Part shown: positions 1 through 64,000 of the stretch, in pieces
Position numbering within the stretch: position 1 is the stretch's first letter
How the letters are laid out: each line of letters opens with the position of its first letter
Virus record (IMG/VR): IMGVR_UViG_3300021185_004515
Direction: 5' to 3' (one strand)
Length of the DNA: 64,000 bases
DNA from: an uncultured virus (IMG/VR IMGVR_UViG_3300021185_004515)
Taxonomy: Duplodnaviria; Heunggongvirae; Uroviricota; Caudoviricetes
Notes under the pieces: generated by a model
What the model was told of the DNA's origin: nothing
Seen by the model: only the letters and a program-made list of their open reading frames with translations
The model's database searches: none
Position numbers and translations under genes: made by a program

Positions 1-816
1 CATGCCGCCCTCATAACCCTCTTCTACAAACTGGTCAGTATAGGTTTCTACATCTTCATAACTATTGATAGGGTAATTTTCTACAAAACGAACCCGAGTG
101 CGTCTGGCCGCAGGAACTTGATTAAGAATACGAACCATCAAGCGATACCGATTAGCAAAAGTCATATCCAGATTGTTCAAATCTATCAAATCATAAACTC
201 GTAATTTCATAAATTCTGTGACTTGTATATCGCTTTCGGTGTAATTTTCTGGTTTTTTACGGACTATTCCGCTGGCTCTTTCAAATTCTACATCATCGGG
301 GTCAGCATATAATTCGCCGTCTAAAATAATGTTGCTGGGCAAATTAAGATTCAAAATATCGGCTCGGATGCCGCCCATTCCTGGGAAGAGTTTATTCCCT
401 CTGGACATTAGAACTACTTGTCCCGCCGTAGGCATAGAGGCCATACATCTAACGCCATCAAATTTTCTTTGGATAGCGGCGGGGAATTGGGTCCATCGTC
501 GCCCACCGTCAGCGAACTTTTTTGCCAACATGGGAAGCACCACAGTTTGATTTCGGGCTCCTGCCATAGAGACCACATATCCTTGGTCTATTTTCTTGAG
601 CCATTCTGAACGAGCATCTAACTCAGCCTGTTCTAAAACGGTGCGTCCTTGATTACCTGCGGATACAATGGTGGGGGCTCCTGTAATTATGGTTCCTCCT
701 ACTTGTCCGTAGCGTGTAGAGTGGGAATATGTGCCATCACCATTAGAGGTAACTGAGATAGTCCATTCTCGCAAATTATTGTTGGAATCGGTCTTGTATA
801 GGGTGTCATAAGGCAT
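1..816 (-). CDS. lig: ATP-dependent DNA ligase (partial, runs off window start; missing from ORF track)
   Basis: Manual translation from ATG 816: PMLAKKF, motif I QRKFDGVRC, SRGNK, motif III ILDGELY, IIIa RVYDL, motif IV GYEGGM; TATA 22 nt upstream. Confidence 0.93.
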   Translation of the reverse strand, partial: MPYDTLYKTDSNNNLREWTISVTSNGDGTYSHSTRYGQVGGTIITGAPTIVSAGNQGRTVLEQAELDARSEWLKKIDQGYVVSMAGARNQTVVLPMLAKKFADGGRRWTQFPAAIQRKFDGVRCMASMPTAGQVVLMSRGNKLFPGMGGIRADILNLNLPSNIILDGELYADPDDVEFERASGIVRKKPENYTESDIQVTEFMKLRVYDLIDLNNLDMTFANRYRLMVRILNQVPAARRTRVRFVENYPINSYEDVETYTDQFVEEGYEGGM

Positions 817-846
817 GGTTATCTCTCCGTGTTTCACCTATTTAAC

Positions 847-1209
847 TTATTCACCTAACTTCCAAAATTTAAGTGCCTTCATGCGTTGCCACCAAGAAGA
901 TTCATAACCGAATTTTCGGTGAGACTGGCGCAAATCATCCAATACTAATTCAGAAATAACATTCCCTAAAACTGTGGCTAAAACTCCGACAATAACACCG
1001 CCCAGAATAAATCCTGTGAGAAACTCTTTCTTGTCTTGAACTACTTTGACAGGAACTGTTTCGGGTTCCGCCTCAGTGGTTTCCGAGCGGAATTGGGTTC
1101 TAACTGCCCGATGAGAATCACCGTCAAAAACAATTACAAAACCTTGGGATTCTAAACGATTCCTAAGTCGGTAATCCTGTGCTTGTTGAGGGGTAAGAGG
1201 AATACTCAA
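847..1209 (-). CDS. Hypothetical membrane protein
   Basis: One hydrophobic helix (FLTGFILGGVIVGVLATVL); GGTGA SD upstream of TTG. Confidence 0.7.
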   Translation of the reverse strand: MSIPLTPQQAQDYRLRNRLESQGFVIVFDGDSHRAVRTQFRSETTEAEPETVPVKVVQDKKEFLTGFILGGVIVGVLATVLGNVISELVLDDLRQSHRKFGYESSWWQRMKALKFWKLGE

Positions 1210-1490
1210 GCCACATCACCAGCCTCATCACCATTGGCAGATTCCACTAAGAAATAACTGATAACCAAGATAGGGAGGCTAAATAAAATCATGTCGTGAG
1301 TTTCTAATTGCTTCAGAGGATTTCCATGGGCTTTGTAAGTTTTACCCAGATTTCCTAATGTTGATAAAAAGAATGCTAACGAACCTACGGCACCCAGCAT
1401 GACTCCACGCCATGCTTTACGAGCCACATTGATTTCTACTTCTTTCTGAGCATCTACACGGTCAGAAATTTCAGCCTTATCGGAATCCAT
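1206..1490 (-). CDS. Small two-TM membrane protein
   Basis: Two hydrophobic segments; GGTGA SD. Confidence 0.7.
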   Translation of the reverse strand: MDSDKAEISDRVDAQKEVEINVARKAWRGVMLGAVGSLAFFLSTLGNLGKTYKAHGNPLKQLETHDMILFSLPILVISYFLVESANGDEAGDVA

Positions 1491-1496
1491 TTATTT

Positions 1497-2087
1497 TCAC
1501 CGTCTTTTTCTATACATCAAGGTTGCTCCGACCAATACCGCAGCACCAAGAGCAAATTTTTGTCCAGAAAGGGGTGAATCTCCTGTGTCTTCTGCATTAA
1601 ACCAACCAAAATATTTGTTATACCATGCTTCGGAACCAGCGTTATTGGCTTCCGTAGGTGCGGTGGTTACAGTGTTGCTGGAGGATTCGTCAGAGGTTCG
1701 GCATCCAAGTGTAGGCCAAAGAGGATTACAAACACGCTGATTATACATTTTGCGAGCCCCACTTCCTGGTGCAACATTGGTAATATAATTCCAATCTTGT
1801 GGGTCAGCACCTCCAGAGGGCATGATTCCAAAAATTCCTGCAATTCCACTCATAGTCCAAGGCATACCACCTGCACCATAGGGCTGATAAGCATTACCAT
1901 CTTGGTCTAAAGTTGTATAATTGATTTGCCACGCTGTTCCAGCGGCAGTGGTGGCTCCTTTGGAAAGTGGATTTCCAGCAGAGTCATAGCCAATAATTTC
2001 TTCTTTGGCACCTGTGGTTGGATTAGTAGTATAGCAACGACGAGAATAGAGGTCGCCAGGGTCGCAGGATATATTGTAGCCAGTCAT
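1497..2087 (-). CDS. Tail-anchored hypothetical virion protein
   Basis: C-terminal TM followed by RKRR; WFNAE motif; TATA at 2110. Confidence 0.75.
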   Translation of the reverse strand: MTGYNISCDPGDLYSRRCYTTNPTTGAKEEIIGYDSAGNPLSKGATTAAGTAWQINYTTLDQDGNAYQPYGAGGMPWTMSGIAGIFGIMPSGGADPQDWNYITNVAPGSGARKMYNQRVCNPLWPTLGCRTSDESSSNTVTTAPTEANNAGSEAWYNKYFGWFNAEDTGDSPLSGQKFALGAAVLVGATLMYRKRR

Positions 2088-2119
2088 ACAGATACTTTCT
2101 CTGTGCTGTTATTTAAGGA

Positions 2120-3139
2120 TTACGCCTTGCGACTAAACCACCATGCAGCACCAATCGCTAATGATGCGGCAATAACAGCGGCAGTTTGCTTGTTAAATCG
2201 GGATTCTGTGGAACCTTCTTCCATAGAGTCTACAAATGATTGAGCATCCATAGTCATTTCTGGGAAATCTTCTCGGTCATAGTAACCATCATAATCTTGT
2301 TCATCTACACGGGTCTGAAATTCTGCGATTGCATCAACCACATCTTCAGAAAAGTTGTAAGGGAAAGCAATTTCAAATTCTCCATTAGAGGATTCGGAAA
2401 TAACGACCACACCGTCTCGGATGTCATCATCCATCACATCAGTAAGATAGTTCTTGATTGGTTCATCAACAACGAACACCTCACGCCCATTAGAATCTTC
2501 AAAAACATTTTGCACAGATTCTGTGACTTCGGAAAATTCGGCTTCCATTTCTTGGTCTTTTAGACCTTCTTCCATCGGAATAGCGACTTCTTCAGGTGAG
2601 TTGGAGGTAATAGCCTTCTTGAGTCGGCTCAGAGCGGAACCACGCATATAGGTGTTAGCGGCTTCAGGAGTTCCATCATTTCCACGGCCATATTGAGATG
2701 CGTCATTTTCGGCACGACCAGCCCAGACATAATCATGGGCAGGAAGAGAAGGAGCAGCGTCAGTAGCGGAAACAATTTCTCCGCCTGTGTGTTGCCCAAT
2801 AATTCTGCCATCACCTACGGGGTCAGTAGATGGCTCAGGAACCAAAAGTTCTGCGCCCGAGTCTGCTGGTTCAGAGGCTTCAGCCGCAAAAGCCGAAGGA
2901 GTTGCTTCTTCAGCAGCATAAACTGGGAGAGTTTTGCCCAATTGTTCACAAATAGTAGCGGCATCTTGGGCTCCAATTAGACTCTGACATTTGTGTTCTT
3001 TGCCAGTTTCTGGGTTGTTGTAGTAACCAATAACTTGATAACGGCTGCCTCCACCCTTGGTTTTGGTAGCAATAATATCATGAACCTCACACATAACTTT
3101 CTTTTTGAGTCCTGTGGAGTAAATTTCTCTGCTGACCAT
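2120..3139 (-). CDS. Tail-anchored modular protein with Cren7-like N-terminal domain
   Basis: N-term VIGYYNNPETGKEHK; YAAE/FAAE/MEAE motifs; acidic linkers; C-terminal TM; TATA at 3162. Confidence 0.75.
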   Translation of the reverse strand: MVSREIYSTGLKKKVMCEVHDIIATKTKGGGSRYQVIGYYNNPETGKEHKCQSLIGAQDAATICEQLGKTLPVYAAEEATPSAFAAEASEPADSGAELLVPEPSTDPVGDGRIIGQHTGGEIVSATDAAPSLPAHDYVWAGRAENDASQYGRGNDGTPEAANTYMRGSALSRLKKAITSNSPEEVAIPMEEGLKDQEMEAEFSEVTESVQNVFEDSNGREVFVVDEPIKNYLTDVMDDDIRDGVVVISESSNGEFEIAFPYNFSEDVVDAIAEFQTRVDEQDYDGYYDREDFPEMTMDAQSFVDSMEEGSTESRFNKQTAAVIAASLAIGAAWWFSRKA

Positions 3140-3176
3140 ACTTACACTTCCGTATTCCGACTATTTAGGTGTTTGC

Positions 3177-3725
3177 TCAAAATCCAAATGTGTCACGCTG
3201 GAAGGACGCTCGTGTTCCCAAAACTTCTTGACCGAAGGCCGTAGAGTAAATTCCTGTGGTATTTGCATTAGGCGATGCTTCAGCATTTAGGAAAAAGGTA
3301 GTCATTCCTCCATTACTTTCTGCCCCAAATTTTTCTTGCATTTCTTCAGAGGATGTTTGTTCTTCGGCTTCCAAGGCTTCGGATTCCAAACGGTCCATTT
3401 CGGCTTCAGCAACTTCAATAACTTGTTCGTATTTTTCTTCATCAGAAGCGGCTTGTAGGCCACGGAATAATCCTCCAAGGCCAAAACCAAGAGGAAATAG
3501 CCCCATTAAAGAAAAAACCAGTGGACGATAATTGTATTCTCCGTCTACGGAAAGTAGTTCACCATTTTGAAACCACTTATCAAAGCCCCAAAGAGTCAAA
3601 GAACCCATTCCTAACAAGAGTGGAAAGCCCACCATTGAATCGCGTAATTGGTCCCTAATAGGTGTAGAGGTAACAACTTCTTCTTCGCCTTCAAAAATAT
3701 TGGAGCGGAGTTGAGCAAAGTCCAT
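3177..3725 (-). CDS. Two-TM membrane protein with acidic tail
   Basis: Two TM segments, FGAE and LNAE motifs; GAGGT SD and TATA at 3759. Confidence 0.75.
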   Translation of the reverse strand: MDFAQLRSNIFEGEEEVVTSTPIRDQLRDSMVGFPLLLGMGSLTLWGFDKWFQNGELLSVDGEYNYRPLVFSLMGLFPLGFGLGGLFRGLQAASDEEKYEQVIEVAEAEMDRLESEALEAEEQTSSEEMQEKFGAESNGGMTTFFLNAEASPNANTTGIYSTAFGQEVLGTRASFQRDTFGF

Positions 3726-3815
3726 AATTATACCTCATTATTACTTGGTGCGTTTTGTTATTTAAGTTTCTCGGTTACCAACCCTTTGATTCGTAAATCA
3801 AATTACTGAGAAACA

Positions 3816-4166
3816 TCAGTTTGCACCAACCGCAGCACCAGTGTAGTTCTGTCCGAAACTCGGTGTTGTGGCTGCCATACTCAAAGTATAGGCTGAAAGG
3901 TCAGGTCCGTAAGCGATTTTACCATAAGGTGTGGAATTGCTAAGGTTGTATGTTTGTCCAACCATTCGTCCTGCCATGATTCCTCGTTCAGTAGAAACTT
4001 TTTGAATCTCTCCATAGTTATTGACAATTTCTTGTCCTGTGTTTTCATTGATGAGAACTTCTGTTTCTGAATTGAAAGATTCTTTGGCTACACGAAATCC
4101 ATAATTTAATACCAGAGCAAGAACTCCTGCCCCAGCAATCACCATTATAGTTTCTTTAGGATTCAA
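3816..4166 (-). CDS. N-anchored membrane protein (start moved to TTG after GAGGTG SD)
   Basis: N-terminal TM, FNSE motif; the longer ORF-track start overlaps the upstream gene. Confidence 0.6.
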   Translation of the reverse strand: MNPKETIMVIAGAGVLALVLNYGFRVAKESFNSETEVLINENTGQEIVNNYGEIQKVSTERGIMAGRMVGQTYNLSNSTPYGKIAYGPDLSAYTLSMAATTPSFGQNYTGAAVGAN

Positions 4167-4176
4167 AAAATCCACC

Positions 4177-5244
4177 TCAGTTGTCGCCCAGAAGCATACC
4201 AAGAGCCGATGCAGCAATAACAGAGCCAGCAGATAGTAGCATGAATCCAAGTCCAATCTTAGCACCAGTTTCAACAGGCTTTGCCAGTTCAACTTGGTCA
4301 GCCCACATGATGTCATTTGGTGGAGAGGAAGCAGCACTCATTCCAGAATCGTCTTCCCACTGAACAATAGCGTTAGTGAGTGATTCAGCGTGGTGTGCAA
4401 CCTTAGCGTCACCGAGTCCACGGAAGCCCACAGGTTTCTGTGACTTAGCGTTGCTTCGGCGGTCTTGACGGAGAGAGCGTCCCACATCAACATTAGAAAT
4501 AAATTCACCCTTAGCGTTGCGAGCAACATAGCGTTGGTTACCGTTCAACTTGTATCGGTTACGCTTACCGTATTTCTGGGCTTCAAATGTTTCCGCAGCC
4601 TTGGTCTTACTGTAACCCTTTCGCATTTTCTGTCCCATTTTCTTGTTATATTGAGAAGAACTCATAGGTCCGTAGACTTGAGGAGAGTATCCAATACGAC
4701 CGTAGCCGTTGAATCCACCCATGTTGGTGTTAATGAAAACATGGAATTTGTTAGCGGAACCACTGCGTTCAGTTAAATAAACTGGGTCGCCTTGGAAACG
4801 AACACCTGGATTTGCCGAACGAATAGCAGCCTTAACAGCCTCAATATCTTGGCGGCCAGGTGGTAGTGATGCCATGGCTTCAAAGGTTTCAGCGTGTTTG
4901 TGGCCGTTAGCGTCACCCATACCACGCTTTCCTGCCTTAGCATAGCGAGTTGGTTTTGGTTCACGCTTGTCAGCAGCGAGACTGCGTCCCATGTCTACAT
5001 TGGAAATAAACTTTCCTTTGCTGTCACGAGCGACATATCGGTAATTACCATTTAGTTTGTATCGGTTTCGGGTTCCATATTCGGCATTTTTTTCCATAGT
5101 TTCACTTCCATAGGTTTCAGCATCCATGGTTTTAGTGCAAGAAGCACAGAAAATGGATTCAGCATTTAGGTCATGTGAATTACAACCTGCACAATGCTGG
5201 TGAGAATCAGATTCTGCACTCTTGCATCCACAGGTGTTACACAT
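4177..5244 (-). CDS. Modular nucleic-acid-binding polyprotein: Cys-rich peptides, two basic repeats, WGR domain, C-terminal TM
   Basis: Duplicated RYKLNGNxRYVARxxKGxFISNVDxGRSL unit; WGR-like SANKF...YGRIG...KKMGQKMRKGY; at least 8 AE/SE motifs at boundaries; TATA at 5267. Confidence 0.8.
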   Translation of the reverse strand: MCNTCGCKSAESDSHQHCAGCNSHDLNAESIFCASCTKTMDAETYGSETMEKNAEYGTRNRYKLNGNYRYVARDSKGKFISNVDMGRSLAADKREPKPTRYAKAGKRGMGDANGHKHAETFEAMASLPPGRQDIEAVKAAIRSANPGVRFQGDPVYLTERSGSANKFHVFINTNMGGFNGYGRIGYSPQVYGPMSSSQYNKKMGQKMRKGYSKTKAAETFEAQKYGKRNRYKLNGNQRYVARNAKGEFISNVDVGRSLRQDRRSNAKSQKPVGFRGLGDAKVAHHAESLTNAIVQWEDDSGMSAASSPPNDIMWADQVELAKPVETGAKIGLGFMLLSAGSVIAASALGMLLGDN

Positions 5245-5259
5245 AATAATAGTTAGGGC

Positions 5260-5278
5260 GTTTTGCTATTTAAGTTTT
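5260..5278 (-). promoter_or_regulatory. Archaeal promoter (AAAACTTAAATAGCAAAAC), leaderless
   Basis: Consensus TATA 22 nt upstream of ATG 5244. Confidence 0.85.
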
Positions 5279-5287
5279 GAGTAATGA

Positions 5288-6712
5288 TTACTGTCCCTCA
5301 GCCGCCCAATAATCTTGTCCCCACTTGTAATTGAGCAATAATTCTGTGACGAAAACGGCTCGTTTAGAACCAGTTATTTGGATAGGGTCGGCGTTCATCG
5401 TGGCTTCTAACAAACCGAGTTTAGCAGCCGCATACAATCCTTCCAATAGTTCTGGGTCGGCGGAAGAAACATGACTCTGAAGGGAAGTCACAAAACTTGA
5501 ATCTGTCAATCGCATAGGCAAGTCATCATCGTTAATCATAGAATTGATGAAGTCAATAGTTTGTTCAGGCGTGTAGGTTATACTTACTGAAATTTCTGGG
5601 ATGGCTTCAGGGTCAAGTTCCATAAAATCAGCGATGTCAATTTTCTCTACAAAGCCCTTGGTGAATTTGCCTGAACTATCTCGGTTCTGAATTCTCCAAG
5701 ATTTGGTTTCCGCAGAAAAATTCTGAGATAGTCTGTCATTAGTGACTTGAGCGACTCGTGACCAATCATCCATGGTATCAGGTTGAAGTTCCCGACTAAC
5801 CTTGGCTAATTCCAGTGCTGGAGCAAAGTCCTTATTCATTCCAGCGGTTCGTAGTTTCCTACTTCCCTTATCGTAAAAATTAAGGTTGTTAGCAACTACT
5901 GAGGCTCCGCCCACGACCTTCCCAAAAACATTACAGCCATAGTGCATGGTTCTTCCTAAGACGCTCCATCCATTTTTGCTGCAATTACGGTAAAAATTAT
6001 CTGCTTCAGCATTGAAGGATTCAGCCTTACAACAAATTGTTGCATCCGAACTATTATCATAAACACTATCGCATTCACCACATTGATATTCATTTACCAT
6101 TGTTCCCGCTTGTCTTCCTTTTGCAATTCTGTGGATAACATCAACAGCGAATGTTTCAGCATTCAAAGAAGTTCCGCTAAATCCGCCACATTTAGGGCAA
6201 GAACCATCTTCAGTTCCTTCCTTCCAAGCATCCCATTCATAATTACATTTATTACAATTCCAATTATCTTCTGCATTAAAATCTTCTTCTCTCTGTAAAT
6301 GCTCTATGGCTCGGTCAATTAAATTGTGTCGGGCGGATTGCTTATCAGGCCCTTCTCCATAACTGCTGATACGAGAGCGTCCATTGTTGGGTAATGCAAA
6401 CATTACATCTCCAAAGACAATGAATTCTCCATCTCGTTCCATAGTGTGTCCAATGTCGGTCATGATGACTTCGTAATCATTAGTGTTATCATAACCATAA
6501 TCATCGGGCCACGAAGGGCCAGATTCTCCTCTGGATTCAAAGGTTTTGCTTTCGCTGGCAAAAATTGGGTTGGCTTGAAGCCATTCATCAACAAACCATT
6601 TAGGAATCTCTATCTCCCCGTGGATAATATCTTCAAAATATTGGTCTACATCCAGAGGTTCAGAGGCCATATATTCTGCATAAGCATACCCTAATGATTT
6701 CATTCGTCCCAT
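5288..6712 (-). CDS. Modular AE-motif polyprotein with zinc ribbons
   Basis: CxxC pairs, RDSSGKF motif; FASE, FNAE, LNAE, FNAE, FSAE, WAAE; GAGGTGA SD. Confidence 0.75.
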   Translation of the reverse strand: MGRMKSLGYAYAEYMASEPLDVDQYFEDIIHGEIEIPKWFVDEWLQANPIFASESKTFESRGESGPSWPDDYGYDNTNDYEVIMTDIGHTMERDGEFIVFGDVMFALPNNGRSRISSYGEGPDKQSARHNLIDRAIEHLQREEDFNAEDNWNCNKCNYEWDAWKEGTEDGSCPKCGGFSGTSLNAETFAVDVIHRIAKGRQAGTMVNEYQCGECDSVYDNSSDATICCKAESFNAEADNFYRNCSKNGWSVLGRTMHYGCNVFGKVVGGASVVANNLNFYDKGSRKLRTAGMNKDFAPALELAKVSRELQPDTMDDWSRVAQVTNDRLSQNFSAETKSWRIQNRDSSGKFTKGFVEKIDIADFMELDPEAIPEISVSITYTPEQTIDFINSMINDDDLPMRLTDSSFVTSLQSHVSSADPELLEGLYAAAKLGLLEATMNADPIQITGSKRAVFVTELLLNYKWGQDYWAAEGQ

Positions 6713-6867
6713 GTCTTCACCTCAAAACTGTCGCATAACTGCTTGGCATTAACTGAGAAATCATATCGGATGCAGTGGTTGTTTTCAAACCACTTGCAAA
6801 TACCGCAACTATTGGGCTGCCTTGCCGTAAGTTGAACCGCTTCTCTAAGGTTTGGCGGCGATTCCAT
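6700..6867 (-). CDS. 55-aa four-cysteine protein (not in ORF track)
   Basis: MESPPNLR...CGICKWFENNHC...LCDSF; ATG 22 nt downstream of TATA at 6890. Confidence 0.7.
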   Translation of the reverse strand: MESPPNLREAVQLTARQPNSCGICKWFENNHCIRYDFSVNAKQLCDSFEVKTWDE

Positions 6868-6905
6868 ACCTTAATATGGGTCGTTTTGCTATTTCAACCT
6901 TGCGT

Positions 6906-8264
6906 TCAACCATAGAGGTTGTCTGTGGTTTCAGTAATGCCTCGTTCCTTTTTAGACATCTTCCTTTGATTCAGCAGGATTTCCAAGGCTTGCTCCATGT
7001 GGGTCTGAAGAATTTTAGTTTTGGATTCATCAAAATCAGAATCTTCAAAAGCCAGCATGAAAGCATTTTGGACTAATTCTTGGAGGTAAGCCCCAGAAAA
7101 ATTATCCGTTCGCTTGACAATCTGTTTCAAGTTAATCTTGGCTTGGAATGGTTCTAAATACTTTTCCAAAATCTCCTTTCGGGCTTCTGGTTTAGGATAA
7201 CCGAACTCAATTCTGCTATCAAATCTTCCAGGTCGGTCAGCCAAAGCCCAATCCAAATGTTGAGGGTAGTTAGTGGTGGCTAAAGTGATAACTCCTGTGT
7301 TGCGTTCTACACCCGAAAGAGCATTCAAAAATTCTCCAAGTAGTGGGTGGTCGTGAACTTCTCGGCGGTCTAATCCTCCGAGTGTGTCAATATCCTCAAT
7401 AATAACCAGCGTGGGTGCTAAATGGCGAGCCATTTTATAGAGTCGTGTGATTTGTCCTTCTTGTTTGATAGCATCACGAGAGGCGTAAATGGTGGTAATA
7501 TTGGTATTATTCATGACCACATTACAACACAAGGTTTTTCCTGTTCCTGGTGGGCCTGAAATCAAAACACCACGAGATGCACGAAGATTTTTAGCACGAT
7601 AAACTTCCATGTGTGGAACAAAGTTAATGATGTGGCGGTTCAATAATTCTGTGGAATCATCATCTACGATAATGTCTTGCCATCCTGCGCCTGGGACATC
7701 TAAGAAACGGAAATCTGCGGTGAATTTAGAGCCTTTCAGTAGACCTTTTGTGTTGAAGTGCAGTTGAACCTTGTCCCACAATTCTGTGTAGCGGTTCCCG
7801 TATTTTGTGTTGGTTTCAAAGTAGAATTTAATGTCAATTTCATACTGGTCATACGGCCAAAAAGAAACTACCAATGGGTGTGAATCTTCTCGGTGTTGCA
7901 AAAAGAGCGAGAGTTTGTAAGGAATCTTAAATTTTTCTCCGTTGAAGACTTCTTCGTTCCAAATAGGCGGGGTTTCAGCATTTCCATACTTGTGATTCTC
8001 TACCTTAATGGTTTCATACTCATCTTCTAAAATCTGCATCAAGGAATACGCCCACATGATATATTCTCTTCCAGAATAATCTCGGTGTTTAACTTCTAAA
8101 TTGTTGATGTCTGTTTGAAAGAACTCCGAAATAGAGGCATCCATCTGGTCAGTCTTTTCAATTGAATCGCTAAGATACTGCAACATATCTTTGAGTGGTT
8201 CGGTGGGTATTGAAATAGGCCCCATTGGAGAGGCAATTTCAAGATTCGTAGGCATTGCGGTCAT
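6906..8264 (-). CDS. AAA+ ATPase, classical (CDC48/PAN/FtsH-like) clade
   Basis: Walker A GPPGTGKT, Walker B IIEDID, TTN sensor 1, SRH ALADRPGRFD, FSGA lid. Confidence 0.92.
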   Translation of the reverse strand: MTAMPTNLEIASPMGPISIPTEPLKDMLQYLSDSIEKTDQMDASISEFFQTDINNLEVKHRDYSGREYIMWAYSLMQILEDEYETIKVENHKYGNAETPPIWNEEVFNGEKFKIPYKLSLFLQHREDSHPLVVSFWPYDQYEIDIKFYFETNTKYGNRYTELWDKVQLHFNTKGLLKGSKFTADFRFLDVPGAGWQDIIVDDDSTELLNRHIINFVPHMEVYRAKNLRASRGVLISGPPGTGKTLCCNVVMNNTNITTIYASRDAIKQEGQITRLYKMARHLAPTLVIIEDIDTLGGLDRREVHDHPLLGEFLNALSGVERNTGVITLATTNYPQHLDWALADRPGRFDSRIEFGYPKPEARKEILEKYLEPFQAKINLKQIVKRTDNFSGAYLQELVQNAFMLAFEDSDFDESKTKILQTHMEQALEILLNQRKMSKKERGITETTDNLYG

Positions 8265-8294
8265 ACAGTTAAGTTATGGCATTACCTATATGAA

Positions 8295-9248
8295 TCAAAG
8301 CGCACCCAATCCCGAAGTGTTAAATACCTGTGAGTCACCGTTGGTGGTCAATAACCAATACCAATGCTCACCGTTATTGAGATAAGACTCTCCATAACGA
8401 CTTTCAAATCCTGGAAGTTGAGACACGGCTTCAGGAGATAACTGCAAAAATATCTGTTTTTGTTTTTGTTCGTGAATCGCCCTAATTAACTCTTGTTTAT
8501 TTCCTTGGTGTGCCGCAGTCTGCGTTCCTCCTGCGGTGGTTTGTTCATCGTGACAATGATAGTATCCTATCAAATCGGGCTCATAACTCAATTGATACAA
8601 ATCATCAGATTCCAGCGGATTACCTACCATTCGCATCCACAAATTAGTATCTTCGCCAAAGAACAAATCTTCCTCAAACCCACCGATGTTTTCAAATCTG
8701 GAACGACGAACCATACAAGCCGATGTCATGATGGGTCGTAGGGCTGCAAAGAAATAATCTTGTCCCCGCTCCCAGTTATTTTGAAACCGTTCCCAATCTT
8801 CGGAGGTCAGGAATCCTGCTAACCTTTCCGTTGAATAGGCTTCACCAGCGAGTCCATTTAAGGTTTTAGTAACATTCATTACGCCCCACCACAAAACTTG
8901 TTCTGGAGGGCGGGCAGGTAGGTCTAAAGAAGCCCATAACAAGCGTTCACTATACCATTTATCATCAGAATCTAAAAAGGCTAAATATGGACGAGAACCT
9001 TGAGATATGGCTTGATTTCTGGCTTGAGACACACCCTTTCCTGATTGGCGTAAAATGTGGAATTTAATTTCTGAGTCAGCAAACTCCTGATAAACGGCGT
9101 TAATGGAATCATAGCGTTCGTGGTCTTCGGGAGTGCCATCTACTACCCAGACTTCAAAATCTTTAAATTGTTGTGATTGTAAAGAAGTTAAACAAGTGCG
9201 AACCAATTCTGGTTGTGTCTTGAAAACAGGAACGATTACATCAAACAT
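8295..9248 (-). CDS. Glycosyltransferase family 2
   Basis: VIVPVF, VVDG, GVSQARN, FLDSDD, GEDT motifs. Confidence 0.9.
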   Translation of the reverse strand: MFDVIVPVFKTQPELVRTCLTSLQSQQFKDFEVWVVDGTPEDHERYDSINAVYQEFADSEIKFHILRQSGKGVSQARNQAISQGSRPYLAFLDSDDKWYSERLLWASLDLPARPPEQVLWWGVMNVTKTLNGLAGEAYSTERLAGFLTSEDWERFQNNWERGQDYFFAALRPIMTSACMVRRSRFENIGGFEEDLFFGEDTNLWMRMVGNPLESDDLYQLSYEPDLIGYYHCHDEQTTAGGTQTAAHQGNKQELIRAIHEQKQKQIFLQLSPEAVSQLPGFESRYGESYLNNGEHWYWLLTTNGDSQVFNTSGLGAL

Positions 9249-9281
9249 AATGTTTTTGGGTGTTGCCTCCTATATGAATCT

Positions 9282-10223
9282 TTACAAATTCATAATTTCC
9301 CATTCATCACGGGAGATGATGTTGAAGGTCATGCCTTGATTGAGTTGATAGCGATTGCGGGCTCCTTCATCTCGTTGAAACATTTGGAAAGTTTTTCTGT
9401 GAGAGTGAGATAAGGTATTTAAGAATTCTTCCGTTAAGTAGCAATCTCCGTGGCGGGCCACTAATAATTCCGAAACCTGACTCATAATTTCTGGGTCTTG
9501 GCTAAGATTTCCTAATTGTCCTTCCCAGTGATTTTTGATAACTAATGGACTCTCTACGGATAAACAACGAACTCGGTAGTCGGCCTTAACCCATTGAAGC
9601 ATAAGTTCGGTATCTTCTGCCAGACGAAAATCTGGGGAAAACTGGTGAGTGTCTACACATTTTCTACGACACATGAGTCCTGAAAAGTAAGCCGCTGCAC
9701 GGAACCAAAAATGCTTTTGTAATTCGGCAGGTAAAAAGTTGATGATTTCATAACACTGTAAGTGATTGTGCATAATTTTCTGCATACCAATTTCAGCAGG
9801 TATTCCCAAGCGTTGTAATTCCAACAAATGGGTAGAACTAATGCTACTTAGAATTTCTGTGACCCAAATATCGGCTTCTTCTGTTTCCAAGGCTTGTGAC
9901 ATCAAAGATAGATACAAGGGATGCCACAAATCATCAGAATCTAAGAAAGCAACCAACGGATTAGAACTGGATTCTAACAATTGATTACGGGCGGCTGCGA
10001 CACCACCTGTGCGAGTCTGTCGCTGATAATTCCAACGAGAACCGAATGATTCAGAATATTCTGCTAACAGTTGTTGATAGGAATCCCAACGAATCCAGTC
10101 TTCGGGTGTGTCATCACATATCCATAACTGAAAATCCTGTGTGGATTGATTTAGGACTGAATCTAATGTGGCTCGCAATAAGTTAAGAGGTGTGGAGCGA
10201 ATCGGCATGATAATATCAATCAT
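9282..10223 (-). CDS. Glycosyltransferase family 2
   Basis: IIMP, ICDD, GVAAARN, FLDSDD, AEDT motifs. Confidence 0.9.
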   Translation of the reverse strand: MIDIIMPIRSTPLNLLRATLDSVLNQSTQDFQLWICDDTPEDWIRWDSYQQLLAEYSESFGSRWNYQRQTRTGGVAAARNQLLESSSNPLVAFLDSDDLWHPLYLSLMSQALETEEADIWVTEILSSISSTHLLELQRLGIPAEIGMQKIMHNHLQCYEIINFLPAELQKHFWFRAAAYFSGLMCRRKCVDTHQFSPDFRLAEDTELMLQWVKADYRVRCLSVESPLVIKNHWEGQLGNLSQDPEIMSQVSELLVARHGDCYLTEEFLNTLSHSHRKTFQMFQRDEGARNRYQLNQGMTFNIISRDEWEIMNL

Positions 10224-10254
10224 AATGGTAGTTGATACCGTTACCTATTTGAAA

Positions 10255-10935
10255 CTAACCAAAGAGCGACCCTAATCCCTCAAACCCTAAATTACCATCT
10301 ATGAATTCAATGTAATTGTTTATCATCGGCAAACAGAAAGATTGCCACTCTGACATCTGCTTGGGTAAAACCTGTTGCACACCGTCCTTAAAACCGTGGG
10401 CTACTGCAATAGATTCAAAACTTTCTACAGAAAATAGTTCTCCACCGATAATAATAAAACTGAGTATGGCTTGTGAAAAATTGTGGAAGAGTATGCCCGA
10501 AGCAAACCCATCAAAAGTGATGTTGGGTTGTCGGCCCATCCCTATGCTTCTAATCCAATCATAAAATTGTTCGCCCATATCAACAGCAGAGGTTCTGTTT
10601 CTTTGCTCATCGTTTAAGTAACGAACTTTGAGAGATTCTTGATTGTCGTCAAACCATTGCTTCATTTCTGAAAATACGGCTGTTTGAAAGTAAGAAAATG
10701 TTCTCCAGTCAGAATCTTGAGCCATAGCACTCCAGAACTTTGTTCCTGCCCAAGCAATCATATTTGCTTTGAAATTCTCAAAATACTCTGACTCTAAACC
10801 TGTGTTCTCATCGTCAGTTACGATTTCTGGCAAACTGCTCATAAAGTTCAGTAGAAATTGACTAAAACTCTCTGTGTTTTGCCAAGTGTGAGGCATTGTA
10901 GGTCGTTGAAGCCAATTGATGGGCGTAGGCAACAT
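10255..10935 (-). CDS. Hypothetical protein (start set by TATA spacing)
   Basis: Long ORF; TATA at 10958. Confidence 0.65.
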   Translation of the reverse strand: MLPTPINWLQRPTMPHTWQNTESFSQFLLNFMSSLPEIVTDDENTGLESEYFENFKANMIAWAGTKFWSAMAQDSDWRTFSYFQTAVFSEMKQWFDDNQESLKVRYLNDEQRNRTSAVDMGEQFYDWIRSIGMGRQPNITFDGFASGILFHNFSQAILSFIIIGGELFSVESFESIAVAHGFKDGVQQVLPKQMSEWQSFCLPMINNYIEFIDGNLGFEGLGSLFG

Positions 10936-10967
10936 GGTTGTGTGTCTGATACACACCTATTTAATGT

Positions 10968-11159
10968 TTAGGGTTGGCTTAGTGCTGAAGCAATTAGATT
11001 ACTTCCCACATTTAACATCACAACTCCGCCTAAAACACCCATGCCATATGACAAAACAGGTGCTTTATTACGATTTACCAAAAGCAAATTCAAATGAAAT
11101 GCTGATACGGCTAATCCTGCGGTGATAAACCCGATGCCCAGTTTGGCATCACGCTTCAT
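10968..11159 (-). CDS. Small two-TM protein
   Basis: Hydrophobic hairpin; GAGG SD; downstream of capsid gene pair. Confidence 0.65.
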   Translation of the reverse strand: MKRDAKLGIGFITAGLAVSAFHLNLLLVNRNKAPVLSYGMGVLGGVVMLNVGSNLIASALSQP

Positions 11160-11455
11160 ATTGATTCCTCAATGTTCTCTGTTAAATCTGCCAGAGATTG
11201 TCGCAAATCATAGCACTCATCTAAGTTCCAACGCTTCTTTAGATATTCTGTGGAGGCTCCAGCGATTAAACTTGCGCCGACAGCAAGCACACAGATATTA
11301 AACAGTTCTTGACCAGAAGGTATTCGGAGATTGTTTATGAAGCCTTTGAAGGTTCCATCGGATTTACCCAAAGAATACATTACTGCACCTTGAATAATGT
11401 CAGAGGCGCATAACACGCCAAACAGAACCAAAGAACTTTTCAATTGTGGATGCAA
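11156..11455 (-). CDS. Small two-TM protein
   Basis: Hydrophobic segments; GGAGG SD. Confidence 0.65.
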   Translation of the reverse strand: MHPQLKSSLVLFGVLCASDIIQGAVMYSLGKSDGTFKGFINNLRIPSGQELFNICVLAVGASLIAGASTEYLKKRWNLDECYDLRQSLADLTENIEESI

Positions 11456-11456
11456 A

Positions 11457-11693
11457 TTACTTGCCTCCTGAGTGAATTGCTATATATCCTCCGATTGCGA
11501 CTCCAACTCCAGCCATAGCCAGAGCAGGAACAATCTGAAGCACTTGAACATTAGCGGGAACAAAGAAATATTGTCCGATTCCCCATCCAACAACGAATCC
11601 AGTTAAGGCTCCGAATTGGATTTTACGAGCGTCGGCTTCTAATCCCATGTCAGTCACATTCCTGTCGCAGAACCTTACGGCCCCCAGAATCAT
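11457..11693 (-). CDS. Small two-TM protein
   Basis: Gly-rich hydrophobic hairpin. Confidence 0.65.
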   Translation of the reverse strand: MILGAVRFCDRNVTDMGLEADARKIQFGALTGFVVGWGIGQYFFVPANVQVLQIVPALAMAGVGVAIGGYIAIHSGGK

Positions 11694-11755
11694 TGTCACG
11701 GCCTAACCGTGTCTCATCTGAGGGCTAAGGCCCACATTTCACCAGTTTAGCGAAC

Positions 11756-12406
11756 TCACATTCCTTGAGCGGAAAGGAGTGAACGCTTATACCAGTCCAC
11801 ATTTCCTGGGTTGATGGAGATACCCATTTCCAACAACTTGTTGGCGATGAGTGCATCAGGTCCGTCGTAAAGTGTGTATTTGGTGAATGCGTAGTGGTCT
11901 GCACCAGTAGCCGCTCCCCAAGAACCTGCGTTGAAAGCAGTGTAAAGGATGTCCCAAACTTGTCCTGGCAACACATATACATCAGGGTATAGGTTGAAGG
12001 AAGGCTGGAAATCAAGGGAACGAGGGTAAGGGCTTGCGCTACCTGGGATACCTTGGTTTGCAACATTGTCAGGGTCAAGGAAGTAGTCCGTGGTGTTGAT
12101 ACGAACTTGCACATAGGCACGAGGACCGAGTGTTCCGTTTCCTGGGGCGAAATCACCGAGTTGTCCTCGGTAATCTGTTGAGACAGTAGCCGCTGTTGAA
12201 GTTGCTGGCAAAGTTGGTGTGCAAGCGATGTCTTCAATGACAACGAATTCTGTGGCGGTTGTTTCTGCTGGCTTGGTAATGTTGTTACCGAATCCACCGA
12301 TAAAGATAGATACTGCTCGTCCTGCTTGCGCTGCGACGAAGTTGTTTGCGGTTACACCATTTGGCCCGAGGCCGTTCCATTCATAAATTTGACTTCTCAT
12401 ACTCAT
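11756..12406 (-). CDS. Putative major capsid protein A (single jelly-roll-like)
   Basis: Paralogue of the neighbouring gene with long identical blocks; eight alternating-hydrophobic strands incl. LYPDVYVLPGQV; C-ending codon bias suggests high expression. Confidence 0.6.
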   Translation of the reverse strand: MSMRSQIYEWNGLGPNGVTANNFVAAQAGRAVSIFIGGFGNNITKPAETTATEFVVIEDIACTPTLPATSTAATVSTDYRGQLGDFAPGNGTLGPRAYVQVRINTTDYFLDPDNVANQGIPGSASPYPRSLDFQPSFNLYPDVYVLPGQVWDILYTAFNAGSWGAATGADHYAFTKYTLYDGPDALIANKLLEMGISINPGNVDWYKRSLLSAQGM

Positions 12407-12451
12407 AATAATCACTTTCCATAGTTAGTTTTCCTCAAAGGAATTCCGAAC

Positions 12452-13108
12452 TCAGACTCCTCCGTTAGTTGGGGCCATTGCAGCACGGGTTTGTTGCTCA
12501 ATGAGGGAACGCTTATACCAATCAACATTGTTTGGATTGATGGTGACACCAAGTTCCAAAAGTTTGTTTGCGATGAGTGCATCTGGGCCATCATAAAGAG
12601 TGTATTTCACGAAAGCAGCGACAACTTGAGTAGTTGTGCCGTTCATGGCTTCGTTGATGCTGTAAAGAATCTGGAAAACTTGACCAGGAAGAACATAAAC
12701 ATCTGGGTAGAGGTCAAAAGACTTCAAGAGGTTGTCCTTGGTGTAGGTCAAAACGGTTCCTGCAACTGCAACAGAGGAAGGAGAACCACGAGGGTAAGGA
12801 CTTGCAAGACCTGGGATACCACGCTGACGGGTAACATCTGGGTTCTGGAAGTAATCAGTGGTGTTGATTCGGATTTGGACTGAGCCACCGAGCCAAGGAG
12901 AACAAGCGATGTCCTCAATAACGATAAACTGCGTTGCAGTTGTTTCGGCTGGCTTAGTGATGTTATTACCGTATCCGCCGATAAAAATATCAATTTCTTG
13001 TTGGCTTGGAACGGTAACAGGGATGTCACTTGTTGTTCTTCGTAGGCTTGAAGTTTGACCCGTAGGTGCGAGGTTACTCCATTCATATACTTGGCTTCTC
13101 ATACTCAT
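12452..13108 (-). CDS. Putative major capsid protein B (single jelly-roll-like)
   Basis: Shares MSMRSQ, GNNITKPAETTAT, VIEDIAC, RINTTDYF, KYTLYDGPDALIANKLLE, NVDWYKRSL with gene A; TATA at 13165. Confidence 0.6.
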   Translation of the reverse strand: MSMRSQVYEWSNLAPTGQTSSLRRTTSDIPVTVPSQQEIDIFIGGYGNNITKPAETTATQFIVIEDIACSPWLGGSVQIRINTTDYFQNPDVTRQRGIPGLASPYPRGSPSSVAVAGTVLTYTKDNLLKSFDLYPDVYVLPGQVFQILYSINEAMNGTTTQVVAAFVKYTLYDGPDALIANKLLELGVTINPNNVDWYKRSLIEQQTRAAMAPTNGGV

Positions 13109-13162
13109 AATAATCACATTTTATTGCACAGTGTCTGTGTCTAATATTATATGGTATTTTTG

Positions 13163-13176
13163 ACTATATAAGGTTT
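13163..13176 (-). promoter_or_regulatory. TATA box of capsid operon (CCTTATATAG), leadered transcript
   Basis: TATA variant about 57 nt upstream of ATG 13108, with GTGAT SD. Confidence 0.65.
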
Positions 13177-13179
13177 TAC

Positions 13180-13836
13180 CTATTTCGGAGGATTTTGGAC
13201 AATTTTGTTTGGGTTGAAGGGGTAACTACTCCAGTTGATAAATGAGTTTCCATAAGAATATGTAGTAATTGGTGGGGCAATCATATTAACAAATACTTGA
13301 ACATCCATCTGAGCACGAGTCATAATTAGTGCGGTCCGACCACCACCAACTAATAAAAATACATTGCCATCACTCCAAATCCAATAAGTGTGGCGGCCAC
13401 GAGTAATAGAAAGAGTTTGTTTTCCACGAGTAGATTCAAACCACTCTGAAGCAGAGAGGTATTTTTGCTCGGTAGCGTAATGTGGAATCCCAGTTTTTTG
13501 TAAATTGGCGTAAGTGGCTAACCATTCACCATCTACAATTGGATAGTAATCTGGGGCCATAGCAGCCACGGCTTGGTCCCAAGTTTCAATAATTTCATTT
13601 ATCATCTGCCGTTCCGCTGCCTCAACATCAACCTGCCATGAATTAGCACGATATACTCCATCGTAATCAATAATGTCTCTGCCGCTTTGGTAGCCGTTAA
13701 TACATCCAGGATATTTTTCCCTCAATTCTCTCACAATTGTTGCTCGGGTATGAGAATCATCTCCTGAATAAGCAGGAACGGAAGAATTAAAAACATTAAG
13801 AAAGAATGTTTCCAGACTATCTTGGAAGAATTTCAT
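13180..13836 (-). CDS. Hypothetical protein
   Basis: ORF in operon; start uncertain. Confidence 0.6.
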   Translation of the reverse strand: MKFFQDSLETFFLNVFNSSVPAYSGDDSHTRATIVRELREKYPGCINGYQSGRDIIDYDGVYRANSWQVDVEAAERQMINEIIETWDQAVAAMAPDYYPIVDGEWLATYANLQKTGIPHYATEQKYLSASEWFESTRGKQTLSITRGRHTYWIWSDGNVFLLVGGGRTALIMTRAQMDVQVFVNMIAPPITTYSYGNSFINWSSYPFNPNKIVQNPPK

Positions 13837-13850
13837 GGGTAATACCCACT

Positions 13851-14573
13851 TCACTTCTTGTTATAGAGTTCCTTAGCACGGTTGTAAAGGGCAGAGCCTT
13901 TGCGAATAGGTTCAAAGCCTGTGATTCCCAAATCTTTGCGAGCCATACCGACTGCACCAGACCAAGATGAAGCACCTTCGGCCCTCTTGCTCATGCGCCA
14001 TGGCTTGTCTTTACCCTTTGGCTTAGATGTATCGGTGGACATCTTGGTTTTTGGCTTACGGGAAACTCGCTTGGTAGTAAATCTCTTTTCCATAGCGGCT
14101 TCATCAATTTCTGCGGCGAATGATTCGCTGGCAGTTTCAGTTCCTGCATCAGAAACATCATATCCATCAGGAGATGCTGTGGCTTGAGGGGTGTATGATT
14201 CGGGAGATGCTCCTTCCATAGTGGCAGGGCCTCCTTCAGCAGACAGTAACTTAGAATCCGTTTTGATAACAATTCCCATATCGTCGCCCAAATCTTGGAC
14301 AAATCCAGCCAGGTTAGAAACAACAGGTAGTTCTACCACACGGTCTACAACAGGAGTCTTTCGCATCTTGCCGAGCAAAACACCAAGACCCATAGTAAGA
14401 GGAACGATTCCCATAACACGGCCAACAGTTACATCCATACCGCCCAATAGTGGGAGTTGTGATGGTAGTGAACCGATTCGGTAAGCCAAGACATCAGAGA
14501 AACGAGTGCTAAAAAATCCTGCTCCAATCAATAAGAGAGAGCCGCCGACTGTCCAATCATTCAAAATCTTCAT
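13851..14573 (-). CDS. Two-TM protein with C-terminal DVNP-like basic module
   Basis: N-terminal TM hairpin; LSAE, FAAE, KRAE; ends WSGAVGMARKDLGITGFEPIRKGSALYNRAKELY. Confidence 0.75.
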   Translation of the reverse strand: MKILNDWTVGGSLLLIGAGFFSTRFSDVLAYRIGSLPSQLPLLGGMDVTVGRVMGIVPLTMGLGVLLGKMRKTPVVDRVVELPVVSNLAGFVQDLGDDMGIVIKTDSKLLSAEGGPATMEGASPESYTPQATASPDGYDVSDAGTETASESFAAEIDEAAMEKRFTTKRVSRKPKTKMSTDTSKPKGKDKPWRMSKRAEGASSWSGAVGMARKDLGITGFEPIRKGSALYNRAKELYNKK

Positions 14574-14583
14574 AAATATCAAC

Positions 14584-14835
14584 TCACATAGGTAGTTCAA
14601 AGGCTGCGCCAGAGCGAGCCTCAATACTGAATGGGTCTACGCCAGTCAAAGTAGCGACACCCATAAGGAGAGGAACAAGTCCCATGGTCTTACCCCATGT
14701 CCAGTTCAATCGTCCTGTGAAGCCCCAAGGCTTGGTCATCCAACTTCGTTCTGTTGTAAATCCGACGAAAATTGCGCCTGTGAGGAGCAAAGAGCCGCCG
14801 ATAGTCCATTTGTTAAGTAGTGTTCCTTCAATCAT
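14584..14835 (-). CDS. Small two-TM protein, paralogue of the N-terminus of the 13851 gene
   Basis: LNKWTIGGSLLL...GKTMGLVPL vs LNDWTVGGSLLL...GRVMGIVPL. Confidence 0.75.
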   Translation of the reverse strand: MIEGTLLNKWTIGGSLLLTGAIFVGFTTERSWMTKPWGFTGRLNWTWGKTMGLVPLLMGVATLTGVDPFSIEARSGAAFELPM

Positions 14836-14849
14836 ATTATTCACCTGTT

Positions 14850-15944
14850 TTAAATTTGTCCCATTACGGCTCCAGAACCTTCTGCGCTAACCATGTGACG
14901 GCCAACGACTCCAGTTTTTGCACCTTCGGCGTAATAGAATGTGACTCCACGGCCAGAATTTCCCGCAGAGGGCATAACATGGCTGAGGTAAGTATCTGAC
15001 TCAGCAGATGTTCCTGGTTTGACATAGGAACCGAACTCATCATAGATACTACCTGTTTGAGTAGCGTAAGCATTTCCTGAAACACTCATTGTTGCGGTTT
15101 CAGCACCGTATGAGACAGGAGGTTGAGTGGATGCGCCACCTGGGTAACGAGATGCGACGAAAGAATTGCGGCCACCAAGACCTTCTGCAACTGCTCCTCC
15201 AACATCTACTGAGTTGATGTAAGCACCGAGTTCATCTTCCACAGGGGAATTAGTAGTTGAAGATTCTGGGTTTCCTCCGCCATAGGCTTGTTCAACTCCA
15301 CCAGTAGGTGAAACTTCTTCTGCGCCAAGGTTAAAATCGGCTCCGTGTCCGAGAGGTGAGCGAACCATATGAGAATACATTGGCTCTTTGCCCATGCCAC
15401 GCTGCTTCATAGATAGTGTAGCCGCAACGAATGGCTCTTGGTCACCAGCAAATTCTCCTGCGGGGGTTGTTCCTGCATCAGATTCCACAGGTTGCATTTC
15501 TCCGCCTTCTGCATTCTTGATGTCAGAGTAGGAATATCCTGCACCTTCTGGGGTGATACCTTGTTGTCCGATAACACTTCCACTACCAGATTGAGGTAGT
15601 GATTCAGTAGCCATCATTAGTGGAGCAAAGTTTCGGAAGAAAGGCACATTAAGTAGTGTCAGGGTTTGTCCCAATCCGTATGCGATTAGAACAATACCGC
15701 CTGTCTTGGAAGCAGCAGCAAAATCAGCACTCATTTTCTGGGAGCGAACCAATAGTGCGCTACCGATTCCTAAAGTGGTTAGAACACGAAGTCCATTACC
15801 GACTACTCGGCCAGCCTTGTAAAAAGGAATCATTGTCAGGGCAATCCCTGTTACATTCGCCACAATTACACCCGCAACTCCCATATAGGTGCTACGGTCT
15901 GTGAGGGTGGACATGGTATCGTCTACTACATTTGCGGTCATCAT
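14850..15944 (-). CDS. Three-TM protein with AE-delimited low-complexity modules
   Basis: N-terminal TMs; KNAE, LGAE, YGAE, TSAE, YYAE, VSAE; TATA at 15968. Confidence 0.75.
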   Translation of the reverse strand: MMTANVVDDTMSTLTDRSTYMGVAGVIVANVTGIALTMIPFYKAGRVVGNGLRVLTTLGIGSALLVRSQKMSADFAAASKTGGIVLIAYGLGQTLTLLNVPFFRNFAPLMMATESLPQSGSGSVIGQQGITPEGAGYSYSDIKNAEGGEMQPVESDAGTTPAGEFAGDQEPFVAATLSMKQRGMGKEPMYSHMVRSPLGHGADFNLGAEEVSPTGGVEQAYGGGNPESSTTNSPVEDELGAYINSVDVGGAVAEGLGGRNSFVASRYPGGASTQPPVSYGAETATMSVSGNAYATQTGSIYDEFGSYVKPGTSAESDTYLSHVMPSAGNSGRGVTFYYAEGAKTGVVGRHMVSAEGSGAVMGQI

Positions 15945-15959
15945 GTTTATTATCTCCGT

Positions 15960-15978
15960 GTTTTTGCTATTTAAGTTT
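15960..15978 (-). promoter_or_regulatory. Archaeal promoter (AAACTTAAATAGCAAAAAC)
   Basis: Consensus motif 23 nt upstream of ATG 15944. Confidence 0.85.
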
Positions 15979-15980
15979 GT

Positions 15981-16814
15981 CTAAAAAGACCTTGATGTGC
16001 GAGTGTAATTTCCTGCATCGGCCATCTTGGTAGGTGGGCGGTTAATCAGACCCGCAGAATTCTGATTAAATCCAGTTGCTGCTGTGTTTTGATACACTTG
16101 AGCACGGCTAACTGGTGCTGGAATAATTGAATCTCCCATAAAAGTATGATTCTTTTGCTTGGTGACTCCACCATAGGTTTCGGCCAAATTCATTTCCATT
16201 TGTCCGTTGTTAAAATTGCTGGCAGACATAGGAGTGGTTCCTGCAATATCTCCTGTGGTAGACATAACAGAAGTATCGGCTACTGTGAGTCCTTGTTGGT
16301 AGGCTTCAATAGACATATCTCCATTAAGGGTAGAAACCACACGGTTAGCAATAGCCAACTTGGTTTCGTGAGTAATGTTTTCGTCGGTTTCCAAAGCGGT
16401 GAGGAATCGGTGAGCCGAACCTTTTCCGTATTTGACAATAGAAATTGAGTTGTTATTTTCTGGCTTGTTATTGAGTCTACGCCAGAAACGACCTAACAAG
16501 GATGGTTGGTCTTCAACAGGCGCAATACGAGAAAGACTCCACTTGCTACCATCGGGCGACCAGTTTAGTTGCATATCTCCAAAGTCAGCGGCGAAAGCAG
16601 GAACAATTGGAGCAGGTTCTCGGAGCGTAGCGGTAGCGGCGGAATTGGGGCGCATAACTGCCACAGTCTCTCCGAACATATCATTAACATTTTTGAGGGT
16701 CTGAGGAAGTGCCTTGAGTGTGTATCCAGCACCCATGTTTTCTTCTACGCCGTGCATAGCCGAGTCCATTGGTGAACGCTTTAGTTCTCGTTGAATAGCC
16801 AAATCAAGATTCAT
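15981..16814 (-). CDS. Hypothetical protein
   Basis: AGGAG SD and TATA at 16850; FAAD/NLAE motifs. Confidence 0.7.
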   Translation of the reverse strand: MNLDLAIQRELKRSPMDSAMHGVEENMGAGYTLKALPQTLKNVNDMFGETVAVMRPNSAATATLREPAPIVPAFAADFGDMQLNWSPDGSKWSLSRIAPVEDQPSLLGRFWRRLNNKPENNNSISIVKYGKGSAHRFLTALETDENITHETKLAIANRVVSTLNGDMSIEAYQQGLTVADTSVMSTTGDIAGTTPMSASNFNNGQMEMNLAETYGGVTKQKNHTFMGDSIIPAPVSRAQVYQNTAATGFNQNSAGLINRPPTKMADAGNYTRTSRSF

Positions 16815-16862
16815 CTTTAAGACTCCTATGTTTTTATCGTGGTTCTTGCTATTTAAGTTTAT

Positions 16863-18002
16863 TCAGAAAACAGCATGACCGTTTCGGGGGAAAATTGTTT
16901 CGGCATTCAGCACAGTGGGGTCTGTTTTGGCTCGGCTTCCTGTGTAAGTATCATATTTTGCGGCTTTCTCGGCATCATTCCAAGTATCAGTAATTCGGGA
17001 GGGTGCCTCAGAAGGAAGGTAATGTTTGACAACTCGGCCTCCTGAAACCTTGGCAATATTCCAATCGTCAATCTTCCACTGAGGGCATTCTGAAGAGCAA
17101 TCGGAGTTATCAATAAAAACAAAATCTGGGACAGTATAAGTAATAGTTTCAGTGAACTCACAAGTCTCTAACCAAGATTCTCCTTTGCCTCCGTGGTCTC
17201 GGTCCATCATGAGTGTCAAGTCTAATTCAGCCCAACCACTTCCCAATAATTCAAAAGCATCGCTGCTAACTCCGAATCGGTAATAGGTGGTATTTCCTGA
17301 ATTCCAAGTGTTGTCTAAAAAGAGTCCATTGTAATTATATTCCTTCTCATCTCCTTTCCAAGTTAAATTTGCCTTGTAACCTGTTCGGGGAGAAATTTCA
17401 ATATTAGCAAATGCCAAACCACTTCTAATTCCTGATGGGACAGCATCCCAACCATATGACCCTCCGCCACTGCTCTGACATTTTCCTGCGCCTTGCTGAC
17501 GAATCATGCCTTGAACTTCAATAGTAAAGTAAAATCGTTTATCTTGAATCGGCTTAGAATTTTTCTGGGGACGAACTCTAATTGCGGCTCCACCCTTCAT
17601 GGGTCGGATAGGTGAGCAATAACAAGCAATGTCTTCGTCGGTGAGTGCATTTCCGCCTCCTTGCCAATCATAAGATTTATCTTGGCTGTTGTTGTCTCCA
17701 AACCAAGCAAAGGTAGTGGCTAAATAGGGTTCTAAACAATTAGCCGAACATTCGGCTACGACTGAATCAGGACAGTATTCTTCTTCAGGACTCCATCCAC
17801 AACTGGTGGAGTAAAGATTGTTAGAACCTGTGATATATTCTAATCCTACTCTGGCACGAGAGCCCCAGCGAGGTTTGTTATCACTTAAACTGGAATTTCC
17901 AGTATCATCATCTCCAGAACTTTCTGGAGATGTGGTTTTAGAATAGAGCCAAGCGGCAGTTCCGAGAACTCCTGCTCCTGCGATAAGCCATGAGTTATCC
18001 AT
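16863..18002 (-). CDS. N-anchored Cys-rich, beta-rich protein (possible surface protein)
   Basis: N-terminal TM, many Cys/Trp/Gly, LNAE near C-terminus. Confidence 0.7.
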   Translation of the reverse strand: MDNSWLIAGAGVLGTAAWLYSKTTSPESSGDDDTGNSSLSDNKPRWGSRARVGLEYITGSNNLYSTSCGWSPEEEYCPDSVVAECSANCLEPYLATTFAWFGDNNSQDKSYDWQGGGNALTDEDIACYCSPIRPMKGGAAIRVRPQKNSKPIQDKRFYFTIEVQGMIRQQGAGKCQSSGGGSYGWDAVPSGIRSGLAFANIEISPRTGYKANLTWKGDEKEYNYNGLFLDNTWNSGNTTYYRFGVSSDAFELLGSGWAELDLTLMMDRDHGGKGESWLETCEFTETITYTVPDFVFIDNSDCSSECPQWKIDDWNIAKVSGGRVVKHYLPSEAPSRITDTWNDAEKAAKYDTYTGSRAKTDPTVLNAETIFPRNGHAVF

Positions 18003-18008
18003 TAACCA

Positions 18009-18869
18009 TCACCTTCGGCGCAATAGCATCAAAGGTGCAATCAAAGCAACTCCACAAGCGGCAATAAGAGCATAAGGTGTGGGTGTTGGTTCATCACGGG
18101 TAGATTGCATTTCTTCAATCACAGAAATTGCTTCGGAAGCATTGCGAGGAATAAGAGGTAGTATTTCCATAGGTGGGGCTCTTTCTAATTCACGGCGGGT
18201 GCTTTCAACATCGCCATGATTATAATTTAGTCGGCTCCAAAGTGCGGCACCAATTTTGATTTGCCAAGGTTCGGCAACTGTGCGTCCACCATTAGCAGCC
18301 TTAAGAGATGCTTCAACACGGCTCAAACACATTTGTCCTCGTAGGTAATCGGGAGAGTGATTATCTGGGAACAACCATGCTTCGTATTCGGCTAAAGGCA
18401 TTGAGGCAACACGCTGACTCATAGAGTGTGCAGAATAAATTTCTCGGTATTGGTCGGGGGAAACTTCTGGTGCTTGGAATGCTTCTGGTTCTTCAGGAAC
18501 CATCACTTCTGGTTCAGCAGGTTCTGGAACGGCTTGCCAAGGCTCTTCAGTTTCTGGGCCAGCAGGTGTGATTTCATCTCCAGGAATTTCTGCGGCAACA
18601 TCCATTGCAGGGCCAGCAGGTTCTGATTCTTCTGATTCAGCAGATTTACCTTCCTTTTTAGCCAAGATTGCCTTTTGCAATGCTTCGGGGAGATTATTTT
18701 TCTGATTTTCAGTTAATCCACCTGTATCTTCAGATGCTTTAATTTCGGAAGTGACCTCGGCGGCCTTGTTGGTTGCTTCAGAAGGCAACTCATTAACAAT
18801 TTCAGTATTGGTCTTACTCAGGGTATCCTGCAAATCAACCAATTCAGGTGTTAGGACATCCTCTGCCAT
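18009..18869 (-). CDS. Tail-anchored acidic protein
   Basis: GLTENQKNNLPEALQKAIL motif, Pro/Glu linker, C-terminal TM + RRR; TATA at 18892. Confidence 0.75.
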   Translation of the reverse strand: MAEDVLTPELVDLQDTLSKTNTEIVNELPSEATNKAAEVTSEIKASEDTGGLTENQKNNLPEALQKAILAKKEGKSAESEESEPAGPAMDVAAEIPGDEITPAGPETEEPWQAVPEPAEPEVMVPEEPEAFQAPEVSPDQYREIYSAHSMSQRVASMPLAEYEAWLFPDNHSPDYLRGQMCLSRVEASLKAANGGRTVAEPWQIKIGAALWSRLNYNHGDVESTRRELERAPPMEILPLIPRNASEAISVIEEMQSTRDEPTPTPYALIAACGVALIAPLMLLRRR

Positions 18870-18909
18870 GCTCTATAATTAGGGCTGCTGATATTTAAGT
18901 TTAATCAGT

Positions 18910-19386
18910 TCACAATTCAAACCAAGGATGTTGAAACTCTTCTGTCCAATCAATTTCTGTGGAATCTAAAATCTCAATTTCTACGCTATCTCCATGGATT
19001 CCTCGGAGTTGCTCTCTAATCCATTCAGGAGTGCTGGCTACTACTATCCAAGGCTGGTGGTAAAATCGGGAGGTAGATTCTAATTGTAAAAATGCTACTT
19101 GTGTTCCACAAGGTCTTTCTGCACACGAAAGGCGAGTCACTGTGGCTTGCATAATTTCGGGCGCAATTGGGTTTATATCTCGGGGGTCAATTTCTCCACA
19201 AGAAAATTCATAAGCGGCTACTAAAAAGCGAGGTCCAGCAGGGGTGGTGCGGATAAGCCCCGTAAAAGCATAACCTGAGAATGTATCTGGGTGAGTAATT
19301 TGCATGGCTTCGGGGTGTGCTAAAGCATATGGACCCCAAAAAGAAAAGTTATCTGGCAGCGTGTCTGCCATAAAGTCGTGAGTCAT
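18910..19386 (-). CDS. Hypothetical protein
   Basis: Own TATA at 19409. Confidence 0.7.
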   Translation of the reverse strand: MTHDFMADTLPDNFSFWGPYALAHPEAMQITHPDTFSGYAFTGLIRTTPAGPRFLVAAYEFSCGEIDPRDINPIAPEIMQATVTRLSCAERPCGTQVAFLQLESTSRFYHQPWIVVASTPEWIREQLRGIHGDSVEIEILDSTEIDWTEEFQHPWFEL

Positions 19387-19417
19387 AAGACTAACTAACT
19401 GTGTTACCTATTTATAG

Positions 19418-20239
19418 TTAATTGCGGTATCGGTAGCGGTTAGGGGCTGGTTGGTTAGGGTCTGGACGAGAATCCAAATCTGATTGATAAGCCCTAAGCA
19501 GTTTCGCCAAGTCATTTGTGATAGCCTCCATGTTATATCCTTCATGGTAAGAATCTAACTCCTGCTGGACCTTGCGCTCAAATTTGAGGAAAAACCAGTT
19601 CCATAATGCTGGATAATCTGGAGTGAGGTTAATACAGTTTTGCAAAAGATGGGTAAAACCACGATTAAATACTTGCTGCTTGTCATCAGGATATTTATAA
19701 CGCATTCTGTTATACAGTGAATCCTGGAAAAATGGCAAAGGGATGAGGGACTCCCCTTTAAAACCGTATTTCCGTCTCCAATTTTTTGACAAACCTATTC
19801 TTTTGTTAAACAGATAAGTTAAGTTACTAATTCCCAACTGTTGTCCTGCCGTAATTGATTCTGGGGAAATCTGGTCAAATACATCCGTAGTTCCTTTTGA
19901 TATTTGTTCTTCCAACCAACTTGAAACTCTTCGGGGGTCGGTAATAATTTCCATTCGTTGCAAAATTGACCCATCCATGCGAGAACTCAGTTGGTTCTTG
20001 TCCTCGTCCCAAATCCACGAGGCAGAGTAATCAGTCCTTTGTGGCTTCCAGTAAAAAGCACGGGACAAGTCCCATGAAAAATGCCCACTAAGATAATCTG
20101 AGACAATGTTCCTGATGGGAATCCTACTTATTGCATCACGGGCTTTAGGTTCGTGCAAGCCACAAAATACTGCTTTTCCTTTTCCACAAGCCTGACCTGC
20201 TCTGCGTCCAGTAGTTAATCTCCATTGGCAAGATACCAT
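19418..20239 (-). CDS. Protein with N-terminal C3H zinc finger
   Basis: CQWRLTTGRRAGQACGKGKAVFCGLH; TATA at 20262. Confidence 0.7.
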   Translation of the reverse strand: MVSCQWRLTTGRRAGQACGKGKAVFCGLHEPKARDAISRIPIRNIVSDYLSGHFSWDLSRAFYWKPQRTDYSASWIWDEDKNQLSSRMDGSILQRMEIITDPRRVSSWLEEQISKGTTDVFDQISPESITAGQQLGISNLTYLFNKRIGLSKNWRRKYGFKGESLIPLPFFQDSLYNRMRYKYPDDKQQVFNRGFTHLLQNCINLTPDYPALWNWFFLKFERKVQQELDSYHEGYNMEAITNDLAKLLRAYQSDLDSRPDPNQPAPNRYRYRN

Positions 20240-20277
20240 GATTATCATGTATCGTTACAACTATTTTAACCTTTGGG

Positions 20278-20511
20278 TCAAAAAGGTATCAAATTACGAT
20301 GCCAATAATGTCCATCGCCAATAAATGTAGGGATTTGTTGCCAAAATAATAGGGCTGCAATAGCGGCTAACATAGCCACATTCCAGTTAGAGCCGATACT
20401 TTCACGAACGGCTACATAGGCTGAACCTAAGAATCCTACGGTAAATCCTACACTAATCAGTTGATTAAGTCGGAAATTAAAATTTCTGGGAACATCGTCT
20501 ACTTCAGTCAT
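20278..20511 (-). CDS. Small two-TM protein
   Basis: Hydrophobic hairpin. Confidence 0.6.
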   Translation of the reverse strand: MTEVDDVPRNFNFRLNQLISVGFTVGFLGSAYVAVRESIGSNWNVAMLAAIAALLFWQQIPTFIGDGHYWHRNLIPF

Positions 20512-20515
20512 GAGA

Positions 20516-21547
20516 TTAACCCCTATTTCTGCCTATCAAATATCCGCCAAGGGCTGCAATTCCTGTGAATATGATTGTCATACCTGTGAATTTGAGCCCC
20601 ATTCTCTGGAGTTTATCAATCAATTCAGTAGGGTGTTTCATGGTTTCATCATGATTTTCTGCACCAAACATCATGCTGATGCGGGCAGGGATTACCATTT
20701 CAGTATTGCAATCGTTACAACAACGGCCATCAAATAATGGTTGAGCATTGTTTCCATAGCGTCCATAATCGGCTCCACAAAAACAACATCCATCATCTAC
20801 ATCATCGGAGGTCTCTGCACCAAATTCTTCTTTGTGGCACTCATCACAAAATGCTCCATCACAACAGTCCTTTGAACATCTATGGGAACTACAAACCGTA
20901 TTACTACACCCTTCGCACCCTCTATTACAACTGCCACAAAGTAAAACATCACATAGGGCGCAATTTCTAAAATCATCATCCCCCTCATAATCTTGACCAC
21001 ACTCATAACAACTTACCATTTCAACTTCGGAGGTCTCGGCATCCATACGAGTCAATTCGCCATATCTAATTTCTAAATTACGATAATTCTTCAAATCTTG
21101 TTCTGAAGGTTCTTCCATATCTTCAATCTCATACAGTTGTGCCAAAATTGTATCTTCTTCGGCAGCCATCCCGTATTCTTGAAACATTTCTTTTGCTTTT
21201 GAATTTATAGATTTTTTATCGTAAATGCTTACCAAAGAACTGCCGACCCAATATAAACCATCGTCACCAGAATCACCAGCCTGACCGAACTCTTCAGTAA
21301 TCAATTCTTCATCTGACATATCTTTGGCAGATTCTGGGTAAATGTTTGAAGGGTAGTGTTCTGAATCACCATCTCTCACTTGAAAAGTAACTAAGTAAAA
21401 TGTTTCTCCGACACGATGCTTTTTCATTCTGCTCTTTTTCTCTTCGGACCTCAACATCATGTTTTGATGTCCTGAATAGTTGATGGATGCGTGGTCAAAA
21501 TCTCCATGAATAGCACTTGATTGAGCCAATTCATTAGGTGTGAACAT
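20516..21547 (-). CDS. Tail-anchored modular polyprotein with zinc-finger modules
   Basis: LRSE, MAAE, MDAE, FGAE, FGAE separate modules; multi-CxxC module and a CCFCG...GRCCNDCN module; C-terminal TM. Confidence 0.78.
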   Translation of the reverse strand: MFTPNELAQSSAIHGDFDHASINYSGHQNMMLRSEEKKSRMKKHRVGETFYLVTFQVRDGDSEHYPSNIYPESAKDMSDEELITEEFGQAGDSGDDGLYWVGSSLVSIYDKKSINSKAKEMFQEYGMAAEEDTILAQLYEIEDMEEPSEQDLKNYRNLEIRYGELTRMDAETSEVEMVSCYECGQDYEGDDDFRNCALCDVLLCGSCNRGCEGCSNTVCSSHRCSKDCCDGAFCDECHKEEFGAETSDDVDDGCCFCGADYGRYGNNAQPLFDGRCCNDCNTEMVIPARISMMFGAENHDETMKHPTELIDKLQRMGLKFTGMTIIFTGIAALGGYLIGRNRG

Positions 21548-21552
21548 CTGAA

Positions 21553-23349
21553 TCACTCTTCAGGTTCTTCTTCAGGTTCTTCAGGGGCGGAAGTTCCGAC
21601 CTTTCGTGAAAGTGTGTAGGCGGTCAATGCTCCGAGAACTGCTGCTCCGATAGCCATAGCCATTTTTGTTTCCGATTTCTGAACCTTAACTACTGGTTCG
21701 GCATCCATTGTCATAACATCATCATACTTACGACCCATCATTGAATGGTCTTTGTCCATAGCAGCCGCTTCATCTCGGCGGTCTTTCATAGATTGTGAGT
21801 GAGCACCACGATGACGCATTCCGAGAGATTCATCCATCTTGTCATCATATCCTTGTTCAGCACTTCCATACCATTGTGGAACGCCTTGTCCAAAGGTAGA
21901 GGAATCTTCGCCATAGGAATTAGGATAGAATCCATCATCTACTGCGGGCATACCGACTCCAACACCAAGTTCTTCAGCACTATATCTTTTTTGCGCCCAT
22001 GCTTTCAAAGAAGGTCTGCTATTAACTAATGACATAGCCATTCGGACCTGCTCCACAGGGTATTTTTGATATGCTCCAAATTCAGAGGTTTCAACTTCTT
22101 CAAGGATTTCTATGACTTCTTCGTCAGACATGGAATCTGCGGTTTCCGCAGAACCATACCATTGTGGAACACCTTGTCCTGAAATTGAAGCGGAGTTTTC
22201 TCCCATACCGTTGTAGGCTTCTTCAGCAGAGCCATACCAAACAGGAACGCCATAGTCAGAAACTGATGCGGAGTTTTCTCCAAATCCATTAGTGAGTGGT
22301 CCTGTGTAATCTCCCAGTCCTTCGGCACTCATTTTCTTAGCGGCACGACGAGCATAATCTTCAGCATCATCATAGTCTTCGCCCATATCCATGTATTCAT
22401 CAGCGATAGCATCTCTGGCTGAACCATCACGAACTGAAACGAATTCATCTTGTTCCCACATAACTTCTGGACCCTCATCTCCTTCGGCTTGATAACCGAA
22501 TGGTGTAGAATCCCAGTTTCCAATGGCTTGTCCAACGACTGAGCCGTCAGTTCCATACATAACTTCTGCTTCAAAGGCCATCGGGCTCATAGAATTAGTT
22601 CCGTAATATTCTGGGACACCATATCCACTACCAGCCGCTGAGTCTTGAGTGAAATCTCCGACGGTGTGATTAAAATTATATCCTTCTGAAGCAAAGTAAT
22701 CTTCTACGGCAGCCGAATTATCGTCTACATCATATCCAACAGGGGTTGCTTCGGGGCGAGCCACATATGCTTCAGGTTCAGCACCATCATATTCAAAAGG
22801 TGTGGCTTGTTCTGCATTCATAGCGGCAGAATCGTCTGCCTCAATACCTGCGACTGTGTTAATGGTATCAACAACTGCTTCTTGATTGTAAATCAATCCT
22901 GAAATATCAAATCCGCCCACAGGAAGAGTTCCTGCTTCAGCAGCACTTTCAATGGCTTCGTAAGAATCTCCTTCGCCCTTTAGCATTGACATACTGGCAT
23001 ATCCTGGAATAGCATAACCTTGTTCAGTTCCTAAACGATAGGTGCGAACTTCTTGGTCACCTTGACGGTTAATTCCCATCACACGACCCATAGAAACTGT
23101 GTCATCATCTTCCACACGGCATCCGATACGACGAGGTTGGAATCCATGGTTATCGGTCTCTCCCGCATAATAGAATAGAGCGCAAGGGAAAAATCGTCCC
23201 TTATCGGAATCATCCATACTTGCATATTGTGATTGGGTGATAATAAAGGTATATGGGTAAAAATTGACGGCAGCGTCAAAATCTCCAGCGTGTCCCCAAT
23301 AATCATCAGAGGTGATTAGCAGCATTTCGGTTTCTACATTTTGTGGCAT
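21553..23349 (-). CDS. Acidic polyprotein with internal GVPxWYGSAE repeats and C-terminal TM
   Basis: At least 10 AE/SE motifs; three WYGSAE repeats; TM near C-terminus. Confidence 0.8.
   Translation of the reverse strand: MPQNVETEMLLITSDDYWGHAGDFDAAVNFYPYTFIITQSQYASMDDSDKGRFFPCALFYYAGETDNHGFQPRRIGCRVEDDDTVSMGRVMGINRQGDQEVRTYRLGTEQGYAIPGYASMSMLKGEGDSYEAIESAAEAGTLPVGGFDISGLIYNQEAVVDTINTVAGIEADDSAAMNAEQATPFEYDGAEPEAYVARPEATPVGYDVDDNSAAVEDYFASEGYNFNHTVGDFTQDSAAGSGYGVPEYYGTNSMSPMAFEAEVMYGTDGSVVGQAIGNWDSTPFGYQAEGDEGPEVMWEQDEFVSVRDGSARDAIADEYMDMGEDYDDAEDYARRAAKKMSAEGLGDYTGPLTNGFGENSASVSDYGVPVWYGSAEEAYNGMGENSASISGQGVPQWYGSAETADSMSDEEVIEILEEVETSEFGAYQKYPVEQVRMAMSLVNSRPSLKAWAQKRYSAEELGVGVGMPAVDDGFYPNSYGEDSSTFGQGVPQWYGSAEQGYDDKMDESLGMRHRGAHSQSMKDRRDEAAAMDKDHSMMGRKYDDVMTMDAEPVVKVQKSETKMAMAIGAAVLGALTAYTLSRKVGTSAPEEPEEEPEE
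21856..22290 (-). repeat. Three coding repeats N-x2-GE-x-S...GVP[VQ]WYGSAE
   Basis: Units at about 21856-21920, 22144-22213 and 22222-22290. Confidence 0.85.
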
Positions 23350-23351
23350 TC

Positions 23352-24215
23352 TTAGACTCTCCTGAGTGTTGTTTCAAATCCGCCTGACATGGGCAGGGCT
23401 TTTACTTCAGTATCAGATACTCTGATAATGTTGTGAGTATTTCTCCAGACACTTAAGTTTTTCGTCATTCCTGTGCTGGTATCTAAATATCCTGAATCAA
23501 CATCTGGGGTCAAACTCAAACGACCTTCACGACCATTGACATTGCTATCTTCAGAATTGCGACTCAAATCACCAAATCGGTTATCGCCCAAAAATGGAGT
23601 AGACATTTCTTGGAAAGGAACGGCTTCGGGAGGAATCATAGATACTAAATATGGGTAATTGTTGTTCACTTCTGGAGGAACAAGAGGAGGAACATCTCGT
23701 CCTGAGTAATCAATTCCTGTGGTTGCTGTGGTAGCATTGTCCAAAGAGCGAGGGAAATTATTCTTGCGTTGCTTGAATGGGTCGGTAGAAACTGCATATT
23801 CTAAGTATGATTTACCCTGTCCTGGGGCTAAAGCATCAAAAACACGAGATGTTTCTTCGGCTTGATATTCAGTAACTACTTCATCAGAAAGTGTGAATCC
23901 ATTGTCATAAGGATTGATGTAGCGAGGTTGAACATCTGAAATTCCTGGTCCGAATGGGTCGGTATTGACTACCATGTTAGTAGATTGCAAATCTAAGAAT
24001 TTGTATCCCATAAAAGATTCTGAGAGTGAATCGGGGATAACATCCGCAGTTACTCCTGAGCGTTCAATCTGAATTTGCTCAAAATCGGCGTAAGTGAACT
24101 CATCGGCAGCAAAACCGAGGCGTTGTTTTAGTCCAAAAGGGTTGAGGAAGCCTACTGCCAGAACCGTTAAGCCTCCAATAGCAAACATTCCTAATGGGGA
24201 GCGCAGCATACTCAT
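23352..24215 (-). CDS. N-anchored hypothetical protein
   Basis: N-terminal TM; FAAD, YQAE; TATA at 24238. Confidence 0.72.
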   Translation of the reverse strand: MSMLRSPLGMFAIGGLTVLAVGFLNPFGLKQRLGFAADEFTYADFEQIQIERSGVTADVIPDSLSESFMGYKFLDLQSTNMVVNTDPFGPGISDVQPRYINPYDNGFTLSDEVVTEYQAEETSRVFDALAPGQGKSYLEYAVSTDPFKQRKNNFPRSLDNATTATTGIDYSGRDVPPLVPPEVNNNYPYLVSMIPPEAVPFQEMSTPFLGDNRFGDLSRNSEDSNVNGREGRLSLTPDVDSGYLDTSTGMTKNLSVWRNTHNIIRVSDTEVKALPMSGGFETTLRRV

Positions 24216-24250
24216 ACCTATTCATCCTTCGTTTTGATATTTAAGTTTAA

Positions 24251-25171
24251 TCAATAATCTTCTGGCAAAGATTGAGAATCCTGAAGTTCTTCAGAGGTTA
24301 AATCTGGCAATTTGGGTGCTGTTATGGCTGAAGCCACCACGGAATTTACATACTTCATAATGGCATCATTTTCACCCCAAACATCTTGGGAACGAGGTAA
24401 TGGATTAGGACGATAGAAATCAATACCGACGGGTCTGGCATTAGCAGCCCACTTTGGAGCAGGTCCTGACATCCGAGATTCTATGCTTAATTCATCTTCT
24501 ATTGAATTAGTGGAATAGGGATTGACTAATGGGTGATAGTATGATTCCGCAGAAAATTCTTTTTCACGAGCCCAAGCAGCATCATGAGAAACAAAAATCA
24601 AAGAAGTTTTCTTCTCTTCAGTAGTCCATGGCTGAGGGTGAAGTGCGTCGGCGGGCCACTCTATCATAACAGAAGTGGGGTAAATGCGAACCACATGGCC
24701 TAATGTCAAACCTCCACCATCTTGAGAAGGGCGGCTAACATTGACTACATCTCCTGGTCGCCACGAATCTCCTTCGGGAGATAATGGATTTTCCATGACA
24801 CGAGTTCCTGTATCTCGGAAAGAAGAGGTTGGATAAACCAAACTGTTAATTTCGGAAACAACTTGCTTCCACAATTGTTGTTGAGTTAAAAAATCTGTGT
24901 TTTCCAAAACTTGTTCAGAATATGTTCCTTCGGGCTGGTCAGAAAAAATCTGGATAACAATCCCTAATTTGTTGGCGGTATCTGATGAAACTTGCTGAGT
25001 TCCAATTCCCGTAGAGTATCCTGACCAAACTGCGGTAGGAATCAATTGAACCACTGTGAATGGCCCAATTTTTTCCCGACGGAATTCAGACCAATCTGAA
25101 GAAGTCCACTGACGGGGCTCCAGATTTACTCCTAATGGTCTTAACGAACGAACCAATTCTAATAACTTCAA
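24251..25171 (-). CDS. Hypothetical protein with SH3/KOW-like domain
   Basis: WRPGDVV...GHVVRIYPTSVMIEW; FSAE. Confidence 0.65.
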   Translation of the reverse strand: MKLLELVRSLRPLGVNLEPRQWTSSDWSEFRREKIGPFTVVQLIPTAVWSGYSTGIGTQQVSSDTANKLGIVIQIFSDQPEGTYSEQVLENTDFLTQQQLWKQVVSEINSLVYPTSSFRDTGTRVMENPLSPEGDSWRPGDVVNVSRPSQDGGGLTLGHVVRIYPTSVMIEWPADALHPQPWTTEEKKTSLIFVSHDAAWAREKEFSAESYYHPLVNPYSTNSIEDELSIESRMSGPAPKWAANARPVGIDFYRPNPLPRSQDVWGENDAIMKYVNSVVASAITAPKLPDLTSEELQDSQSLPEDY

Positions 25172-25569
25172 ATCAATCCTCTCCTGGCAATAAATTGTTC
25201 ACGAGATAGACGGCGAGCATCTTCAATTTTGGCAAAATTAGAAATCGGTAAATCTACTTTTAAATCTACAATTGCTAAAGGTAACTCCCGATGTCCCAAA
25301 ATTTTAGAACTGGGTTGGTTTTCAAAACGAATTTCCACGGGACGAGTTACAGAGGCTTCAAAAACCTTATTTCCAATCCAGGAGTTGGCTTGATTTTTCC
25401 AATTGGCTTCAGTGCCATTGTAAATCAAATCTTGGTATCTTTCGGTGCTACGGCGACCATCGCTCCAAATAACACCTGCCCCATCCCAATGAGTGTCATA
25501 AATAACTCCTTGGTCTTGCCCCATAACGGCAATACTGGTAACCAAGTCTCCAGGACGAAAGGCTCTCAT
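25168..25569 (-). CDS. SH3/KOW-like domain protein (start set by TATA spacing)
   Basis: FRPGDLV...GVI...VIWSDG; TATA at 25592. Confidence 0.65.
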   Translation of the reverse strand: MRAFRPGDLVTSIAVMGQDQGVIYDTHWDGAGVIWSDGRRSTERYQDLIYNGTEANWKNQANSWIGNKVFEASVTRPVEIRFENQPSSKILGHRELPLAIVDLKVDLPISNFAKIEDARRLSREQFIARRGLI

Positions 25570-25601
25570 GATAAATAATTGGTTGGCTTGATATTTAAGT
25601 T

Positions 25602-25997
25602 TCACTTGCTGCTACGAACGCCAGCCCAGTAAATTCCACCCACAACGGCCACACCAATAAGGGTATATCCCAGATTTTGAGTAATCCAATCGTTGAAACT
25701 TTTAACAAGTTCTCCCAATCGTGGGGTAGTTGGCTCCACTTTAAGTCCAGGAATTGGTTCCTCAACAGTAGTGGAGTTATCTTCTTCAGCCGCAAATGTT
25801 TCGGGTTCGGGTGCAGGAAGTCCCAATTCTGATTCAGTGTAGTTAGTCATAGGGACACCATCTCCAAAAGCACCAGAATGAATGGTAAATCCATCTTCCA
25901 TAGCCATAACGGTATCTCGTGGATTAGGTGGGTTCAAATTAGCATCCCATCGGTTTTGAGTATCACGAGTAATAAAGTTGTTTTGCATTGTAGTCAT
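25602..25997 (-). CDS. Tail-anchored protein
   Basis: TFAAE motif; C-terminal TM. Confidence 0.72.
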   Translation of the reverse strand: MTTMQNNFITRDTQNRWDANLNPPNPRDTVMAMEDGFTIHSGAFGDGVPMTNYTESELGLPAPEPETFAAEEDNSTTVEEPIPGLKVEPTTPRLGELVKSFNDWITQNLGYTLIGVAVVGGIYWAGVRSSK

Positions 25998-26006
25998 AAT
26001 TATCCC

Positions 26007-26570
26007 TCAAGCAGTGGTATAGAGTTGGTCATCAGCAGGTCGCCACGAATCCAAAGGATTGTAAGCAACGGAAGTAAAATCTGGGAATTGATACTGTGGA
26101 CGAGAATCGTTTGCCACATCATACATACTTATTCCATGAGGTTGATGAGCCGAAGCATAGTTACCATCATAATAACGAGGGTTAGTAGGCATAGATTCCA
26201 TAGCAGTTGGTAGTTCAAAAGGAGAATAGTAAGGTCCAGATTTTTGTGGGGTCAAATCATTCCAAGGTTGCATAAAAACATAGTTGTTGTTAGCAGAAAC
26301 TCCTTCGGCTCCCATAATATCTTCAGCACCTTCTACCACAGTTGGGTTGAGACGGTTAAGTTCTCCTTGAGGTGCAGCCATACTTTCTGTCATTTCGCTG
26401 CGAAAAGACTCGGCTTCATTTTTATCATCGGAAGTATCTTTTTCCGTAGTGGTCAAGCGGGCTTGAACGGTTGGGAAAATCATTACTGCGCCGAGACCCA
26501 TAACGAACATAGCCACATATTTCGGAAGCGGTCCCAGAATTTGTGTTTTGGTTTGTGAAAGGTATGTCAT
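26007..26570 (-). CDS. N-anchored protein
   Basis: N-terminal TM; EAESFRSE, MGAE. Confidence 0.72.
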   Translation of the reverse strand: MTYLSQTKTQILGPLPKYVAMFVMGLGAVMIFPTVQARLTTTEKDTSDDKNEAESFRSEMTESMAAPQGELNRLNPTVVEGAEDIMGAEGVSANNNYVFMQPWNDLTPQKSGPYYSPFELPTAMESMPTNPRYYDGNYASAHQPHGISMYDVANDSRPQYQFPDFTSVAYNPLDSWRPADDQLYTTA

Positions 26571-26947
26571 CAGAGAATCCCACCTGTTATCAAACTACTC
26601 ATATCGGTAACTGTAACTGGGGGAACTCCTCCGAACAATTCCAACATTTGAGTATTACTGCGCTCACGAACAGTCATGTTGCGAGCCACCATCTGTGCAT
26701 GAGGAATTCTCATTTCATCCCAAGGCAGAGTATCTGGTTGGCTGTAATCAGATTCGGCACAGTTGCAATCCATGTTGGAACAACCGCATCCCAATCCTTC
26801 TGCTTCTTTAGCCACCGACTCAGATTTTTCTGCAACTTCTGAAATATTTTTATCAGGAGTCATCATTTTAGTGATTGCTAAAACTCCAAAATAAGTCCCA
26901 ACGACTATTGCTCCTGTTTGTAAAGTTTCTTTTAATGTTAATGCCAT
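26570..26947 (-). CDS. N-anchored protein with CGC..CxC peptide
   Basis: MALTLKE start after GTGA SD; TM; AE motifs. Confidence 0.65.
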   Translation of the reverse strand: MALTLKETLQTGAIVVGTYFGVLAITKMMTPDKNISEVAEKSESVAKEAEGLGCGCSNMDCNCAESDYSQPDTLPWDEMRIPHAQMVARNMTVRERSNTQMLELFGGVPPVTVTDMSSLITGGIL

Positions 26948-26951
26948 AATA

Positions 26952-28496
26952 TCACTTCTTAGATTTGCGTTCACGCTGTTGTGCTGGGACGAATGGGTAT
27001 CCAACGATGCCATGAGGATTAACGAAACTTCCACGGAATTTCTCACCCATGGATTTTCCTGCGAGGTCAGTATCTGGAATTGGTCCTGCGACTGGAGTTC
27101 CTAATCCACGCTCTTGATACCAAGCCTTTCCAGAGTTAGCGAAACGAGTGGTGTGTCCTCCTGATGGTGTCCAAGAACCTGTGCGGTCTCCCTTTTGATA
27201 AACTTGGGAACGACCTGCTCCTCCGACACGACCTTCGGAGTATCGGCGTGGACCAGATTTAGTGCCTCGGGTTTTTCCACGAACCTTGGGAGAGGCTCGC
27301 TTTTGCTTAATACCGAAATGCTTGTAGATTTTAACACCCTTGTCAATACCATACTTGGCAACTAATCTTTGAACAATAGTCAAATGTTTGCCATTTCTTC
27401 CTGTTTTTCGGGCTCCAGATAGGGCTGAACTGAGGGTTGCTGGGCCAGAATACTCTGCTGCAAAAGATTCAGCATTCTTCGTCCTACACATTGGACAAAC
27501 AGGGTTATCATCCCAGTATCCATAAATCTGACATTCTGAACAAACTCGTGATTCAGCATCATAATCATCATAATCATCTTCTTCGCTTGTGATGTAAAGA
27601 GCATCGCCCATAGCATTGATGTAAGCAGAATTATAGATTTCTTCAGAATGCAAGAAACCGTTGTCAATCAACCAATCAAGTGCTTTAGATTTAGTTTCTG
27701 GATTCATGGTTCGCAAACGGTCTAAAATCTCCATTCCTCGTGATTTGTCAGAAATGTTGTAATAGTAGTTAAAGTCTGCTTCAAAGGTTTCTGCCCCAAA
27801 ATAATCTGCAACATCGTATGGTCCATCAGAGTCATCGTGATACAATATGTGTCCACAACCATTACACTTTAGAGTCAATTCTGCATAAACTGGGTCATTC
27901 TCAACATTTTTGTCGCATCTTCCACAATGAACTTCTCCCTCTATAATCTGCATCATGTTTTCTGCTCGCTTTCGCTTTAGACCTTCGCTACCATCAAGAG
28001 GTGTCCAATTTGCCATCTCTCCAAATTCCATTGGGTCTTGGACAGGGGCAGAACCTTCTTCGGAACTATAAACTTCGCCATTATCATAGCCCATTGATAG
28101 TTCCTTCATAGCAATCTCAATAAAGAGGTCCTCACCGTCTATCATAGGTTGAGGGATTGCTGCACCCTTGTAAGCCCAATCATCTTCTGGAGAGTCTAAC
28201 TCCGTTTCATCGTAGCCGTTCATCACTAACAGTTCGTTAAAGTATTTCTTAGCATTTATGTGGTTATCAAAAACTTGAACTGTGGTGTGAAATTGGTTTT
28301 TTTCCTCCCAAATCTCTTCTGGAGCCATAGCAGAAACTACCCAAAGTTTAGTTTCCATTCCTCTGCCATCTTCGCTCATAAATGTATTGATGTCTCCGTG
28401 AGTGTCTTGACTGAGGTATCCTGAAACATCTGGTGTATCAGAAGGTCCCGTAGGAGTATAGTGGTCACGGGGCGTATGGTTATGAGTTTCAGCCAT
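26952..28496 (-). CDS. Modular polyprotein with zinc ribbons and highly basic C-terminal module
   Basis: FMSE, YSSE, KRAE, FGAETFEAD, YDAE, KNAESFAAE; CxxC modules; Arg/Lys/Gly-rich last ~165 aa; TATA at 28519. Confidence 0.8.
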   Translation of the reverse strand: MAETHNHTPRDHYTPTGPSDTPDVSGYLSQDTHGDINTFMSEDGRGMETKLWVVSAMAPEEIWEEKNQFHTTVQVFDNHINAKKYFNELLVMNGYDETELDSPEDDWAYKGAAIPQPMIDGEDLFIEIAMKELSMGYDNGEVYSSEEGSAPVQDPMEFGEMANWTPLDGSEGLKRKRAENMMQIIEGEVHCGRCDKNVENDPVYAELTLKCNGCGHILYHDDSDGPYDVADYFGAETFEADFNYYYNISDKSRGMEILDRLRTMNPETKSKALDWLIDNGFLHSEEIYNSAYINAMGDALYITSEEDDYDDYDAESRVCSECQIYGYWDDNPVCPMCRTKNAESFAAEYSGPATLSSALSGARKTGRNGKHLTIVQRLVAKYGIDKGVKIYKHFGIKQKRASPKVRGKTRGTKSGPRRYSEGRVGGAGRSQVYQKGDRTGSWTPSGGHTTRFANSGKAWYQERGLGTPVAGPIPDTDLAGKSMGEKFRGSFVNPHGIVGYPFVPAQQRERKSKK

Positions 28497-28511
28497 AACT
28501 ATTATTTGATG

Positions 28512-28530
28512 GTTTTGCTATTTAAGTTTA
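28512..28530 (-). promoter_or_regulatory. Archaeal promoter (AAACTTAAATAGCAAAAC), leaderless
   Basis: Consensus motif 22 nt upstream of ATG 28496. Confidence 0.85.
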
Positions 28531-28537
28531 AGGTTAA

Positions 28538-28900
28538 TCACTCAGCATCTTCACTATCGCCATCTGATTCATCTTCAGCCTCTTCCTCTTGTTCTGCCTC
28601 TAAAGCATCGCAGACTACATCATAATCTGCGGTGTGCAAGGCATCATCCATGTCAGAAGTGACTAAACCGTATCCTGTTCCTGTAATACTCCCAATAAAT
28701 AGGGGTAAAAGGCGGTAAAAATGTGAAATCTTCTCGCCTGTGTAGTGAGAATAACCAAAAAATAAGAGTGAAACAATAGTTCCTGTTCCTAATCCTGCAA
28801 TAACACCTTTGCTAACACGGGATTGATGTTTATCACGAAGATAACTCGCTAATCCTGCGTCACACATGGTTTGCGCTTCGGCCTTGTAGCGGGATTTCAT
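28538..28900 (-). CDS. Two-TM protein with acidic tail
   Basis: GGAGG SD; two hydrophobic segments. Confidence 0.7.
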   Translation of the reverse strand: MKSRYKAEAQTMCDAGLASYLRDKHQSRVSKGVIAGLGTGTIVSLLFFGYSHYTGEKISHFYRLLPLFIGSITGTGYGLVTSDMDDALHTADYDVVCDALEAEQEEEAEDESDGDSEDAE

Positions 28901-28914
28901 GGAAAAGCCTCCGA

Positions 28915-29127
28915 TTAAACTACGGAAGCACCAGAAACATCTTTCTTGAGTCCGAGTGGGTCAAAACCAACCAGAACTGCGACACCCAAAAGTGTCACTA
29001 ACGCACCACCGACTTGAAGCAACGAAATGTTAGCAACAAGAGGCGTGGTAAAGAGAGAAGCCGTGCCGCCAACAGCAGCAAGTAGACCAACAAGAACAAG
29101 GGAGCCGCCAACAATCATCTTCATCAT
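28915..29127 (-). CDS. Small two-TM protein
   Basis: Hydrophobic hairpin; GGTGA SD. Confidence 0.7.
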   Translation of the reverse strand: MMKMIVGGSLVLVGLLAAVGGTASLFTTPLVANISLLQVGGALVTLLGVAVLVGFDPLGLKKDVSGASVV

Positions 29128-29129
29128 GT

Positions 29130-29384
29130 TCACTCACCACCCATCATTCCAGAGTCGCCCATAGGAAGGCAGCAAGCACCAAGAAGGCACAGTCCACCAG
29201 CAGTAGCGACAACACCAAGAGCCTTTAGAGGAGTAACTCCCATAAAGAGATTCATGCTGCCAAATTCATCACGGCTAAAGAAGGGCAACAGATTAAACTG
29301 ATGCACACCAATCAATACCATAGTCGTTCCCAGGATAATTTGTCCTGTTTTTCCAGTTGTCCAATTACAGAGTTTGTTAATCAT
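29130..29384 (-). CDS. Small two-TM protein
   Basis: Hydrophobic hairpin; GGTGA SD. Confidence 0.7.
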   Translation of the reverse strand: MINKLCNWTTGKTGQIILGTTMVLIGVHQFNLLPFFSRDEFGSMNLFMGVTPLKALGVVATAGGLCLLGACCLPMGDSGMMGGE

Positions 29385-29394
29385 ATTTTTCACC

Positions 29395-30240
29395 TTACTT
29401 TGTCATACCAACCGTGCGTCCATTAAAGTTTGCAACTCCGCCGACTTTACTGGTGCTGTTTAGGCTACCACCAAGGTCTGCGCCACGGATTGGAGGGGCT
29501 ACATACTGCATTTCCATCTTGATAGGCTTTACTGGGCCGACAAGTTTGCCAATATTTGGAATATTTGGCGTAGTTGGAGCGGGCATAACAGGCAAATCAC
29601 GAACTGCAATTTGCTGTGGGGTCGCAGGAATGTTATATTCAGGTCCTGCCTTGAAGAATTGTCGTGGGTTAGTTGGACGGATTGTAGCCATTTCTGCTTC
29701 AAATACTGGGTCGCCACCTGTGTTAGCCTGTGGTTGGTGAGCGTTAATCTTGCCCATCAATTCTTCTGGCTTTATTCGGTTAAGACCTGAAACATCTGGG
29801 CCTGAATCAAAGTTGTATAGTTCCAATGGAGAAGTGGGTCGCAAGTATTGACCTTCAGGAGACAATCCATCCCAAGTCAAATCATAATCTTTAAGATTGT
29901 AATCTTGCGACAAGTAACTTTGGTCCAGAGAAATGGCTGGTGCCGTAACTGATGATGGAGCAGGACGAGGACCGTTTGGAACAATACCTTGTCCAAATCC
30001 GCCACCCATAATTTGCTCTAACTCTGACATAGCCTGTGACTGAGGAACATTTATCTGAGGCATATTGATAATAGGTGCAGCAGGTCGTGGACCTGTCTGA
30101 GTCAAACCTTGTGAAATCATTTCACGAGCATTGTGGGCAGGGAGTGTGTCCCTAACCAAAGATACCTCATCAAAGGTGGGCATATTGGGTGAGTGTGGTA
30201 GGTCTGGTAAGACGGTTCCTTTTCCGAGCATTCGTGCCAT
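29395..30240 (-). CDS. Proline-rich, probably disordered protein
   Basis: Pro-rich; FEAE; TATA at 30263. Confidence 0.72.
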   Translation of the reverse strand: MARMLGKGTVLPDLPHSPNMPTFDEVSLVRDTLPAHNAREMISQGLTQTGPRPAAPIINMPQINVPQSQAMSELEQIMGGGFGQGIVPNGPRPAPSSVTAPAISLDQSYLSQDYNLKDYDLTWDGLSPEGQYLRPTSPLELYNFDSGPDVSGLNRIKPEELMGKINAHQPQANTGGDPVFEAEMATIRPTNPRQFFKAGPEYNIPATPQQIAVRDLPVMPAPTTPNIPNIGKLVGPVKPIKMEMQYVAPPIRGADLGGSLNSTSKVGGVANFNGRTVGMTK

Positions 30241-30254
30241 GATAATCATTCCGT

Positions 30255-30273
30255 GTTTTTGCTATTTAAGTTT
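30255..30273 (-). promoter_or_regulatory. Archaeal promoter (AAACTTAAATAGCAAAAAC), leaderless
   Basis: Consensus motif 22 nt upstream of ATG 30240. Confidence 0.85.
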
Positions 30274-30283
30274 ATACTATTAT

Positions 30284-30709
30284 TTATGCTGTGCTTATTG
30301 CCCAGTATGCTGCGGCAACTACGGCAAATCCACCAACAATTGTGATAGCGATTTTTCCAGCACCGTTGCCCAAATCATTTTTGATTTCAGATTCTTCATC
30401 TTCGCCTTCGGCTCGCTTGGTGTGACTTCCGACTGAAGCAGTGGCTTCTTTTTCTTCATCAGTCATACGAGAGCGTTGTTCAGTGTTATCATCTTTGTCT
30501 ACTTTTGCTTCCACAGACATTTCTGAACGAGCGTCCATAGCAGGAGCCATCATTTGAGTAAATGGATTGCTGGAGGCAACTGAAGCGGAATTAAGATGGT
30601 AAGAGCGTGTAGCACCAAATGTGGAATCTTCCCAAGGAAACAATCCGACGGTGGTGTTTGGGTCAAAGGTCACAGGTTGGCTCATTGAACTATCTTCAGC
30701 AAGAGTCAT
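30284..30709 (-). CDS. Tail-anchored protein
   Basis: C-terminal TM; ARSE/KRAE; TATA at 30732. Confidence 0.72.
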   Translation of the reverse strand: MTLAEDSSMSQPVTFDPNTTVGLFPWEDSTFGATRSYHLNSASVASSNPFTQMMAPAMDARSEMSVEAKVDKDDNTEQRSRMTDEEKEATASVGSHTKRAEGEDEESEIKNDLGNGAGKIAITIVGGFAVVAAAYWAISTA

Positions 30710-31533
30710 ACAACTAATATATTGCTTCCGTTATTTAAGGTTTGTGTTGAGGCAAGACTAAATAAGTGTTGAAATCCTGAGAAACACCAGTTAATGGAAA
30801 ACCAAGACTTAGAAGCGACAGGACTACTAAATTGAAAAGCCCAATCCATGCGATTGATAGGTATGTAATAATAATCATGTCCTGAATCGGTGTGCGTGAT
30901 ATAATCTGTGGCGGAATCATTTTTCCAACCTTTGTAGTATCGGACCGTATTTTCAGGAACTTTAACTATGTATCCTGCACCTGTTTTACTATGAGATACA
31001 CGAGAACGATTGGGATGAATCCAAGGAAGACCTGTGACAAAATCTACTACTTCTATGGCTTCCCATTTTTTACGGGGTGAGAAACAAGCCACATTATCAC
31101 TATCTATGTGGTGCAAACCCATCCATTTATTATTTTGCAATAATACTGAGGGGCGGCCTGACTCTAATGGTGGTAGTGGGATGGAAGTGGAATTTCCTGA
31201 TTGATAGCAAGACAATGGAGCCCAAGAAAATTTTGTTTTAGGGGTGTGAGGTTCAGCACAGCCTGATAATATTTCTGAGCGTATCACAGTTTTTAATTTA
31301 CCTGTTTGGGAATTGATAAGTTTGATACGATTACGAGGTGTGTCTATCACAAACCAAGGAATAAAACGAAATGACTGATTGCTGGCTTCGCCATTCAACC
31401 ATTGATTTTGAGTATAGCCATACTTGCTTTGAAATTCTGGTTGATGCAACAGCAAGTCATCCCACTCAATTCCGTTGGTGACTAAATGCGGTTCTAACTC
31501 TGAACGAAGCACTACTGCCGTTCCGATTCGCAT
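30706..31533 (-). CDS. Hypothetical protein
   Basis: Own TATA at 31556. Confidence 0.65.
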   Translation of the reverse strand: MRIGTAVVLRSELEPHLVTNGIEWDDLLLHQPEFQSKYGYTQNQWLNGEASNQSFRFIPWFVIDTPRNRIKLINSQTGKLKTVIRSEILSGCAEPHTPKTKFSWAPLSCYQSGNSTSIPLPPLESGRPSVLLQNNKWMGLHHIDSDNVACFSPRKKWEAIEVVDFVTGLPWIHPNRSRVSHSKTGAGYIVKVPENTVRYYKGWKNDSATDYITHTDSGHDYYYIPINRMDWAFQFSSPVASKSWFSINWCFSGFQHLFSLASTQTLNNGSNILVV

Positions 31534-31554
31534 GATGTAAAATCATGTTGTGTC

Positions 31555-32793
31555 CTATTTAAGATTACGAATTAAAGTCCATGCACCAGCCGAGGCCATC
31601 ACGGTTCCGACGATGGCTAACAAAGGTGTGCGTCGGGTGTTGCGATTAGACAAATCTGTGTCAGGGTCGTATTCTACTCGTGGACGAGAATCTACGGTTT
31701 CTGCCGTCCAAGAATTGGCGGCGGATGATTTCAACAATTCATCTTCAGGAGCCACATCTAAATTAGGATAAAAACTGGCTGCTTCTCGGAGGCGGTCGCG
31801 GGGTGATGGGCTCTGAGTGGGAACTGATGAAACGGTGTGTTCAGGAATCGCAGCCATATTTTCTGGGGCTGACATAGACTCTAATTGAGATAAATCAGAA
31901 ATTTCAGAGATGGACGAGGGAATTGGGTTGGCGGTTCCAGAGTGTTCACCATAATTGGCTTGAACATCAATGTTGTTTCCTTTGTGTTCTACTCGTCGGT
32001 CACCACGAATCTTATCTACCACAATATATCCTCGGTCTCGGAAAAATTCTGGGGCATAAGCCACACACTCTCCTTTGCGAGCCGCTGCAATACCATTAAG
32101 AAGTCTTTTGACTACTTTCTTATCAGTTCCGAAACTCAATTGTTCGTCCAGAGCCTTGAGGTCACGATTGTTGATAACATTGTGAACCAGATAAATTGAG
32201 GCTTGAGATAGTGCTTCCTTGTTCACACCAGCAGGTCGCTGGCTCACCAGAGTAGCACCATAACCCAAAGCACGGCCTAATTTGCATAAGCGCACGATAG
32301 GGTCAAAAGAAATTGGTCTACCCATTTGTGGAATAAAGTCTTGACACTCTTCAATTACGGTGTGAATACCTTTGCCAAGATGTGCCTCTAATAATGCTTC
32401 ACAGTAATCTGCAACTAATTCTTGTTGAGTCAATAGTGGTAATCCTGCGAGTTTGATAACCAATGATTTACTGGTTTCTCCTAATCTTTTTACCAAGGCT
32501 TTCATATCTACGGATTGTCCAATCGCAGGGGTTAAACCCTCCACTCCTTCTAAGTCAGGGAGGTTTCCGTGAGCATCCAGAGCATCAAAACAAACAAATT
32601 GTAGTCCTAAACGGTTAAACTCTTCCATCATTACCGCAGTAGTCCATGATTTACCAGACCCACGCTTTCCTGTGACAAAAAATACGGACGAGATGACGGA
32701 ATCCTCACCATATGCTGGAAGGTGTAGATGTTTTCCCAAAACAACTTGCTTCGGGTCTATGCCATTATCTTGTATAAAATTCATAACGCCCAT
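31555..32793 (-). CDS. HerA/FtsK-superfamily ATPase with C-terminal TM; candidate genome-packaging ATPase
   Basis: Walker A GKRGSGKS, Walker B VIEECQ, arginine finger KLGRALG, LVSQRP; hydrophobic C-terminus. Confidence 0.85.
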   Translation of the reverse strand: MGVMNFIQDNGIDPKQVVLGKHLHLPAYGEDSVISSVFFVTGKRGSGKSWTTAVMMEEFNRLGLQFVCFDALDAHGNLPDLEGVEGLTPAIGQSVDMKALVKRLGETSKSLVIKLAGLPLLTQQELVADYCEALLEAHLGKGIHTVIEECQDFIPQMGRPISFDPIVRLCKLGRALGYGATLVSQRPAGVNKEALSQASIYLVHNVINNRDLKALDEQLSFGTDKKVVKRLLNGIAAARKGECVAYAPEFFRDRGYIVVDKIRGDRRVEHKGNNIDVQANYGEHSGTANPIPSSISEISDLSQLESMSAPENMAAIPEHTVSSVPTQSPSPRDRLREAASFYPNLDVAPEDELLKSSAANSWTAETVDSRPRVEYDPDTDLSNRNTRRTPLLAIVGTVMASAGAWTLIRNLK

Positions 32794-32841
32794 TATGTTT
32801 TTGTGCTTCTTGTTATTTGAACCTATCGGTCTGCGAGAACT

Positions 32842-34026
32842 TCAGTTATAATCTCCATCTGGGTGGGTTAATCGCACTAATGCGGCAAATGTCCCTGCTA
32901 ATGAAATCATTCCGTCTCCTCGGTCTGGAGCCAACATAACTGCTTTGAAGAATTGTCCCATATCGGGACCCGTATGAGGCCACACAGGTAATCCTGAAAT
33001 AACAACACTGCTGGGTCTTACGGCCATCGGGAGGTCTATTCCAGCGGCTTTTGAATAACCTACTTCGGCTTGCAACCTCATGGTTCCTGGGAAATAAGTC
33101 CATTCTCCTTTGGCAAGAGTTCCTCGGTAACTACCTGAATCGTAATCTTCTCCTCCGCCTGTGTTTCGCATGACTCCACCAAAATAAGGGATAATCTGGT
33201 CTTCTCTATTTTGTGAACCGACTCCCACATAAAAAACTGGGCCATAAGAACGCATATATTGGTCTAAGGGAACATTGTTTTCAAATTCTAAGGTTGCCCA
33301 ATGCTGACGATACCAATCGTAACAAGTATCACTAAAACAAATTGACACCGCCCTGTCTATCTTTACTCTATCTCCATCTTCAGTGGGAATTCCTCCTTTC
33401 ATACCATCACAAGCAATTTGACATCCTGATGAATGCAGGGCTTGTCCTGAAGGAACAAACGCTTGAGAATTACTTCCTAACAAAAATTCTAATGCGCCAT
33501 CATAGTCATTAGATGGTCCAGGCCAATCCACATGACCTACTTCATTAAAGGAGTAGAGGGCGAAATGAGATTTAGATGATTTACATTGAGCCACCACAAT
33601 TGCTGCTAAGGCACGAGCCAAATCACATTTCAAAAGTGTAGTTCCATTGTAAGTTCCTGCCACTTGATTCATTCCTTCGCTGCGGTCCATAATCAATTGC
33701 ACGAAAGTATTATAACTGGTATCTCCTGTGACGGCAGGAGACATAGCCGTAGCCTGTGCTTCTCCTGAGCCAATCGCAATAGCGGGATTTGGGCCTGTGG
33801 TAGATTCAATTAACTCTCCTTGAGATTGACCCATAACATAAACATTTTGTCCCTCTGGTGCTTCTGAACCCTTGAATGTCAAAACCTTGACGAAATCGGC
33901 CATACCTGCAAAAAAGGCAGCCGCAGGATTTTGGAATTCTACCATTTGAGGGTCATTGGTAGGAATCTGCGACTGTCTGGTAAATACATAGGGGTTATCG
34001 TCTGCTCCGCCTGTTTGTCCACTCAT
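32842..34026 (-). CDS. vWA-domain-like protein
   Basis: LIMDRSEGM degenerate MIDAS, ICFSD strand; paralogue of next gene. Confidence 0.7.
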   Translation of the reverse strand: MSGQTGGADDNPYVFTRQSQIPTNDPQMVEFQNPAAAFFAGMADFVKVLTFKGSEAPEGQNVYVMGQSQGELIESTTGPNPAIAIGSGEAQATAMSPAVTGDTSYNTFVQLIMDRSEGMNQVAGTYNGTTLLKCDLARALAAIVVAQCKSSKSHFALYSFNEVGHVDWPGPSNDYDGALEFLLGSNSQAFVPSGQALHSSGCQIACDGMKGGIPTEDGDRVKIDRAVSICFSDTCYDWYRQHWATLEFENNVPLDQYMRSYGPVFYVGVGSQNREDQIIPYFGGVMRNTGGGEDYDSGSYRGTLAKGEWTYFPGTMRLQAEVGYSKAAGIDLPMAVRPSSVVISGLPVWPHTGPDMGQFFKAVMLAPDRGDGMISLAGTFAALVRLTHPDGDYN

Positions 34027-34035
34027 AATATCACC

Positions 34036-35304
34036 TTACTCATAATCTCCGTCAGGATGAGTCATGCAAACTAAATCTGCAAATGTTCCTGCTAATGTTA
34101 TCATCCCGTCTGCTCGGTCAGGAGCCAACATAACACATTTGAAAAATGATTCCATATCTACTCCTTCGTGCGGCCAAGTTGCTGGCAGTTCATTACCATC
34201 GTCGTGGCTTCTCTCCGTGGTAATGTTAATTCCATTAGCCCGACTCCAACAAACTTCGGCAGCCAATCGCATAGTTCCTGGGAAATAAACCCACTCTCCT
34301 GCTCTTCCCATAGGGTCATAGGGCAAACGGTGTGCCTCTTGCTCATAGGCGTGGGGGCGATAATCATTATACAATGAGTCTTGTTCCTGAGTCCGACCTC
34401 CACCTGTGTTTCGCATGACCCCTCCAAAATAAGGAATAATCTGGTCTTCACGACCTCCGCCCGAAGGAGATACTCCGACATAATAAACAGGACCTTTAGT
34501 TCGCATATACTGGTCTAATGGAACATTGTTGTTAAATTCTAACGAATCCCAATGTTGCATCGGCCAGTTATAACATTGATTAGAAAATACAATTGAAACG
34601 GCACGGTCTATATTCAAACTATTGCCTTCTAAATCAAATCCTGAGAACATATAATCGCAAGCAGTTTGACAACCAGAACCTGGTTCGTGTCCTGCTGCCA
34701 CCTCACCGTTCAGGCTTCGGACCTCGGGAACAAACGCTTGAGAATTACTTCCTAACAAAAATTCTATGGCTCCGTCGTAATCTTGAGAAGGACCAGGCCA
34801 ATCCACATATCCTGTCCAACTATATGAGAACAGACAAAAATGTGATTTAGTAGCACGGCACTGTTCTACGGCAATAGCGGCTAATGCTCTTCCTAAATCC
34901 CAGAGAAGTAGGGTTTGTCCGTTGAAAGTTCCTGCCACATTGTCCATTCCTACGCTTCGGTCCATGATAATTGATACCAAAGTATTGTATTCTTCAGTTT
35001 GAGTCGGTATAATCATAGACGAACGAGCCTGTGCTTCACGAGCCGCAATAGCCAAACCTGGATTCGGTCCCGCAGTATCTTCTTTGAACTCTCCTTGTGA
35101 TTGACCCATAATATATGTGGAGGTGCCTGTTTGTGTCATCGCAGGTCGGGTTTTCATAACTCGCACAAAATCTGCCATTCCGTCAAAGAATGCAGCCGCA
35201 GGATTTTTAAAGTTTATCATTTCTGGGTCGCCCATATTCCGACGGCCAATCTGTTCGGTAAAAACATATGGGTTATCGTCTGTGCCGCCTGTTTGTCCAC
35301 TCAT
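34036..35304 (-). CDS. vWA-domain-like protein
   Basis: IIMDRSVGM degenerate MIDAS; long identical blocks with the 32842 gene. Confidence 0.7.
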   Translation of the reverse strand: MSGQTGGTDDNPYVFTEQIGRRNMGDPEMINFKNPAAAFFDGMADFVRVMKTRPAMTQTGTSTYIMGQSQGEFKEDTAGPNPGLAIAAREAQARSSMIIPTQTEEYNTLVSIIMDRSVGMDNVAGTFNGQTLLLWDLGRALAAIAVEQCRATKSHFCLFSYSWTGYVDWPGPSQDYDGAIEFLLGSNSQAFVPEVRSLNGEVAAGHEPGSGCQTACDYMFSGFDLEGNSLNIDRAVSIVFSNQCYNWPMQHWDSLEFNNNVPLDQYMRTKGPVYYVGVSPSGGGREDQIIPYFGGVMRNTGGGRTQEQDSLYNDYRPHAYEQEAHRLPYDPMGRAGEWVYFPGTMRLAAEVCWSRANGINITTERSHDDGNELPATWPHEGVDMESFFKCVMLAPDRADGMITLAGTFADLVCMTHPDGDYE

Positions 35305-35313
35305 CTTATCGCC

Positions 35314-38300
35314 TCAGTATCGGTAATCTCCACCTTCAACAAGTTCGGCTCTGAATCTTAATGCCCACTTCCACCATCCCGCAGGAATGGTAACTTCTCT
35401 GGTTCGGCCACCTTCTTCGGCAACTGAATCAGTTCCTGGTTCGGTTTCCCATGCCACAGCACCCTCAAAATATCCTTGTGATAATCCACTGGTTCGGGAA
35501 GGCAACAGTTGTAAATCTCCAGCAGGTGATATTAGATTGTCAAGAGATTGTAATTGACCTGTGTTGATATAGTGCTGAATAGCAGCATATCCTGGATAAT
35601 ATCTTCCTGTTTGCAGGGCTTCTAACAGTGTGCTTGCTTCTCCCCGAGCAGCAGCGGCCTGTCCTACTTGAGAAATGGCTTCACATTCTCGGCAAAGATA
35701 ATAGCGAACTGCGATTCCTTGTTGTGGGACTTCTGATGTTTCCATCAATTGAATACGGTGCGAACCCTGAATAATAGCACTGTTGCCTCCAGGCGCACGA
35801 GCAGACAAGATAGCCGCTAAACCACCATTGGCTCTTCCTGTCCAATCTTGAACTAATTGATTGGCAGGGATTTCTCTATCATTGATGTGACAGTAATCAT
35901 ATCCTGTTTCACTTTGAATCGCATAATTAGAAGGAATATTGTTGTCCATCATGTATTGCAACGAATCATTCATTGGAACTCCTGTTAATCCAGGTCCAGA
36001 CCAATTTACGCTTCCTGATTCCAGAACTCCTGTGACATCGGGGAATTGGGTCCATCGTGGAGTTTTATTGCCTCGTTGGTCGGTGACCATAGGAGAAATA
36101 TCAATCCATCGGCCCTGAATGAGAGAGAAGTATGCTTCCGCAGACTTGCCTTCAGTAACGGCAAAGGTATAATTGTTAGGGGCTCCTGCACAACAACTCA
36201 TAGACCCTTCTGCTCCCACAGCGGTCAGAGGATTTTTAACTATTTCGGCTACTCTTGGTGCGGTAAAAATGGTAATTTGTGTGGGTCTGCCTGTGGCTGC
36301 ATCTAAATTTCCTGCGGCTCGGACAATGGGATTAGAAATAGTAATGGCTCCTCCCGTAATTGCTACGGCTTGAGTTCCCACAGGTATTCCATCTGCATTA
36401 AGGTAATCTCCAACAGCAATTTTTTCGGGATTGCTAACTACCAGTGTGGTATCTCCTTCATTGTATTCGGCTGTGATTAGAGTTTGATTTTCGTTGAGGG
36501 ATGCGGCAGAAGGAACAGGTGCAGCGGTGGTGCTGTTGTTAATAATCCATTCTGCTTCGTATGTTAGTGGGCCTTGTCTTTCGTTAGGGCAAGTAAATCC
36601 TTCAATATTCCTATCTGAAACGGGTTGTGGTGGTTGCGGTGTGAACTCAGTTGGGATGACATCGCCCATATAGACTTGCGGGAGTTCCAAACGGAGATTG
36701 TATCTTTCCTGCGAGTCTACTTGCGATTTCAACACTAAACTCCATTGAGGTCGGTCCGCAAATGCTTGTGCTATCATGGCTCCGTTAGGCAAAATACCCA
36801 CTGAATCTTCTGCGGTAAGTGGCTGCCGATTCATAATGGTGTATGGCATAGGAGGCATAATAAAATTCTGTGGGTGAGGTTCAATAAATTTAGCGTCACC
36901 ATTAACTCCACAAGTGGGGCAATAATCCATAGCCTGTCCTCGGCCATCAATCAAGGGTTGGTAATTTGTCACTTCTCGGGCATTTGAACCAGGATATTGC
37001 CATCCAACATTTTTATGGTCTGGATTTTTACAAACTGCCATTACTGACCGAACGAAAGCATACCGACACATAGAGAGTGCGAATGATGCAGGGAAGGCAT
37101 TCTTTTGACGAAGTGTTTGCAATTGCTTAATTGCCTCATGTGCTGCGGTCGCATCCCTAACAGCAACAGTGCCAAACTCTGCATAAACCGCTCGGATGGC
37201 ATCATCTTGGACAGCACCACGAGCATAAGTAGCGTAATCAGAAGACCGACCACTTCCTGATTCCATGCCTCTAAAACCGCCTGTTCTTCCTAATTGACGA
37301 GTAGTGCGAGCCATGCCCTCTTCCTGTGCCGCTTGTATTCTGTTGTAGATTGTGAGTTGTTCATCTGATAATGCTTTGATTTTGAGCATAGGTTCAAAAA
37401 CTCCTCCACAGAGACAACCAAAAGTTCCATCCAATCCTGCATAACTTCGCTGAACATCTCCTATGTTTTTACATAATCCTCCGTGTTGGTCGCCCTGATA
37501 CTGAGATTGACTAAAGTAGGTTTTACGAGGATAAATATCAAAGTTAGTTTCAAAGTTCTCATTTACGGGAGCAAACCTTTCAATTCCGCAAGAATTACAG
37601 ACATAGGCATTAGGTCGTGAGTTATTTCGGTCTTTAGTAGAGGTATATCCCAATTGAAGATAAGGAATATATTTCAAACATTCGGCTTGAGTGGTGAGGT
37701 AGGTGTTTTCAGGAGGCAAACCTTGATAATAAATACGATAAAATGCTTGGGAAGAGGCAGAATCCTCTACAAACTTGGAGTTATTGATAATACCTACCAT
37801 GTTAGGAGGCATTTCCGAATTTGCTCCTCTAATCGGTGCGCCATTGACGAACTGTGATGTTGTTTCTGTGTTGCTATCACGATGTCTCTGTCCTGTGGTC
37901 CAATAATCTCGGAGTGGGTGGTTGGTATTAACCTTGAAAATAGCATAACTTTCTGTTCCACAACCTCCGACACTTTTAGGTGTGCTGGAATTACAATAGG
38001 GGCTGGGACATCTGCCCGAGCCTCTCCAAGTGGTTCCACATCCTCCATTTTCTGGGTCGCAAGTTTTAACTTGATTGCATTTAACTCGTCCCACAACTAC
38101 TTGAAATCTTTTTCCACGGTATGTTGGGTCGTGTAGATTTCGTTGCCATCGCTCTAATCCGACTGACGAGCCCCAATTAGCAGGGTTGTTGTAAAGTCCA
38201 AAATCTGTGAACTCCCACCACCACAAGAAATCTCTTCGGCCACAACCTCGTGTTTTAGAAGCATCAGGTCCGCTGGCACCACCACCAGTTCTTCCTGCCT

Positions 38301-38580
38301 CTCCAAATGCTACGGGATTACAAACAAAAATACCTGAATCTCCTGCATTACTGGTCTGAACATGGGTATTTCCTGTGAGGAATCGTCGCATCATCATTAC
38401 AATTCGGGGTGCATTAGACTTGAAATTGCTAACTATTTCCGACATCTGTGTATTTTCGGTTGCCAAACGATTAGAAGAGTTCCTTCGGGAACCAGGATTT
38501 TTAAGATAAATTAAATCATAAATATCTCGTAAAATTCGGACACCGACTGGTCTGTTAATTGGATTATCTCTGTATCCCAT
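35314..38580 (-). CDS. Large multi-CxxC hypothetical protein
   Basis: 1088-aa ORF with several zinc-ribbon-like Cys pairs. Confidence 0.8.
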   Translation of the reverse strand: MGYRDNPINRPVGVRILRDIYDLIYLKNPGSRRNSSNRLATENTQMSEIVSNFKSNAPRIVMMMRRFLTGNTHVQTSNAGDSGIFVCNPVAFGEAGRTGGGASGPDASKTRGCGRRDFLWWWEFTDFGLYNNPANWGSSVGLERWQRNLHDPTYRGKRFQVVVGRVKCNQVKTCDPENGGCGTTWRGSGRCPSPYCNSSTPKSVGGCGTESYAIFKVNTNHPLRDYWTTGQRHRDSNTETTSQFVNGAPIRGANSEMPPNMVGIINNSKFVEDSASSQAFYRIYYQGLPPENTYLTTQAECLKYIPYLQLGYTSTKDRNNSRPNAYVCNSCGIERFAPVNENFETNFDIYPRKTYFSQSQYQGDQHGGLCKNIGDVQRSYAGLDGTFGCLCGGVFEPMLKIKALSDEQLTIYNRIQAAQEEGMARTTRQLGRTGGFRGMESGSGRSSDYATYARGAVQDDAIRAVYAEFGTVAVRDATAAHEAIKQLQTLRQKNAFPASFALSMCRYAFVRSVMAVCKNPDHKNVGWQYPGSNAREVTNYQPLIDGRGQAMDYCPTCGVNGDAKFIEPHPQNFIMPPMPYTIMNRQPLTAEDSVGILPNGAMIAQAFADRPQWSLVLKSQVDSQERYNLRLELPQVYMGDVIPTEFTPQPPQPVSDRNIEGFTCPNERQGPLTYEAEWIINNSTTAAPVPSAASLNENQTLITAEYNEGDTTLVVSNPEKIAVGDYLNADGIPVGTQAVAITGGAITISNPIVRAAGNLDAATGRPTQITIFTAPRVAEIVKNPLTAVGAEGSMSCCAGAPNNYTFAVTEGKSAEAYFSLIQGRWIDISPMVTDQRGNKTPRWTQFPDVTGVLESGSVNWSGPGLTGVPMNDSLQYMMDNNIPSNYAIQSETGYDYCHINDREIPANQLVQDWTGRANGGLAAILSARAPGGNSAIIQGSHRIQLMETSEVPQQGIAVRYYLCRECEAISQVGQAAAARGEASTLLEALQTGRYYPGYAAIQHYINTGQLQSLDNLISPAGDLQLLPSRTSGLSQGYFEGAVAWETEPGTDSVAEEGGRTREVTIPAGWWKWALRFRAELVEGGDYRY

Positions 38581-38584
38581 AATA

Positions 38585-39898
38585 TCACCGTGCCAAATCC
38601 TCGTTTATGCCTACTCCGCCAGCCTCAAGTGTGGAGGCATGAAGTGTGTAACTAACATCTTGTAACCACTGGTAAGCCGCTTCGTCACCTTTCCTTCCAG
38701 CATATCCTTCTGGACGGGTGGAATAGTTAGCCGCCCATTCCATCACCAATAAAAATCTAACTTCAAAACCATTGCGTTGGTTTGCCTCGTCCATCAACCC
38801 ACGATAATTAAACCAATAGCCATAGGTTTGTTTAGCGGGAAGTCCTGTGTCGGGACATATTTCTCTACAATATCTGGCAGGAATCCACTTTCCACCTATT
38901 CGGTAAGCCATAATTGGTTCAAATCCATCAAAACTGGTGCGATTATCATAGGTCATTGCGGCTTCCACAATTTGAATTCCTGGGGTGAAAGTTCCTTCTA
39001 TCTCAGTAGGTGTAGAGCAGATTTCACACACACCTGCGGTGGTTTGGAATCCTTGATATTGCTTACAGGAGTCGCAATATTGGCTGGTAATTCGGCTGGC
39101 TACTTCTACGGAGAGCCAGTTATTTGGGAATGGTTGTCCTGTATCTGGATTGTCGTTTTGAATGCACCAACTAACAGGAGGGTAAATCTGAGGTCCTCGG
39201 CCATAACCCATCAATTGTTGAAAAAGTGGGGTCTCCGCAGTAGCGATAGTAGCATTTCCTGACTCTCCAGGATTGAAATCTCCTTGAATTAGTCCTGTTG
39301 ATGCAGGAGGTATGTAGCGATTGTCCTCCACAGGTTGTCCATAAGAATTTTGTCCATTCTGTAAAACTCGTGCTAATGCTTGTCTTCCTGCTTCATCTGA
39401 GTAAGGGGTTCCGCAGATACGGAAAAAACTGTCGGCAAAATGTCCATAACTCAAAGTTTTTATCATCTCTCTTCCAAATGCCGTATCTTCAATAAAATTG
39501 TTGCCTCGGCTGACATTGAAATTGACGATAATATCTGAAATCACATTGCTCCAATCAAATTGTTCGTGAGCATCCACAGGAAGGTCTCTGACTTCGGCTT
39601 TCCAATCTGAAACTCGGCCTGGGTGAACGGTAATGTGTCCTATCTCGTGCGCTACTGTGAAAGCAACTCCCGCCGCAATATATTCGCTGGGGAATCCATG
39701 ATAATTCTGGGGTAGTGTCCATGAAACATAGTTCTGACCTAATGAAATCATTTTCATATCCGTAGCAGCACCATGCTGGTCGCTTCTTTTAATATCTACG
39801 GGCGTGTTGGTAGTTCCTGTCAAAGCCCGAAGGTTGGTGAGCAACTCTTGAACATTTTCCCCCAAATGGTAATCTCCATCTCGGAATACTTCGTCCAT
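38585..39898 (-). CDS. HExxH zinc metallopeptidase-like protein (DUF2201 N-terminal type)
   Basis: VAHEIGH followed by WSNVISDIIVN; next to MoxR AAA and vWA genes; TATA at 39921. Confidence 0.75.
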   Translation of the reverse strand: MDEVFRDGDYHLGENVQELLTNLRALTGTTNTPVDIKRSDQHGAATDMKMISLGQNYVSWTLPQNYHGFPSEYIAAGVAFTVAHEIGHITVHPGRVSDWKAEVRDLPVDAHEQFDWSNVISDIIVNFNVSRGNNFIEDTAFGREMIKTLSYGHFADSFFRICGTPYSDEAGRQALARVLQNGQNSYGQPVEDNRYIPPASTGLIQGDFNPGESGNATIATAETPLFQQLMGYGRGPQIYPPVSWCIQNDNPDTGQPFPNNWLSVEVASRITSQYCDSCKQYQGFQTTAGVCEICSTPTEIEGTFTPGIQIVEAAMTYDNRTSFDGFEPIMAYRIGGKWIPARYCREICPDTGLPAKQTYGYWFNYRGLMDEANQRNGFEVRFLLVMEWAANYSTRPEGYAGRKGDEAAYQWLQDVSYTLHASTLEAGGVGINEDLAR

Positions 39899-39935
39899 GA
39901 ATATAATTGGGTCTTGCTGCTATTTAAAAGTTGTC

Positions 39936-42900
39936 TTAACGACGACGAGGTTGTAGAGCATCTCCAAGAATTCCTAAATATTCTTGACGGTCGGATTTAG
40001 TAATATTTCCTGAATCTCCAAGTCCATTCTGACCAACTGAGTTAGATGAATAACATCGTGGGTCATTTATTGGCAAAAAGTTAATAGTTCCTGTGATTTC
40101 TCCTGGAGTATTGACAATTGCGGCTCCTTCCATTGGATTGTATTGACCAAAGTTGGAGGTCACTGATGCTGACAAAATAAATGTCATGTATTCATTATTT
40201 TCCAAAGGTTCTCCCGAGCCCGCTTCTCCTGCGGGAACGGAGCGAAGGCAAACCCACAATCTCAAGAAATCGTTCTCATCGTCTGCCCACATATTGATGT
40301 TGTTATCACGAACCAAAGAACGGGCTGGACGAGTGACTTCACGAGTATCGCCAGCAAAGCCTACTTCTTGGGTAATATCTCCTGAGATAAAATCGCTTAG
40401 TTCAGAGTGAGGTAGTTGGAAACAAGCCATCAAAGATGCGTCTGCCTGTCCCCAATCAATACTTTCATTTTGACCTGCCATAGTAAATACTCGGGAGCCG
40501 TTGTAAGAAGGGTTTTCTTCATCAAGTTTGATTAACTCCGAGCATACTTGCATAAATTGTGAAAACGAAACCTCAACATTGCCGCTTTGAGAGCCCGCAT
40601 CAAAAATCCATCGTCCATTATCAGAAGAGATTTTAGCACTCATTTTGTTAGTAAATGCAGTTAATGAGGTGTGGAATCGGCCATAATCTGGCGAATCTCC
40701 TCCTAAAATACCATCCTTAATACGGCCAATCAATTTAACTTGTTGATTGCTGAGTGCGATGTGTGCTGAATCATTAGCATAATGGCTGGAAGTGATGCTA
40801 AGTCCTGACAGACGCTTGCCAACACCTGACATTATGGCAGACATATCGGACTTGCTGTTAGTGACAGCGGCCCATGCCCCGAGTGTATCTCCGTAAGTTG
40901 GTAGGGTCAAGTTGGCATTAGCACCCATATTAGCAAGATTAGTTCCTACCGCAGCGGTATTGATTTCGGAATTGAAATATGCAGCCTTTCCTCCACTGAG
41001 TCCAGCGGCGTAAATGGAAATCTCTTCGTCACATAGTCCGAGCAAACGAGCCTTATCGTCTGTGAACAAATTACCATTATTAGCAATTGCATATCGGGTA
41101 GCATACATATCATTCAAACAAGACTCGCCCATGTTTCCAGAAACTGGGTTGCTGATTCGCTGCATAAAGTCTTCATACATTTCTGGGTAACCTTGAGTAT
41201 TGTTTTCTCCATACGACCGAAGTGTGGTGTTGCCCATTCGTTCTGACTCAGAAACCATGGTAGCAATATGCCAGTGAACTGGGGTGATTGAAGTTGATAA
41301 GTTAGCATTTCCAATCATTTGGTCTTGCATAACCTTGAGAACTGCGGTTTCATATTCGTGAGCGTAGTCTGAAGATTGCAAAATACTGACACATCGTTCA
41401 TAGAAGGAATCCAACATCTCCAAAAGTGAAGCACCGCTTCCTTGTCCAATATCTACATCACGGTTGATATATCCACGAACCAAGAATTCCCGAAGGAAGT
41501 CCTGTTCGGAGTTATAAGCCAAATCTTTTGACATAGCCTTGCCAATACCCTTGGTGTTTCCATTAACATCTGTCAAACCTTCTTTGCTACGACCGATACG
41601 GTGGGCCACAGTATATGGGATGGCATCTACAATGTCTTCACGAGATACATACGACTTTCCACGAAGGAAGGCGAATGATTTAGCCAACTTGATAATAGAA
41701 TTGGTGAAACGGAATCCAAGAACACGAGTGAAAATCGCGGGTAATTGGGCAGAGACATCGTTTCCTCTGAGTGGGTCAGCAGTAGACATTTGCGGTTGGT
41801 TTCCAGCGAATGCCATAGTTCCTTGGCTTAAAACAGCGGCTTCAGTTCCATCGTTTCCACTGGAGGTGTTAGTAGTGGTGGAGAAATCAACCAATGGGGC
41901 TTCGTGAGGATTAGAAATCCAAGAATATTGTTTGTTATTGCCCACAGGTAAGATATGTTCACGAGTTCGGTAGGCTTGAGAGAACAAAACTGAGATAGCC
42001 GAAACATCACGGTAACCATCATATGAGCCACCATTTTGAACCATAGAAATTCCTGTGGCATCGTCTTCAATCATGCTCCAAATATCTCGGATTTCATAGA
42101 ATCGCAATGGAGCCATAGCGTTAGACATGGTGAGATTCTTAATCAATTGTTCCACTGGTCGTCCTGCACGATTACTCAAAATGTTATATCGTCCACCCAT
42201 AGATACAGACTTGAACAGAATTTCCATGTCAATTCGGTCAGTAAATGCCAAATCGTTTCCTTTTTGGTGAGGGTTGGTATCCATCCAAGCCACAAAGTTA
42301 GGCGAGTCAAACTCTTTTCCACGGTATTCTACCTTTCGCTCGGCAATCAGTCCCAAAATTGCGTCTTCCATTCCAGGTTTAGAACGGTTGGCTTCGTTAA
42401 AGAACTTAACTGGTTGGGTAACAATCGGGCGAGGAACTGGTTCAAAGTCAAAAGTATTAACATTGGCTCCCTTAGCAGGGTCAAAAGATTGGGTTTCACG
42501 AATTTCCATACCATAGAGAACTTCGTCGGCTCGCTTTTCAAAGTCTACCTTAGCAATACCAATTTCTCCCAGCATTTCTGAAGAGAGAGATTTCCACTGC
42601 AAAGAACCTGGAGTGGCACGAGCGTCAAAACAAGTGTGGTGCAAAAACTCTCGCAACCAATATCCTTCGTTACGACCTGCATCGGTCCACATTCCTGATA
42701 ATCCTGATTGTGCAATATATTGTTGCACGACGGAACGACCTGATGCTTGAGTATTGGCAGCCATGTGTGATGAAATGTCATCAAACAAAGAACGAACTGC
42801 TATGCCATTCATTTCTGGGTGAGCCAACTTCATAATCAAATCTTCTGTGCCTTCGGTTCCAGAAGATAACATGACTTGATTAGGGAACAACACAGAGGTT

Positions 42901-44225
42901 CCATCAGCATTACAGATTTTAACAGGCTTTACCAAACGCTTCTTAGCGACACCTTCGGGAATAATTGCCAATCCTGCATCGTTAAATTTAGGCCAAGTTT
43001 CTGGGTCTGATAGAATAGTATTGGCTGGGACATCTACGAAATAATGTTGCAAGAGTAACTTCTTGAACGATTCTGGTTGAAGTGCCAACTTAGCAAATGT
43101 GGTGTTGGGTTGTAGGAACTTGAAATCATACAAGTAGGCTCCTGACATTTGTTGGTTAGGGATTTGAGAGGCATTCCTACCTGCATAGGTGTGGTTTCCT
43201 GTGGAACCTTTCGGTGTCTTCCAAGGAGTGAATCTCCATGATTCCCACAAATCGTTAATTTCTGGGCGAGCAGCGTTGCCATAAATAATGGAATATTCTT
43301 GTCCTGCGGGCAACATAGTTGGGCTGTAAATGTTATCGGAGGAGTTATTGGCACTGAAAAGTTCTCCTGTGGTCATGGCGACATAATCTTGTGGTGGGAC
43401 AATCCTCATAGAAGTATTGAACCCATAAGAGTTGGATAGCAAAGTTGCCGCACACTCAATAACTGTGGTTTTTCCAGTTCCAGGAACACCAGATAGACGG
43501 CAAGTTGAATCTTTCATCAACCAAGCGGCCATGAATACTTCCAAGTGTCGGTAATCGTCAAAAGCGAAAACCTTACCCAGAGCCGATGATAACGAGCGAA
43601 CACGCTTGAGAGTATCTCCCAGTTGTTTCCTCTTAGAGCCTGAAGAGTAGGTGGAGATAAATGATTCCAAAATCTCATCTAAGGAAGCACCCATGATACC
43701 ATCGCTAAACTCTCCTGCGGAAGCCAAAGAACCACGAACGATTTCTCCGTAGCGGAAAGCAGCCTCTCCGATTTCGGTAGTGAGTCGGTCATCATCAGCA
43801 GGAATTCCCAAAATTTCAGTGCAAAATCGTGCGGTGATGTTTGTCCCTGCTGTGTCAGAAATAACCATATAGGTAGGAGTGTTGTTTTCATTGTTAAGAA
43901 TTTCAATGCGTCCAATATCATATCCAATATCTTGGATAGTTACCTGTTCGTCAAAAGACTGGCTTCGTTGCTCAAAAATCTGTTCCATTTGATTAACGGC
44001 ATTGGCTCCGACCATAGAAACTGCATCCATAGCAGTTGCAGAGGTGGGTGAGGCTGAAGGGTCAGTTGGTCCAGGTGGTGTGTCACGACCTGCGGCTTTA
44101 TCTTGTTCTTTCAACAACTCTTTCATACCTGCGTTAGCAGCCATGGAATCCTCGCCCATAATTTTATCTGAAAGTGGTTTTTCTGCTCCGTCTGCTCCTG
44201 CGGTCAATTGTTCTTCGTCGGTCAT
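39936..44225 (-). CDS. Giant MoxR/RavA-type AAA+ ATPase
   Basis: Walker A GVPGTGKT, variant Walker B FFNEANR, AFTDRI arginine finger, lid AFLRGKSYVSREDI...PYTVAHRI. Confidence 0.85.
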   Translation of the reverse strand: MTDEEQLTAGADGAEKPLSDKIMGEDSMAANAGMKELLKEQDKAAGRDTPPGPTDPSASPTSATAMDAVSMVGANAVNQMEQIFEQRSQSFDEQVTIQDIGYDIGRIEILNNENNTPTYMVISDTAGTNITARFCTEILGIPADDDRLTTEIGEAAFRYGEIVRGSLASAGEFSDGIMGASLDEILESFISTYSSGSKRKQLGDTLKRVRSLSSALGKVFAFDDYRHLEVFMAAWLMKDSTCRLSGVPGTGKTTVIECAATLLSNSYGFNTSMRIVPPQDYVAMTTGELFSANNSSDNIYSPTMLPAGQEYSIIYGNAARPEINDLWESWRFTPWKTPKGSTGNHTYAGRNASQIPNQQMSGAYLYDFKFLQPNTTFAKLALQPESFKKLLLQHYFVDVPANTILSDPETWPKFNDAGLAIIPEGVAKKRLVKPVKICNADGTSVLFPNQVMLSSGTEGTEDLIMKLAHPEMNGIAVRSLFDDISSHMAANTQASGRSVVQQYIAQSGLSGMWTDAGRNEGYWLREFLHHTCFDARATPGSLQWKSLSSEMLGEIGIAKVDFEKRADEVLYGMEIRETQSFDPAKGANVNTFDFEPVPRPIVTQPVKFFNEANRSKPGMEDAILGLIAERKVEYRGKEFDSPNFVAWMDTNPHQKGNDLAFTDRIDMEILFKSVSMGGRYNILSNRAGRPVEQLIKNLTMSNAMAPLRFYEIRDIWSMIEDDATGISMVQNGGSYDGYRDVSAISVLFSQAYRTREHILPVGNNKQYSWISNPHEAPLVDFSTTTNTSSGNDGTEAAVLSQGTMAFAGNQPQMSTADPLRGNDVSAQLPAIFTRVLGFRFTNSIIKLAKSFAFLRGKSYVSREDIVDAIPYTVAHRIGRSKEGLTDVNGNTKGIGKAMSKDLAYNSEQDFLREFLVRGYINRDVDIGQGSGASLLEMLDSFYERCVSILQSSDYAHEYETAVLKVMQDQMIGNANLSTSITPVHWHIATMVSESERMGNTTLRSYGENNTQGYPEMYEDFMQRISNPVSGNMGESCLNDMYATRYAIANNGNLFTDDKARLLGLCDEEISIYAAGLSGGKAAYFNSEINTAAVGTNLANMGANANLTLPTYGDTLGAWAAVTNSKSDMSAIMSGVGKRLSGLSITSSHYANDSAHIALSNQQVKLIGRIKDGILGGDSPDYGRFHTSLTAFTNKMSAKISSDNGRWIFDAGSQSGNVEVSFSQFMQVCSELIKLDEENPSYNGSRVFTMAGQNESIDWGQADASLMACFQLPHSELSDFISGDITQEVGFAGDTREVTRPARSLVRDNNINMWADDENDFLRLWVCLRSVPAGEAGSGEPLENNEYMTFILSASVTSNFGQYNPMEGAAIVNTPGEITGTINFLPINDPRCYSSNSVGQNGLGDSGNITKSDRQEYLGILGDALQPRRR

Positions 44226-44227
44226 AA

Positions 44228-46579
44228 TTAGTCCCTCCTGATGTCTAAATCAATCTTCATTATCTTAAAACCTTCAGAGGTTTCTGCCAAAACAAAATAT
44301 TCCTTAGTAGTTGGTGATGATTTGAAGGCGATGCTGCGAGTAACCACAGCACCTGTTTCATCTCGGTTAGTGAATCGTTCACTTTGTTTTTCCCTGCGTC
44401 GGGCCTTACGGCGTTCGTCCCAGGCTTCGGTAGCCGATTCATTTAGGATAGCAATTTCTGGGGCAGGTGGGGAAAGTTCTCCTCCCTTGATAGTTCCACC
44501 TACTGATTTTCCGTTAGGGTCTTGTAACCACAAATCTCCTGTGTCTTGGGTGGTTGGGAGGTCAATTTCTATACCTCCATCACAGTAAAGTCGGACACCA
44601 CGAGCCACCAAAGTCCCATCTACTTCAATAGAAGATGGCTTATCATAGGTAATATAGTTGATTTGACCTTTACCAACATTGACTTCATTTCCGTCTATAT
44701 CCTTGAAAACCAGGTGTTGTTCATCTCCTGGCAAAACATAGGTCTTCTTCTGGCTGGAACCGAAATATTCTGAGGAATCTCCGCCCGTAACTTCAAAGTT
44801 GAGAACTCGTGACCAAACAGCATCCTCCATCTCACCATCATCGTCTAAGATAATTTCGGGGGAAATAACTCCTGTGCGCTCAGTTTCTTGAGGAACTGCT
44901 CCGTTATCTCGTTGTAGAGTTAAGTTGAGTAGTTTAGGAGCCAGATATTCTGGGTGATAGTCCACATAGGTTTTAACATCTGCGGTAATGTCTTGAGGTT
45001 GTGGGTCAAAATTAAAGATAACATTGTCTCCGCCCATAATTGGAGTCAAAACTGATTCAGGGTCATCTCCCCAACTTTTCCAGTTGAGGCGAGGGTCTGA
45101 GATGTCGTTGTTTCCATAAAAACGACTCATCTGGGTGCGAATAACTGCGGGAACATCCGTAGCAGCATTAACCTTAACGCTGCCTGTGAGTCCTGCGGTG
45201 GAGGAATTAAGGTTTTCCCAAATCATTGTGTCTATTGGTTCTCCATCATCATTTGAAGGAAGTCCACCAAATCCGATGCCACCATGAGAGTAAATAACGA
45301 CTTCACTTGATTCAACTTTTTCCATCATTCCTCCGTAGAGGTTGTAAGAGCCAGGTTCTTGAGACTTATTGAATTTTATGCCTCCTTCCCAATCTAAATA
45401 TCCATTCGCATTCATGCGGAGTTCTATCTTTCGCCCTTCTTGAGTGAGTTCTATCTTAAAGTTTTTAATAGTGTCTGTTGATTTGAAATCTCCGCTGGGT
45501 TCATTCCAAGCAACTTCTACTTTAGTAACCAATGCTGGCTCATCAGAATTAACCAGTGTGATGGGGAAAATTTGTCCCGCATAAGTCTCAGCCGCAGAAC
45601 CTCCGACTACTCGGAAGTAGGCTGCTTCTCCCATCTTAAATCCGAATTCAATTTCAGGAGTCAAAAAGAAAGGTTGATTAGCATTAGCATTTACCACTGC
45701 AACTTCTTCAGGAGAATCGTCCATGAAATCGTCCATGTTCATGAAATCATCCACAGACGAAGCACCACCTTGTTCGGAGGTTTCCGAAACAACAACGGTG
45801 TTGGTAGGTTGCATAGATGCGTCAAATTCAGAGGGCCGCAAAGTAAAACTAATATATCCCTCATAAGGCCACATTTTATCTGGGTTTTGATTTTCCTTCC
45901 ATGCTTTGAGTGAAATAGCAATTTCTTCATCTTCAGTCGGAGGGGTGATATTCTGAAATGGAGCAAAGAAGTCTCCTCGTGCGGGTCCCCGAATTTTAAC
46001 TGAGTTGTCAATCACAATTTCTGGAACAATAACTGGGGCATCAATATATTCTCCACCATCTGAAAATCCATCAGCAATTTCTGGAATTTCGGTAGCGACT
46101 TCGGGAACGGTGGTCGTAGTGCCTCCTGTATTCAGAGATAAATCCATTCCATCCATAAGTTGTTGTTGGAATTCACTGGTTAGTTCTCCTGTGCGAGCCA
46201 AGTTTAGAACATTCGCATCAACCTGTTCGGACTTACGATTGTAATCGGCAAGTTTGAGATTTCGTGTGGGTTGTTTGAATCCATCGTTATCTTCTGATGA
46301 GCCCACTCTTACCAAACGGTAACCGTATGGATAAGTGGCTGCACGACCTCCGAAACGACCTCCGAGAGCAGTGCGCTTACCAGATGTGTAAAGATTCTGT
46401 AATGCGGTTTTGCTAAACATGGTGTCGTCATTAAACAACGAGGTGTAACCATTGTTAGTCAATAGGGCATCTATCTCTGCCAAAACCAATCCATTTTGTT
46501 GAAGTTCCTTACCTTTGAAACCCTCTAACATCAAATAGGCGTAGATAGCCTCCATGTTATCTCGTGGAATCTCCGTCAT
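44228..46579 (-). CDS. Large acidic hypothetical protein
   Basis: 783-aa ORF, TATA at 46603, co-transcribed with the MoxR gene. Confidence 0.8.
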   Translation of the reverse strand: MTEIPRDNMEAIYAYLMLEGFKGKELQQNGLVLAEIDALLTNNGYTSLFNDDTMFSKTALQNLYTSGKRTALGGRFGGRAATYPYGYRLVRVGSSEDNDGFKQPTRNLKLADYNRKSEQVDANVLNLARTGELTSEFQQQLMDGMDLSLNTGGTTTTVPEVATEIPEIADGFSDGGEYIDAPVIVPEIVIDNSVKIRGPARGDFFAPFQNITPPTEDEEIAISLKAWKENQNPDKMWPYEGYISFTLRPSEFDASMQPTNTVVVSETSEQGGASSVDDFMNMDDFMDDSPEEVAVVNANANQPFFLTPEIEFGFKMGEAAYFRVVGGSAAETYAGQIFPITLVNSDEPALVTKVEVAWNEPSGDFKSTDTIKNFKIELTQEGRKIELRMNANGYLDWEGGIKFNKSQEPGSYNLYGGMMEKVESSEVVIYSHGGIGFGGLPSNDDGEPIDTMIWENLNSSTAGLTGSVKVNAATDVPAVIRTQMSRFYGNNDISDPRLNWKSWGDDPESVLTPIMGGDNVIFNFDPQPQDITADVKTYVDYHPEYLAPKLLNLTLQRDNGAVPQETERTGVISPEIILDDDGEMEDAVWSRVLNFEVTGGDSSEYFGSSQKKTYVLPGDEQHLVFKDIDGNEVNVGKGQINYITYDKPSSIEVDGTLVARGVRLYCDGGIEIDLPTTQDTGDLWLQDPNGKSVGGTIKGGELSPPAPEIAILNESATEAWDERRKARRREKQSERFTNRDETGAVVTRSIAFKSSPTTKEYFVLAETSEGFKIMKIDLDIRRD

Positions 46580-46626
46580 ACTAATTATATCTCCTTCTCT
46601 GATATATAAGTTTTCTCTTATTTGGG

Positions 46627-47040
46627 TTAGATAGACCTACCTTCCGCTCGTAGTTGTAATATCAATTCTGCACGAAAAAACTGATACAATCTTTTGAACC
46701 AGTGCAGATTACGACGGAAGAACAAACAAACCTGTTTGATTTCGGGGTATCTGGGAGCATATAATTCCAAGGCTTCTAAAAATTCTTCAAAGCCTGAGTT
46801 GGCCCAAACCAGAACTCCAGCATCAGTGACTTGGTGGAAAAATTCTTCATTGACAATCATGCGGTCAAATAATTCTGAGGCTTCTGATTGGGAACTGGAA
46901 TCGGGAACATAATGGGGATGCAAATCTACAAAGCGTTGAGATAATTCCAAATAACTGCGTATAGAGATATTACGAAGCCAATTTAGCCAATTGATGATTT
47001 GTTCGGAGCAATATTTTGCCCACACAGGATTCACGGACAT
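46627..47040 (-). CDS. Hypothetical helical protein
   Basis: ORF in operon. Confidence 0.7.
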   Translation of the reverse strand: MSVNPVWAKYCSEQIINWLNWLRNISIRSYLELSQRFVDLHPHYVPDSSSQSEASELFDRMIVNEEFFHQVTDAGVLVWANSGFEEFLEALELYAPRYPEIKQVCLFFRRNLHWFKRLYQFFRAELILQLRAEGRSI

Positions 47041-47044
47041 GAGT

Positions 47045-48166
47045 TCACGACCCGAAATAATCGTCTGGAACTTCCGTTAAATCAACCGCTTCATAAATTT
47101 CTCCTGTTTCACGGTGCCGATAGGTGTTAGATGATTCATCAAATTCTAAATCATCATCGTCAATTTCTTCCAATTCCTCAGATTCTGCGGGAGTTCCTGC
47201 GGGCGATGACATTTGTTCTTCGGAAACACCATAATCTTTCATCAAATCATCCACAGATTGTAAAACTCCGAGAGCGGGTGCTGGTTCGGGAATGGTAGCA
47301 TTAGGTGTGTAAGAAGCGAGAGAATCAGGAGTTTCCAAATCATTAGCAGCAAAATTAACCTTGCTGGTGTTGGAAATCTTCTTTTGTTCAGATTGCATGG
47401 CTCTCTGGATTTCATCCATACCGCTGAGAACATTGATAGGGGCTCCATTAGAATAATCTGCTGCCGCAGTTCCATTGGTTCGGGATTGGCGGTCATTGGA
47501 AATATCATTCATAGATACTCCTGCTTCTTGGGCTAAGGCTTCAATTCCTGAAATTCCGAAATTGGTTTTCTTAGCCGAGGCAGAATAAGTTCCTTGTAAT
47601 CCGCTGAGGCCATCAGAATTCTGAGCGTGTTTTGGAACTCCCAATAATTCATCCCAATTCACACCTCCTTCAGTAAATGGGTTAGCAGGGCGTGGAGTTT
47701 GAACCACAGGTTCAGGTTCTGGCTCTTCAGCAGACTCTCCTATCTCAGTTCCAACGAATAAATCGGTGTTAGTTCCTGTGTCTTGGGCTTCACGAATGCG
47801 TTCCAAAAATGCTTCATCTTCGGCACTCAAATCGTTGCGTCGTCCTTGAAAGTATTCGGCTGCGCTTCGGAGAACAGGAGCCACATCAGTCAAAAATCCG
47901 AGCATTCCTGTGGCACGATTGACCGTTGGATTGGTGGAAACAGATTCTCCCACTCCATACTTGTCTAAGAAATTAACCAAGGGAACCAAAACTTTTTCTG
48001 TCATGTCTCCGTCCAGATTAAGTTGCTGGCCTAAAGAATTTAAATCTCCATCAGCCGTGAGCATCTCTACCAAAGATTTGGCTTCAGATTGCGGAACCGA
48101 TTGGGCCTGTTTTACAGGTTCTGGTTCGGGCTTAGAACTCCGAATGACATCATCAAAATCAGACAT
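47045..48166 (-). CDS. Acidic hypothetical protein
   Basis: Long ORF; GTGAG SD. Confidence 0.75.
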   Translation of the reverse strand: MSDFDDVIRSSKPEPEPVKQAQSVPQSEAKSLVEMLTADGDLNSLGQQLNLDGDMTEKVLVPLVNFLDKYGVGESVSTNPTVNRATGMLGFLTDVAPVLRSAAEYFQGRRNDLSAEDEAFLERIREAQDTGTNTDLFVGTEIGESAEEPEPEPVVQTPRPANPFTEGGVNWDELLGVPKHAQNSDGLSGLQGTYSASAKKTNFGISGIEALAQEAGVSMNDISNDRQSRTNGTAAADYSNGAPINVLSGMDEIQRAMQSEQKKISNTSKVNFAANDLETPDSLASYTPNATIPEPAPALGVLQSVDDLMKDYGVSEEQMSSPAGTPAESEELEEIDDDDLEFDESSNTYRHRETGEIYEAVDLTEVPDDYFGS

Positions 48167-48191
48167 AATACTCACTTGTGTAGTTTCCTTC

Positions 48192-48683
48192 TTAAATCTT
48201 CTGCTTGAATAAGGCTTCTAAACCGATTTTTAAGGATTCTATCCATGCCATATGCGGAGCGTTAGAGGAACGAATATCCCCTGATTCAATAGTTTTGGCA
48301 GCATCTCGGAGAGATTTAGCCAACAAATTCTGAATAAATTGTTGTTCATTTTCGGCACCTTGGGATGCTCCTTCAATAAAATTACAAATATCGTCAGTTA
48401 GTTTTCGCAACTCTCGTTCTTTAGCCGAAGTTTTCAGTTTCAATACTTCCCAGATAAAATCTGATTTCGCCATGAGTTGGACTCTTTCTTGTAATGTTCC
48501 GTCGGAATCCAAAATGTCTACCAATGCAAAGAATGATTTTTGAAGTGTTTCTGACTGTTGAGCATCAGTGATGCCTAATTGACCGACAAAATCCTCAAAA
48601 TGCTGAGTCAAAGCGGCTTGCTTTTCTCTTTCTAACAACCGTTTATAGGTGTTAAGCATGGTTTTCATAGATTCAAGGTCCAA
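48192..48683 (-). CDS. Helical/coiled-coil hypothetical protein
   Basis: ORF in operon. Confidence 0.7.
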   Translation of the reverse strand: MDLESMKTMLNTYKRLLEREKQAALTQHFEDFVGQLGITDAQQSETLQKSFFALVDILDSDGTLQERVQLMAKSDFIWEVLKLKTSAKERELRKLTDDICNFIEGASQGAENEQQFIQNLLAKSLRDAAKTIESGDIRSSNAPHMAWIESLKIGLEALFKQKI

Positions 48684-48692
48684 AGAATCGCC

Positions 48693-49484
48693 TCAGTATT
48701 GTGGTCCATTATTAGAATTGAATGATTCCAAGAACCAGTTATCCCATTGTTTCCTACCTTGTGGCTGTCGTGGCTTTTGTTGTTGGGAATCCTTTTCTGC
48801 TCTTTTTGTTTCACGAGATTCGGCTCGCTTGATAGCAGACTCCGCTTCGTTAAGTTGTTTCTCAATTTGACCAATTTGAGAATTGATGGCATCCATTTTA
48901 GATTTGTAATAATACATGGTTCCAACCACACCGACTAACATTCCGCCAACGAATCCGACAGCCATGTTGCCTTTACCAACAGCAAATCCCGCCGAAGCGA
49001 GAGGTGATGAAGCATTTTGCGCTTGCTTAACCACTGGAGGTTCAGTGGATGAAGTTTCTCCACCCAATCCTCGTCGGCCAATTTCAGCATGGATGCTGGT
49101 TAAATCAGTCTTGAACTTAGAAAATTCTTCTGCTGACTTAATATCTGAGTCAGCCATTGAACCCATCAAATCCATAATCTCTGAATCGGATAAATCTCCT
49201 AATTTAATGTTTTTCTTAACTGAAATCTCTTCAGCAGCGAAAACACGGTTATCTTCCGTAGCCATCCATGAAGCGGAAACTTTGGGCTCTTCAATAATAC
49301 AGTCAGTAATCTTGCGGAATCCTCTGATTCCTTTACCTCGTTGTCCCAAAATGTATTTTCCTGGGCCTGTTTGGTGAGCAAAAGAGACAAAATCACCAAT
49401 AGAAATCTCATCATCTGAAACAAGAACATCTTGAGTTCCAGAGTTCTTAACTCCTTTTTGGTAACGGCGAATAAACCAGACCAT
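48693..49484 (-). CDS. Single-TM coiled-coil protein
   Basis: FAAE; TM then coiled coil; TATA at 49507. Confidence 0.75.
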   Translation of the reverse strand: MVWFIRRYQKGVKNSGTQDVLVSDDEISIGDFVSFAHQTGPGKYILGQRGKGIRGFRKITDCIIEEPKVSASWMATEDNRVFAAEEISVKKNIKLGDLSDSEIMDLMGSMADSDIKSAEEFSKFKTDLTSIHAEIGRRGLGGETSSTEPPVVKQAQNASSPLASAGFAVGKGNMAVGFVGGMLVGVVGTMYYYKSKMDAINSQIGQIEKQLNEAESAIKRAESRETKRAEKDSQQQKPRQPQGRKQWDNWFLESFNSNNGPQY

Positions 49485-49569
49485 AATATTCTTTGTGCGG
49501 TCTTGTTATATGAATCTTTTGGATGATTGGGTCCGAATCGTGTCCCAAACATCCGATAATCTAAAGTTC

Positions 49570-50034
49570 TTAACTCCAGAGTTGAGCCAGATTTTCGTAA
49601 CAGGAATTTATGGTCTCTGGATTGGGATTAGCAACTTCGGGCATCATGGATTCTAAGGATTCAATCGTTCGGAAAATTTGCCTCCATTTGAGTTCTCGCA
49701 TTTTGTCATAAATGCCTCGTTCTTCGGCTCGGTCTTCGTATCCTTTTTGAACCAAATACTTTTCCAAGGCCAAGACATCTAATCTCCATCGGATTCCACC
49801 TTTTCGGTCTTTGGCTTGAGCGTGTCGGAAACAAGGTCGGTTACGCAAAATACCCACTACTTCACGAGAAGTATAACGGCGAGGTTTGTAATCTACCATG
49901 TAAGATGAAATTTGAGTGGAATAGCCATAGCCTTCGTGTTCTAACAAATAATCTACTATGTCTAAAACCAGTGTTTCCGTAAGCGGGAGAGGTCGTCTTT
50001 TAGAACGAGGTTTTTCTTCGGGAACTTCACTCAT
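49570..50034 (-). CDS. Putative winged-helix DNA-binding protein
   Basis: IVDYLLEHEG..STQISSYM..YTSREVVGILR..IRWRL pattern. Confidence 0.55.
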   Translation of the reverse strand: MSEVPEEKPRSKRRPLPLTETLVLDIVDYLLEHEGYGYSTQISSYMVDYKPRRYTSREVVGILRNRPCFRHAQAKDRKGGIRWRLDVLALEKYLVQKGYEDRAEERGIYDKMRELKWRQIFRTIESLESMMPEVANPNPETINSCYENLAQLWS

Positions 50035-50152
50035 CCTTTTTGCCCCCGTGTTGGTTGAAACCCTTTCTATTTCCACACTCAGGGCATTTAAGAGGACGAT
50101 ATGTGCGTGTCATGAAATGACCGCAATTCGCACATGACCATCCATCCAAAGG

Positions 50153-50581
50153 TCACTCCTCCGAATCTTTGCCATAAATAACTGGGACATCCATAGGTTC
50201 GTCGGGCAAATCAAGAGCATTACGAACCATATTGGCTTTATCTTTATCATATTCTTCACGGGCTTCTTCTAAAGTTAGACCTCGTGCTTTGCAATCCATA
50301 ATGTATTGTTTCTTGTTTTGCTCAAAACTCATGAGTGCCATAATGTTAGCGATTGATTCATCAATTTGTGTGTCATCTTCGGAAGCGGGTCGTGAAAACA
50401 ACTCATCAACTTCTCTTCGGAGAGAATCGTGGGTTGCACCGCCACCCACAGGAACGAATTCTTCTATATCATCATCTCGGACTGCACCAATAGCACCTTC
50501 GGAGATTCTTTCAATCATTTCTTCGGCTTGGCTACGAGTAACTGGAAAACCTGCTCTTTCCCAATATCTTACTTCGGACAT
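50153..50581 (-). CDS. Acidic helical hypothetical protein
   Basis: TATA at 50604. Confidence 0.7.
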   Translation of the reverse strand: MSEVRYWERAGFPVTRSQAEEMIERISEGAIGAVRDDDIEEFVPVGGGATHDSLRREVDELFSRPASEDDTQIDESIANIMALMSFEQNKKQYIMDCKARGLTLEEAREEYDKDKANMVRNALDLPDEPMDVPVIYGKDSEE

Positions 50582-50597
50582 AATCTATATGTCTGTC

Positions 50598-50777
50598 TTA
50601 TCCTATTTGAATGTTCTGTCCAACTGAATGCACTTGCCGCCTTAAATATATGGCTTCAGCAATTTCCTTAGCATCTGTATTGAGTTTGCCTGAAATGTAA
50701 AATGAGTAGCCTTGGGACTGACGAATTTCAATAATGTGCCTAAAATCATAGACCCATGAGGGAATATCAACGCTCAT
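50598..50777 (-). CDS. Small hypothetical protein
   Basis: Fills gap, GGTGG SD. Confidence 0.45.
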   Translation of the reverse strand: MSVDIPSWVYDFRHIIEIRQSQGYSFYISGKLNTDAKEIAEAIYLRRQVHSVGQNIQIG

Positions 50778-51141
50778 ACAATATCCACCCACCTGCTAAG
50801 TTTTGATTTTTAGCAGAAAAAAGTCTACCTGTGCGATACCCGTTTTTGGAACGGACTGAATCAGAAATGAGTCGTCCCCGACATTCTAATCCCCATGGTG
50901 GGGCAGAAAACTCCGTTCTTATCCGAAAAGTTTCGGATTCAGTAAAATCAAGGGGAGTGACTTGCATAGTTCCTGTGGAAGCATCCCATTTTAATTCTGC
51001 AATAACCAAATGCAATCCTGTGCCTGATGATGAAATACGATACCAGACTCGTAGCGGATAACGAGCCGACAATTCATTGATGGCGGTTTCAACTATTGGG
51101 TCAGTAATGGAAACATCATCCCAATCAAATGTCAGCCACAT
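50767..51141 (-). CDS. Minimal archaeo-eukaryotic primase (AEP)-like protein
   Basis: TFDWDD (DxD) and RISSSGTGLHLV (SxSGxGxH) motifs; TATA at 51165. Confidence 0.55.
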   Translation of the reverse strand: MWLTFDWDDVSITDPIVETAINELSARYPLRVWYRISSSGTGLHLVIAELKWDASTGTMQVTPLDFTESETFRIRTEFSAPPWGLECRGRLISDSVRSKNGYRTGRLFSAKNQNLAGGWILYER

Positions 51142-51183
51142 AGAAAATCTATGCTGCTACTTTCTATTTAAGCATTCACAATC

Positions 51184-51792
51184 TCAAAAAGATTGTTGTG
51201 AACTTGATGATGGGTCAGTAAGACAAAACCCTGACATATCTGGCTGGTAAGAAAATGGGGTGTAGTTGGGGTCAGTTTCAGCCTCTTGGGTTTCAGTGGT
51301 TTCAAAAACCCACGCATAATCGGCGGAAATTGGATTCGGAGGTGTGGTAGCGTCTTGAGCCACAGTTTCGTAGTCGGTAATCCAAGCGTCGTGGTCCAGC
51401 GTATCATCACTACGATACTTTTGTTGTGTGGCCGCAGGTTGGCTTCGTAGACATCGTCCATCCTGTGCTTGACGGGAAGAACCTTCAACTGCATTACAAA
51501 GCAATTCACTAATGACAATATCTTTGGATTCATCGGAAACATCAACTGCATCTCCGTCGGCCTCATAGACATAGACACCGCCAACCAAAACAGCATTGTT
51601 AGTAGGTGCTTCGGTGGTAGAAAGTGCTACGCAGGAATTTTCATCATCTGGGTCGGCATAATATCCTTCCATACAGGTGCATTCTCCATCAACACGCTCC
51701 ATATTAGAGTCGGGACAATGGATTTTAGTATAGTAGTATCCCATTCCGAGTCCAATAACTCCAATGGTGGCTATCAAGGGCGTAGCGTTCAT
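51184..51792 (-). CDS. N-anchored protein with EGF-like Cys motif
   Basis: N-terminal TM; CPDSN..ECTCMEGY..C; TATA at 51815. Confidence 0.72.
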   Translation of the reverse strand: MNATPLIATIGVIGLGMGYYYTKIHCPDSNMERVDGECTCMEGYYADPDDENSCVALSTTEAPTNNAVLVGGVYVYEADGDAVDVSDESKDIVISELLCNAVEGSSRQAQDGRCLRSQPAATQQKYRSDDTLDHDAWITDYETVAQDATTPPNPISADYAWVFETTETQEAETDPNYTPFSYQPDMSGFCLTDPSSSSQQSF

Positions 51793-51800
51793 ACTATTAT

Positions 51801-51944
51801 CTAATCGTTTTCGCTATTTAAGTTTTGCGAAACAAACCTGGTGATTACAGGATTACGGATGGCAATAAACCACCAAACAAAATAGAGGCTTGCTAATGAT
51901 AATGTGGTTAGCCAAGCCAAAATAAACCAAATAATTAGTTCCAA
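51801..51944 (-). CDS. 47-aa single-TM protein (not in ORF track)
   Basis: TTG start after GGAGTGA; ELIIWFILAWLTTLSLASLYFVWWFIAIR; directly downstream of the ArsA/GET3 gene. Confidence 0.55.
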   Translation of the reverse strand: MELIIWFILAWLTTLSLASLYFVWWFIAIRNPVITRFVSQNLNSEND

Positions 51945-53122
51945 CTTAGTTTCACTCCTGCGGAGACTTTACGACGAGTGGGCTTTCCTGCGTCGGCGGG
52001 AAGTGGGACTTGATAATGAGGCGAACTGCCACCCATGTTAAAGTCCTCCCAACGATACAAAGATTCTTGCTCATTGATTTTCCACTTGGCTGAGTCCAAA
52101 AATGGGACTGAGATGGTGACTGACTTATCACCTGTTATCAATGATTTTTTGGGAGCAAAAGAGATTCCTTTTGAATTCCAGAGAATTTTAGCGTAATCAA
52201 CCAACTTGGCACCACGAGGTTCGTATGGCAAACGAGAAACGCCTACTAATCGGATGTTGTGAGAGGCACAGATTTCTTGATATTTGATAAGATAAGGTTG
52301 CTGAATGTCGTATTCGCACTTGATTAACTGAGTCGCAGGATTGGGATTATCTCCTTCAGCGGCTTCCCAAGTAGTGGGTCCGAAATTAGGGATGATATTA
52401 TTTACCACTATGTTGTGAACCTTAATTTTCTGAGACTCTAAAAATCGGATAGTTCGGTAGCATTCTTGAAGTCCTGCTTCGGAGGCAATAGATACTAAAT
52501 TAACACTGACCCACTCGCTACGAAGTAAGGCTTTCAGACGGTCTATTTTATCACAAACCTCTTCCAATAAATTGGCTAATTTTTCTGCGGTTTTGTCACG
52601 GCGGAACAAAACGCCTTTGAAATTCTCAATCTTGGCTTTCATACGCAAAATCTTGAGCAAAAAGGTTTTAATATAGTCGGGGGCTGTTAAAGCACGAAGC
52701 GTGTGTCCTGTGGGGGCTGTATCAAATACCACTACATCATAGTCACAAGATTGGGTTAATCGCAGAATCTCTTCTAAAGCAAAGTATTCATCCATTCCTG
52801 GAAATCCTGCCATGTCAGAAAACAGTTCGGAATCCAAACCAGGCAACATTTTAGAGAATGTTTCAGCGGTGGCTTGATTCAAAGTGTCCGTAAAATTAAG
52901 AGCCATGCGTTCTGCATCTATGTTTTTAGCCCAAAAATTAGGAGCAATTTGAACTTCAGTCGGACCGACGGCTACTCCTAATGTGTCATCAGTGCTATGG
53001 GCTGGGTCAGAAGATACCAGAATTGTTCGGTAGCCTTGAGAGGCTAAATGTTGGGCTGATGCAGCGGAAACGGTAGACTTACCGACACCACCCTTGCCTG
53101 TATAAAGTAACAGTTGAGCCAT
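51935..53122 (-). CDS. ArsA/GET3 (TRC40)-family ATPase
   Basis: Deviant Walker A GKGGVGKST, SSDPAHS, FPGMDE, DTAPTGHT; single ATPase domain; no ars genes nearby. Confidence 0.92.
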   Translation of the reverse strand: MAQLLLYTGKGGVGKSTVSAASAQHLASQGYRTILVSSDPAHSTDDTLGVAVGPTEVQIAPNFWAKNIDAERMALNFTDTLNQATAETFSKMLPGLDSELFSDMAGFPGMDEYFALEEILRLTQSCDYDVVVFDTAPTGHTLRALTAPDYIKTFLLKILRMKAKIENFKGVLFRRDKTAEKLANLLEEVCDKIDRLKALLRSEWVSVNLVSIASEAGLQECYRTIRFLESQKIKVHNIVVNNIIPNFGPTTWEAAEGDNPNPATQLIKCEYDIQQPYLIKYQEICASHNIRLVGVSRLPYEPRGAKLVDYAKILWNSKGISFAPKKSLITGDKSVTISVPFLDSAKWKINEQESLYRWEDFNMGGSSPHYQVPLPADAGKPTRRKVSAGVKLSWN

Positions 53123-53140
53123 AACTTGACTTTGTTATTG

Positions 53141-53155
53141 TTGCTATTTGAATCT
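53141..53155 (-). promoter_or_regulatory. Variant promoter (GATTCAAATAGCAA) of the ArsA/GET3 gene
   Basis: TATA variant 22 nt upstream of ATG 53122. Confidence 0.75.
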
Positions 53156-53157
53156 TC

Positions 53158-53571
53158 TTAAGCCCATTTCATCACGAAATCGTCTGACAAAACCTTGGTA
53201 TCGTCAGCAATAATCCAGTTTTCAATAAAGTCTCCTCGGATAATAACTGTGTAAAAAGTCCCATAAATTACTGAGGCTAATTCTGCTGGGTAAAAACTGG
53301 CGGACAATGAAAACAACAAAACTCGGTCCTCTTCATAGGCACTATCCTCAATTTTTATATTGATGCCTTCGCCAATGTAGGGTCCTGAATAGATAACTTC
53401 AGAATCCATACAGACAAAGATGTGAAAATAGTCTGCATATTGGGTTTCTTCAGGGGCTATCAAAATTTCTGTGAGTTGAACTCCCGCAGGTATTTTTGCA
53501 GAAGTCATAACCAACAGGTCTTCGGTTGAACTAACGGTCATGCGGCGTTCGTATTCTGACATGGTTCTCAT
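53158..53571 (-). CDS. Small beta-rich protein (possible jelly-roll minor capsid protein)
   Basis: Alternating hydrophobic strands; TATA at 53592. Confidence 0.55.
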   Translation of the reverse strand: MRTMSEYERRMTVSSTEDLLVMTSAKIPAGVQLTEILIAPEETQYADYFHIFVCMDSEVIYSGPYIGEGINIKIEDSAYEEDRVLLFSLSASFYPAELASVIYGTFYTVIIRGDFIENWIIADDTKVLSDDFVMKWA

Positions 53572-53616
53572 GTATAATTTCATTTATTTACTATTTAAGT
53601 TTTTAGCCTTCCTGCA

Positions 53617-56457
53617 TCATGATTTGTCGGATTCTTCTGTTTCTGGGTCTTCATTTTCCTTTTTTCGGCGTTCTAATGGCGTTTCTTTTCTGGGAACTGA
53701 ACTACCATACAAAGTTTCATCTTCCAGCCATTGAGCGTCTGAGGAAATTTGTCGTTTCAGTTGAGAATCTTGGTCAGGGAAGGCACTCATGTTTTTCAGA
53801 TTTCTCTCTATAAAATCATCTTCTATGAAATCGTGATTAGAAACCACAAATTCGCCTTGCAGAATTTCTTCCAATCCATTAGCAATAGCCGATTGTTGGC
53901 TACGACGACGGCGTAATCTTCCTTGTCGCTCCTTGTCAATCAACATTTTACGATATTCGGCTTGTTGAGCATCAATCCAGGCTTCAACTTCTTCATTACT
54001 CATGTTCAAAACATCGCCATTAAGGATTTTTCGCTTATACCATTCCACATTTTCTACGGTTACACGAAGTCCCAATTCTTGGATAACCACGGCAACCAAC
54101 GAATCAATGTTATCGTATAACAGATAATCAATCCAGACTCGTGCCGTTCTTCCTGTGGAACCTTGAAGTTCAAAAGATTGGAATCCTCTCACAGTTGCTA
54201 TCGTGCCAAGAGGTGTTTCCCAAGGCAGGTCAAGAGATTGAATGGCTCTTTGGCCTAATTGAGTGGTGTCTACGGCTCCACCAAAGAAGCATAGTCCATC
54301 TAAAAACGGAGTCATGTTACGAGGCGTGTAAAAGGCAGATTTAGTGTTGGAATCAACATCAGGAAACTGGTCGGTCTGGTCAAGATAAGCAATTTGGGTG
54401 GCTGGTTGTCGGTCAAAAGCAGAATTGCAACTCATTACTGTGCCTCCTGTGGAGTCTGCATAAGTAAAAACCCATTGGTCACGGTCAGCATCCCAGCCTC
54501 CCGAAACAGGAATTCGGGTGGTAGAGTTGCGGTTCACTTCAATCTCGGCATTCATGGTGGCTCCAAAATTGAAAATATCAGGTCCTGCTGCTGTATCTAC
54601 CACCCATTTATTTGCGATAACATTTCCCGACATTTGCACAGTGCCGAAATCATACATAATGACTTGCGGGCCATTTGCTGAACGATACCCTAAAAATCCA
54701 TAAGCGATGTTAGCGGGCTGTCCTGTGAAGGCGGGTTCATTAGAGGCACCATACTGAATAACATTGGGAGTTTGAAGGCCGCAATAATAACTTATTGGGT
54801 CGGGAGATTGTCCTTGTAATGTCGGGTCAGAACTAAGACGACGCTCCAAATTTTTATCTGGTATGGCTCGCAAAATCTGGAGACCAACATCTGGTTGTTG
54901 CTGTTGAAATTCAAGTTCTTGCAAATCTTTAGCAATTTCTTCATCTTCCTGCGTAAATGTTTTTTGTTGAATTGCTTTGGCATACCATTTATCAGGCAGA
55001 ATGATACCTGCTGCTGTTTCTATGCCACCACCCTTGACTCCAAAAGGCCAAATACCCAATCCCTGAGTCGGAGGTGTCACGAAAACTGTGGTAAGTGAAT
55101 CAAAAACATAGAAAAAGTTGGCAGCGTAAATTTCTCCATTAGTTGAGGCACCGTGCGTAACACGGTCTACGGCAATCAATACTTGGAGCGTAGCAGGGTC
55201 TTGGGTTCCATCTTGGGCAGAAAAACTGGGTGTGATAGCAGTGCCATAAGCACCGTTAAGATTATAGGCAGGAACTGATGCGTCTATCATCCAGTTCAGA
55301 TTCCCCAGTGCAAAAGTCATTACACCGTTAGCAAAAGCCCCGCTTTCTCGTAAGTAATCCCAGCCTGAGAAAAATGGTGTGGTGATGCTGACTGAACCTG
55401 CACCATCTCCATAGGCTACTTCTCCTGTAAAAACACCGAAATTGATGGTGGCATCATAAGGAATTGGGGCAACATTGAGGCAAGCAACATCATGAACTCG
55501 GGTAGGGTAATATCCATTATTGAGTGTGGTGATGTCCACTTGGGTGAAGGTAACAGTGGAAGTATTTGATGACTTGCAAATACTGGATATATCCAGTTTT
55601 CTTGCTGGGGCGCATAATTGAGACGGTAATCCTGTTCCGATATTGGTGGAACCATTGATGGAAATGGTAGAGGATTCATTACGAATAAACTGAATATCGT
55701 ATGCTTTCGCTGTGTTCGTGGGGAGTGTTTCTGAATACTCAATTTCGGGAGAGACAATCTCAAATAGGAGGGTGCTGAACCACGCTGAATAATCTTGTCC
55801 TGTTAGTCCACCCTCTACTGCGGTGTTAATGCGACTATGACCTCCGACAACTAAAGTAAATTGCTGGAGACCTTCATTGACTCTTTTAGCACTATCTAAG
55901 CCATAAACTCCTGGTGTGGAATCGCTGGAAATCCCTGTGAGTCCTGGGTCGCACTCATAAGGCATACGACATAGGTAAGTCCAATATTCATTCTGCCTGT
56001 TAAATGGTTGGTCAATAATAAATCCGTTGTTATCATAACCAGGATTCAACCAATACTTGTCAGAAAATATGGGCGGTTCCTCTCCTGGGTTTTGTTCTTC
56101 AAAATATCTGGCACTCACAAATCCTAAGTTGTGTGCTCTGATTATGGTAATAAAACCATCCCACGCCCATGCTCCTGCTCCTCCGTTCAAATCACTGAAA
56201 AATGCCCGATAACTACCGACCACAATATAATGGTCTTGACAATAAGTGGTGTTACGAATAATGATGTCAAATTCAGAAAAATCTGCATCACTAAATTGAG
56301 GGATGACGATGTCTCCCGCAGGTTTAGTAGAACTCTGACCTTGTCGGTTGCTGTCTGCTGTGAATTTCCATAGTTGTCTATCTCCATCGCTCAATATGTA
56401 TCCCCAATCAGTGAGGCTCTTTAGGGCTTCTACATTTAGATTGTATGCTAACCCCAT
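53617..56457 (-). CDS. Large beta-rich protein carrying the capsid-protein C-terminal motif; possible spike/vertex protein
   Basis: YLLYDNIDSLVAVVIQELGLRVTVENVEWYKRKIL matches the capsid tail YTLYDGPDALIANKLLELGVTINPNNVDWYKRSLI. Confidence 0.7.
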   Translation of the reverse strand: MGLAYNLNVEALKSLTDWGYILSDGDRQLWKFTADSNRQGQSSTKPAGDIVIPQFSDADFSEFDIIIRNTTYCQDHYIVVGSYRAFFSDLNGGAGAWAWDGFITIIRAHNLGFVSARYFEEQNPGEEPPIFSDKYWLNPGYDNNGFIIDQPFNRQNEYWTYLCRMPYECDPGLTGISSDSTPGVYGLDSAKRVNEGLQQFTLVVGGHSRINTAVEGGLTGQDYSAWFSTLLFEIVSPEIEYSETLPTNTAKAYDIQFIRNESSTISINGSTNIGTGLPSQLCAPARKLDISSICKSSNTSTVTFTQVDITTLNNGYYPTRVHDVACLNVAPIPYDATINFGVFTGEVAYGDGAGSVSITTPFFSGWDYLRESGAFANGVMTFALGNLNWMIDASVPAYNLNGAYGTAITPSFSAQDGTQDPATLQVLIAVDRVTHGASTNGEIYAANFFYVFDSLTTVFVTPPTQGLGIWPFGVKGGGIETAAGIILPDKWYAKAIQQKTFTQEDEEIAKDLQELEFQQQQPDVGLQILRAIPDKNLERRLSSDPTLQGQSPDPISYYCGLQTPNVIQYGASNEPAFTGQPANIAYGFLGYRSANGPQVIMYDFGTVQMSGNVIANKWVVDTAAGPDIFNFGATMNAEIEVNRNSTTRIPVSGGWDADRDQWVFTYADSTGGTVMSCNSAFDRQPATQIAYLDQTDQFPDVDSNTKSAFYTPRNMTPFLDGLCFFGGAVDTTQLGQRAIQSLDLPWETPLGTIATVRGFQSFELQGSTGRTARVWIDYLLYDNIDSLVAVVIQELGLRVTVENVEWYKRKILNGDVLNMSNEEVEAWIDAQQAEYRKMLIDKERQGRLRRRRSQQSAIANGLEEILQGEFVVSNHDFIEDDFIERNLKNMSAFPDQDSQLKRQISSDAQWLEDETLYGSSVPRKETPLERRKKENEDPETEESDKS

Positions 56458-56494
56458 ACCTTATTTTAGGGTATGCTGCTATTTCAATCTTCGC

Positions 56495-56977
56495 TTAACT
56501 GGTGGCTGTCCATGATATTCTCGCACCTGTGGGAAAATTCTCAATTGGCTCTACCAAAGCATTAGCGATAAAATAGGTAATATCCCAATCAGTTCCTGGT
56601 GGAATTTCTATTTGCCAACCTGTGGGGTCCATCGGTTGGTCGCTCAAACTGATGGAATAAGGTGCGGCAGTTCCTGATAATCCGACACCTGGGCGGCCAT
56701 CTGGGTCCAAGAAATATGATGTGGTGCCGACAACAAAATTGACATAACCTCCTGGGACCCAATCGTTTCCAATCCCAAATAATCCTGGGGTGGAGCCAAA
56801 GTATTGTAACACGACGAATTCAGTGGCTTTGGTGCGGAGACGGTTCTTGATAGTGGCAGTTCCGATTTTAGAATAAAAGACTGATTGTGGGGTTTTCTCT
56901 AAATCTTCTAATTGTTTAGGAGGGATGTTTCCTAAATCTGCGACTTCCCACTGAAACCCTTGTCTGCGGATAGCCAT
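56495..56977 (-). CDS. Distant paralogue of the capsid protein beta-barrel (minor capsid/penton candidate)
   Basis: TKATEFVV, TTSYFLDPD, GLSGTAAPY, PPGTDWDITY align with capsid protein A. Confidence 0.7.
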   Translation of the reverse strand: MAIRRQGFQWEVADLGNIPPKQLEDLEKTPQSVFYSKIGTATIKNRLRTKATEFVVLQYFGSTPGLFGIGNDWVPGGYVNFVVGTTSYFLDPDGRPGVGLSGTAAPYSISLSDQPMDPTGWQIEIPPGTDWDITYFIANALVEPIENFPTGARISWTATS

Positions 56978-57009
56978 GTTAATTATAGTGTTGGCTTGCT
57001 ATTTCAATC

Positions 57010-57135
57010 TTAGGGAGTGACCCAGTGGTATCCCAGAATTAAAGTTAGGGTGATAGCGGCTCCAACCAATGGTGGGGTAATCCTGCTGCGGCCTTCTGAC
57101 TTTTTGACAACCTTGTTTCCACATCCGCAACCCAT
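57010..57135 (-). CDS. 41-aa tail-anchored peptide (MGCGCG...)
   Basis: GGAG SD; CGC motif; C-terminal TM. Confidence 0.5.
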   Translation of the reverse strand: MGCGCGNKVVKKSEGRSRITPPLVGAAITLTLILGYHWVTP

Positions 57136-57136
57136 G

Positions 57137-57427
57137 TCAATCTCTCCTGAATTTTCGCCATAGTTTCTGACGGAATTGCGTTGGTTGTCCACAAATTTGA
57201 TGGTGCTGTTGTTGTTTTTTGATTTCTACTTTCTGGGCTTCGGCCAGTTCTTGGGAGTCCTTTTCAGTAAGGTGTTTCACCCATTCGGGTGTTTTGGATT
57301 CCGTGGGGATTATTGAAGGTAATTCGGACGGAATCTGAAATTCGGGCAAATGGGAACTACGGAAACGAAGCAATCCTGCAAGCCTTTTTTCTTCGGCTTT
57401 CATCAATTGTTCTAAAGTTGGCTTCAT
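57137..57427 (-). CDS. Hypothetical protein
   Basis: AGGTGG SD; overlapping stop/start. Confidence 0.55.
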   Translation of the reverse strand: MKPTLEQLMKAEEKRLAGLLRFRSSHLPEFQIPSELPSIIPTESKTPEWVKHLTEKDSQELAEAQKVEIKKQQQHHQICGQPTQFRQKLWRKFRRD

Positions 57428-57840
57428 TTTTTCCACCTAATTGATGCAAACAAAGATTTAGGACTAATGCCGACTTCACGAAGAGTTTCAGCATCTGCTT
57501 CTCCTGAGAATACATTGACAATCTCTTTAGCACCCTTGACTTCAACTGGGCTTTGATAACTGGAACCCCAACGAGCAAATTGAATAGTTGATTTGAATCC
57601 AAAATCACTAAATAATCCGCCCCATGCTCGGCTACGAGAGTTGGAAGAAGAATAACGAATGTAAAATTGCAAAATCTTTATCATCTTGGCTTCAAATGAT
57701 GTCATCTCTGGCAATCCTTCACCTTCAGCCGAAAATGTTTCAGTGTCCATCATGCGAGTTATCAATTCATCAGTGAGTGCTTCATACTGAACCACTAATG
57801 CGATAAGGTCATCACGACTCATTTCTGAATATTCACTCAT
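57424..57840 (-). CDS. Hypothetical protein with ETFSAE motif
   Basis: GGAGTGA SD. Confidence 0.65.
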   Translation of the reverse strand: MSEYSEMSRDDLIALVVQYEALTDELITRMMDTETFSAEGEGLPEMTSFEAKMIKILQFYIRYSSSNSRSRAWGGLFSDFGFKSTIQFARWGSSYQSPVEVKGAKEIVNVFSGEADAETLREVGISPKSLFASIRWKK

Positions 57841-57852
57841 AAGGTTCACTCC

Positions 57853-58341
57853 TTACCAAGTGGAAGGCAATAGTTCCGTAGCATTTAGTTGTTTTGCACG
57901 GAGTTTAATGAATTTCTTAGCCTTGGCCTTGTTTGATTTCTTAGCAAGACCCCAAGTTTTAATTGCATTCTTCAAGTCAGACTTGTTGCGGATTGGGAAA
58001 CTACCGTCTTTCAATGCGTGTCCTTTCTTTGCCAAACGCTCTCGTTGGCTTTGAGTAAATTCTGCGGCTGCTACTTCGGTTGTCTCTCCAACTTCTGCAA
58101 TAACCTTGGTGACATCTTCCTTAATCGCTGATGTGGCTTTCTCAGTATCTTTTGAGCCTTTCATTTGGAATGCTTTGACTCCTCCATAAACCATCAATGC
58201 TCCCACAGTAGTCATACCAATTGTATTCCAGTAAGAAACAGAGCGGAATGTTCTAACGGAACGAACTAACAACAGTCCACCAGCAGAAATTCCAATAACT
58301 CCTGCCACGATGTAGGTATTCACTTTAAATTCTTCAGCCAT
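57853..58341 (-). CDS. Two-TM protein with C-terminal DUF6582-like basic module
   Basis: After AAAE: RERLAKKGHALKDGSFPIRNKSDLKNAI...IKLRAKQL..LLPSTW; TATA at 58364. Confidence 0.75.
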   Translation of the reverse strand: MAEEFKVNTYIVAGVIGISAGGLLLVRSVRTFRSVSYWNTIGMTTVGALMVYGGVKAFQMKGSKDTEKATSAIKEDVTKVIAEVGETTEVAAAEFTQSQRERLAKKGHALKDGSFPIRNKSDLKNAIKTWGLAKKSNKAKAKKFIKLRAKQLNATELLPSTW

Positions 58342-58379
58342 ACACTTAAATTAGTGTCGCTGTTATTTAAGTTTTAACA

Positions 58380-58616
58380 TCAGTAGGTGTTAATACCTGC
58401 TTGACGAAGATACAAAAATGCTGTGGCTCCACCTGCAATAATTCCTACGGGTCCTAAAATCTTGCCTACTGTGCTGGATTCTCCTCGCAAAATGTAAGGG
58501 ATAGAATGTGCGGTTTCTGCCACGCCTGTTAGCATCAATGCTAAAGCAGCCGTATATCCAATCAAATGGATGGGTTTTTTCTCTGTTTCGTAGTATATTT
58601 TGGGATAGTTCTTCAT
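58380..58616 (-). CDS. Small two-TM protein
   Basis: Hydrophobic hairpin; GGTGA SD. Confidence 0.65.
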   Translation of the reverse strand: MKNYPKIYYETEKKPIHLIGYTAALALMLTGVAETAHSIPYILRGESSTVGKILGPVGIIAGGATAFLYLRQAGINTY

Positions 58617-58626
58617 ATTTTTCACC

Positions 58627-59931
58627 TTATTTTCTCATAAACCATGCTGCTCCGCCTGTGAAAACGGCCAATCCAAAGAAAGGCCACCACAAATTTGTGG
58701 TGATGGGTTCACTAACGGCATTGGTTTGGGAGTAGGTAACGACACGGGTGTCGGTAGTTTCAGAAGTTCCTCCATTTTCGGTGGAATCGTAAGTGCAACT
58801 TCCATCGTCGGAATTGGCGGCAGAATTGTAATTGTTTGCCGTAGAGTCTGTGCATCCAGAAACTGTGGCAGGAGGTGGTGTCTCAGATGGTCCTGTAACC
58901 GAAGTAATTACGAAAGCATCATTATAGGGGCCTTCGGTCTTCATAAGTGGTCCGACATACGGGGCGGAATTGGTGGCTGACCATGCCAAATCGTTGGTGG
59001 TTCCTGAAACTGTGAATCCTTGACGGGGAGTTATCTTGAAATATACTACTTCTCCTGAATAATTGGAACTCAGGTATTCGGCATCTACTCCTTGAAGATT
59101 GAATTTTTGGGTGCGAACTCCTTTCTCAGTAAATAATCCTGTGCCACACTTGACCAAATAATCTTTATTGCCACTTAACACCTCTCCGAATCGGGGTGTG
59201 CTGAACGAAAGAGGCAACAAATAATCTGTGGTGGTAATTACTACACAAGAACCATCATCAAAATTAGCCGAAGAATTGTAATTATCTGCTTGAGAACAGG
59301 TGCAACCCTCTACCAAGGGAATACATGAACCATCATCAGTGTTGGCGATGCTGTCAAAGTTCAAAGCAGCGGCATCGGTGCATCCTCGGTAGATACAATT
59401 TCCTGCGGAATTAGCATTAGAGTCATAATTGTCTGCGAGAGAATCCATACATCCGACTATATTTACGGTAGCATTGGTGATTTTCAAGTAATAATATTGA
59501 CTTGGTGCTACGGTAAATGTGGTGGAGCCTGACCAAGCCTGAGCGGAAATTGCATCTCCATCTCTGACTCCTTGAGGACTAAAACCCCATCCTGAAACAG
59601 AGGAAATATTGTCTTTGAATGCTACGGTAACTTGAACTGCCTTGGTTTCTTTGTTGCGAATAGAAACAAATGATTTGTGTCCATCATAAAATAATCCATA
59701 TCCGAAACTGCCACTTCCTGATTTAACTTCGGGCTCCCAAGATTCTGAGGCTCCTGCCCAAGTTGCAGAGACTACTAAATAATCTGCGATGTCAGAGGGA
59801 AGTTCTTCTGGGTGGTCGGTCCGATAACTATTTTTCCAAACCGTAGGTAGTGCAGAGGTAGCCCTCAATACCACTGACTCAGCATTGTAAATACCTGTCC
59901 AATAATTATCTACTGCGGTAATTCCCAACAT
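58627..59931 (-). CDS. Tail-anchored surface protein with GCxDxxAxNY...DDGSC repeats
   Basis: Four Cys repeats; YNAE after short N-peptide; C-terminal TM. Confidence 0.8.
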   Translation of the reverse strand: MLGITAVDNYWTGIYNAESVVLRATSALPTVWKNSYRTDHPEELPSDIADYLVVSATWAGASESWEPEVKSGSGSFGYGLFYDGHKSFVSIRNKETKAVQVTVAFKDNISSVSGWGFSPQGVRDGDAISAQAWSGSTTFTVAPSQYYYLKITNATVNIVGCMDSLADNYDSNANSAGNCIYRGCTDAAALNFDSIANTDDGSCIPLVEGCTCSQADNYNSSANFDDGSCVVITTTDYLLPLSFSTPRFGEVLSGNKDYLVKCGTGLFTEKGVRTQKFNLQGVDAEYLSSNYSGEVVYFKITPRQGFTVSGTTNDLAWSATNSAPYVGPLMKTEGPYNDAFVITSVTGPSETPPPATVSGCTDSTANNYNSAANSDDGSCTYDSTENGGTSETTDTRVVTYSQTNAVSEPITTNLWWPFFGLAVFTGGAAWFMRK

Positions 59932-59932
59932 A

Positions 59933-60370
59933 TTATTGCCTCTGGTTGTATTGTAGTGATAGGATTAGAATCATACCGATAGTTACTACACCCAGAATTT
60001 TCTGAGTTGGTATTTCATTGGCTGGCTTGATATTTGAACTTTGCGATGAAATGTTGTTGGATTTAACTTGAGTAACACAAGCGCAATCCTGAGATTTACA
60101 ATCATGGCCGCCGCCAACGAACACCGAGTCGGCATCTGAACAACTAACATGGGATTCGGGACAAATTAAACTTTTTTGTCGGTTAAACTCGGCTTCATCT
60201 AATCCTCGGTCAGACCAAAGTTTCTTAAAATCCGAATAACTGGCACTGGAAAATTTCTGACCTGATTCATTATACATTCGGGACACAATAAATTCATGAT
60301 ATGTCAAACTGCAATCAACAAGGGCTTGTAATCTGCCTGAAGTATAAGTGTGGTCTAAATCAAACTTCAT
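59933..60370 (-). CDS. Tail-anchored Cys-containing protein
   Basis: MKFDLDH start after GGTGA SD; C-terminal TM. Confidence 0.65.
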   Translation of the reverse strand: MKFDLDHTYTSGRLQALVDCSLTYHEFIVSRMYNESGQKFSSASYSDFKKLWSDRGLDEAEFNRQKSLICPESHVSCSDADSVFVGGGHDCKSQDCACVTQVKSNNISSQSSNIKPANEIPTQKILGVVTIGMILILSLQYNQRQ

Positions 60371-60807
60371 TGTATCACCCGTGGAGTTTTTTGACCGTAA
60401 TTGATGATGAATTCGTAGGCATAAATGGATTGGTATTCCCAATAATCTACCCACATTTTGTGTGCTTCGGGTGTCATAGGAAGGTATGTCCAATATACAT
60501 TATCATCAACAGAATATTTTTCAGAGTTAGGGCCTCCTCTGTTTGAACAATACTGCAATATATCATTAGTTTGTAACCAAGCACTCGCTTGTTCTATAAG
60601 CATTGATTCCTCTTCATCAGTAATGGGCAAACTAATATCGCCCAAATCTGCTGTTCTCTGGACATGGAAGAAAAATGGTAATTCTTGTCGGTCAGGCCAA
60701 TCTTCATAGGCTTCTTCCTGAATAAATCCTCCTACTCCAGAGAGGTTGATTCGGTAATTTGGAGGGAACTTTTTCATCCACTCAGGCAATAAATTGTAAT
60801 TATTCAT
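60367..60807 (-). CDS. Hypothetical protein
   Basis: Overlapping stop/start in operon. Confidence 0.65.
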   Translation of the reverse strand: MNNYNLLPEWMKKFPPNYRINLSGVGGFIQEEAYEDWPDRQELPFFFHVQRTADLGDISLPITDEEESMLIEQASAWLQTNDILQYCSNRGGPNSEKYSVDDNVYWTYLPMTPEAHKMWVDYWEYQSIYAYEFIINYGQKTPRVIQ

Positions 60808-61951
60808 CGTTAATCCCCCTATTCTTGGCCGAGATAGCGGTAGAAACTACGATTCCTACCGCAGTTAAGCCCACAATTCCTGCCACTAAACCTGTTGCGG
60901 TGAAAGATTTTTCGGGGGTGGGGTCTGGGGAGGGGGTTGTTTTTGCTTGCTTATCCTTGACACACTTGCCAAAAGTTCCAAGTATTCCTCGTTTATACCC
61001 TGCCTTGCACACACATTTACCTGCTTCTGGGTCATATTCTGAATGTGTATCGCTGTCGTAGCAATACTCACAGGGATTATCTGGGTCTTCTGCGACTGAG
61101 CCTTCCACATAATTTTGTGCCGTGGAATCCTTACATCCGATTTGTTGGAATCCTGTGGCTGTGGTGATGCGGTATTTTTTCCATGTTGTAGGAATTAGTG
61201 ATGGTTTTACAATGTATTCTTGAGTGGTAAGTCCTGTGGCTCTGTATCCTGCTTTCGCTATCCGTCCCTCATTATCTGACTTATCTGGTTGTGGAATATC
61301 TGACTTTCCTGCTTTTTCTTCCCATTCCCACTTGTGAAGAATTTTGGCATAGGGTGGGTTGGTATCGTATTCATTAGTGGGTTGTCCTTTGTAAGTCCAT
61401 TGTTCTACAATATATCCGCCTTCGGTATAGGTTGGGGCATAGATACAGGAACAATCTCCTTGAGTTTCTGCTACTGTTTGTAGGATTGGTGTTTCGTTCC
61501 AACTCTTGTTGAACTCCCAAACAGGGTTGCTGGTTTTGCAGGGACATCTTGAACTGGGCGATACGGGAGAATAATTGATGGCACTGGAGTCTCCACAGCC
61601 GTCTTCTACTCGGAAGTCATTCATCTTTTCTATGTAGTCTGCTCGGGCGGAATTGGCCTCAGATGTGGTGCTATACTCTCCAATTTTTCGGGCTGTATTA
61701 GAATCTATGGGGTTTCTACCGTCGGTGGTAGAACTGACACGGTATTTGATGGCTTGAGTATCAATCGTGGTAATTTTCATCACATAGATTGTTTCATCGT
61801 GAACTGAATTGCAAGCCAGAGATAGGTTGTCTATAACATCGTATTTGGTATTGCCGCTGGTGAATGTTTCCACACGCTTTTCTATTGTTTCAGCATTACG
61901 AGCCGTCTGAGCAAAATTAAGTTCGTAGGGATTGGATAATATGGTTCCCAT
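60800..61951 (-). CDS. Tail-anchored Cys-rich surface protein
   Basis: GCGDSSAINY, GCKDSTAQNY, EGF-like CVCKAGY; RNAE; C-terminal TM. Confidence 0.78.
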   Translation of the reverse strand: MGTILSNPYELNFAQTARNAETIEKRVETFTSGNTKYDVIDNLSLACNSVHDETIYVMKITTIDTQAIKYRVSSTTDGRNPIDSNTARKIGEYSTTSEANSARADYIEKMNDFRVEDGCGDSSAINYSPVSPSSRCPCKTSNPVWEFNKSWNETPILQTVAETQGDCSCIYAPTYTEGGYIVEQWTYKGQPTNEYDTNPPYAKILHKWEWEEKAGKSDIPQPDKSDNEGRIAKAGYRATGLTTQEYIVKPSLIPTTWKKYRITTATGFQQIGCKDSTAQNYVEGSVAEDPDNPCEYCYDSDTHSEYDPEAGKCVCKAGYKRGILGTFGKCVKDKQAKTTPSPDPTPEKSFTATGLVAGIVGLTAVGIVVSTAISAKNRGINDE

Positions 61952-62961
61952 TAAATTTTCCCTCCATAGATTGTGGCTCCTGCGGTAATCAAGACAATTG
62001 CTAATCCTGCGGCTACAAATCCGCCTGAGTTAGTGGTGGGTGTGGATTCATCATCGTCAGTGGTATTCTGGCAGTGGGTGTTGTCCCAATAGTGTGCGTC
62101 AGCGTTGTATTTAGAATTAGATTCATCGGTGCATGATGCGGTAAATGTTGGTGATTTCAACCACCACATTAGTTCGCCTGTGCCACCTGTTTGTTGATGA
62201 TATTTAGTGGCTTCTGCGATAGCCCATGAAAAATACTTAACAAAAATTTCTGTTCCGACATATCCTTGTGAGATACATTCTGATTCTGAAAACTGTGACT
62301 CATTGGCATCCACATAAAATATACATGGCATAGAAACTTTCCATTCTTGCTGGTCTGGTTCTATGACCGCTACTCCTTTCTTGAGAGCATCTGCTGACGA
62401 TGATACATCTAATCCAGCAGGTAGATTGGTGAGGTGTCCTTGTGAGTCCACTCTCCATCCTGAAGGCAAAGTGTGTGGTTGGTGTCCTTGATAGATGGTT
62501 AAATCGTATAATTTGTCTGAATTATCTATGACTTCATACGATTCTTCCCAAGTTTCCTTGCAAAACAATTTAGCATCCCGATATTCTTTGGGCTGGTCGT
62601 TGTAAAACAACTCTCCTGTGTAGGATTGAGAATTGGCTCCTGCACAAGTTCCTGTGGTGATAATGATGTTGTCAGGGTGTTCCCACCATTGGTCGTGAGT
62701 GTTTGATTGTCGTTGGAAGATAGCGGGTCGCTCAGATTCGGCGGCAAATGGGTTCTGATTTGGTCCTGCTATTTTAACCAAAGTTTGAGGTGGTATGCCG
62801 TTGCTAAATTTGGTCTGTGCCTGAACTGAACCATCTGGATTTTGAGTGAGAACATATCCGTCTGCCCAAGCAGCCAAAGATTTGGTTTCTCCTGAGTCCC
62901 GTGATTGCCACATATTTTGTGGCGGTAATGGAACACTATTGAAGGCCGAGCCTAACCACAT
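61951..62961 (-). CDS. Tail-anchored protein
   Basis: FAAE; SCTDESNSKYN repeat variant; C-terminal TM; TATA at 62984. Confidence 0.78.
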   Translation of the reverse strand: MWLGSAFNSVPLPPQNMWQSRDSGETKSLAAWADGYVLTQNPDGSVQAQTKFSNGIPPQTLVKIAGPNQNPFAAESERPAIFQRQSNTHDQWWEHPDNIIITTGTCAGANSQSYTGELFYNDQPKEYRDAKLFCKETWEESYEVIDNSDKLYDLTIYQGHQPHTLPSGWRVDSQGHLTNLPAGLDVSSSADALKKGVAVIEPDQQEWKVSMPCIFYVDANESQFSESECISQGYVGTEIFVKYFSWAIAEATKYHQQTGGTGELMWWLKSPTFTASCTDESNSKYNADAHYWDNTHCQNTTDDDESTPTTNSGGFVAAGLAIVLITAGATIYGGKI

Positions 62962-63009
62962 AGCGTTTTATTGTGGCTTTCGCTATTTAAGTTTGGCGTT
63001 ATCTGTAAA

Positions 63010-63258
63010 TCACTCAAGAGGGTTATCAATTCCCATCTCGCCAAGAGTCCATCTAAGGGTCTTAATGACACCTTCTAATGCCTTCTTATTCCTGGCGGCT
63101 TCCTTCATACCATCCTTGTCTTTATGGCTCTTAGAATGATGGTAAAATAGTATCCACTGATTCATCTTGGTTTCAGCCTTGACTAACATGGCTTCTATCT
63201 CATCCCAAGACCGATTATAGGTCCGATGGACTGAATCTTGGTGGTCACTCATAGTCAT
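63010..63258 (-). CDS. Small helical hypothetical protein
   Basis: TATA at 63281. Confidence 0.7.
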   Translation of the reverse strand: MTMSDHQDSVHRTYNRSWDEIEAMLVKAETKMNQWILFYHHSKSHKDKDGMKEAARNKKALEGVIKTLRWTLGEMGIDNPLE

Positions 63259-63296
63259 AATGTGTGGGGCTCTCTTTACCTATTTAAATTTTTTGG

Positions 63297-63428
63297 TTAA
63301 GGGAATTCATCAAACATTACTGCGAACGGCCAAATGGCTACAAATAGTATGAAGCGCACAGGATTTACAATCAACTTTCGGAGAAAACCAAATGTCCGAC
63401 TCAAGAATGAACTTTCATTGTCGGCCAT
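63297..63428 (-). CDS. 43-aa hydrophobic peptide (not in ORF track)
   Basis: MADNESSFLSRTFGFLRKLIVNPVRFILFVAIWPFAVMFDEFP fills the gap. Confidence 0.45.
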   Translation of the reverse strand: MADNESSFLSRTFGFLRKLIVNPVRFILFVAIWPFAVMFDEFP

Positions 63429-63447
63429 TGGCAATCAATCCTGGTAA

Positions 63448-63999
63448 TCAGACTTCTAAGGCATCAAGAATGCCGTCATCGTCGTCATCTGCGTCCAGAT
63501 TATCTGCGACACCATCGTTGTCATGGTCAAATTGACCAGTCATATCGTTGCCGTCGTTGTTTTCAAACCAATCGGAAAGTCCGTCGTTGTCATCGTCCAA
63601 ATCAGAAGCATCCCAAATACCATCGTTGTCGTGGTCGTAACGATAAGCGGAGAATGCACCACCGACTTCATCAACATCAAGAATGTCGTCGTTGTCGTCG
63701 TCAGTATCTACACCATCATTAAGTCCATCATTGTCGTGGTCACGAGAAGCATCAGAGCCGTTGTCGTAAATGTCCTTGTAGTTGTCAATTCCGTCGTTGT
63801 CAATATCTAAATCAACATTATCGGGGATGTTGTCGTTGTCGTGGTCGTAAATGTCGGTATTGTCATTACCGTCATTGACTTCTTCGTTGTCGTTTAGACC
63901 GTCGCCATCGTCATCATCGTCTTCTGAATCAACAATTCCATCGTTGTCGTGGTCCATCGGTGAATCATCCATAGAATCTGGGATTCCATCGTTGTCGTC
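63448..63999 (-). CDS. Thrombospondin type-3-like DxDxDG Ca-binding repeat protein (partial, starts beyond window)
   Basis: Repeated DHDNDG...D.DDD.DG units; frame open to the window edge. Confidence 0.85.
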   Translation of the reverse strand, partial: DDNDGIPDSMDDSPMDHDNDGIVDSEDDDDDGDGLNDNEEVNDGNDNTDIYDHDNDNIPDNVDLDIDNDGIDNYKDIYDNGSDASRDHDNDGLNDGVDTDDDNDDILDVDEVGGAFSAYRYDHDNDGIWDASDLDDDNDGLSDWFENNDGNDMTGQFDHDNDGVADNLDADDDDDGILDALEV

Positions 64000-64000
64000 G

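Follow-up and report, generated by a model that had tools for sequence, protein, structure and literature searches.

Shuffled protein modules with protease-site-like F/K-x-Ala-Glu joints in large marine viruses with archaeal-type replication genes

Many structural-block proteins of the virus studied here are assembled from shuffled small modules with conserved F/K-x-Ala-Glu joints, and the joint, as far as its sequence goes, looks like a protease cutting site. The window (the whole stretch of 64,000 nucleotides that was analysed, with 74 ORFs) belongs to a member of a ~160-kb linear lineage with PolD, TBP and TFB genes, a lineage of large marine viruses, undescribed so far, with archaeal-type replication genes. 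Our preferred reading, with a probability of roughly one half, is that the [F/K/M/Y]-x-A-E-[T/S/G] motif signals proteolytic processing.

Motif enrichment and consensus

AE was the top dipeptide by z-score in the 74 ORFs (161 observed vs 107.4 expected, a value attained in 0 of 1000 shuffles), while [FYLMK].AE occurred 76 times (23.0 expected) and AE[TS]F eight times (0.6 expected). An unbiased count of the surrounding residues showed P4 enriched in F (20 observed, 6.3 expected) and K (19 observed, 6.3 expected) and P1' in T (27 observed, 10.4 expected), and the site consensus is E-T-[F/K/M/Y]-x-A-E-[T/S]-F-E-A-E. In the position weight matrix (PWM; E 0.98, A 0.92), P4, P2 and P1 are strong and P1' and P2' weaker, the apparent anatomy of a protease site.

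The preliminary description of this DNA had proposed an enrichment test, with a composition-matched background as the standard, and the enrichment was found: a PWM trained solely on three relatives and then applied to the window for cross-validation returned 38 sites against 5.49 expected (maximum of 12 in 200 shuffles), and a stricter cut left 25 against 2.35. That the pattern is an artefact of composition or secondary structure, as the slight over-representation of bare AE in T4 proteins (ratio 1.20) might suggest, is effectively refuted by this PWM, by E. coli and T4 controls, in which the flanked motif stays at expectation (ratios 0.7–0.9), and by 42 metagenomic relatives, 39 of which share the 5–10-fold enrichment of the window. 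Site codons follow genome usage (GCA 11, GCT 13, GCC 8, GCG 2; GAA 30, GAG 4), so that the motif is conserved at the protein level, as had been proposed.

The estimate of about 25 motif-bearing ORFs was fair, since the originally described pattern matches 44 of the 74 ORFs, 24 of them at least twice, and PWM scores of at least 8 occur in 20. All five strings quoted as examples (KAAETFEA, CKAESFNAE, FGAETFEAD, KNAESFAAE, ETFSAE) are present in the ORFs to which they had been assigned, and the ORFs singled out as dense (4177..5244, 5288..6712, 14850..15944, the pair within 20516..23349, and 26952..28496) carry 7, 7, 7, 4 + 12 and 7 AE dipeptides, respectively. Doublets, described as frequent, are not significantly enriched in the window in the strict AE-x3-AE form (2 vs 0.7 expected), but over four genomes an AE–AE spacing of 5 was found 30 times against 4.6 expected.

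Distribution in the genome and among relatives

The motif is concentrated in one block rather than genome-wide, as it had been called: 31 matches against 3.1 expected fall in 1–31 kb of the window and 7 against 2.7 in 31–64 kb. Likewise, in the 42 metagenomic relatives the side of the packaging ATPase (Table 1) on which the polyprotein genes lie is enriched 8.9-fold, and the other side shows no enrichment. Large proteins and enzymes of the window have no PWM site, which agrees with the reported sparseness in enzymes; for capsid proteins the same statement could not be upheld, no test having identified them. Counting against processing, the enzyme-rich arms of the genome do not avoid the motif and are mildly enriched (17 vs 8.7, 26 vs 8.5 and 22 vs 6.3).

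At equal flank identity, 26 of 47 ortholog comparisons (55%) retained the AE of a motif site; AE elsewhere was retained in 35 of 154 (23%), and dipeptides of any kind in 5756 of 26529. The motif is kept in relatives with merely 55–60% ATPase identity. Its association with membrane anchors, also put forward earlier, is evident in all four genomes, where tail-anchored-like proteins have 3.75–5.07 sites per 1000 aa and other proteins 1.23–1.74 (ratio 2.5–4); by hydropathy, 11 of the 74 window ORFs are tail-anchored-like. The window also encodes a Get3/ArsA-family ATPase, conserved in 3/3 relatives, with PDB matches to ArsA1 (8e-52), archaeal 3zq6 and 3ug6, and human ASNA1.

Table 1. Features of the window discussed in the text
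Feature	Position	Strand	Remarks
355-aa modular protein	4177..5244	-	7 AE dipeptides; from N- to C-terminus: Cys-rich part, WGR-like domain between two basic modules, TM helix
Site KAA217-E218, then TFEAQ	4591..4596	-	Directly after WGR-like domain; PWM 22.0
WGR-like domain, residues ~130-216 of ORF 4177-5244	4597..4857	-	pLDDT 86-97 (AF2)
Site KHA128-E129, then TFEAM	4858..4863	-	Directly before WGR-like domain
474-aa modular protein	5288..6712	-	Zinc-ribbon-like modules; sites include CKAESFNAE doublet (6005-6025)
Classic-clade AAA ATPase (AAA + AAA_lid_3)	6906..8264	-	Core gene within motif-rich block
Two paralogs (216 + 218 aa), multi-copy capsid-like family	11756..13108	-	Highly conserved (58-72% identity to best matches in relatives)
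364-aa protein	14850..15944	-	N-terminal TM region; 7 AE dipeptides in Gly/Ser-rich tail
343-aa Cys-rich modular protein	20516..21547	-	C-terminal TM helix; sites MDAET, FGAET, FGAEN
598-aa modular protein	21553..23349	-	12 AE dipeptides; repeated '...VPxWYGSAE' units; C-terminal hydrophobic anchor (read from sequence; not called by hydropathy scan)
514-aa modular protein	26952..28496	-	FGAETFEAD (27789-27794, PWM 22.1); KNAESFAAE doublet (27453-27473)
284-aa proline-rich protein	29395..30249	-	Site GGDPxFEAE invariant in 4/4 genomes
HerA/FtsK-type putative genome-packaging ATPase	31555..32793	-	DUF87; PDB HerA matches; splits motif-rich from motif-poor side
437-aa candidate zinc metallopeptidase (candidate processing enzyme)	38585..39898	-	HExxH; zincin fold matches
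HEIGH (HExxH) motif of candidate zincin	39635..39649	-
1429-aa MoxR-like AAA+ protein adjoining zincin	39936..44225	-	PF17863 AAA_lid_2 E 9.5e-7; PF07726 AAA_3 E 0.0039
263-aa core protein	48693..49484	-	VFAAE after N-terminal domain in 3/4 genomes; VFSAE in G003
Get3/ArsA-family ATPase (tail-anchored-protein targeting factor family)	51935..53122	-	PF02374 E 1e-57

Module boundaries and shuffling

The product of ORF 4177-5244, of the tail-anchored type in its architecture, illustrates the placement of the sites. In its AF2 model the WGR-like domain (residues 128–216) is the sole confident fold, bracketed by AE129 and AE218, and the rest is of low confidence; the PWM penalises His at P3, which takes the KHA128-E129 site below a score of 8. 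The WGR fold was matched in VIA by 2ra8 (Z 8.1), the PARP3 WGR (Z 7.8) and the PARP1 WGR (Z 6.8–7.6), and PF05406 was found in the homologs P0048, P0110 and P0067, while Pfam gave no match at E≤1 for the product itself. Pfam likewise lends no support to the 'DVNP-like' and 'DUF6582-like' labels given to other modules. Structure prediction had been suggested as a way to see whether sites fall in linkers, and it puts the two that flank the WGR-like domain at the edges of a confident fold; the two capsid-like paralogs both have NITKPAETTAT near residue 50 within a conserved and probably folded region, which counts against processing. This capsid-like family has a weak atlas lead to the PM2 coat protein P2 (0.78).

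Across relatives, the sites mark module-shuffling breakpoints. The 27 non-redundant homologs of ORF 4177-5244 contain 54 sites against 4.4 expected (23 have a site), and they consist of recurring modules in varying order, each bounded by AE, as a comparison for shuffling at AE had been expected to show. Similarity breakpoints lie within 3 aa of AE in 33% of N-terminal and 38% of C-terminal ends, against ~12% at random, and their frequency peaks right on AE, supporting the claim that the motif sits at module boundaries. A 52-aa module of the 21553..23349 protein recurs at 92% identity in a differently built protein of the relative G003.

The coincidence of breakpoints and sites would also be expected if AE linkers such as '...GVPxWYGSAE' were functionless junctions spread with modules as mobile cassettes, persisting through shared descent or by aiding recombination, and certain AE sites do close a recurrent ~35-aa unit. 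We nevertheless consider this very unlikely, as site codons vary like the rest of the genome, AE conservation is well above that of the flanks, many unrelated sequences lie upstream of the motif, and the motif persists at the ATPase identities given above.

Candidate processing enzyme

A search for a protease in the rest of the genome had been suggested, and a candidate was found inside the window: from its sequence and model, the zincin encoded at 38585-39898, paired with a MoxR-like ATPase, is the strongest contender there. H84, E85 and H88 of the HExxH motif, H92-P93, N118, S121, D122 and N126 are invariant in 16/16 sequences, HExxH occurs in 54/54 full-length metagenomic copies, and the gene is present in 54/54 relatives whose upstream flank reaches 6 kb or more. 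With the AF2 model (pLDDT 87), a VIA search of all representatives gave only zincins as top matches, at moderate Z of 5–7.5 (ZMPSTE24 7.5, BepA 6.7, abylysin 6.3, selecase 5.9, BlaR1 5.8, PprI 5.6), and no Foldseek match at E≤0.001. In the atlas feature search, PF13203 made up 23 of the 30 nearest clusters (score 0.93), while the PF13203 Pfam model had no match at E≤10 in three zincin orthologs; their only zincin-type Pfam match was a weak Peptidase_M78 (E 0.076) in the window protein. The C-terminal two thirds are beta-rich and helical, with no recognised VWA domain. Zincins usually select at P1', a poor fit to a P2–P1-dominated motif, and this counts against processing by such an enzyme.

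The candidate is not of the T4 gp21/phiKZ class that had been anticipated. For the assemblin/prohead-protease fold there was no Pfam or PHROG match in the 74 window ORFs and none among the 149 G001 and 122 G003 ORFs, a search that remote homologs may escape, with two proteins folded in total; Pfam also found no protease in the same three ORF sets. The relative G003 also counts against processing: its motif is the strongest of all ([FYLMK].AE 119 vs 45.6 expected), yet it lacks the zincin, with the whole 32.8–46.6 kb block, and its 122 scanned ORFs gave no Pfam protease match.

G003 would be accounted for if a host enzyme or an unrecognised viral protease cut the motif and the zincin/MoxR pair worked elsewhere, for instance in assembly or remodelling, which would suit the position of the zincin on the motif-poor side among large structural-looking proteins and the absence of Pfam proteases. 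We judge this rather unlikely, given that the zincin is otherwise universal with its catalytic residues intact and that a host enzyme cannot be named for this virus.

G003 would also be accounted for if the motif were never cleaved and acted as a short docking peptide on each module, recruiting it intact to the particle or membrane through one shared partner, which might be a capsid or scaffold protein, the AAA ATPase or another chaperone, or a packaging factor. Docking fits just as well with the enrichment and conservation of the motif, with its place at boundaries and with its exposure beside a folded domain, and ORFs ending at AE show no clear excess (5 vs 2.95 expected), a result that also counts against processing. 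We hold docking possible but lean against it: one tag per protein would suffice, yet sites flank nearly every module; doublets 5 residues apart are frequent; the last site typically lies between cargo and membrane anchor; and a P4/P2/P1-dominated pattern with a near-invariant acidic residue seems typical of protease sites. A junction on every module is easier to reconcile with separation than with targeting by a single tag.

Proposed processing of modular precursors

Under the processing reading, the virus would make many precursors from small modules that fold on their own, such as WGR, zinc ribbons and basic segments. A large share of these precursors end in a single C-terminal membrane helix, whose insertion the viral Get3 homolog may carry out. 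A protease reading P4 and P2–P1 (x-A-E) would cut at or next to Glu and so free modules from each other and from the membrane anchor, the zincin with its adjoining MoxR-like ATPase being the candidate cutter. As each module has its own junction, modules would be exchangeable between precursors, which explains shuffling across relatives. The overall interpretation in the preliminary description is partly supported: it keeps its conserved boundary motif, anchor link, shuffling and a candidate protease, and loses its protease class and genome-wide extent, with the zincin absent from G003.

More broadly, and tentatively, a widespread ~160-kb marine lineage with archaeal-type replication and transcription may encode dozens of nucleic-acid-binding and other small modules as strings, in cassette precursors with x-A-E junctions, with tail-anchoring by the viral Get3, release by the zincin and MoxR-like pair, and free swapping of modules. 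If so, it would be, to our knowledge, the first polyprotein-processing system in this kind of virus, and would give DUF2201-like peptidases, for which we know of no substrate in the DUF2201_N family, a new substrate logic.

Comparison with known systems

The strong Get3-family match and the set of tail-anchored-like ORFs recall the GET/TRC pathway (Get3/TRC40/ArsA1), with the difference that the ATPase here is virus-encoded. DUF2201_N (PF13203) putative metallopeptidases often adjoin MoxR-type AAA+ ATPases, and the viral zincin resembles them in its HExxH core, MoxR-like neighbour and nearest atlas clusters, and differs in having no PF13203 Pfam match at E up to 10 and no recognised VWA in its C-terminal region.

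In ASFV, pp220 and pp62 are cut at Gly-Gly-X by pS273R, and adenovirus and poxvirus core proteins are processed too. ASFV shares with the present virus a large dsDNA genome and a short repeated motif and, under the processing reading, small internal proteins cut from membrane-associated precursors. The motif is GG or AG in those viruses versus AE here, no cysteine protease of the ASFV-type clan was found in the window, G001 or G003 ORFs, two large polyproteins contrast with small predicted precursors that number in the dozens, are anchored C-terminally and have their modules shuffled, and the genes here are archaeal-type.

In giant and T4-like phages, prohead proteases such as phiKZ gp175 and T4 gp21 carry out processing. 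Unlike these systems, the virus has no detected assemblin-type protease, HK97-type capsid or terminase; HK97-fold capsid with terminase-type packaging was accordingly set aside, the packaging ATPase being HerA/FtsK-like by DUF87 and PDB HerA matches. Many window proteins, which may belong to the particle, repeat a short consensus whose P1 residue is Glu. SPN3US gp245 is reported to cut behind A-X-E and to favour Ser at P1' (PMC10052503). Both systems combine a short Glu-P1 consensus with a small residue nearby and Ser/Thr at P1', and several sites per protein in many proteins, which are particle proteins there and predicted ORFs here. The register is A-X-E there and x-A-E here, with Val at P4 there and an aromatic residue or Lys here. 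Lastly, known phage prohead cleavages mostly remove N-terminal propeptides (PMC10052503), whereas the proteins described here are strings of modules separated by sites.

Gene content and lineage

The 74 window ORFs retained, each 50 aa or longer, are tightly packed and all lie on the minus strand, and Pfam and PHROGs put names on few of them (see the table). Three IMG/VR contigs (G001, G002 and G003) are syntenic relatives with protein identities of 25–72%, two of them (160 and 166 kb) carrying inverted terminal repeats, and the window is the counterpart of a central one-strand block of G001 (~38–95 kb). Outside that block G001 encodes PolD (DP2 and DP1), TBP, TFIIB/TFB, PCNA, an MCM-like protein, XPF, an archaeal-type Holliday-junction resolvase, PolX, RNR and three C5 methylases, and the gene set of G003 resembles this replication and transcription set. 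From the terminal repeats and the PolD/TBP/TFB-type genes of the relatives, the lineage is therefore a large linear dsDNA virus of ~160 kb with archaeal-type replication and transcription genes.

Features of the window referred to in the text
Feature	Coordinates	Strand	Evidence
DNA ligase fragment		-	Pfam/PHROGs
GT2 glycosyltransferases (two)		-	Pfam/PHROGs
WGR-module ORF	4177-5244	-	
Classic AAA ATPase	6906-8264	-	Pfam/PHROGs
HerA/FtsK-type ATPase (putative packaging ATPase)	31555-32793	-	Pfam/PHROGs
Block missing in G003 (L028), 14 kb: two ~400-aa paralogs, 1088-aa protein, zincin, MoxR-like giant, 783-aa protein	32842-46579		
Zincin (candidate zinc metallopeptidase)	38585-39898	-	
MoxR-like AAA+ protein, 1429 aa	39936-44225	-	Pfam/PHROGs
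Get3/ArsA ATPase	51935-53122	-	E 1e-57

In marine metagenomes the lineage is frequent: a profile scan with the HerA/FtsK-type ATPase confirmed 243 relatives (80 of the 243 loci are listed). No description of the lineage or of the motif discussed below was found at the level of literature listings and abstracts, which does not show that none exists. A phage collection searched with the ATPase gave no match, and a genome collection searched for a host gave three contigs of the lineage (L034, L035 and L036), all in bacterial MAG bins labelled Rickettsiales or Acidiferrobacteraceae, which are probably cases of mis-binning.

Several other proteins of the lineage drew attention. A 124-aa core protein (50767-51141) has invariant 'D-x-DD' and 'SSSG-GLH' motifs, which may resemble those of primase-polymerases (AEP); the protein at 63448-63972 (G001 L008:18653-20000) shows the highest between-genome conservation seen (76–89% identity), and its relatives bear bacterial thrombospondin type-3 (TSP3) repeats; and G003 has genes for a Cu/Zn superoxide dismutase and for a protein with a class I Glu/Gln-type tRNA synthetase domain (L025:11400-12065, L029:755-2569). 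A family of ~220-aa proteins occurs as 4–5 paralogs per genome (11756-13108, 56495-56977), with 58–72% identity between genomes in the best-conserved members, and its domain is also found in a 946-aa protein (53617-56457; phmmer 2e-8). This family may be the capsid protein, the lead being a single weak atlas match to the PM2 coat protein P2 (0.78).

Enrichment and distribution of the AE motif

The preliminary description had proposed that an AE motif recurs throughout the genome between membrane-tethered modules released by a maturation protease, and the over-representation itself was borne out: AE is the top dipeptide of the window (161 vs 107.4 expected, with none of 1000 shuffles as high), [FYLMK].AE occurs 76 times (23.0 expected) and AE[TS]F 8 times (0.6 expected). 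Counts of AE context that did not assume this pattern gave an excess of Phe (20 vs 6.3) and Lys (19 vs 6.3) two residues ahead of Ala, and of Thr after Glu (27 vs 10.4). A 12-residue PWM, iteratively refined to the consensus E-T-[F/K/M/Y]-x-A-E-[T/S]-F-E-A-E, was trained on the three relatives only to avoid circularity, and found 38 sites in the window against 5.49 expected (no more than 12 in any of 200 shuffles); raising the score cut to 10 left 25 (2.35 expected), and raising it to 12 left 16 (0.66 expected). An artefact of composition was rejected on the shuffles, the cross-trained PWM and the flat statistics of 50 kb each of E. coli and phage T4, which lay at expectation (ratios 0.7–0.9). 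A repeat at the DNA level was likewise rejected because codons at the sites vary as they do in the genome, in agreement with the claim of conservation at protein level. The window has few of the strict AE doublets described earlier (2 vs 0.7), whereas a spacing of 5 between AE dipeptides stands out across the four genomes (30 vs 4.6, other spacings giving 8–13).

Enrichment is present in all four genomes, although 'genome-wide' overstates it for the window, where it is concentrated in 1–31 kb (31 vs 3.1) relative to 31–64 kb (7 vs 2.7). The central blocks of the three relatives gave 36 vs 5.2, 27 vs 5.1 and 37 vs 4.5 hits, and their enzyme-rich arms, in which no avoidance of the motif was seen, 17 vs 8.7, 26 vs 8.5 and 22 vs 6.3. 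Among the metagenomic loci listed, 42 had flanks of at least 9 kb; counted over 10 kb on each side of the ATPase, hits numbered 306 vs 34.4 expected downstream (39 of the 42 individually significant) and 30 vs 33.0 upstream. The sparseness noted for enzymes held in the window, with no PWM site in any large protein or enzyme. In a core protein (23352-24215) of the window, G001 and G002, not of G003, an N-terminal TM helix is followed directly by 'F-x-A-D' (FAAD/FGAD), perhaps a form of the motif with Asp in place of Glu.

Site conservation and module boundaries

In 117 alignments of window ORFs with their orthologs in the relatives, 26 of 47 motif sites retain AE. At similar flank identity (0.38 vs 0.37), conservation is lower for AE dipeptides elsewhere (35 of 154) and for dipeptides of any kind (5756 of 26529), the training of the PWM on the relatives being a mild caveat to this count. 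Individual examples include an invariant GGDPxFEAE in a proline-rich protein and a VFAAE after the N-terminal domain of ORF 48693-49484, which is VFSAE in G003. Where local homology ends inside a protein (330 cases over the four genomes), a site lies no more than 5 aa away in 15% (6% at random).

The 108 database homologs of the WGR-module ORF were reduced, leaving out close orthologs, to 27 non-redundant proteins, which carry 54 sites vs 4.4 expected (100 shuffles, maximum 10), with at least one site in 23 of the 27 and AE[TS]F at 16 vs 0.28. Module shuffling at AE sites, as anticipated, is evident in these proteins, where modules reappear in changed orders, each bounded by AE; breakpoints at which similarity stops and both proteins continue lay within 3 aa of AE in 33% and 38% of cases (~12% at random; redundant sequences included), and their distribution peaks on AE itself. 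A ~35-aa unit ending '...G-x-G-V-P-x-W-Y-G-(S)-A-E' recurs ahead of many modules (21553-23349; homologs P0028-P0067), like a standard spacer.

An AlphaFold model of the WGR-module ORF, built on a 28-row alignment, places two of its sites at the edges of a folded domain: the sole confident domain (~128–216, pLDDT 86–97) sits exactly between KHAE129|TFEAM and KAAE218|TFEAQ, where the bar marks a putative cut. Elsewhere the model is below pLDDT 50, and most sites are thus unplaced. The domain is WGR-like as labelled earlier (2ra8, Z 8.1; PARP3 and PARP1 WGR domains, Z 6.8–7.8), and PF05406 matches homologs of the ORF; zinc ribbons have weak Pfam support (E 0.02–0.1), and the 'DVNP-like' and 'DUF6582-like' labels found none in Pfam.

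Membrane anchors and a Get3 homolog

By a hydropathy rule, 11 of the 74 window ORFs are tail-anchored-like, and the proposed membrane link was upheld, with sites in 7 of these 11 and in 13 of the remaining 63. Per 1000 aa, sites number 3.75 vs 1.48 in the window and 3.96–5.07 vs 1.23–1.74 in the relatives, the last site usually lying 15–60 residues ahead of the anchor. A C-terminal hydrophobic helix was found in 12 of the 27 independent homologs. A viral Get3/ArsA ATPase, conserved in all three relatives, is encoded alongside these many tail-anchored-like proteins, and may insert them in a membrane.

Are the junctions cut?

A processing site is the best fit to the pattern: P4, P2 and P1 dominate, Glu is nearly invariant with Ser/Thr next, each module has one junction, and a junction lies between cargo and anchor. 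The sites are also conserved, sit exposed at the edge of a domain and do not occur in enzymes of the same block. Stand-alone ORFs end at AE at chance (5 vs 2.95 in the last 2 aa, P 0.18; 9 vs 8.86 in the last 4 aa), and sites in the capsid-like paralogs fall in a conserved region; together with the arms and the many structurally unplaced sites, these results count against processing. 'MAE' ORF starts numbered 8 vs 2.95 (P 0.011, uncorrected). The earlier interpretation is partly supported, by module boundaries and the anchor link, and weakened by ORF ends and the arms. A docking motif that stays uncleaved is a serious alternative, and we put the probability that the x-A-E junctions are cut at about 0.5.

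A candidate processing enzyme

The maturation protease postulated earlier gave no family match among 74 window, 149 G001 and 122 G003 ORFs (Pfam; PHROGs for the window), although one zincin-like ORF emerged as a candidate. In a search for catalytic signatures (GDSG, GxSxG, DTG and others) the only conserved match was this HExxH protein, with HEIGHxxxHP in the window, G001 and G002, and nine other core proteins without annotation showed no catalytic pattern when aligned. H84, E85, H88, H92, P93, N118, S121, D122 and N126 are invariant in an alignment of 16 zincin sequences. AlphaFold models the zincin with confidence (pLDDT 87, pTM 0.87), and a structure search independent of Foldseek returned ZMPSTE24 (Z 7.5), BepA (6.7), Ste24 (6.6), abylysin (6.3), selecase (5.9), BlaR1 (5.8) and PprI (5.6), then HtpX, Wss1 and thermolysin; the scores are moderate, yet the matches are mutually consistent, all being zinc metallopeptidases. 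An atlas look-up of residues 1–170 gave PF13203 (DUF2201_N, putative metallopeptidase) in 23 of the 30 nearest clusters (0.93), while Pfam itself gave no PF13203 match, a profile search of the PDB nothing relevant and Foldseek against the PDB nothing at E<=0.001. The zincin gene abuts that of the MoxR-like ATPase, and pairing with a MoxR-type ATPase is typical for the DUF2201_N family.

Among the metagenomic loci listed, all 54 whose upstream flank reaches 6 kb or more contain the zincin, with HExxH in 54 of 54 full-length copies; both zincin and motif occur in all 54 informative loci, which offer no variation to compare. G003, the sole exception, has the strongest motif and lacks the zincin with the whole 32.8–46.6 kb block at the syntenic position, its ATPase being followed directly by a homolog of 46627; the zincin profile found no match in G003 (best six-frame hit E 0.42). 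Lineage-specific ORFs of G003 include three of 724, 367 and 232 aa at 64997-69407. The absence of the zincin from G003 counts against a zincin-motif link: the zincin is a good candidate, but the motif can occur without it. A complex prediction of the zincin with the AE-flanked WGR module scored 0.00 and, being without controls, carries no weight either way. That the zincin is the motif's processing enzyme is accordingly possible, if doubtful.

In the full scheme, modules would be encoded as strings, the Get3 homolog would tail-anchor the precursors in the membrane, and the zincin with its MoxR-like partner would separate the modules at x-A-E junctions; as a whole this combination is unlikely.

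Comparison with known systems

Even uncut, the motif recurs as a conserved signal throughout the lineage (39 of the 42 relatives with enough flank are individually enriched), usable to find and annotate modular proteins of otherwise unannotatable genomes. Were the junctions cut, short-motif processing would extend to a large virus with archaeal-type machinery, with the twist that uniform junctions serve as points where modules can be plugged in and exchanged. There would then be a first testable substrate for a DUF2201-like zincin paired with a MoxR-like protein, and a virus-encoded Get3 would have a rationale. T4, phiKZ, ASFV, adenovirus and poxvirus all process precursors at short motifs; motif-directed processing is known in large dsDNA viruses, and its occurrence here, in an undescribed lineage, is partly supported.

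The protease gp245 of giant phage SPN3US is reported to cut after A-X-E with Ser favoured at P1' (PMC10052503), and is the closest documented precedent. The present system differs from the gp245 type in its register (x-A-E), in the enzyme class on offer and in its HerA/FtsK packaging lineage, and whereas the precedent trims propeptides, cleavage here would split strings of shuffled modules.

Follow-up and report, generated by a model that had tools for sequence, protein, structure and literature searches.

The gene at positions 4177..5244 (minus strand) of the window, by which we mean the whole 64,000-nucleotide stretch analysed from the uncultured virus record IMGVR_UViG_3300021185_004515, encodes an AE-jointed cassette protein of 355 amino acids (P0001) with a C-terminal membrane anchor, as delineated from sequence and homologues. 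P0001 contains seven Ala-Glu (AE) dipeptides, compared with 2.0 expected from composition, at residues 10, 28, 42, 54, 118, 217 and 286, and segment borders are drawn here as if the chain were cut between A and E. From the N terminus, and all on the minus strand, it comprises four short peptides each closing with an AE, three of them with Cys pairs (aa 1-54; 5083..5244); basic repeat 1 (aa 55-118; 4891..5082), with 16 Lys/Arg residues and a pI of 10.3; a WGR-fold module assigned from a model and homologues, in which Tyr-Gly-Arg replaces Trp-Gly-Arg (aa 119-217; 4594..4890); basic repeat 2 (aa 218-286; 4387..4593), again with 16 Lys/Arg residues and with a pI of 10.8; an acidic spacer (aa 287-329; 4258..4386); and a hydrophobic helix of tail-anchor type recognized from sequence and a hydropathy scan (approximately aa 330-353; 4186..4257). 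The hypothetical segments 1-10, 11-28 and 29-42 are the Cys peptides (nt 5244-5119) and segment 43-54 follows; these peptides are partly lost or changed in relatives, and one related locus (L057) is without aa 14-52. The middle three pieces have pI values of 10.0-10.8, the lowest being that of the WGR-fold module, and the remainder is acidic or neutral, with a pI of 4.1 for the spacer and hydrophobic tail together (aa 287-355). The spacer, which occurs in other cassette orders in relatives, has an AD at aa 315 that may be a variant joint.

A sequence-only reading had proposed the AE-delimited order of Cys peptides, repeat, WGR-like domain, second repeat and transmembrane segment, and this is borne out by the ORF translation and the AE positions, together with the three motifs that it named (NKF at nt 4752, YGRIG at 4704, and K..KGY as KMRKGY at 4629). 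The WGR-like domain that it placed at 4613-4782 exists, but the fold begins at about nt 4875 with an extra helix and strand, and the second repeat does precede the transmembrane segment, but with an acidic segment of 40 residues between them that is mobile among homologues. Joints doubling as short DNA repeats, and any protease, were absent from that reading.

An archaeal TATA-like box, CTTAAATA, lies just upstream of the P0001 start codon (5267..5274, minus strand). This word has 19 matches in the window versus 2.9 expected, 18 of them on the minus strand (for example 5267-5274 and 15968-15975), and in the related genome G002 a related word, TTAAGTA, stands 31-33 bases upstream of most start codons, which suggests leaderless transcripts. 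As a mark of late genes CTTAAATA was rejected, as it precedes genes of all kinds and is a genome-wide promoter word. Read-level evidence consists of assembled contigs: one from an RNA library (X15) spans 2751-5255, the whole ORF included, which is not proof of transcription, and joints or loose ends at 4593, 4912 and 5082 stem from related strains. Runs matching the stretch were marine, estuarine and viral-fraction, from 16 studies, and 14 of 20 rows were flagged as possible sources.

Four IMG/VR records, here called the relatives, share paired 220-aa genes, and two of them, 160-166 kb long, have inverted terminal repeats at their ends. The pair in the window (paralogous genes of about 220 aa; 11756..13117, minus strand) encodes putative jelly-roll capsid proteins, which we treat as a lead only; their nearest Pfam-bearing clusters are PM2 P2 (0.76-0.77), and searches of PDB sequences and of GenBank phages returned no match. 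Capsid-like paralogues also lie at 56495-56977 and at the start of 53617-56457, and relatives carry at least five full copies per genome. A jelly-roll capsid with an internal membrane is plausible for these viruses. G002, of which 145 of 166 ORFs were scanned, encodes TBP, TFIIB, PCNA, both PolD subunits, an MCM-like ATPase and a primase, as well as HerA-like and Get3-type ATPases; because it carries TBP, TFIIB, PCNA, PolD and allied genes, the host appears to be archaeal-type. Neither an HK97-fold capsid protein nor a terminase was found by Pfam among these 145 ORFs, and the HerA-like ATPase, which has one PHROG 'terminase large subunit' label, is placed with HerA by Pfam and NCBIfam. A Get3/TRC40/ArsA-family ATPase is encoded at 51935..53122 (minus strand; TIGR00345, 181 bits, cut-off 135) and in all four relatives, and many ORFs of these viruses end in a hydrophobic helix by hydropathy scan; this ATPase is a candidate inserter of tail-anchored proteins. 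Literature searches, by titles and abstract openings, yielded no description of this virus group. At the edge of the window, an Asp-rich repeat protein (63448-63999, minus strand) has a G002 homologue that matches bacterial TSP3 repeats.

The WGR-fold module and the basic repeats

In a check set beforehand, an AlphaFold2 model of the central module (pLDDT 92.4, alignment of 44 sequences) and structure searches confirmed a WGR fold. The five top VIA-align structural matches among 48,161 chains were all WGR domains (Z 6.8-8.2), namely 2ra8 from Bacteroides (Z 8.2, rmsd 1.7, 66 aligned), PARP3 (Z 8.0) and PARP1 (Z 7.5, 7.5 and 6.8), and the first unrelated structure in the ranking had Z 6.3. The top two Foldseek rows were also WGR domains (E 0.017 and 0.056), with no row reaching E 0.001, and the model contains the antiparallel sheet and C-terminal helix of the PF05406 type. 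A Pfam scan of the whole of P0001 gave no WGR match at E<=0.1, and the excised module scored 11.9 bits (E 0.25) against PF05406; because this is below the gathering score of 22 bits, we class the module as WGR-fold and not as a threshold member of PF05406. The profile recognizes 6 of 13 aligned members of the module family (best E 5.7e-7), and the syntenic G002 protein scores 24.3 bits, above the gathering score. The module shares with PF05406 domains (PARP1-3, 2ra8) the fold, the G-R-I-G hairpin and the final K-G-Y, but it has an extra N-terminal helix and Tyr in place of Trp in most copies (Tyr-Gly-Arg in P0001; Trp in 4 of 68 distinct contexts, mostly Tyr instead), and, unlike PARP-type WGR domains, the viral copy is a cassette without enzyme fusion. 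PARP WGR domains bind DNA breaks, which is established according to PDB structure titles, and by analogy we infer that the module here may bind nucleic acid. In the same window, an ATP-dependent DNA ligase (1-837, minus strand) has a weak N-terminal WGR match (Pfam E 0.042); its length is 388 aa in close relatives and 650-705 aa in other relatives.

The basic repeats are 58% identical to each other as protein and 72% identical over 104 nt as DNA (repeat family D1). Their likeness to a small stand-alone bacterial protein, pointed out in the sequence-only reading, is real: among 1.84 billion representatives searched there are small proteins made of little beyond the repeat, one cluster being a 68-aa hypothetical protein of Hymenobacter, and 110 stretches in species genomes, of which 80 were kept, encode relatives, including some in Caulobacteraceae, Acidobacteriota and a xanthomonad. 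The ends of the free-standing proteins (63-75 aa), also a check set beforehand, match the AE sites to within a few residues: the conserved core of the Hymenobacter protein runs from 16 residues past the Met to 10 before the stop, and in P0001 the core anchors lie 14 and 20 residues past an AE and 7 before one. The repeat had no match in Pfam, NCBIfam, PHROGs or PDB sequences, and in the ESM Atlas it matched unnamed bacterial clusters only (0.91). Neighbours of the bacterial repeat genes (50 of 76 listed ORFs, 17 of 80 loci) showed no conservation across genera and gave no clue to function; a Ku gene near one repeat gene (L137) is anecdotal. A related motif had also been noticed in the neighbouring AE-jointed ORF (5288..6712, minus strand; 474 aa), which does carry the word RDSSGKF (nt 5683-5663), but the repeat profile misses this ORF and the overlap consists of the seven-residue word R-D-x-x-G-K-F. 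The short word R-D-x-x-G-R/K-F, which we take to resemble a motif of phage head proteins, recurs in unrelated cassettes, at 5663-5683 in the window and at five related loci (L015, L024, L032, L039 and L040).

Related viruses gain, lose and reorder modules at the AE tag

P0001 consists of independent modules that meet at a (F/Y/M/L)-x-A-E tag, and it is exactly at this tag that related viruses gain, lose and reorder modules. Similarity breakpoints were located in those of the proteins P0001-P0242 that have at least 150 aa, and 517 of the 691 lay at most 3 aa from an AE, compared with a mean of 82 and a maximum of 101 in 200 random draws; breakpoints were the ends of local alignments (>=70% identity, >=30 columns) more than 20 residues from both termini, with duplicates dropped, and the alignments typically keep the AE on either side of the breakpoint. 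Counts anchored on the modules, for which the widths searched were set after viewing the data and domains with an anchor motif were used, agree. AE stands on the N side of the WGR module in 52 of 74 distinct contexts (13 by chance) and on its C side in 41 of 60 (13 by chance; 14 further contexts have stop codons), and it stands on the N side of the repeat in 64 of 82 contexts (23 by chance; 10 further have start codons). On the C side of the repeat the count is only 25 of 48; in many of the 22 contexts without AE the repeat continues directly into the membrane anchor. AE was found inside the repeat core in 0 of 79 cases and inside the WGR core in 10 of 107. Homologue boundaries therefore coincide with AE sites, as a check set beforehand had asked. 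Entire modules of the P0001 gene are gained or lost between two AEs at two related loci (L057 and L059), and comparison with relatives shows that exchange of cassettes at AE gives the neighbouring ORF 5288-6712 a length of 423 to 779 aa among close relatives. A homologue of that ORF is split over three frames at L055:8005-9965, possibly by sequencing errors. As a weak test, AE enrichment in tail-anchored ORFs (1.36-1.98) showed no clear difference from that in other ORFs (1.31-1.48).

The wider joint consensus is E-[ST]-[FYMKL]-[GSND]-A-E-[ST]-F-[EG]-A, and in its long form the tag doubles as a direct repeat of 17-18 nt in DNA. The WGR module is bracketed by such a repeat, its left (4876..4893) and right (4579..4596) 18-nt joints on the minus strand both encoding AETFEA and agreeing at 16 of 18 bases (DNA repeat family D10). 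Joint codons are biased: of 613 de-duplicated joints, 543 (89%) write their Glu as GAA, versus 1785 of 2294 Glu codons elsewhere (78%), and in long joints (n=51) GCT, GAA and ACC make up 69%, 98% and 73% versus backgrounds of 35%, 78% and 25%. The 18-nt repeat and the biased codons fit module swapping by short-homology recombination, which could by itself account for the codon bias, and recombination between short repeats very probably would be the way in which modules are swapped.

An alternative interpretation is that the joints are nothing but recombination micro-homologies that happen to code for a tolerable linker, P0001 being an uncut, membrane-tethered, multivalent DNA binder that as a whole ties the genome to the viral or host membrane. 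The near-identical 17-18-nt joints with their biased codons, the fall of breakpoints on shared AEs and one subfamily in which repeat and membrane anchor are joined with no AE between them are all consistent with this, but we consider it unlikely. Wobble positions vary at the joints, which use all four Ala codons and Ser from both codon families; Ala-to-Ser changes are seen at orthologous joints; some ORFs stop a few residues after an AE, and some bear short leaders that end in F-G-A before D, S or Q; and a tyrosine recombinase was not found in any of the four relatives, whereas the control matched 14 of 14. Moreover, a single-copy gene, that for a JAB/JAMM-fold protein, retains the motif: in 100 of 120 homologues a F/Y/M/L-x-[AS]-[ED] site lies between catalytic domain and C terminus (directly ahead of the membrane helix in the 42 sequences listed). 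Invariant AEs are also kept in three other core genes without visible cassette exchange. Because the motif persists even where no modules are exchanged, the tag peptide is under selection. The joints are thus both a DNA repeat and a conserved peptide motif, and the case for P0001 as a proteolytic precursor, which we prefer, is well argued from the sequences. A 1332-aa chain (P0126/P0259) carries the same WGR module with R-x-N-P/G/S joints instead of AE, which suggests a sister lineage with another tag.

Candidate proteases

Relatives and window offer two candidate proteases, a JAB/JAMM-fold protein and an HExxH zincin. The window itself does not contain the JAB gene, and we deduce that this virus has one from the relatives, all four of which encode it; 328 homologues were found. 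Canonical JAB/JAMM metal ligands follow the pattern Glu...His-x-His...Ser-x-x-Asp, and the spacing from HxH to Ser is usually 7. The candidate has this ligand pattern, with Glu34, His83, His85 and Ser100/101 invariant in 84 of 84 sequences and Asp103 present in at least 90%, and its H85-to-S100 spacing is 14 residues. Its predicted model has the MPN fold, and structural matches were JAB/MPN throughout (Foldseek E 4e-4 to 7e-4), including Pyrococcus JAMM1, at a middling Z of 8.1 (rmsd 3.4, 122 aligned), and Cap3 (Z 7.7); in Pfam it matches DUF4329 weakly. In fold and metal ligands the candidate of the relatives thus resembles archaeal JAMM1 and CBASS Cap3, but it has a longer insert between HxH and SxxD, a membrane anchor and no ubiquitin-like partner that we could see, and the role in virion maturation proposed here is described for no JAB protease in the literature titles and abstract openings searched. 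It bears a membrane helix like its proposed substrates, plus its own AE-type site; in the protein at L044:10001-10804 and its homologues, tags often stand on both sides of the helix, F-x-S-E before it and F-G-A-E after it. JAB enzymes prefer small residues, and because of this preference and the F-G-A leaders a cut between A and E is favoured. A predicted complex of the JAB domain with Zn and a 32-residue AE segment scored 0.02, which is uninformative either way. Cap3, itself a JAB, cleaves a linear fusion sequence-specifically at an ordinary peptide bond (10.1101/2022.03.31.486616), and JAB folds are also described as including clades thought to be non-peptidase, such as RadC (PMC5512222). 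The viral JAB might instead strip ubiquitin-like tags in the host, a possible anti-conjugation role.

The zincin-like ORF (38585..39898, minus strand), recognized from its motif and synteny, lies in a MoxR/vWA-like block (32842-46579, minus strand) that also encodes two vWA-like paralogues (by sequence reading), a 1088-aa Cys-rich protein, a 1429-aa AAA protein and a 783-aa protein. It underlies a second alternative, that the tags are cut by the zincin or by an unrecognized viral or host protease, possibly after Glu as T4-like and jumbo-phage head proteases do, the JAB having a separate role. The zincin is present in the window and in three of the four relatives, and zincin-like peptidases have been proposed as processors of phage polyvalent proteins (PMC5512222). 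A cut after Glu is allowed because the joint Glu is conserved as well as the Ala and because the head protease gp245 of jumbo phage SPN3US cuts after A-x-E (PMC10052503). We nevertheless regard this alternative as improbable because the whole block is missing from the syntenic place in G004, which may be incomplete, and at L075, both of which have AE chains, G004 also having the JAB; because the JAB bears its own conserved site; and because no other protease stands out. Of the prohead proteases of the T4/SPN3US type, Peptidase_S78 was found in none of the four relatives with a working control, and the S77 search was uninformative, matching neither the relatives nor the control; no further protease family appeared among the 145 of 166 G002 ORFs scanned.

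Proposed processing and comparison with known systems

We therefore favour a reading in which a viral enzyme probably cuts the tags, the enzyme most likely coming from a protease class with no known part in virus-particle maturation. The C-terminal helix would hold the chain on the viral membrane, possibly after insertion by the viral Get3-type ATPase, a step that we consider fairly likely. There is a good chance that a viral protease cuts the tags, presumably between Ala and Glu, which would release three basic proteins of 64-99 aa, and if cutting occurs the conserved membrane-anchored JAB/JAMM-fold protein is the likelier cutter. A slight preference goes to the last step, in which the freed proteins would bind the packaged linear genome as accessory cargo, charge neutralization falling to the repeats and the binding of ends or nicks to the WGR module. 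Taken as a whole, a tail-anchored precursor cut at its tags by the JAB during maturation, with freed basic modules binding the linear genome, is a reading on which we are evenly divided. Rather below that, and tentatively, we propose that these viruses represent an abundant, apparently undescribed lineage of membrane-containing archaeal viruses with genomes of about 160 kb that mature by membrane-anchored JAB cutting at F-x-A/E.

More doubtful is the interpretation, put forward in the sequence-only reading, that the products are the genome-condensing core proteins. The basic modules and the WGR fold on which it was built are there, but the claim is weakened: the repeat is present in two of the four relatives and was not found in G003 or G004, the WGR module is present in three and was not found in G004 (these records may be incomplete), and a repeat-anchor fusion occurs without AE. 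Because the modules are patchy in relatives and the repeat is sometimes left fused to the anchor, they look accessory. This patchiness also suits a third alternative, in which the tags are docking labels for the capsid interior or membrane and the modules are post-entry cargo that does not condense DNA but might, for instance, protect the termini of the linear genome or compete with sensors of DNA breaks in the host. Other cassettes indeed look like diverse cargo, with a GNAT-like and a DUF5872-like region in other G002 chain cassettes and many unrelated modules elsewhere, cassette content varies among near-identical strains, and two relatives have inverted terminal repeats. Docking, however, needs neither a tag on both sides of a module nor the absence of tags at natural termini, and it is compatible with cleavage and not exclusive of it, and we rate it as very unlikely in place of cleavage.

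Cleavage of a precursor, the reading we continue with, has parallels in other viruses. The maturation proteases of adenoviruses, poxviruses and African swine fever virus (ASFV) are Ulp1-like, adenain and poxvirus I7L being further systems of the ASFV type. Processing as proposed here resembles that of ASFV pp220 and of T4-type heads but appears to depart from both in the site or the enzyme that defines them. In ASFV, the polyproteins pp220 and pp62 are processed by the protease pS273R (PMC10308890). The likeness lies in a membrane-anchored precursor, a short repeated site, core proteins as product and a proposed viral cutter derived from a peptidase for ubiquitin-like proteins. However, ASFV sites are Gly-Gly-X, whereas boundaries here fall on (F/Y/M/L)-x-A-E and not on Gly-Gly-X; its anchor is an N-myristoyl group, whereas that of P0001 is a predicted C-terminal hydrophobic helix; and its protease belongs to clan CE, of which no member (PF00770, PF02902) was matched in the four relatives, with records possibly incomplete and the PF00770 control below cut-off, the candidate here being a JAB metalloprotease. 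Unlike in ASFV, modules are shuffled between genes and strains, and the host is archaeal-type. T4 head processing involves internal proteins and the protease gp21. With T4 and SPN3US these viruses share a short Ala/Glu motif in many proteins, a protease, here a candidate, with its own site and small basic cargo that would be freed, but cuts in those phages remove propeptides, whereas the tags here part many cargo modules and membrane anchors. Polyvalent proteins, as presented in PMC5512222, likewise join unrelated domains in a single, variable polypeptide for which processing into units has been proposed; compared with that account, the chain here has no internal peptidase (P0001 contains no zincin-like peptidase domain and no HExxH), a fixed short joint at every boundary and a membrane anchor. 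The main text of PMC5512222 has 0 occurrences of WGR.

If the proposed processing is true, JAB/JAMM enzymes would be added as a protease class of virion maturation, one that independently parallels the Ulp1-like enzymes, and archaeal viruses would have polyprotein processing with a plug-in cargo system. As the cut site would also be the recombination joint, a small gene placed between two joints would turn into particle cargo at once, examples here being the bacterial basic mini-protein and the WGR domain. The widespread bacterial basic protein of 60-75 aa, which is without a Pfam or NCBIfam family, would then gain a first functional context, as would a WGR fold that stands free and is not part of a PARP-type enzyme. 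Testing would be cheap, as it takes only a small soluble enzyme and a tag of six residues, and a JAB that recognizes a short linear sequence could be a useful tool protease. In another AE-jointed chain (L018:11894-14662, in G001), the first module is presumably similar to Cu/Zn superoxide dismutase.

What the first reader, a model, noticed from the sequence alone, without database searches (positions are those of the whole stretch)
11756..13108. Tandem paralogous capsid-protein candidates point to an unusually large single-jelly-roll virus
Seen: two adjacent ~217-aa paralogues with identical core blocks and insertions confined to different loops, an eight-strand pattern plus helical tail, identical 5-prime context (GTGATTATTATGAGTATGAGAAG) and the same TGAGTTCG at both stops. 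No HK97, terminase, portal or tail genes appear in 64 kb. Known: Halopanivirales (SH1, HHIV-2, P23-77) use two single jelly-roll MCPs, an FtsK/HerA-type packaging ATPase and an internal membrane, with genomes of roughly 30 kb or less. Inference: this is a much larger relative or a new lineage.
Basis: partly seen in the sequence, partly recalled or inferred. Interest (0 to 1): 0.85.

Follow-up and report, generated by a model that had tools for sequence, protein, structure and literature searches.

The report
Paired jelly-roll capsid genes, archaeal virus
Two neighbouring sister genes encode jelly-roll proteins that most likely form the shell of a very large, apparently undescribed tail-less virus of ocean archaea, whose relatives are about 160 kb long and carry their own archaeal-type DNA polymerase.

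Summary
Observation confirmed. Genes A (12452-13108) and B (11756-12406) encode 218- and 216-aa paralogues, 64% identical. The AlphaFold model of A (pLDDT 89) is a single jelly roll with a two-helix tail. Its best solved match is the portoglobovirus SPV1 capsid protein (Z 8.8-9.2; next 6.0-6.7), not the Halopanivirales MCPs (Z 4.9). The A-then-B order holds in 81 of 86 related loci, and A and B form separate clades. Four related records (123-166 kb; two with inverted terminal repeats) carry more paralogues. These four and a related MAG contig carry a HerA-type ATPase and archaeal PolD, with no terminase, HK97 capsid or portal match. The one genome annotated in full also has TBP, TFB and PCNA. 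A third, split paralogue lies in the window at 53.6-57.0 kb. Best reading: paired major capsid proteins of a large tailless virus of marine archaea (0.72). PolD was seen in relatives, not in this window. Nine literature searches found no description of the group; Borgs are a partial precedent. This scan noted the same family before on other DNA.

The parts
12452..13108 (-). Capsid protein candidate A (218 aa): single jelly roll, residues about 3-173, plus two C-terminal helices
   Evidence: AlphaFold pLDDT 88.9, pTM 0.79; best solved match SPV1 6oj0, Z 8.8 and 9.2, rmsd 2.9-3.0, 128 residues aligned
11756..12406 (-). Capsid protein candidate B (216 aa), paralogue of A with a 29-aa insertion in another loop
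   Evidence: 64% identical to A; own clade, 100/100 support; fold inferred from A, not modelled separately
12407..12451 (-). A-B spacer with a short hairpin and a GTGA ribosome-binding-type signal
   Evidence: Sequence; spacer is -4 to +46 nt in relatives, often a TAATG/TGATG stop-start overlap
11672..11722 (-). Conserved RNA structure just 3' of B: stem with a 3-by-6 GA/GA internal loop (kink-turn-like) followed by a GNRA-type hairpin
   Evidence: Fold z -2.38; 17 pairs, 95.6% of cells paired, 3 pairs with changes on both sides in 8 distinct close relatives; no Rfam match; kink-turn label from recalled consensus
56495..56977 (-). Third paralogue, N-terminal part (160 aa): matches A residues 1-156, lacks the last strand and the helices
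   Evidence: blastp E 1.5e-12 to B; hhalign probability 99.8, E 8e-30; folded alone only pLDDT 44
53617..56457 (-). 946-aa protein whose residues about 758-814 match the last strand and helical tail of A/B; complements the 160-aa gene; vertex or spike candidate
   Evidence: blastp E 1e-7 to A; a matching split pair in 4 of 4 virus records
31555..32793 (-). HerA/FtsK-type ATPase with a C-terminal hydrophobic segment; genome-packaging candidate
   Evidence: PDB matches are HerA/DUF87 proteins, E 9e-9 to 0.04; Pfam DUF87 E 4e-4, below cut-off; one orthologue in 5 of 5 related records
32842..44225 (-). MoxR-like AAA ATPase (39936-44225), HEXXH protein (38585-39898), cysteine-rich protein (35314-38580) and two vWA-like paralogues (32842-35304): assembly-chaperone candidate
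   Evidence: Pfam AAA_lid_2 E 9.5e-7 and AAA_3 E 0.004; the two paralogues are 58% identical; HEXXH and vWA labels read from the sequence by recalled motifs
6906..10223 (-). Two family-2 glycosyltransferases and an AAA ATPase downstream of the pair
   Evidence: Pfam; at least one glycosyltransferase plus the AAA gene follows the pair in 4 of 4 virus loci

Best explanation
A and B are the two major capsid proteins of a large (about 160-170 kb, linear, inverted-repeat-ended) tailless dsDNA virus of marine archaea. One SPV1-like single-jelly-roll gene duplicated once, early in this lineage. The two copies are co-expressed from one operon in near-equal amounts (inferred) and stand side by side in six-membered capsomers, most likely alternating (inferred, about 0.55). 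The conserved core and helical tail make the lattice and inner contacts; the variable loop insertions form the outer surface. More distant paralogues, including the split 160-aa + 946-aa pair, fill vertex and minor positions (inferred). A HerA/FtsK-type ATPase packages the genome into a membrane-lined shell (inferred by analogy). Shown here: paralogy, predicted fold, gene order, clades, gene content of relatives. Not shown: particles, membrane, oligomer type, host lineage.
For: Confident jelly-roll model whose best match in three PDB searches is the SPV1 capsid protein. Its Z of 8.8-9.2 exceeds the 7.5 that links SPV1 VP4 to P23-77 VP17 in PMC8812541 (different aligner). Highly conserved, widespread family: 1,734 clusters, 76 of 177 core columns invariant across A and B of 31 genomes. 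A-then-B tandem in 81 of 86 loci; some lineages duplicate the pair as a unit (A-B-A-B) and many couple stop to start. A and B are separate clades with 13 diagnostic columns. 22 long homologues carry extra domains inserted in loops of one core. HerA-type ATPase and PolD DP2 each in 5 of 5 related records; no terminase, HK97 capsid or portal in those 5. One genome has TBP, TFB, PCNA, DP1, primase and FEN1. Inverted terminal repeats of 3.46 kb (99.4%) and 99 bp. Contigs from RNA libraries of 4 of 4 runs laid (4 studies) cover both genes.
Against: Z 8.8-9.2 is only just above the 7-8 that models without a clear match typically reach in this search (note). Foldseek alone gave no PDB match at E <= 0.001 (best 2.7e-3), and jelly rolls are also common in spikes, cement and cellular proteins. 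Matches to the paired MCPs of HCIV-1 and P23-77 are weak (Z 4.9). One locus (L058) has B with room upstream but no A. In Borgs, consecutive jelly-roll paralogues scored better as homo- than as hetero-hexamers (10.1101/2024.11.05.622173). CheckV rates the four virus records 53-65% complete, so a missed capsid gene is not excluded. The replication genes come from relatives 59-77% identical in A, not from this window's own contig. The host is unresolved: binned copies sit in bacterial and euryarchaeal MAGs, and the only organism-named TBP hit is a Thorarchaeota MAG at 56%.
Confidence: 0.72

Rival explanations
1. A and B are capsid proteins but do not alternate. Each builds its own homo-oligomer: two kinds of hexamer, or one the hexamers and the other the pentamers, as SPV1 VP4 and VP10 do.
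For: SPV1 uses VP4 hexamers and VP10 pentamers (PMC8459092), and SPV1 is the closest fold. Borg paralogues were predicted as homohexamers. L058 has B without A. At 64% identity, homomeric contacts are likely kept.
Against: Fixed A-B order in 81 of 86 loci, stop-start coupling, and duplication of the pair as a unit suit a 1:1 need better than a hexon:penton ratio. Other, more divergent paralogues are available for vertices.
Confidence: 0.13
2. The element is not an icosahedral virus. It is a plasmid-like or Borg-like linear replicon, or an enveloped or pleomorphic virus, and A and B are surface-array or spike proteins.
For: No particle evidence here; the run table shows no size fraction. It has a cell-like replication kit. 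18 of 71 window ORFs have a predicted membrane segment (crude scan). Jelly rolls of spore appendages, nucleoplasmin and CUB domains score Z 5-6.
Against: The best match stands 2-3 Z units above these and is a capsid protein. There is a conserved packaging-type ATPase, a 64-kb one-strand structural module (97% coding), and extreme conservation of A and B.
Confidence: 0.1
3. A and B are cement, decoration or tail proteins of a very divergent tailed virus whose HK97 capsid and terminase escaped the profiles.
For: The ATPase hits a PHROG labelled terminase large subunit. Weak fold hits include Pam1 cement and tail-fibre domains (Z 5.0). Known Poseidoniales viruses are all tailed (PMC11706807, PMC13108676).
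Against: 0 of 5 records match Terminase_6N, Phage_capsid or Phage_portal, while these rang in 5, 4 and 4 of 14 control genomes. The ATPase has HerA motifs and HerA PDB matches. The only tail-labelled hit among 113 G001 proteins scanned in PHROGs is one weak fibre match (E 2.7e-4).
Confidence: 0.05

Closest known systems
Portogloboviridae: Sulfolobus polyhedral virus 1, capsid proteins VP4/VP10 (PDB 6oj0)
   Same: Best structural match (Z 8.8 and 9.2, rmsd about 3, 128 residues, 13% identity). Second hit is XepA (Z 6.7), as reported for SPV1 VP4 itself (PMC8812541). Archaeal host; paralogous single jelly rolls.
   Different: SPV1 has a 20-kb circular genome, no polymerase (PMC8459092), no packaging ATPase (PMC8812541), homo-hexamers and a Sulfolobales host. 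Here: 160-166 kb linear genomes, PolD, a HerA-type ATPase, up to four full and one split paralogue, marine habitat.
Helvetiavirae / Singelaviria (Halopanivirales: HCIV-1, HHIV-2, SH1, P23-77)
   Same: Two adjacent single-jelly-roll capsid genes plus an FtsK-HerA ATPase (PMC8812541, PMC12714852); tailless architecture; linear genome as in HCIV-1.
   Different: Weak structural match to their MCPs (HCIV-1 6h9c_Z Z 4.9, P23-77 3zn6_A Z 4.9; HHIV-2 6h82_b, a 135-residue chain, Z 5.7). A and B are still about 62% identical, so the duplication looks younger and separate (inference). Own replication and transcription-factor genes.
Borgs and mini-Borgs (Methanoperedens extrachromosomal elements)
   Same: Large linear archaeal elements with inverted terminal repeats and several consecutive single-jelly-roll capsid-like genes (10.1101/2024.11.05.622173, passages).
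   Different: Borgs use PolB, reach 1.1 Mb, live in soil methanotrophs, and their capsid-like proteins resemble HCIV-1 VP7; packaging ATPases were confidently found only in some mini-Borgs and one Borg. I made no direct sequence comparison with Borg proteins.
Magrovirales and Satyavativiridae (described viruses of Poseidoniales)
   Same: Marine archaeal viruses, possibly of the same hosts.
   Different: They are tailed Caudoviricetes of about 87-100 kb with MCP, portal and terminase, and PolB or no polymerase (PMC11706807, PMC13108676). None of the three hallmark families tested was found here.

Membership tests
Helvetiavirae (Singelaviria; Halopanivirales) | Two major capsid protein genes, each a single jelly roll | tested here: met
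   Model of A; B by 64% identity; pair kept in 81 of 86 loci. 'Major' is inferred.
Helvetiavirae (Singelaviria; Halopanivirales) | FtsK-HerA superfamily packaging ATPase | tested here: met
   HerA-type sequence matches, present in 5 of 5 records; packaging role inferred.
Helvetiavirae (Singelaviria; Halopanivirales) | MCPs structurally of the VP4/VP7 or VP16/VP17 type | tested here: inconclusive
   Z 4.9 to 6h9c_Z and 3zn6_A, within the background of jelly rolls and well below SPV1.
Helvetiavirae (Singelaviria; Halopanivirales) | Heterodimer-based pseudo-hexameric capsomers with vertical barrels | not tested
Helvetiavirae (Singelaviria; Halopanivirales) | Internal lipid membrane | not testable with these tools
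   Only indirect: 18 of 71 window ORFs with a hydrophobic segment; G001 shows 16 of 73 in the structural region and 19 of 115 in the arms.
Halopanivirales (described families) | Genome of about 30 kb or less (figure recalled) | tested here: not met
   Repeat-bounded relatives of 160,342 and 166,176 bp.
Portogloboviridae | VP4/VP10-like single-jelly-roll capsid proteins | tested here: met
   Top match in three PDB searches, Z 8.8-9.2; moderate strength.
Portogloboviridae | Circular genome of about 20 kb, no DNA polymerase, no packaging ATPase | tested here: not met
   Linear 160-166 kb, PolD and HerA-type ATPase in 5 of 5 records against PMC8459092 and PMC8812541.
Portogloboviridae | VP1 nucleoprotein filament core | not tested
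   No search for a VP1 homologue was made.
Caudoviricetes (Magrovirales, Adrikavirales) | HK97 capsid protein, terminase large subunit, portal | tested here: not met
   0 of 5 records for each of PF05065, PF03237, PF04860; none in Pfam/PHROGs scans of window and G001 proteins apart from the HerA-type ATPase's PHROG label. Very divergent forms could escape profiles.
Bamfordvirae / Abadenavirae (double-jelly-roll viruses) | [quoted passage not shown] | tested here: not met
   One barrel in 218 aa; 0 of 22 homologues of 275 aa or more hold two full copies of the profile.
Borgs | PolB, Methanoperedens host, up to megabase genome | tested here: inconclusive
   Relatives carry PolD and are 123-166 kb and marine; no direct comparison with Borg proteins was made.

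The most novel reading that the evidence does not exclude
This is a new high-rank lineage of large tailless viruses of marine archaea. It repeated the origin of the two-capsid-protein design independently from an SPV1-like ancestor (gene duplication plus capture of a HerA ATPase), scaled a single-jelly-roll shell to about T 80-130 with up to six paralogous lattice proteins, and replicates with its own PolD, PCNA, primase and helicase, while supplying TBP and TFB. I found no report of PolD in a virus.
Probability: 0.5. Interest if true: 0.92.

Novelty: new variant of a known kind. Interest (0 to 1): 0.8.

Why it matters
Described viruses with paired single-jelly-roll capsids are small and mostly come from hot or hypersaline habitats, and the described viruses of marine Poseidoniales are tailed. 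An abundant 160-kb tailless lineage would extend the young realm Singelaviria, or add a sister group, into the open ocean. Because A and B are still about 62% identical and the fold is SPV1-like, the pair makes the published scenario (a portoglobovirus-like ancestor duplicating its capsid gene and gaining an ATPase) directly testable at an early stage of divergence. It also poses the question of how single jelly rolls build a very large shell. A virus with PolD would fill a gap in the known viral polymerase repertoire: no DP2 match among 50,697 GenBank phage records.

Tried and rejected
No whole genome is held for the window, so the window's own contig could not be checked for PolD or HK97 genes; five metagenome records of closer relatives were also not held. 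Complex prediction of A with B was not available, so no score exists either way. The 160-aa paralogue folded alone at pLDDT 44: uninformative, not searched further. Pfam, PHROGs and PDB sequence searches gave nothing for A or B; no match in 50,697 phage records. ESM Atlas pointed to PM2 P2 domains at 0.76-0.78, below the level that chance reaches; lead only. BFVD gave 4 matches at E <= 0.001, none informative. Fusion to a double jelly roll: rejected, 0 of 22 long homologues. Recent duplication or wholesale gene conversion: rejected; 26 of 56 four-fold sites agree (17.7 expected), and A-B identity within a genome (61.7%) equals that between genomes (61.1%); a small excess of shared four-fold codons within genomes (0.43 against 0.37) could be codon bias or patchy conversion. 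The shared 5' and stop motifs as a special signal: not kept in relatives. Host assignment by TBP homologues failed; the three GTDB genomes with hits are bacterial MAGs, read as mis-binning; two tRNA calls in 18 loci were not followed. Contig depth in RNA runs is highest over the pair in all four runs (for example 161-243 against 21-26 in X15), but the tool states that contig depth cannot rank genes, so I do not count it. Satyavativiridae and Charybdis elements were read up and are not this group. The first tree with distant paralogues was unresolved.

Full report
Observation. The window is a one-strand, 97% coding block of 78 called ORFs. Genes A (12452-13108) and B (11756-12406) lie 45 nt apart and encode 218 and 216 residues, 118 of them identical, 64% over aligned columns. 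The insertions sit in different loops. The shared 23-nt start context and the TGAGTTCG at both stops are real. They are explained mostly by shared first codons and a ribosome-binding-type GTGA motif (12 of 61 ORFs against 12 of 406 controls), and they are not kept in relatives. Neither protein matches Pfam, PHROGs, PDB sequences or 50,697 GenBank phage records.

Fold. With a 119-sequence alignment, AlphaFold models A at pLDDT 88.9 and pTM 0.79: a beta-sandwich over residues 3-173, with six core strands of 3 or more residues and two irregular ones, then helices 175-185 and 192-211. The best solved match in all three PDB searches is the SPV1 capsid entry 6oj0: Z 8.8 among 48,161 representatives (next XepA 6.7), Z 9.2, rmsd 3.0, 128 aligned in the second look (next 6.0), and Foldseek rank 1 at E 2.7e-3. 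The matched 178-residue chain fits VP4 by length (181 aa). Halopanivirales chains score lower: HHIV-2 6h82_b 5.7, HCIV-1 6h9c_Z 4.9, P23-77 3zn6_A 4.9. The tool warns that Z 7-8 is common by chance of arrangement, so the SPV1 link is moderate, not proof. For scale, PMC8812541 (passages) gives Z 7.5 between SPV1 VP4 and P23-77 VP17, with XepA second. B was not modelled separately.

Family. There are 1,734 clusters at 90% identity and 296 representatives at 50%, on contigs up to 190 kb and one of 322 kb whose nature I did not check. In 86 loci (4 IMG/VR, 3 GTDB MAG, 79 metagenome loci from the best 80 of 521 matches, many near-copies), A precedes B in 81; 4 are cut by contig ends and 1 (L058) has B without A. 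Spacers run from -4 to +46 nt, often as stop-start overlaps, and one lineage has A-B-A-B. In 31 genomes chosen by hand from these, core identity is 82% A-A, 77% B-B and 62% A-B whether within or between genomes; 76 of 177 core columns are invariant and 13 separate A from B. A and B form two clades (100/100 on 36 rows). The duplication is thus old within the family and each copy has its own role. Of 22 homologues of 275 aa or more, none is a double jelly roll; most carry extra domains inserted in loops of one core, as outward turrets would.

More paralogues. The 160-aa gene (56495-56977) matches A residues 1-156 (hhalign 99.8%), and the next gene (946 aa, 53617-56457) supplies a match to the last strand and helices at residues 758-814. 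A matching split pair occurs in 4 of 4 virus records, and each record also has one or two further full-length paralogues; in three of the four they lie 12-16 kb downstream of B, at or beyond this window's left end. Whether the two halves really complement is untested: the 160-aa protein alone folded poorly.

Genome context. About 41 of the 78 window ORFs are best hits of G001 proteins, largely in the same order (hand count). G001 (160,342 bp) and G004 (166,176 bp) end in inverted repeats of 99 bp and 3.46 kb; CheckV rates the four records 53-65% complete. Pfam on 102 G001 proteins finds PolD DP2 and a DP1-type subunit, PCNA, an MCM-like ATPase, primase, FEN1, XPF, ligase, class II RNR, TBP and TFIIB. 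DP2 is in 5 of 5 records, the HerA-type ATPase in 5 of 5, and Terminase_6N, Phage_capsid and Phage_portal in 0 of 5, while the same searches rang in 5, 4 and 4 of 14 controls. Against this, the ATPase also hits a PHROG labelled terminase. These genes are from relatives; the window's own contig was not available. The stretch is held by 20 listed runs of 19 studies, all marine, seawater or estuary; 17 runs of 16 studies after removing 3 possible sources. RNA-library contigs of 4 of 4 runs laid cover both genes. The host is an archaeon by gene content; the lineage is unresolved, with Poseidoniales only a guess from habitat and one 'Euryarchaeota' MAG label.

Mechanism. I commit to A and B being the paired major capsid proteins (0.72). 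The fixed order, translational coupling and duplication as a unit suggest a 1:1 need, as in the VP7-VP4 heterodimers of HCIV-1 and HHIV-2 (PMC6414509, passages). The rival is separate homo-oligomers as in SPV1 (PMC8459092, whole text) or as predicted for Borg paralogues (10.1101/2024.11.05.622173, passages). The helical tail probably faces inward to scaffold or membrane proteins (inference).

Comparison and novelty. It works like a Helvetiavirae virus (two single jelly rolls plus an FtsK-HerA ATPase; PMC12714852 and PMC10848233, passages) but fails membership of the described families on size and gene content, and its fold points to SPV1. It is not a portoglobovirus (genome, polymerase, ATPase), not a tailed Poseidoniales virus (PMC13108676 whole text, PMC11706807 passages) and not a Charybdis element (passages). 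Borgs are a real precedent for very large linear archaeal elements with several jelly-roll capsid-like genes, which is why I do not score it categorically new. PMC11348598 (passages) lists family B polymerases for archaeal viruses and A, B, C for tailed viruses. Nine searches of the open library showed no paper on this group; subscription journals are not covered. Six earlier notes of this scan describe the same family on other DNA. I had the fold, PolD and split-gene results before reading them and do not count them as support.

Verdict. Observation confirmed; interpretation supported with a changed closest relative. Novelty: new variant of a known kind, probably a new high-rank lineage. Interest 0.8.

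Noticed in passing
window 11672-11722 (-), and 3' of gene B in related loci: Structured non-coding RNA right after the capsid pair: a kink-turn-like stem plus a GNRA-type hairpin. A GCC-GNRA-GGC-type hairpin occurs in 36 of 60 distinct downstream regions (shuffles: mean 0.15; pattern chosen after viewing them) and a kink-turn-like pattern in 18 of 60 (shuffles: mean 7.2, max 11). Possibly an L7Ae-binding or stabilising 3' element of the capsid mRNA. No Rfam match.
   Followed up: partly
window-wide, mainly 1-32000 (-): The motif [F/Y]xAE occurs 31 times in window proteins against 8.2 in shuffles (max 17 of 500; motif chosen after viewing), often repeatedly in acidic, low-complexity proteins. 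It may mark cleavage sites of a viral maturation protease.
   Followed up: partly
L011:3193-3999 (G001): 268-aa protein with an HxH...S..D pattern that recalls JAB/MPN metalloproteases (motif recalled, no family hit), conserved in G004 at 70%; candidate for the processing protease.
   Followed up: no
window 32842-44225 (-): MoxR-like AAA ATPase, HEXXH protein, large cysteine-rich protein and two vWA-like paralogues next to the HerA-type ATPase; looks like an assembly-chaperone module.
   Followed up: partly
window 51935-53122 (-): ArsA/Get3-family ATPase (Pfam E 1e-57), kept in G001 and G004; many window proteins end or begin with one membrane segment, so it may insert viral tail-anchored membrane proteins.
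   Followed up: no
L039-L061 (for example L041, L052, L053): One lineage has duplicated the capsid pair as a unit (A-B-A2-B2), with longer B2 proteins of 267-290 aa.
   Followed up: partly
L003:9291-13419: Five paralogues in one run: A, B, a 215-aa N-terminal part, a 431-aa protein with the C-terminal part, and another full copy.
   Followed up: partly
L058:1338-1970: B-type gene directly behind the upstream neighbours with no A gene; real loss or assembly collapse at the shared start sequence.
   Followed up: no
L023, L024, L025 (GTDB genomes): Contigs of this virus family (one of 136 kb, in a genome that also holds PolD DP2) sit in MAGs labelled Rickettsiales and Acidiferrobacteraceae; probably mis-binned.
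   Followed up: partly
window 63448-63972 (-): Aspartate-rich repeat protein (TSP3-like calcium-binding repeats by the Pfam hit of its G001 orthologue).
   Followed up: no
L012:8617-11278 (G001): Three tandem C5 cytosine methyltransferase genes; also UvdE, pyrimidine-dimer and Fpg glycosylases, suggesting a sunlit habitat.
   Followed up: no

Follow-up and report, generated by a model that had tools for sequence, protein, structure and literature searches.

A Get3-type ATPase gene paired with a small membrane peptide gene in an apparent group of large marine viruses, and its possible role in tail-anchor delivery

Our analysis revealed that an uncultured virus classified in Caudoviricetes (IMG/VR record IMGVR_UViG_3300021185_004515) encodes a protein which, judged from alignments and a predicted structure, is a Get3/ArsA-fold ATPase of the Get3 type. 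Its gene is followed by a gene for a conserved single-pass membrane peptide, and the 64,000-nucleotide stretch of DNA analysed here ("the window") is rich in open reading frames (ORFs) with a lone C-terminal anchor. This combination suggests that the virus supplies its own membrane-protein delivery system. The best explanation of the whole, to which we assign a probability of about one half, is that the viral ATPase captures viral tail anchors and delivers them, most likely with the peptide as its partner. Get3/TRC40 is the central insertion factor for tail-anchored proteins in eukaryotes; what it does in archaea and bacteria is under debate. A preliminary description of this DNA had proposed a virus-encoded tail-anchor targeting factor serving a virion membrane; the Get3 type, the viral nature of the element and the enrichment of anchors held up, and the interpretation built on them is partly supported. 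Added here are the conservation of the ATPase as a core gene, its pairing with the small membrane peptide, and a probable HSP20-like C-terminal domain.

The ATPase gene occupies positions 51935..53122 on the minus strand, stop codon included, begins with ATG and encodes 395 amino acids, exactly as first delimited. Residues 4-246 match Pfam ArsA_ATPase (1e-57), and the NCBIfam model TIGR00345 (GET3_arsA_TRC40) gives 181 bits against a cut-off of 135. The protein carries the P-loop GKGGVGKS (residues 9-16), switch I DPAHS (39-43) and switch II DTAPTGHT (134-141), and residues 70-201 form the helical subdomain. All three nucleotide motifs (the deviant Walker A, switch I with its catalytic Asp, and switch II) are invariant or nearly so among 31 family members; the protein is probably catalytically competent. 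In the predicted model (pLDDT 83.8, pTM 0.84), the ATPase part (residues 1-318; 52169..53122, minus strand), which is also delimited by alignments and helix pattern, matches the archaeal Get3 of M. thermautotrophicus (TRC40, 3zq6) with Z 26.1 and an rmsd of 3.4 over 263 residues. Other values were Z 23.9 for M. jannaschii Get3 (3ug6), about 25 for diatom and yeast Get3, and 20-22 for ArsA entries. The best 12 Foldseek rows were all Get3 or TRC40 (E = 5e-22). A profile of the viral family scored 189 bits on 3zq6 and 180 bits on 3ug6, with an alignment unbroken through residues ~150-200, but 99 bits on ArsA, where only the first ~155 residues aligned well.

Relatives of the protein were found by alignment-based scans of viral and genome contigs; scans of the same contigs with single-protein patterns returned none. 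GenBank phages yielded only ArsA-like partial matches with identity of up to 36%. Some family members are labelled "arsenite-transporting ATPase" in their source annotations. RNA-library contigs from three studies are ≥99% identical to parts of the gene, a weak sign of expression given possible DNA carry-over; the stretches left uncovered carry no information.

Several features place the viral protein on the Get3 side rather than on that of the arsenite pump. ArsA of the E. coli R773 type (1f48, 9nbl) shares the SIMIBI fold and DTAPTGHT, but it has two ATPase domains in tandem, metalloid-binding Cys residues, no helical insert and an ars operon around its gene, none of which is true of the viral protein. 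The comparison plasmid ArsA, for example, has 585 residues and is located with arsR, arsD and arsH. The reported lack of ars genes nearby was confirmed by Pfam searches of 78 window ORFs and of a related contig, G003 (127 ORFs), in which the arsB, acr3, arsC, arsR and arsD families were absent. The metalloid-binding residues of E. coli ArsA, which we take to be C113, C172 and C422, have no counterpart: where the ArsA halves carry Cys, in the stretches GSCTTE and SPCTEE, the viral family has G-M-D, and its only invariant Cys (C221) lies away from these columns. Scores against the ArsA equivalog TIGR04291 (93 bits, cut-off 650) and the ArsA_halo model NF041417 (100 bits, cut-off 800) were far too low. 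Moreover, the ArsA halves are 24-34 residues shorter where the viral protein and Get3 have helices 7-9, the TRC40 insert.

The insert region of the viral protein has the length and gap pattern of Poseidoniales homologues; it has ~9 residues fewer than its methanogen Get3 counterpart, and its alignment with 3zq6 and 3ug6 is unbroken. The helices show an amphipathic pattern in which conserved hydrophobic residues return with helical periodicity, and the loop that connects them contains a hydrophobic triplet. Met residues number 4-8 in this region (median 6), and yeast Get3 is described as having six in the corresponding region (Bodensohn 2019). The would-be groove lid is a low-confidence loop in the model (pLDDT <50 at residues 170-173). 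By the account of Bodensohn et al. 2019, the TRC40 insert alone is no predictor of tail-anchor targeting.

The resemblance to archaeal Get3 covers a single ATPase domain, the extended helices 7-9 and identical motifs (P-loop, DPAHS and DTAPTGHT). In contrast, identity is just about 27-30%, the viral protein belongs to another clade, its insert is shorter, a C-terminal beta domain is added, and the zinc-binding CxxC dimerisation motif, known from fungal, animal and methanogen Get3, is absent. At the aligned site, the viral proteins have at most one Cys and otherwise K, R, T or M, and a clade-specific insertion of ~15 residues (~247-262) occupies it; methanogen and Asgard homologues keep CxxC there. 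The motif is not universal, as Bodensohn 2019 describes it as missing in functional plant Get3 and in some archaeal Get3 proteins that bind tail anchors.

The preliminary description had called the protein single-domain. This is correct for the ATPase domain, but a C-terminal beta-rich domain was overlooked (residues ~320-395; 51938..52165, minus strand), which is modelled with 6-7 short strands at a pLDDT of about 87-94. An hhalign comparison of the viral alignment with cellular homologues bearing ArsA_HSP20 gave 100% probability over 377 columns, the C-terminal domain included. The viral domain is probably a divergent ArsA_HSP20 or alpha-crystallin-like domain, as judged from this alignment and the model; unlike its cellular counterparts, it is too divergent for Pfam, since ArsA_HSP20 (PF17886) matched the C-terminal domain in none of the 31 viral family members. 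The architecture appears to be that of Get3-like ATPases of ~390-425 residues with an HSP20/alpha-crystallin domain, namely the ArsA_HSP20 proteins, the archaeal "Group 11" of Bodensohn 2019, and plant and cyanobacterial Get3d. Get3d, itself a bearer of an alpha-crystallin domain, is reported to bind tail-anchored proteins in pull-downs and to have ATPase activity. In the description available for Get3d its active site is incomplete, unlike the complete motifs of the viral protein, which also retains the His of DTAPTGHT that Chloroflexota and Archaeoglobaceae members replace.

In the tree, the ArsA halves make up a remote clade of their own, and the viral proteins fall outside the methanogen/Asgard clade of biochemically characterised Get3. 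They join Get3-like proteins that bear HSP20 domains and whose function is unproven (SH-aLRT 91, with weak support at deep nodes), and the viral clade sits on a long branch of 0.65. The best cellular identity to the viral ATPase, 39% over residues 1-247, was to Poseidoniales, in which the Get3-HSP20 gene is located directly upstream of SRP54 in six of seven loci.

The membrane peptide noted earlier next to the ATPase was confirmed: it has 47 residues, is encoded at 51801..51944 on the minus strand with a TTG start, and its gene overlaps that of the ATPase by 10 nt. A single-pass peptide of 47-63 residues lies directly downstream of the ATPase gene in all nine distinct core-clade loci having downstream sequence; in two further loci (L081 and L082) it is 2 kb away. 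The family has invariant F, V, W and N residues around the motif YFV.W..(W)RN. Short forms of the ATPase (L126-L128), in which the HSP20-like domain is missing, retain the downstream peptide. In Poseidoniales a gene for a conserved protein with six TM segments precedes that of Get3-HSP20; homology between this protein and the viral peptide was rejected (hhalign probability 0.9%). Upstream of the viral ATPase are genes for a 141-residue protein with no assigned function (53158..53583, minus strand), a syntenic neighbour in relatives, and for a conserved protein of 946 residues (53617..56457, minus strand). Pfam searches of the window and G003 detected no insertase gene and no homologues of Get1, Get2, Get4, Get5 or Sgt2.

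About 14 proteins of the window had been proposed to be tail-anchored. We scored ORFs with a crude test, requiring a hydrophobic 17-mer (Kyte-Doolittle mean ≥1.4) in the last 30 residues and no second one in the rest of the protein; genes and TM segments were called crudely for all the counts that follow. Eleven of the proposed proteins passed. Nine of them, all on the minus strand, are encoded at 2120..3139, 4177..5244 (with a Cys-rich N-terminus), 18009..18869, 20516..21556, 21553..23349 (with an acidic tail beyond the TM segment), 25602..25997, 30284..30709, 60800..61951 and 61951..62961; another, at 59933..60493 (minus strand), encloses the start at 60370 given earlier. The remaining one is a HerA/FtsK-superfamily P-loop ATPase, a candidate packaging ATPase (31555..32793, minus strand; phrog_2666, 1e-13, and HerA matches), whose lone C-terminal TM segment appears to give it the clearest tail-anchored topology in the window. 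Two candidates were weaker, those at 1497..2087 (minus strand; 1.32), whose G003 and G004 orthologues have no anchor, and 58627..59931 (minus strand; 1.25). The candidate starting at 57135 was not sustained, being just a 41-residue stretch inside a 60-residue ORF. The N-termini, in which no evident signal peptide had been seen, are hydrophilic, with a maximal 15-residue Kyte-Doolittle mean of ≤0.87 in 12 of 13 proteins scored; the exception is the long reading of 59933-60493 (1.39).

By this test, 12 of 73 window ORFs are tail-anchor-like, one of which, on the plus strand, is likely spurious. In 80 cellular loci the count was 21 of 1149 ORFs (Fisher p = 1e-7), and in 15 unrelated IMG/VR contigs 18 of 306 (5.9%; p = 0.006). 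The excess is about ten-fold over the cellular loci and well beyond chance by this control. The related contigs G003 (20/200) and G004 (14/225) also stand above the cellular loci. Among 16 best matches in these two contigs the anchor is retained in ten and missing in six, and it is retained in both orthologues of the HerA-like ATPase. Most tails have a basic ending (RKRR, RRR, RK), which disfavours their passage across an energised membrane; the topology is therefore uncertain, as the preliminary description had cautioned.

The viral nature of the element was upheld. The ATPase gene is present and syntenic in all five related IMG/VR contigs found, and belongs to the core genes of these large marine viruses, which seem not to have been described as a group. 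Among the relatives, two are linear contigs of 160-166 kb with terminal repeats, and the one of them that was scanned encodes archaeal-type replication and transcription proteins (PolD, TBP and TFIIB). Such a size would be large for archaeal viruses, and the carrier itself looks new; a limited literature search found no described PolD-encoding virus group. PolD DP2 gave no signal for host assignment, since its pieces are 35-49% identical to Poseidoniales, Archaeoglobaceae, Heimdallarchaeota and Methanothermococcus alike.

Two adjacent jelly-roll-like paralogues of 219 and 221 residues (11756..13117, minus strand) are weak capsid candidates and the best-conserved genes of the group; the 946-residue protein of the relatives has a C-terminal helical motif in common with them. 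They are poorly modelled (pLDDT 64.7), and the top match of the model, a chain of SPV1 at Z 8.1, is within the range of chance-best values; the HHIV-2 capsid gave Z 6.6, and BFVD matches were weak. HHIV-2 is an archaeal virus with an internal membrane, and this weak modelled resemblance to SPV1 and HHIV-2 capsid proteins, the only pointer to a virion membrane, may be taken as a hint of one. Two other capsid candidates were dropped: the paralogues at 32842-35304, which share 58% mutual identity and have only weak VWA-like leads (0.88), and the Pro-rich, repeat-like protein at 29395-30249.

We propose the following mechanism. The viral ATPase would act as a dimer and bind the hydrophobic C-terminal anchors of many viral proteins free of signal peptides, including the HerA/FtsK-type ATPase. 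Its helical insert would form part of the client groove, as in Get3, with the HSP20-like domain following the Get3 fold. The anchors would be shielded in the cytoplasm and then handed over, in an ATP-dependent manner, to a membrane that may finally become part of the virion. The 47-63-residue peptide, presumably translationally coupled to the ATPase, is most likely the membrane-side partner (a docking site) or else a dedicated client; its tail, basic and then acidic, is predicted to face the cytoplasm. The proposed logic, a cytosolic ATPase with a membrane partner for C-terminal anchors, is that of the eukaryotic GET/TRC pathway, in which Get3/TRC40 acts with Get1/Get2 or WRB/CAML, and the model matches yeast, human and diatom Get3, client-bound forms included, with Z about 24-25. 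Unlike that pathway, the viral side has no CxxC motif, its candidate partner is a single-pass peptide of ~50 residues from no known family, and the client tails are mostly basic.

The ATPase could also be read differently. It may be a holdase or chaperone of general scope, regulated by ATP and serving virion proteins that are hydrophobic or prone to aggregation (small proteins with one or two TM segments or capsid subunits, for instance), using the Get3 groove and the HSP20-like domain with no delivery to a receptor. The probable HSP20-like domain would suit such a role, holdase activity of Get3 is described in PMC6593721 and PMC3613179, the window codes for many small proteins with N- plus C-terminal or multiple TM segments, and a two-domain ArsA-family ATPase is found in a Nostoc gas-vesicle gene cluster amid genes for very hydrophobic structural proteins. 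However, the tight, conserved coupling to the membrane peptide points to a membrane step, the short forms have the peptide and no HSP20-like domain, and the enrichment is specific to C-terminal anchors. We consider a pure holdase possible but not probable.

It is unlikely that the viral ATPase serves to take over the host, competing with or redirecting host Get3/SRP-linked targeting by, for example, sequestering host tail-anchored proteins or occupying a host receptor. Poseidoniales, in which the best cellular identity was found but which are not necessarily the hosts, have their own Get3-HSP20 beside SRP54, so that a viral paralogue could interfere, and the long branch and the insertion at the dimer-interface site would fit a diverged competitor. 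Yet the gene lies within a conserved block of structural-looking genes, together with viral anchor-bearing proteins, and its catalytic motifs are intact, unlike those of a dominant-negative form.

Even less credit can be given to a ParA/MinD-like ATPase that positions or partitions the genome or the assembly site and shares just the SIMIBI fold. The sole PHROG match, to the ParA-like partition protein phrog_164 (1.6e-11, residues 8-138), and weak Pfam matches to ParA (residues 4-39) and CbiA (8-46) are in its favour, but they are confined to the region of the P-loop. The fold over the full length, like the switch motifs and the helical subdomain, is Get3/ArsA-specific; scores on the NCBIfam models for ParA and MinD stay well under the cut-offs, and TIGR00345 is above its own. 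That the virus carries an auxiliary metabolic gene for resistance to arsenite or antimonite is extremely improbable: some annotations use the arsenite name and ArsA genes do exist on phage and prophage contigs, but four independent tests contradict this reading. Against it stand the single domain, the lack of Cys at the aligned ArsA positions, the ArsA model scores, the distant clade of the ArsA halves, and the absence of ars genes from the window and G003.

Returning to tail-anchor delivery by the viral ATPase with its peptide, a bolder form of this reading can be drawn from the same data. The two would be a minimal, self-sufficient viral pair of targeting factor and receptor or insertase, loading dozens of tail-anchored viral proteins, the packaging-type ATPase among them, onto a membrane specific to the virus and made inside an archaeal cell, with the N-terminal domains facing the capsid or cytoplasm and the basic tails facing the DNA-filled lumen. 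We regard this form as doubtful. If true, no GET-like pathway encoded by a virus would precede it, and no simpler Get3 receptor would be known. To our knowledge, no membrane receptor for Get3 is known in archaea or bacteria. A limited literature search found no paper on Get3 together with archaeal viruses; for virus-encoded Get3 and tail-anchored proteins it gave only papers which, by their titles and the first lines of their abstracts, treat other topics.

A Get3-type ATPase as a viral core gene, accompanied by a tiny membrane peptide and an excess of C-terminal anchors, would be a compact natural test system. It could address how Get3-like proteins function outside eukaryotes, what a minimal membrane partner is, and how the virion membranes of archaeal viruses are filled with proteins.

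The window encodes a single ArsA-family ATPase of 395 aa at 51935..53122 (-), as the preliminary description had proposed. Residues 4–246 matched Pfam ArsA_ATPase (1e-57), and the protein passed the NCBIfam subfamily model TIGR00345 GET3_arsA_TRC40 (181 bits vs. a cut-off of 135) and failed the ArsA equivalogs TIGR04291 (93 vs. 650) and NF041417 (100 vs. 800). The absence of ars genes held up, with no ars family among 78 window ORFs. In a protein search, 6420 of 8000 scored candidates matched at E ≤ 1e-5. The 120 best of these were 260–432 aa in length and 47–100% identical, many were from marine sources, and 107 covered at least 90% of the query. At least 592 prokaryote relatives were found by an alignment-based scan with one genome per species. 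Among the best 80 of these, the best full matches belonged to Poseidoniales and showed 39% identity over residues 1–247 only, and two partial matches (residues 1–158) showed 39–40% identity.

An AlphaFold model was built from a 31-sequence alignment of the viral family, which comprises the window ATPase and its close viral and metagenome relatives (pLDDT 83.8, pTM 0.84; low confidence at residues 93–96 and 170–173 only). Residues 1–318 matched the archaeal Get3 3zq6 with Z 26.1 and rmsd 3.4 over 263 aligned residues, diatom and yeast Get3 with Z of about 25, and ArsA structures with Z 20–22; the first 12 rows of a Foldseek search were all Get3/TRC40 entries. Given these scores, fold alone does not sharply separate Get3 from ArsA, but sequence does. 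The viral family profile gave a single continuous alignment with the archaeal Get3 chains 3zq6 and 3ug6 (189 and 180 bits), and scored 99 bits on ArsA, with good alignment for the first ~155 positions only. In a 22-row alignment including the viral protein, Poseidoniales homologues, Get3, and both halves of two ArsA proteins, both ArsA halves were 24–34 residues shorter from switch II to the following strand, the stretch in which the viral protein, the Poseidoniales homologues, and Get3 carry helices 7–9. As for metalloid-binding cysteines, the viral family has G-M-D where ArsA has its Cys-bearing stretches.

The switch motifs of the ATPase are intact. Across the viral family, hydrophobic positions in the subdomain helices are conserved and recur with helical periodicity, the loop connecting the helices bears a conserved hydrophobic triplet, and the helical subdomain region contains 4–8 Met (median 6); Bodensohn et al. 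2019 count six in yeast Get3 and no fewer than four in fungi. In contrast to methanogen and Asgard Get3, which carry a CxxC, the viral family has a single Cys or none, and an insertion of ~15 residues peculiar to the viral clade (residues ~247–262, with an invariant W252) lies at the CxxC site.

The C-terminal domain (residues ~320–395) was modelled with high confidence as 6–7 short strands, and none of the 31 family members gave a Pfam match there. Cellular relatives of comparable length differ in carrying ArsA_HSP20 (PF17886) at this place, with a strong match in those of Chloroflexota, Caldilineales, and Archaeoglobaceae (71–74 bits) and a marginal one in the Poseidoniales clade (24 and 20 bits). 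Compared profile to profile, the viral family and 18 HSP20-bearing cellular proteins matched with 100% probability over 377 columns, spanning the C-terminal domain. We read this putative domain as a divergent HSP20/alpha-crystallin-like domain. Five short family members (L126–L128, L130, and L131; 306–317 aa) have no C-terminal domain. Get3d, with the same two-part architecture as the viral protein, is reported to have ATPase activity and to bind tail-anchored proteins. The window protein is a Get3-type, not an ArsA-type, ATPase with a putative HSP20-like domain.

Phylogenetic analysis was performed on 86 rows in the "quick" mode of IQ-TREE, with SH-aLRT support only. Besides the window protein, the rows comprised 18 family proteins out of the 120 listed, 12 loci from viruses or metagenomes, all 22 archaeal genome loci, every third bacterial genome locus (19/57), 8 further metagenome loci, and six half-proteins from two ArsA and one Nostoc protein. 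The viral family formed one clade on a branch of length 0.65 (29 rows, support 99; 31 rows, support 98, when the distant loci L130 and L131 are included). The ArsA halves formed a distant, long-branched clade. The methanogen and Asgard Get3 clades lay elsewhere; the viral clade joined a Chloroflexota/Actinomycetota/Archaeoglobaceae clade (support 91), whose tested members carry ArsA_HSP20. The Poseidoniales clade was separate from the viral clade, and the deep nodes were weak. These results indicate that the viral protein is not ArsA, lies outside the biochemically studied Get3 clades, and is no recent copy of any sampled cellular gene. Both halves of the 634-aa two-domain "ArsA family ATPase" encoded on Nostoc sphaeroides plasmid p4 were on very long branches; its gene lies inside a gas-vesicle gene cluster, flanked by a GvpL/GvpF gene and an AAA ATPase gene.

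The Get3-HSP20 gene of the Poseidoniales clade is directly upstream of SRP54 (with SRP54, SRP_SPB, and SRP54_N domains) in 6/7 loci (L001, L019, L028, L032, L132, and L133), and this adjacency links the clade to protein targeting. In five of the six loci (not L028), the gene is divergent from that of a conserved multi-TM protein of ~240–265 aa, which has no Pfam family and a tail of RRRLRRIW followed by an acidic end. The three genes may constitute an archaeal targeting gene cluster.

The 47-aa TM peptide noted downstream of the viral ATPase gene is encoded at 51801..51944 with a TTG start and a 10-nt overlap. A small ORF of 47–63 aa directly follows the ATPase gene in 9/9 distinct core-clade loci with downstream sequence (the window, L083, L084, L085, and L124–L128), the spacing ranging from an overlap of up to ~28 nt to a 4-nt gap; L129, which ends without downstream sequence, was left out of this count. 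The peptide is 2 kb from the ATPase gene in L081/L082, and no peptide lies beside the gene in the distant L130 and L131. Ten copies showed only 17–28% identity to the window peptide, and yet all kept an acidic or aromatic N-terminal start, one TM, an acidic end, and invariant F, V, W, and N around YFV.W..(W)RN. From the positive charges that follow the TM, the tail is predicted to be cytoplasmic. The metagenome contigs L126–L128, whose ATPases (316–317 aa) have no HSP20-like domain, keep the downstream peptide; thus, the peptide pairing is more conserved than this domain. A comparison of the peptide with the 6-TM protein whose gene neighbours those of the Poseidoniales homologues showed that the two are unrelated.

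The preliminary description listed 14 proteins with a lone C-terminal TM. Their C-terminal hydrophobic stretches are present and their N-termini are hydrophilic, and 11/14 qualify by one fixed crude rule; two others are weaker, and the last is only part (41 aa) of a 60-aa ORF. Counted with one script in all sets, tail-anchor-like ORFs accounted for 12/73 in the window, 20/200 and 14/225 in the related IMG/VR viral contigs G003 and G004, 21/1149 in 80 cellular loci, and 18/306 in 15 unrelated IMG/VR contigs (window vs. cellular loci, p = 1e-7; vs. other viral contigs, p = 0.006). The C-terminal hydrophobic stretch was kept in 10/16 best matches in G003 and G004; both orthologues keep it for the HerA-like ATPase and the proteins at 21553–23349, 25602–25997, and 30284–30709, and both lack it for 1497–2087. 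The HerA/FtsK-superfamily ATPase (31555–32793 (-)), which matched HerA and phrog_2666 "terminase large subunit" (1e-13), is a candidate membrane-anchored packaging ATPase, with its lone TM at the end; since it needs cytoplasmic ATP, this TM would have a tail-anchored topology. Most tails after the TM are short and basic, which disfavours their passage across an energised cell membrane and had left the topology in doubt. Such tails would fit a target membrane whose lumen later encloses DNA, as we hypothesize. Homology, gene context, and enrichment together predict that the ATPase captures and delivers viral tail anchors; this is the best-supported of the readings considered, and we give it a probability of about one half.

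The best-conserved genes are those of two adjacent jelly-roll-like paralogues of ~220 aa (11756–12415 and 12452–13117 (-)), 72–76% identical to the copies in G003 and G004, each of which has four. The model was poor (pLDDT 64.7) and shows a beta sandwich with a pair of helices at the C-terminus. Searched against 48,161 chains, it matched best to one from Sulfolobus polyhedral virus 1 (Z 8.1, 127 residues aligned), and rank 3 was the internal-membrane virus HHIV-2 (Z 6.6), both capsid chains matched weakly, with scores within the range of chance best matches. A membrane-containing icosahedral virion would be only a lead from this modelling. The C-terminal helical motif of the paralogues, consensus DGPDALIANKLLE.G..INP.NVDWYKRSL, recurs at ~residues 800–855 of relatives of the 946-aa protein (53617–56457), and their N-terminal part resembles a 160-aa protein (56495–56977). 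A conserved Pro-rich protein (29395–30249 (-); 53–56% identity) has repeated PRPAPT-like stretches and adjoins the HerA-like ATPase in the core-clade locus L085.

Genes of the window are almost only on the minus strand (74/79 crude ORF calls), its GC content is 41–47%, and most of its proteins fall into no Pfam or PHROG family. Others include an ATP-dependent DNA ligase (1–837), an AAA ATPase resembling Cdc48, proteasome-activating nucleotidase, and CdvC (Vps4-like, 71 bits) (6906–8264 (-)), and two adjoining GT2 glycosyltransferases (8295–10223 (-)). Two paralogues with 58% mutual identity (32842–34026 and 34036–35304 (-)) gave weak VWA-like leads (atlas 0.88), and with the nearby 1429-aa protein bearing a MoxR-type AAA lid (39936–44225 (-)) may form a MoxR–VWA pair.

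The ATPase family occurs at 52–56% identity in five IMG/VR contigs of 84–166 kb, within a colinear block of shared genes. Two of the five, G003 (160,342 bp) and G004 (166,176 bp), are linear and are classified as carrying inverted terminal repeats, and the window is colinear with about 40–100 kb of G003. The arms of G003 encode a PolD large subunit (three DP2 domains, 1e-104 to 8e-83), a DP1-like protein, TBP (5e-46), TFIIB (2e-45), PCNA, an archaeal Holliday-junction resolvase, ERCC4, a primase small subunit, a class II ribonucleotide reductase, an XPD-like helicase, three C5 methyltransferases, UvdE, and Fpg; G003 also encodes Nudix and MazG. DP2 gives no single host, since its aligned pieces are 35–49% identical to very different archaea. 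We found no description of such a virus group, with its own PolD, TBP, and TFB, in the literature searched, and a term search of the Poseidoniales-virus paper gave no ArsA, Get3, or PolD. DNA near-identical to window positions 51000–54000 (≥98% of sampled words) was found across 11 studies in 14 runs of marine, seawater, or viral-fraction DNA; the window may itself derive from any of these runs. RNA-library contigs from three metatranscriptome libraries of three studies matched parts of the gene at ≥99%, with DNA carry-over possible; thus, the virus recurs widely. The ATPase is a core gene of a large marine virus group that is apparently undescribed, and whose members, given the archaeal-type replication and transcription set of G003, are probably archaeal viruses.
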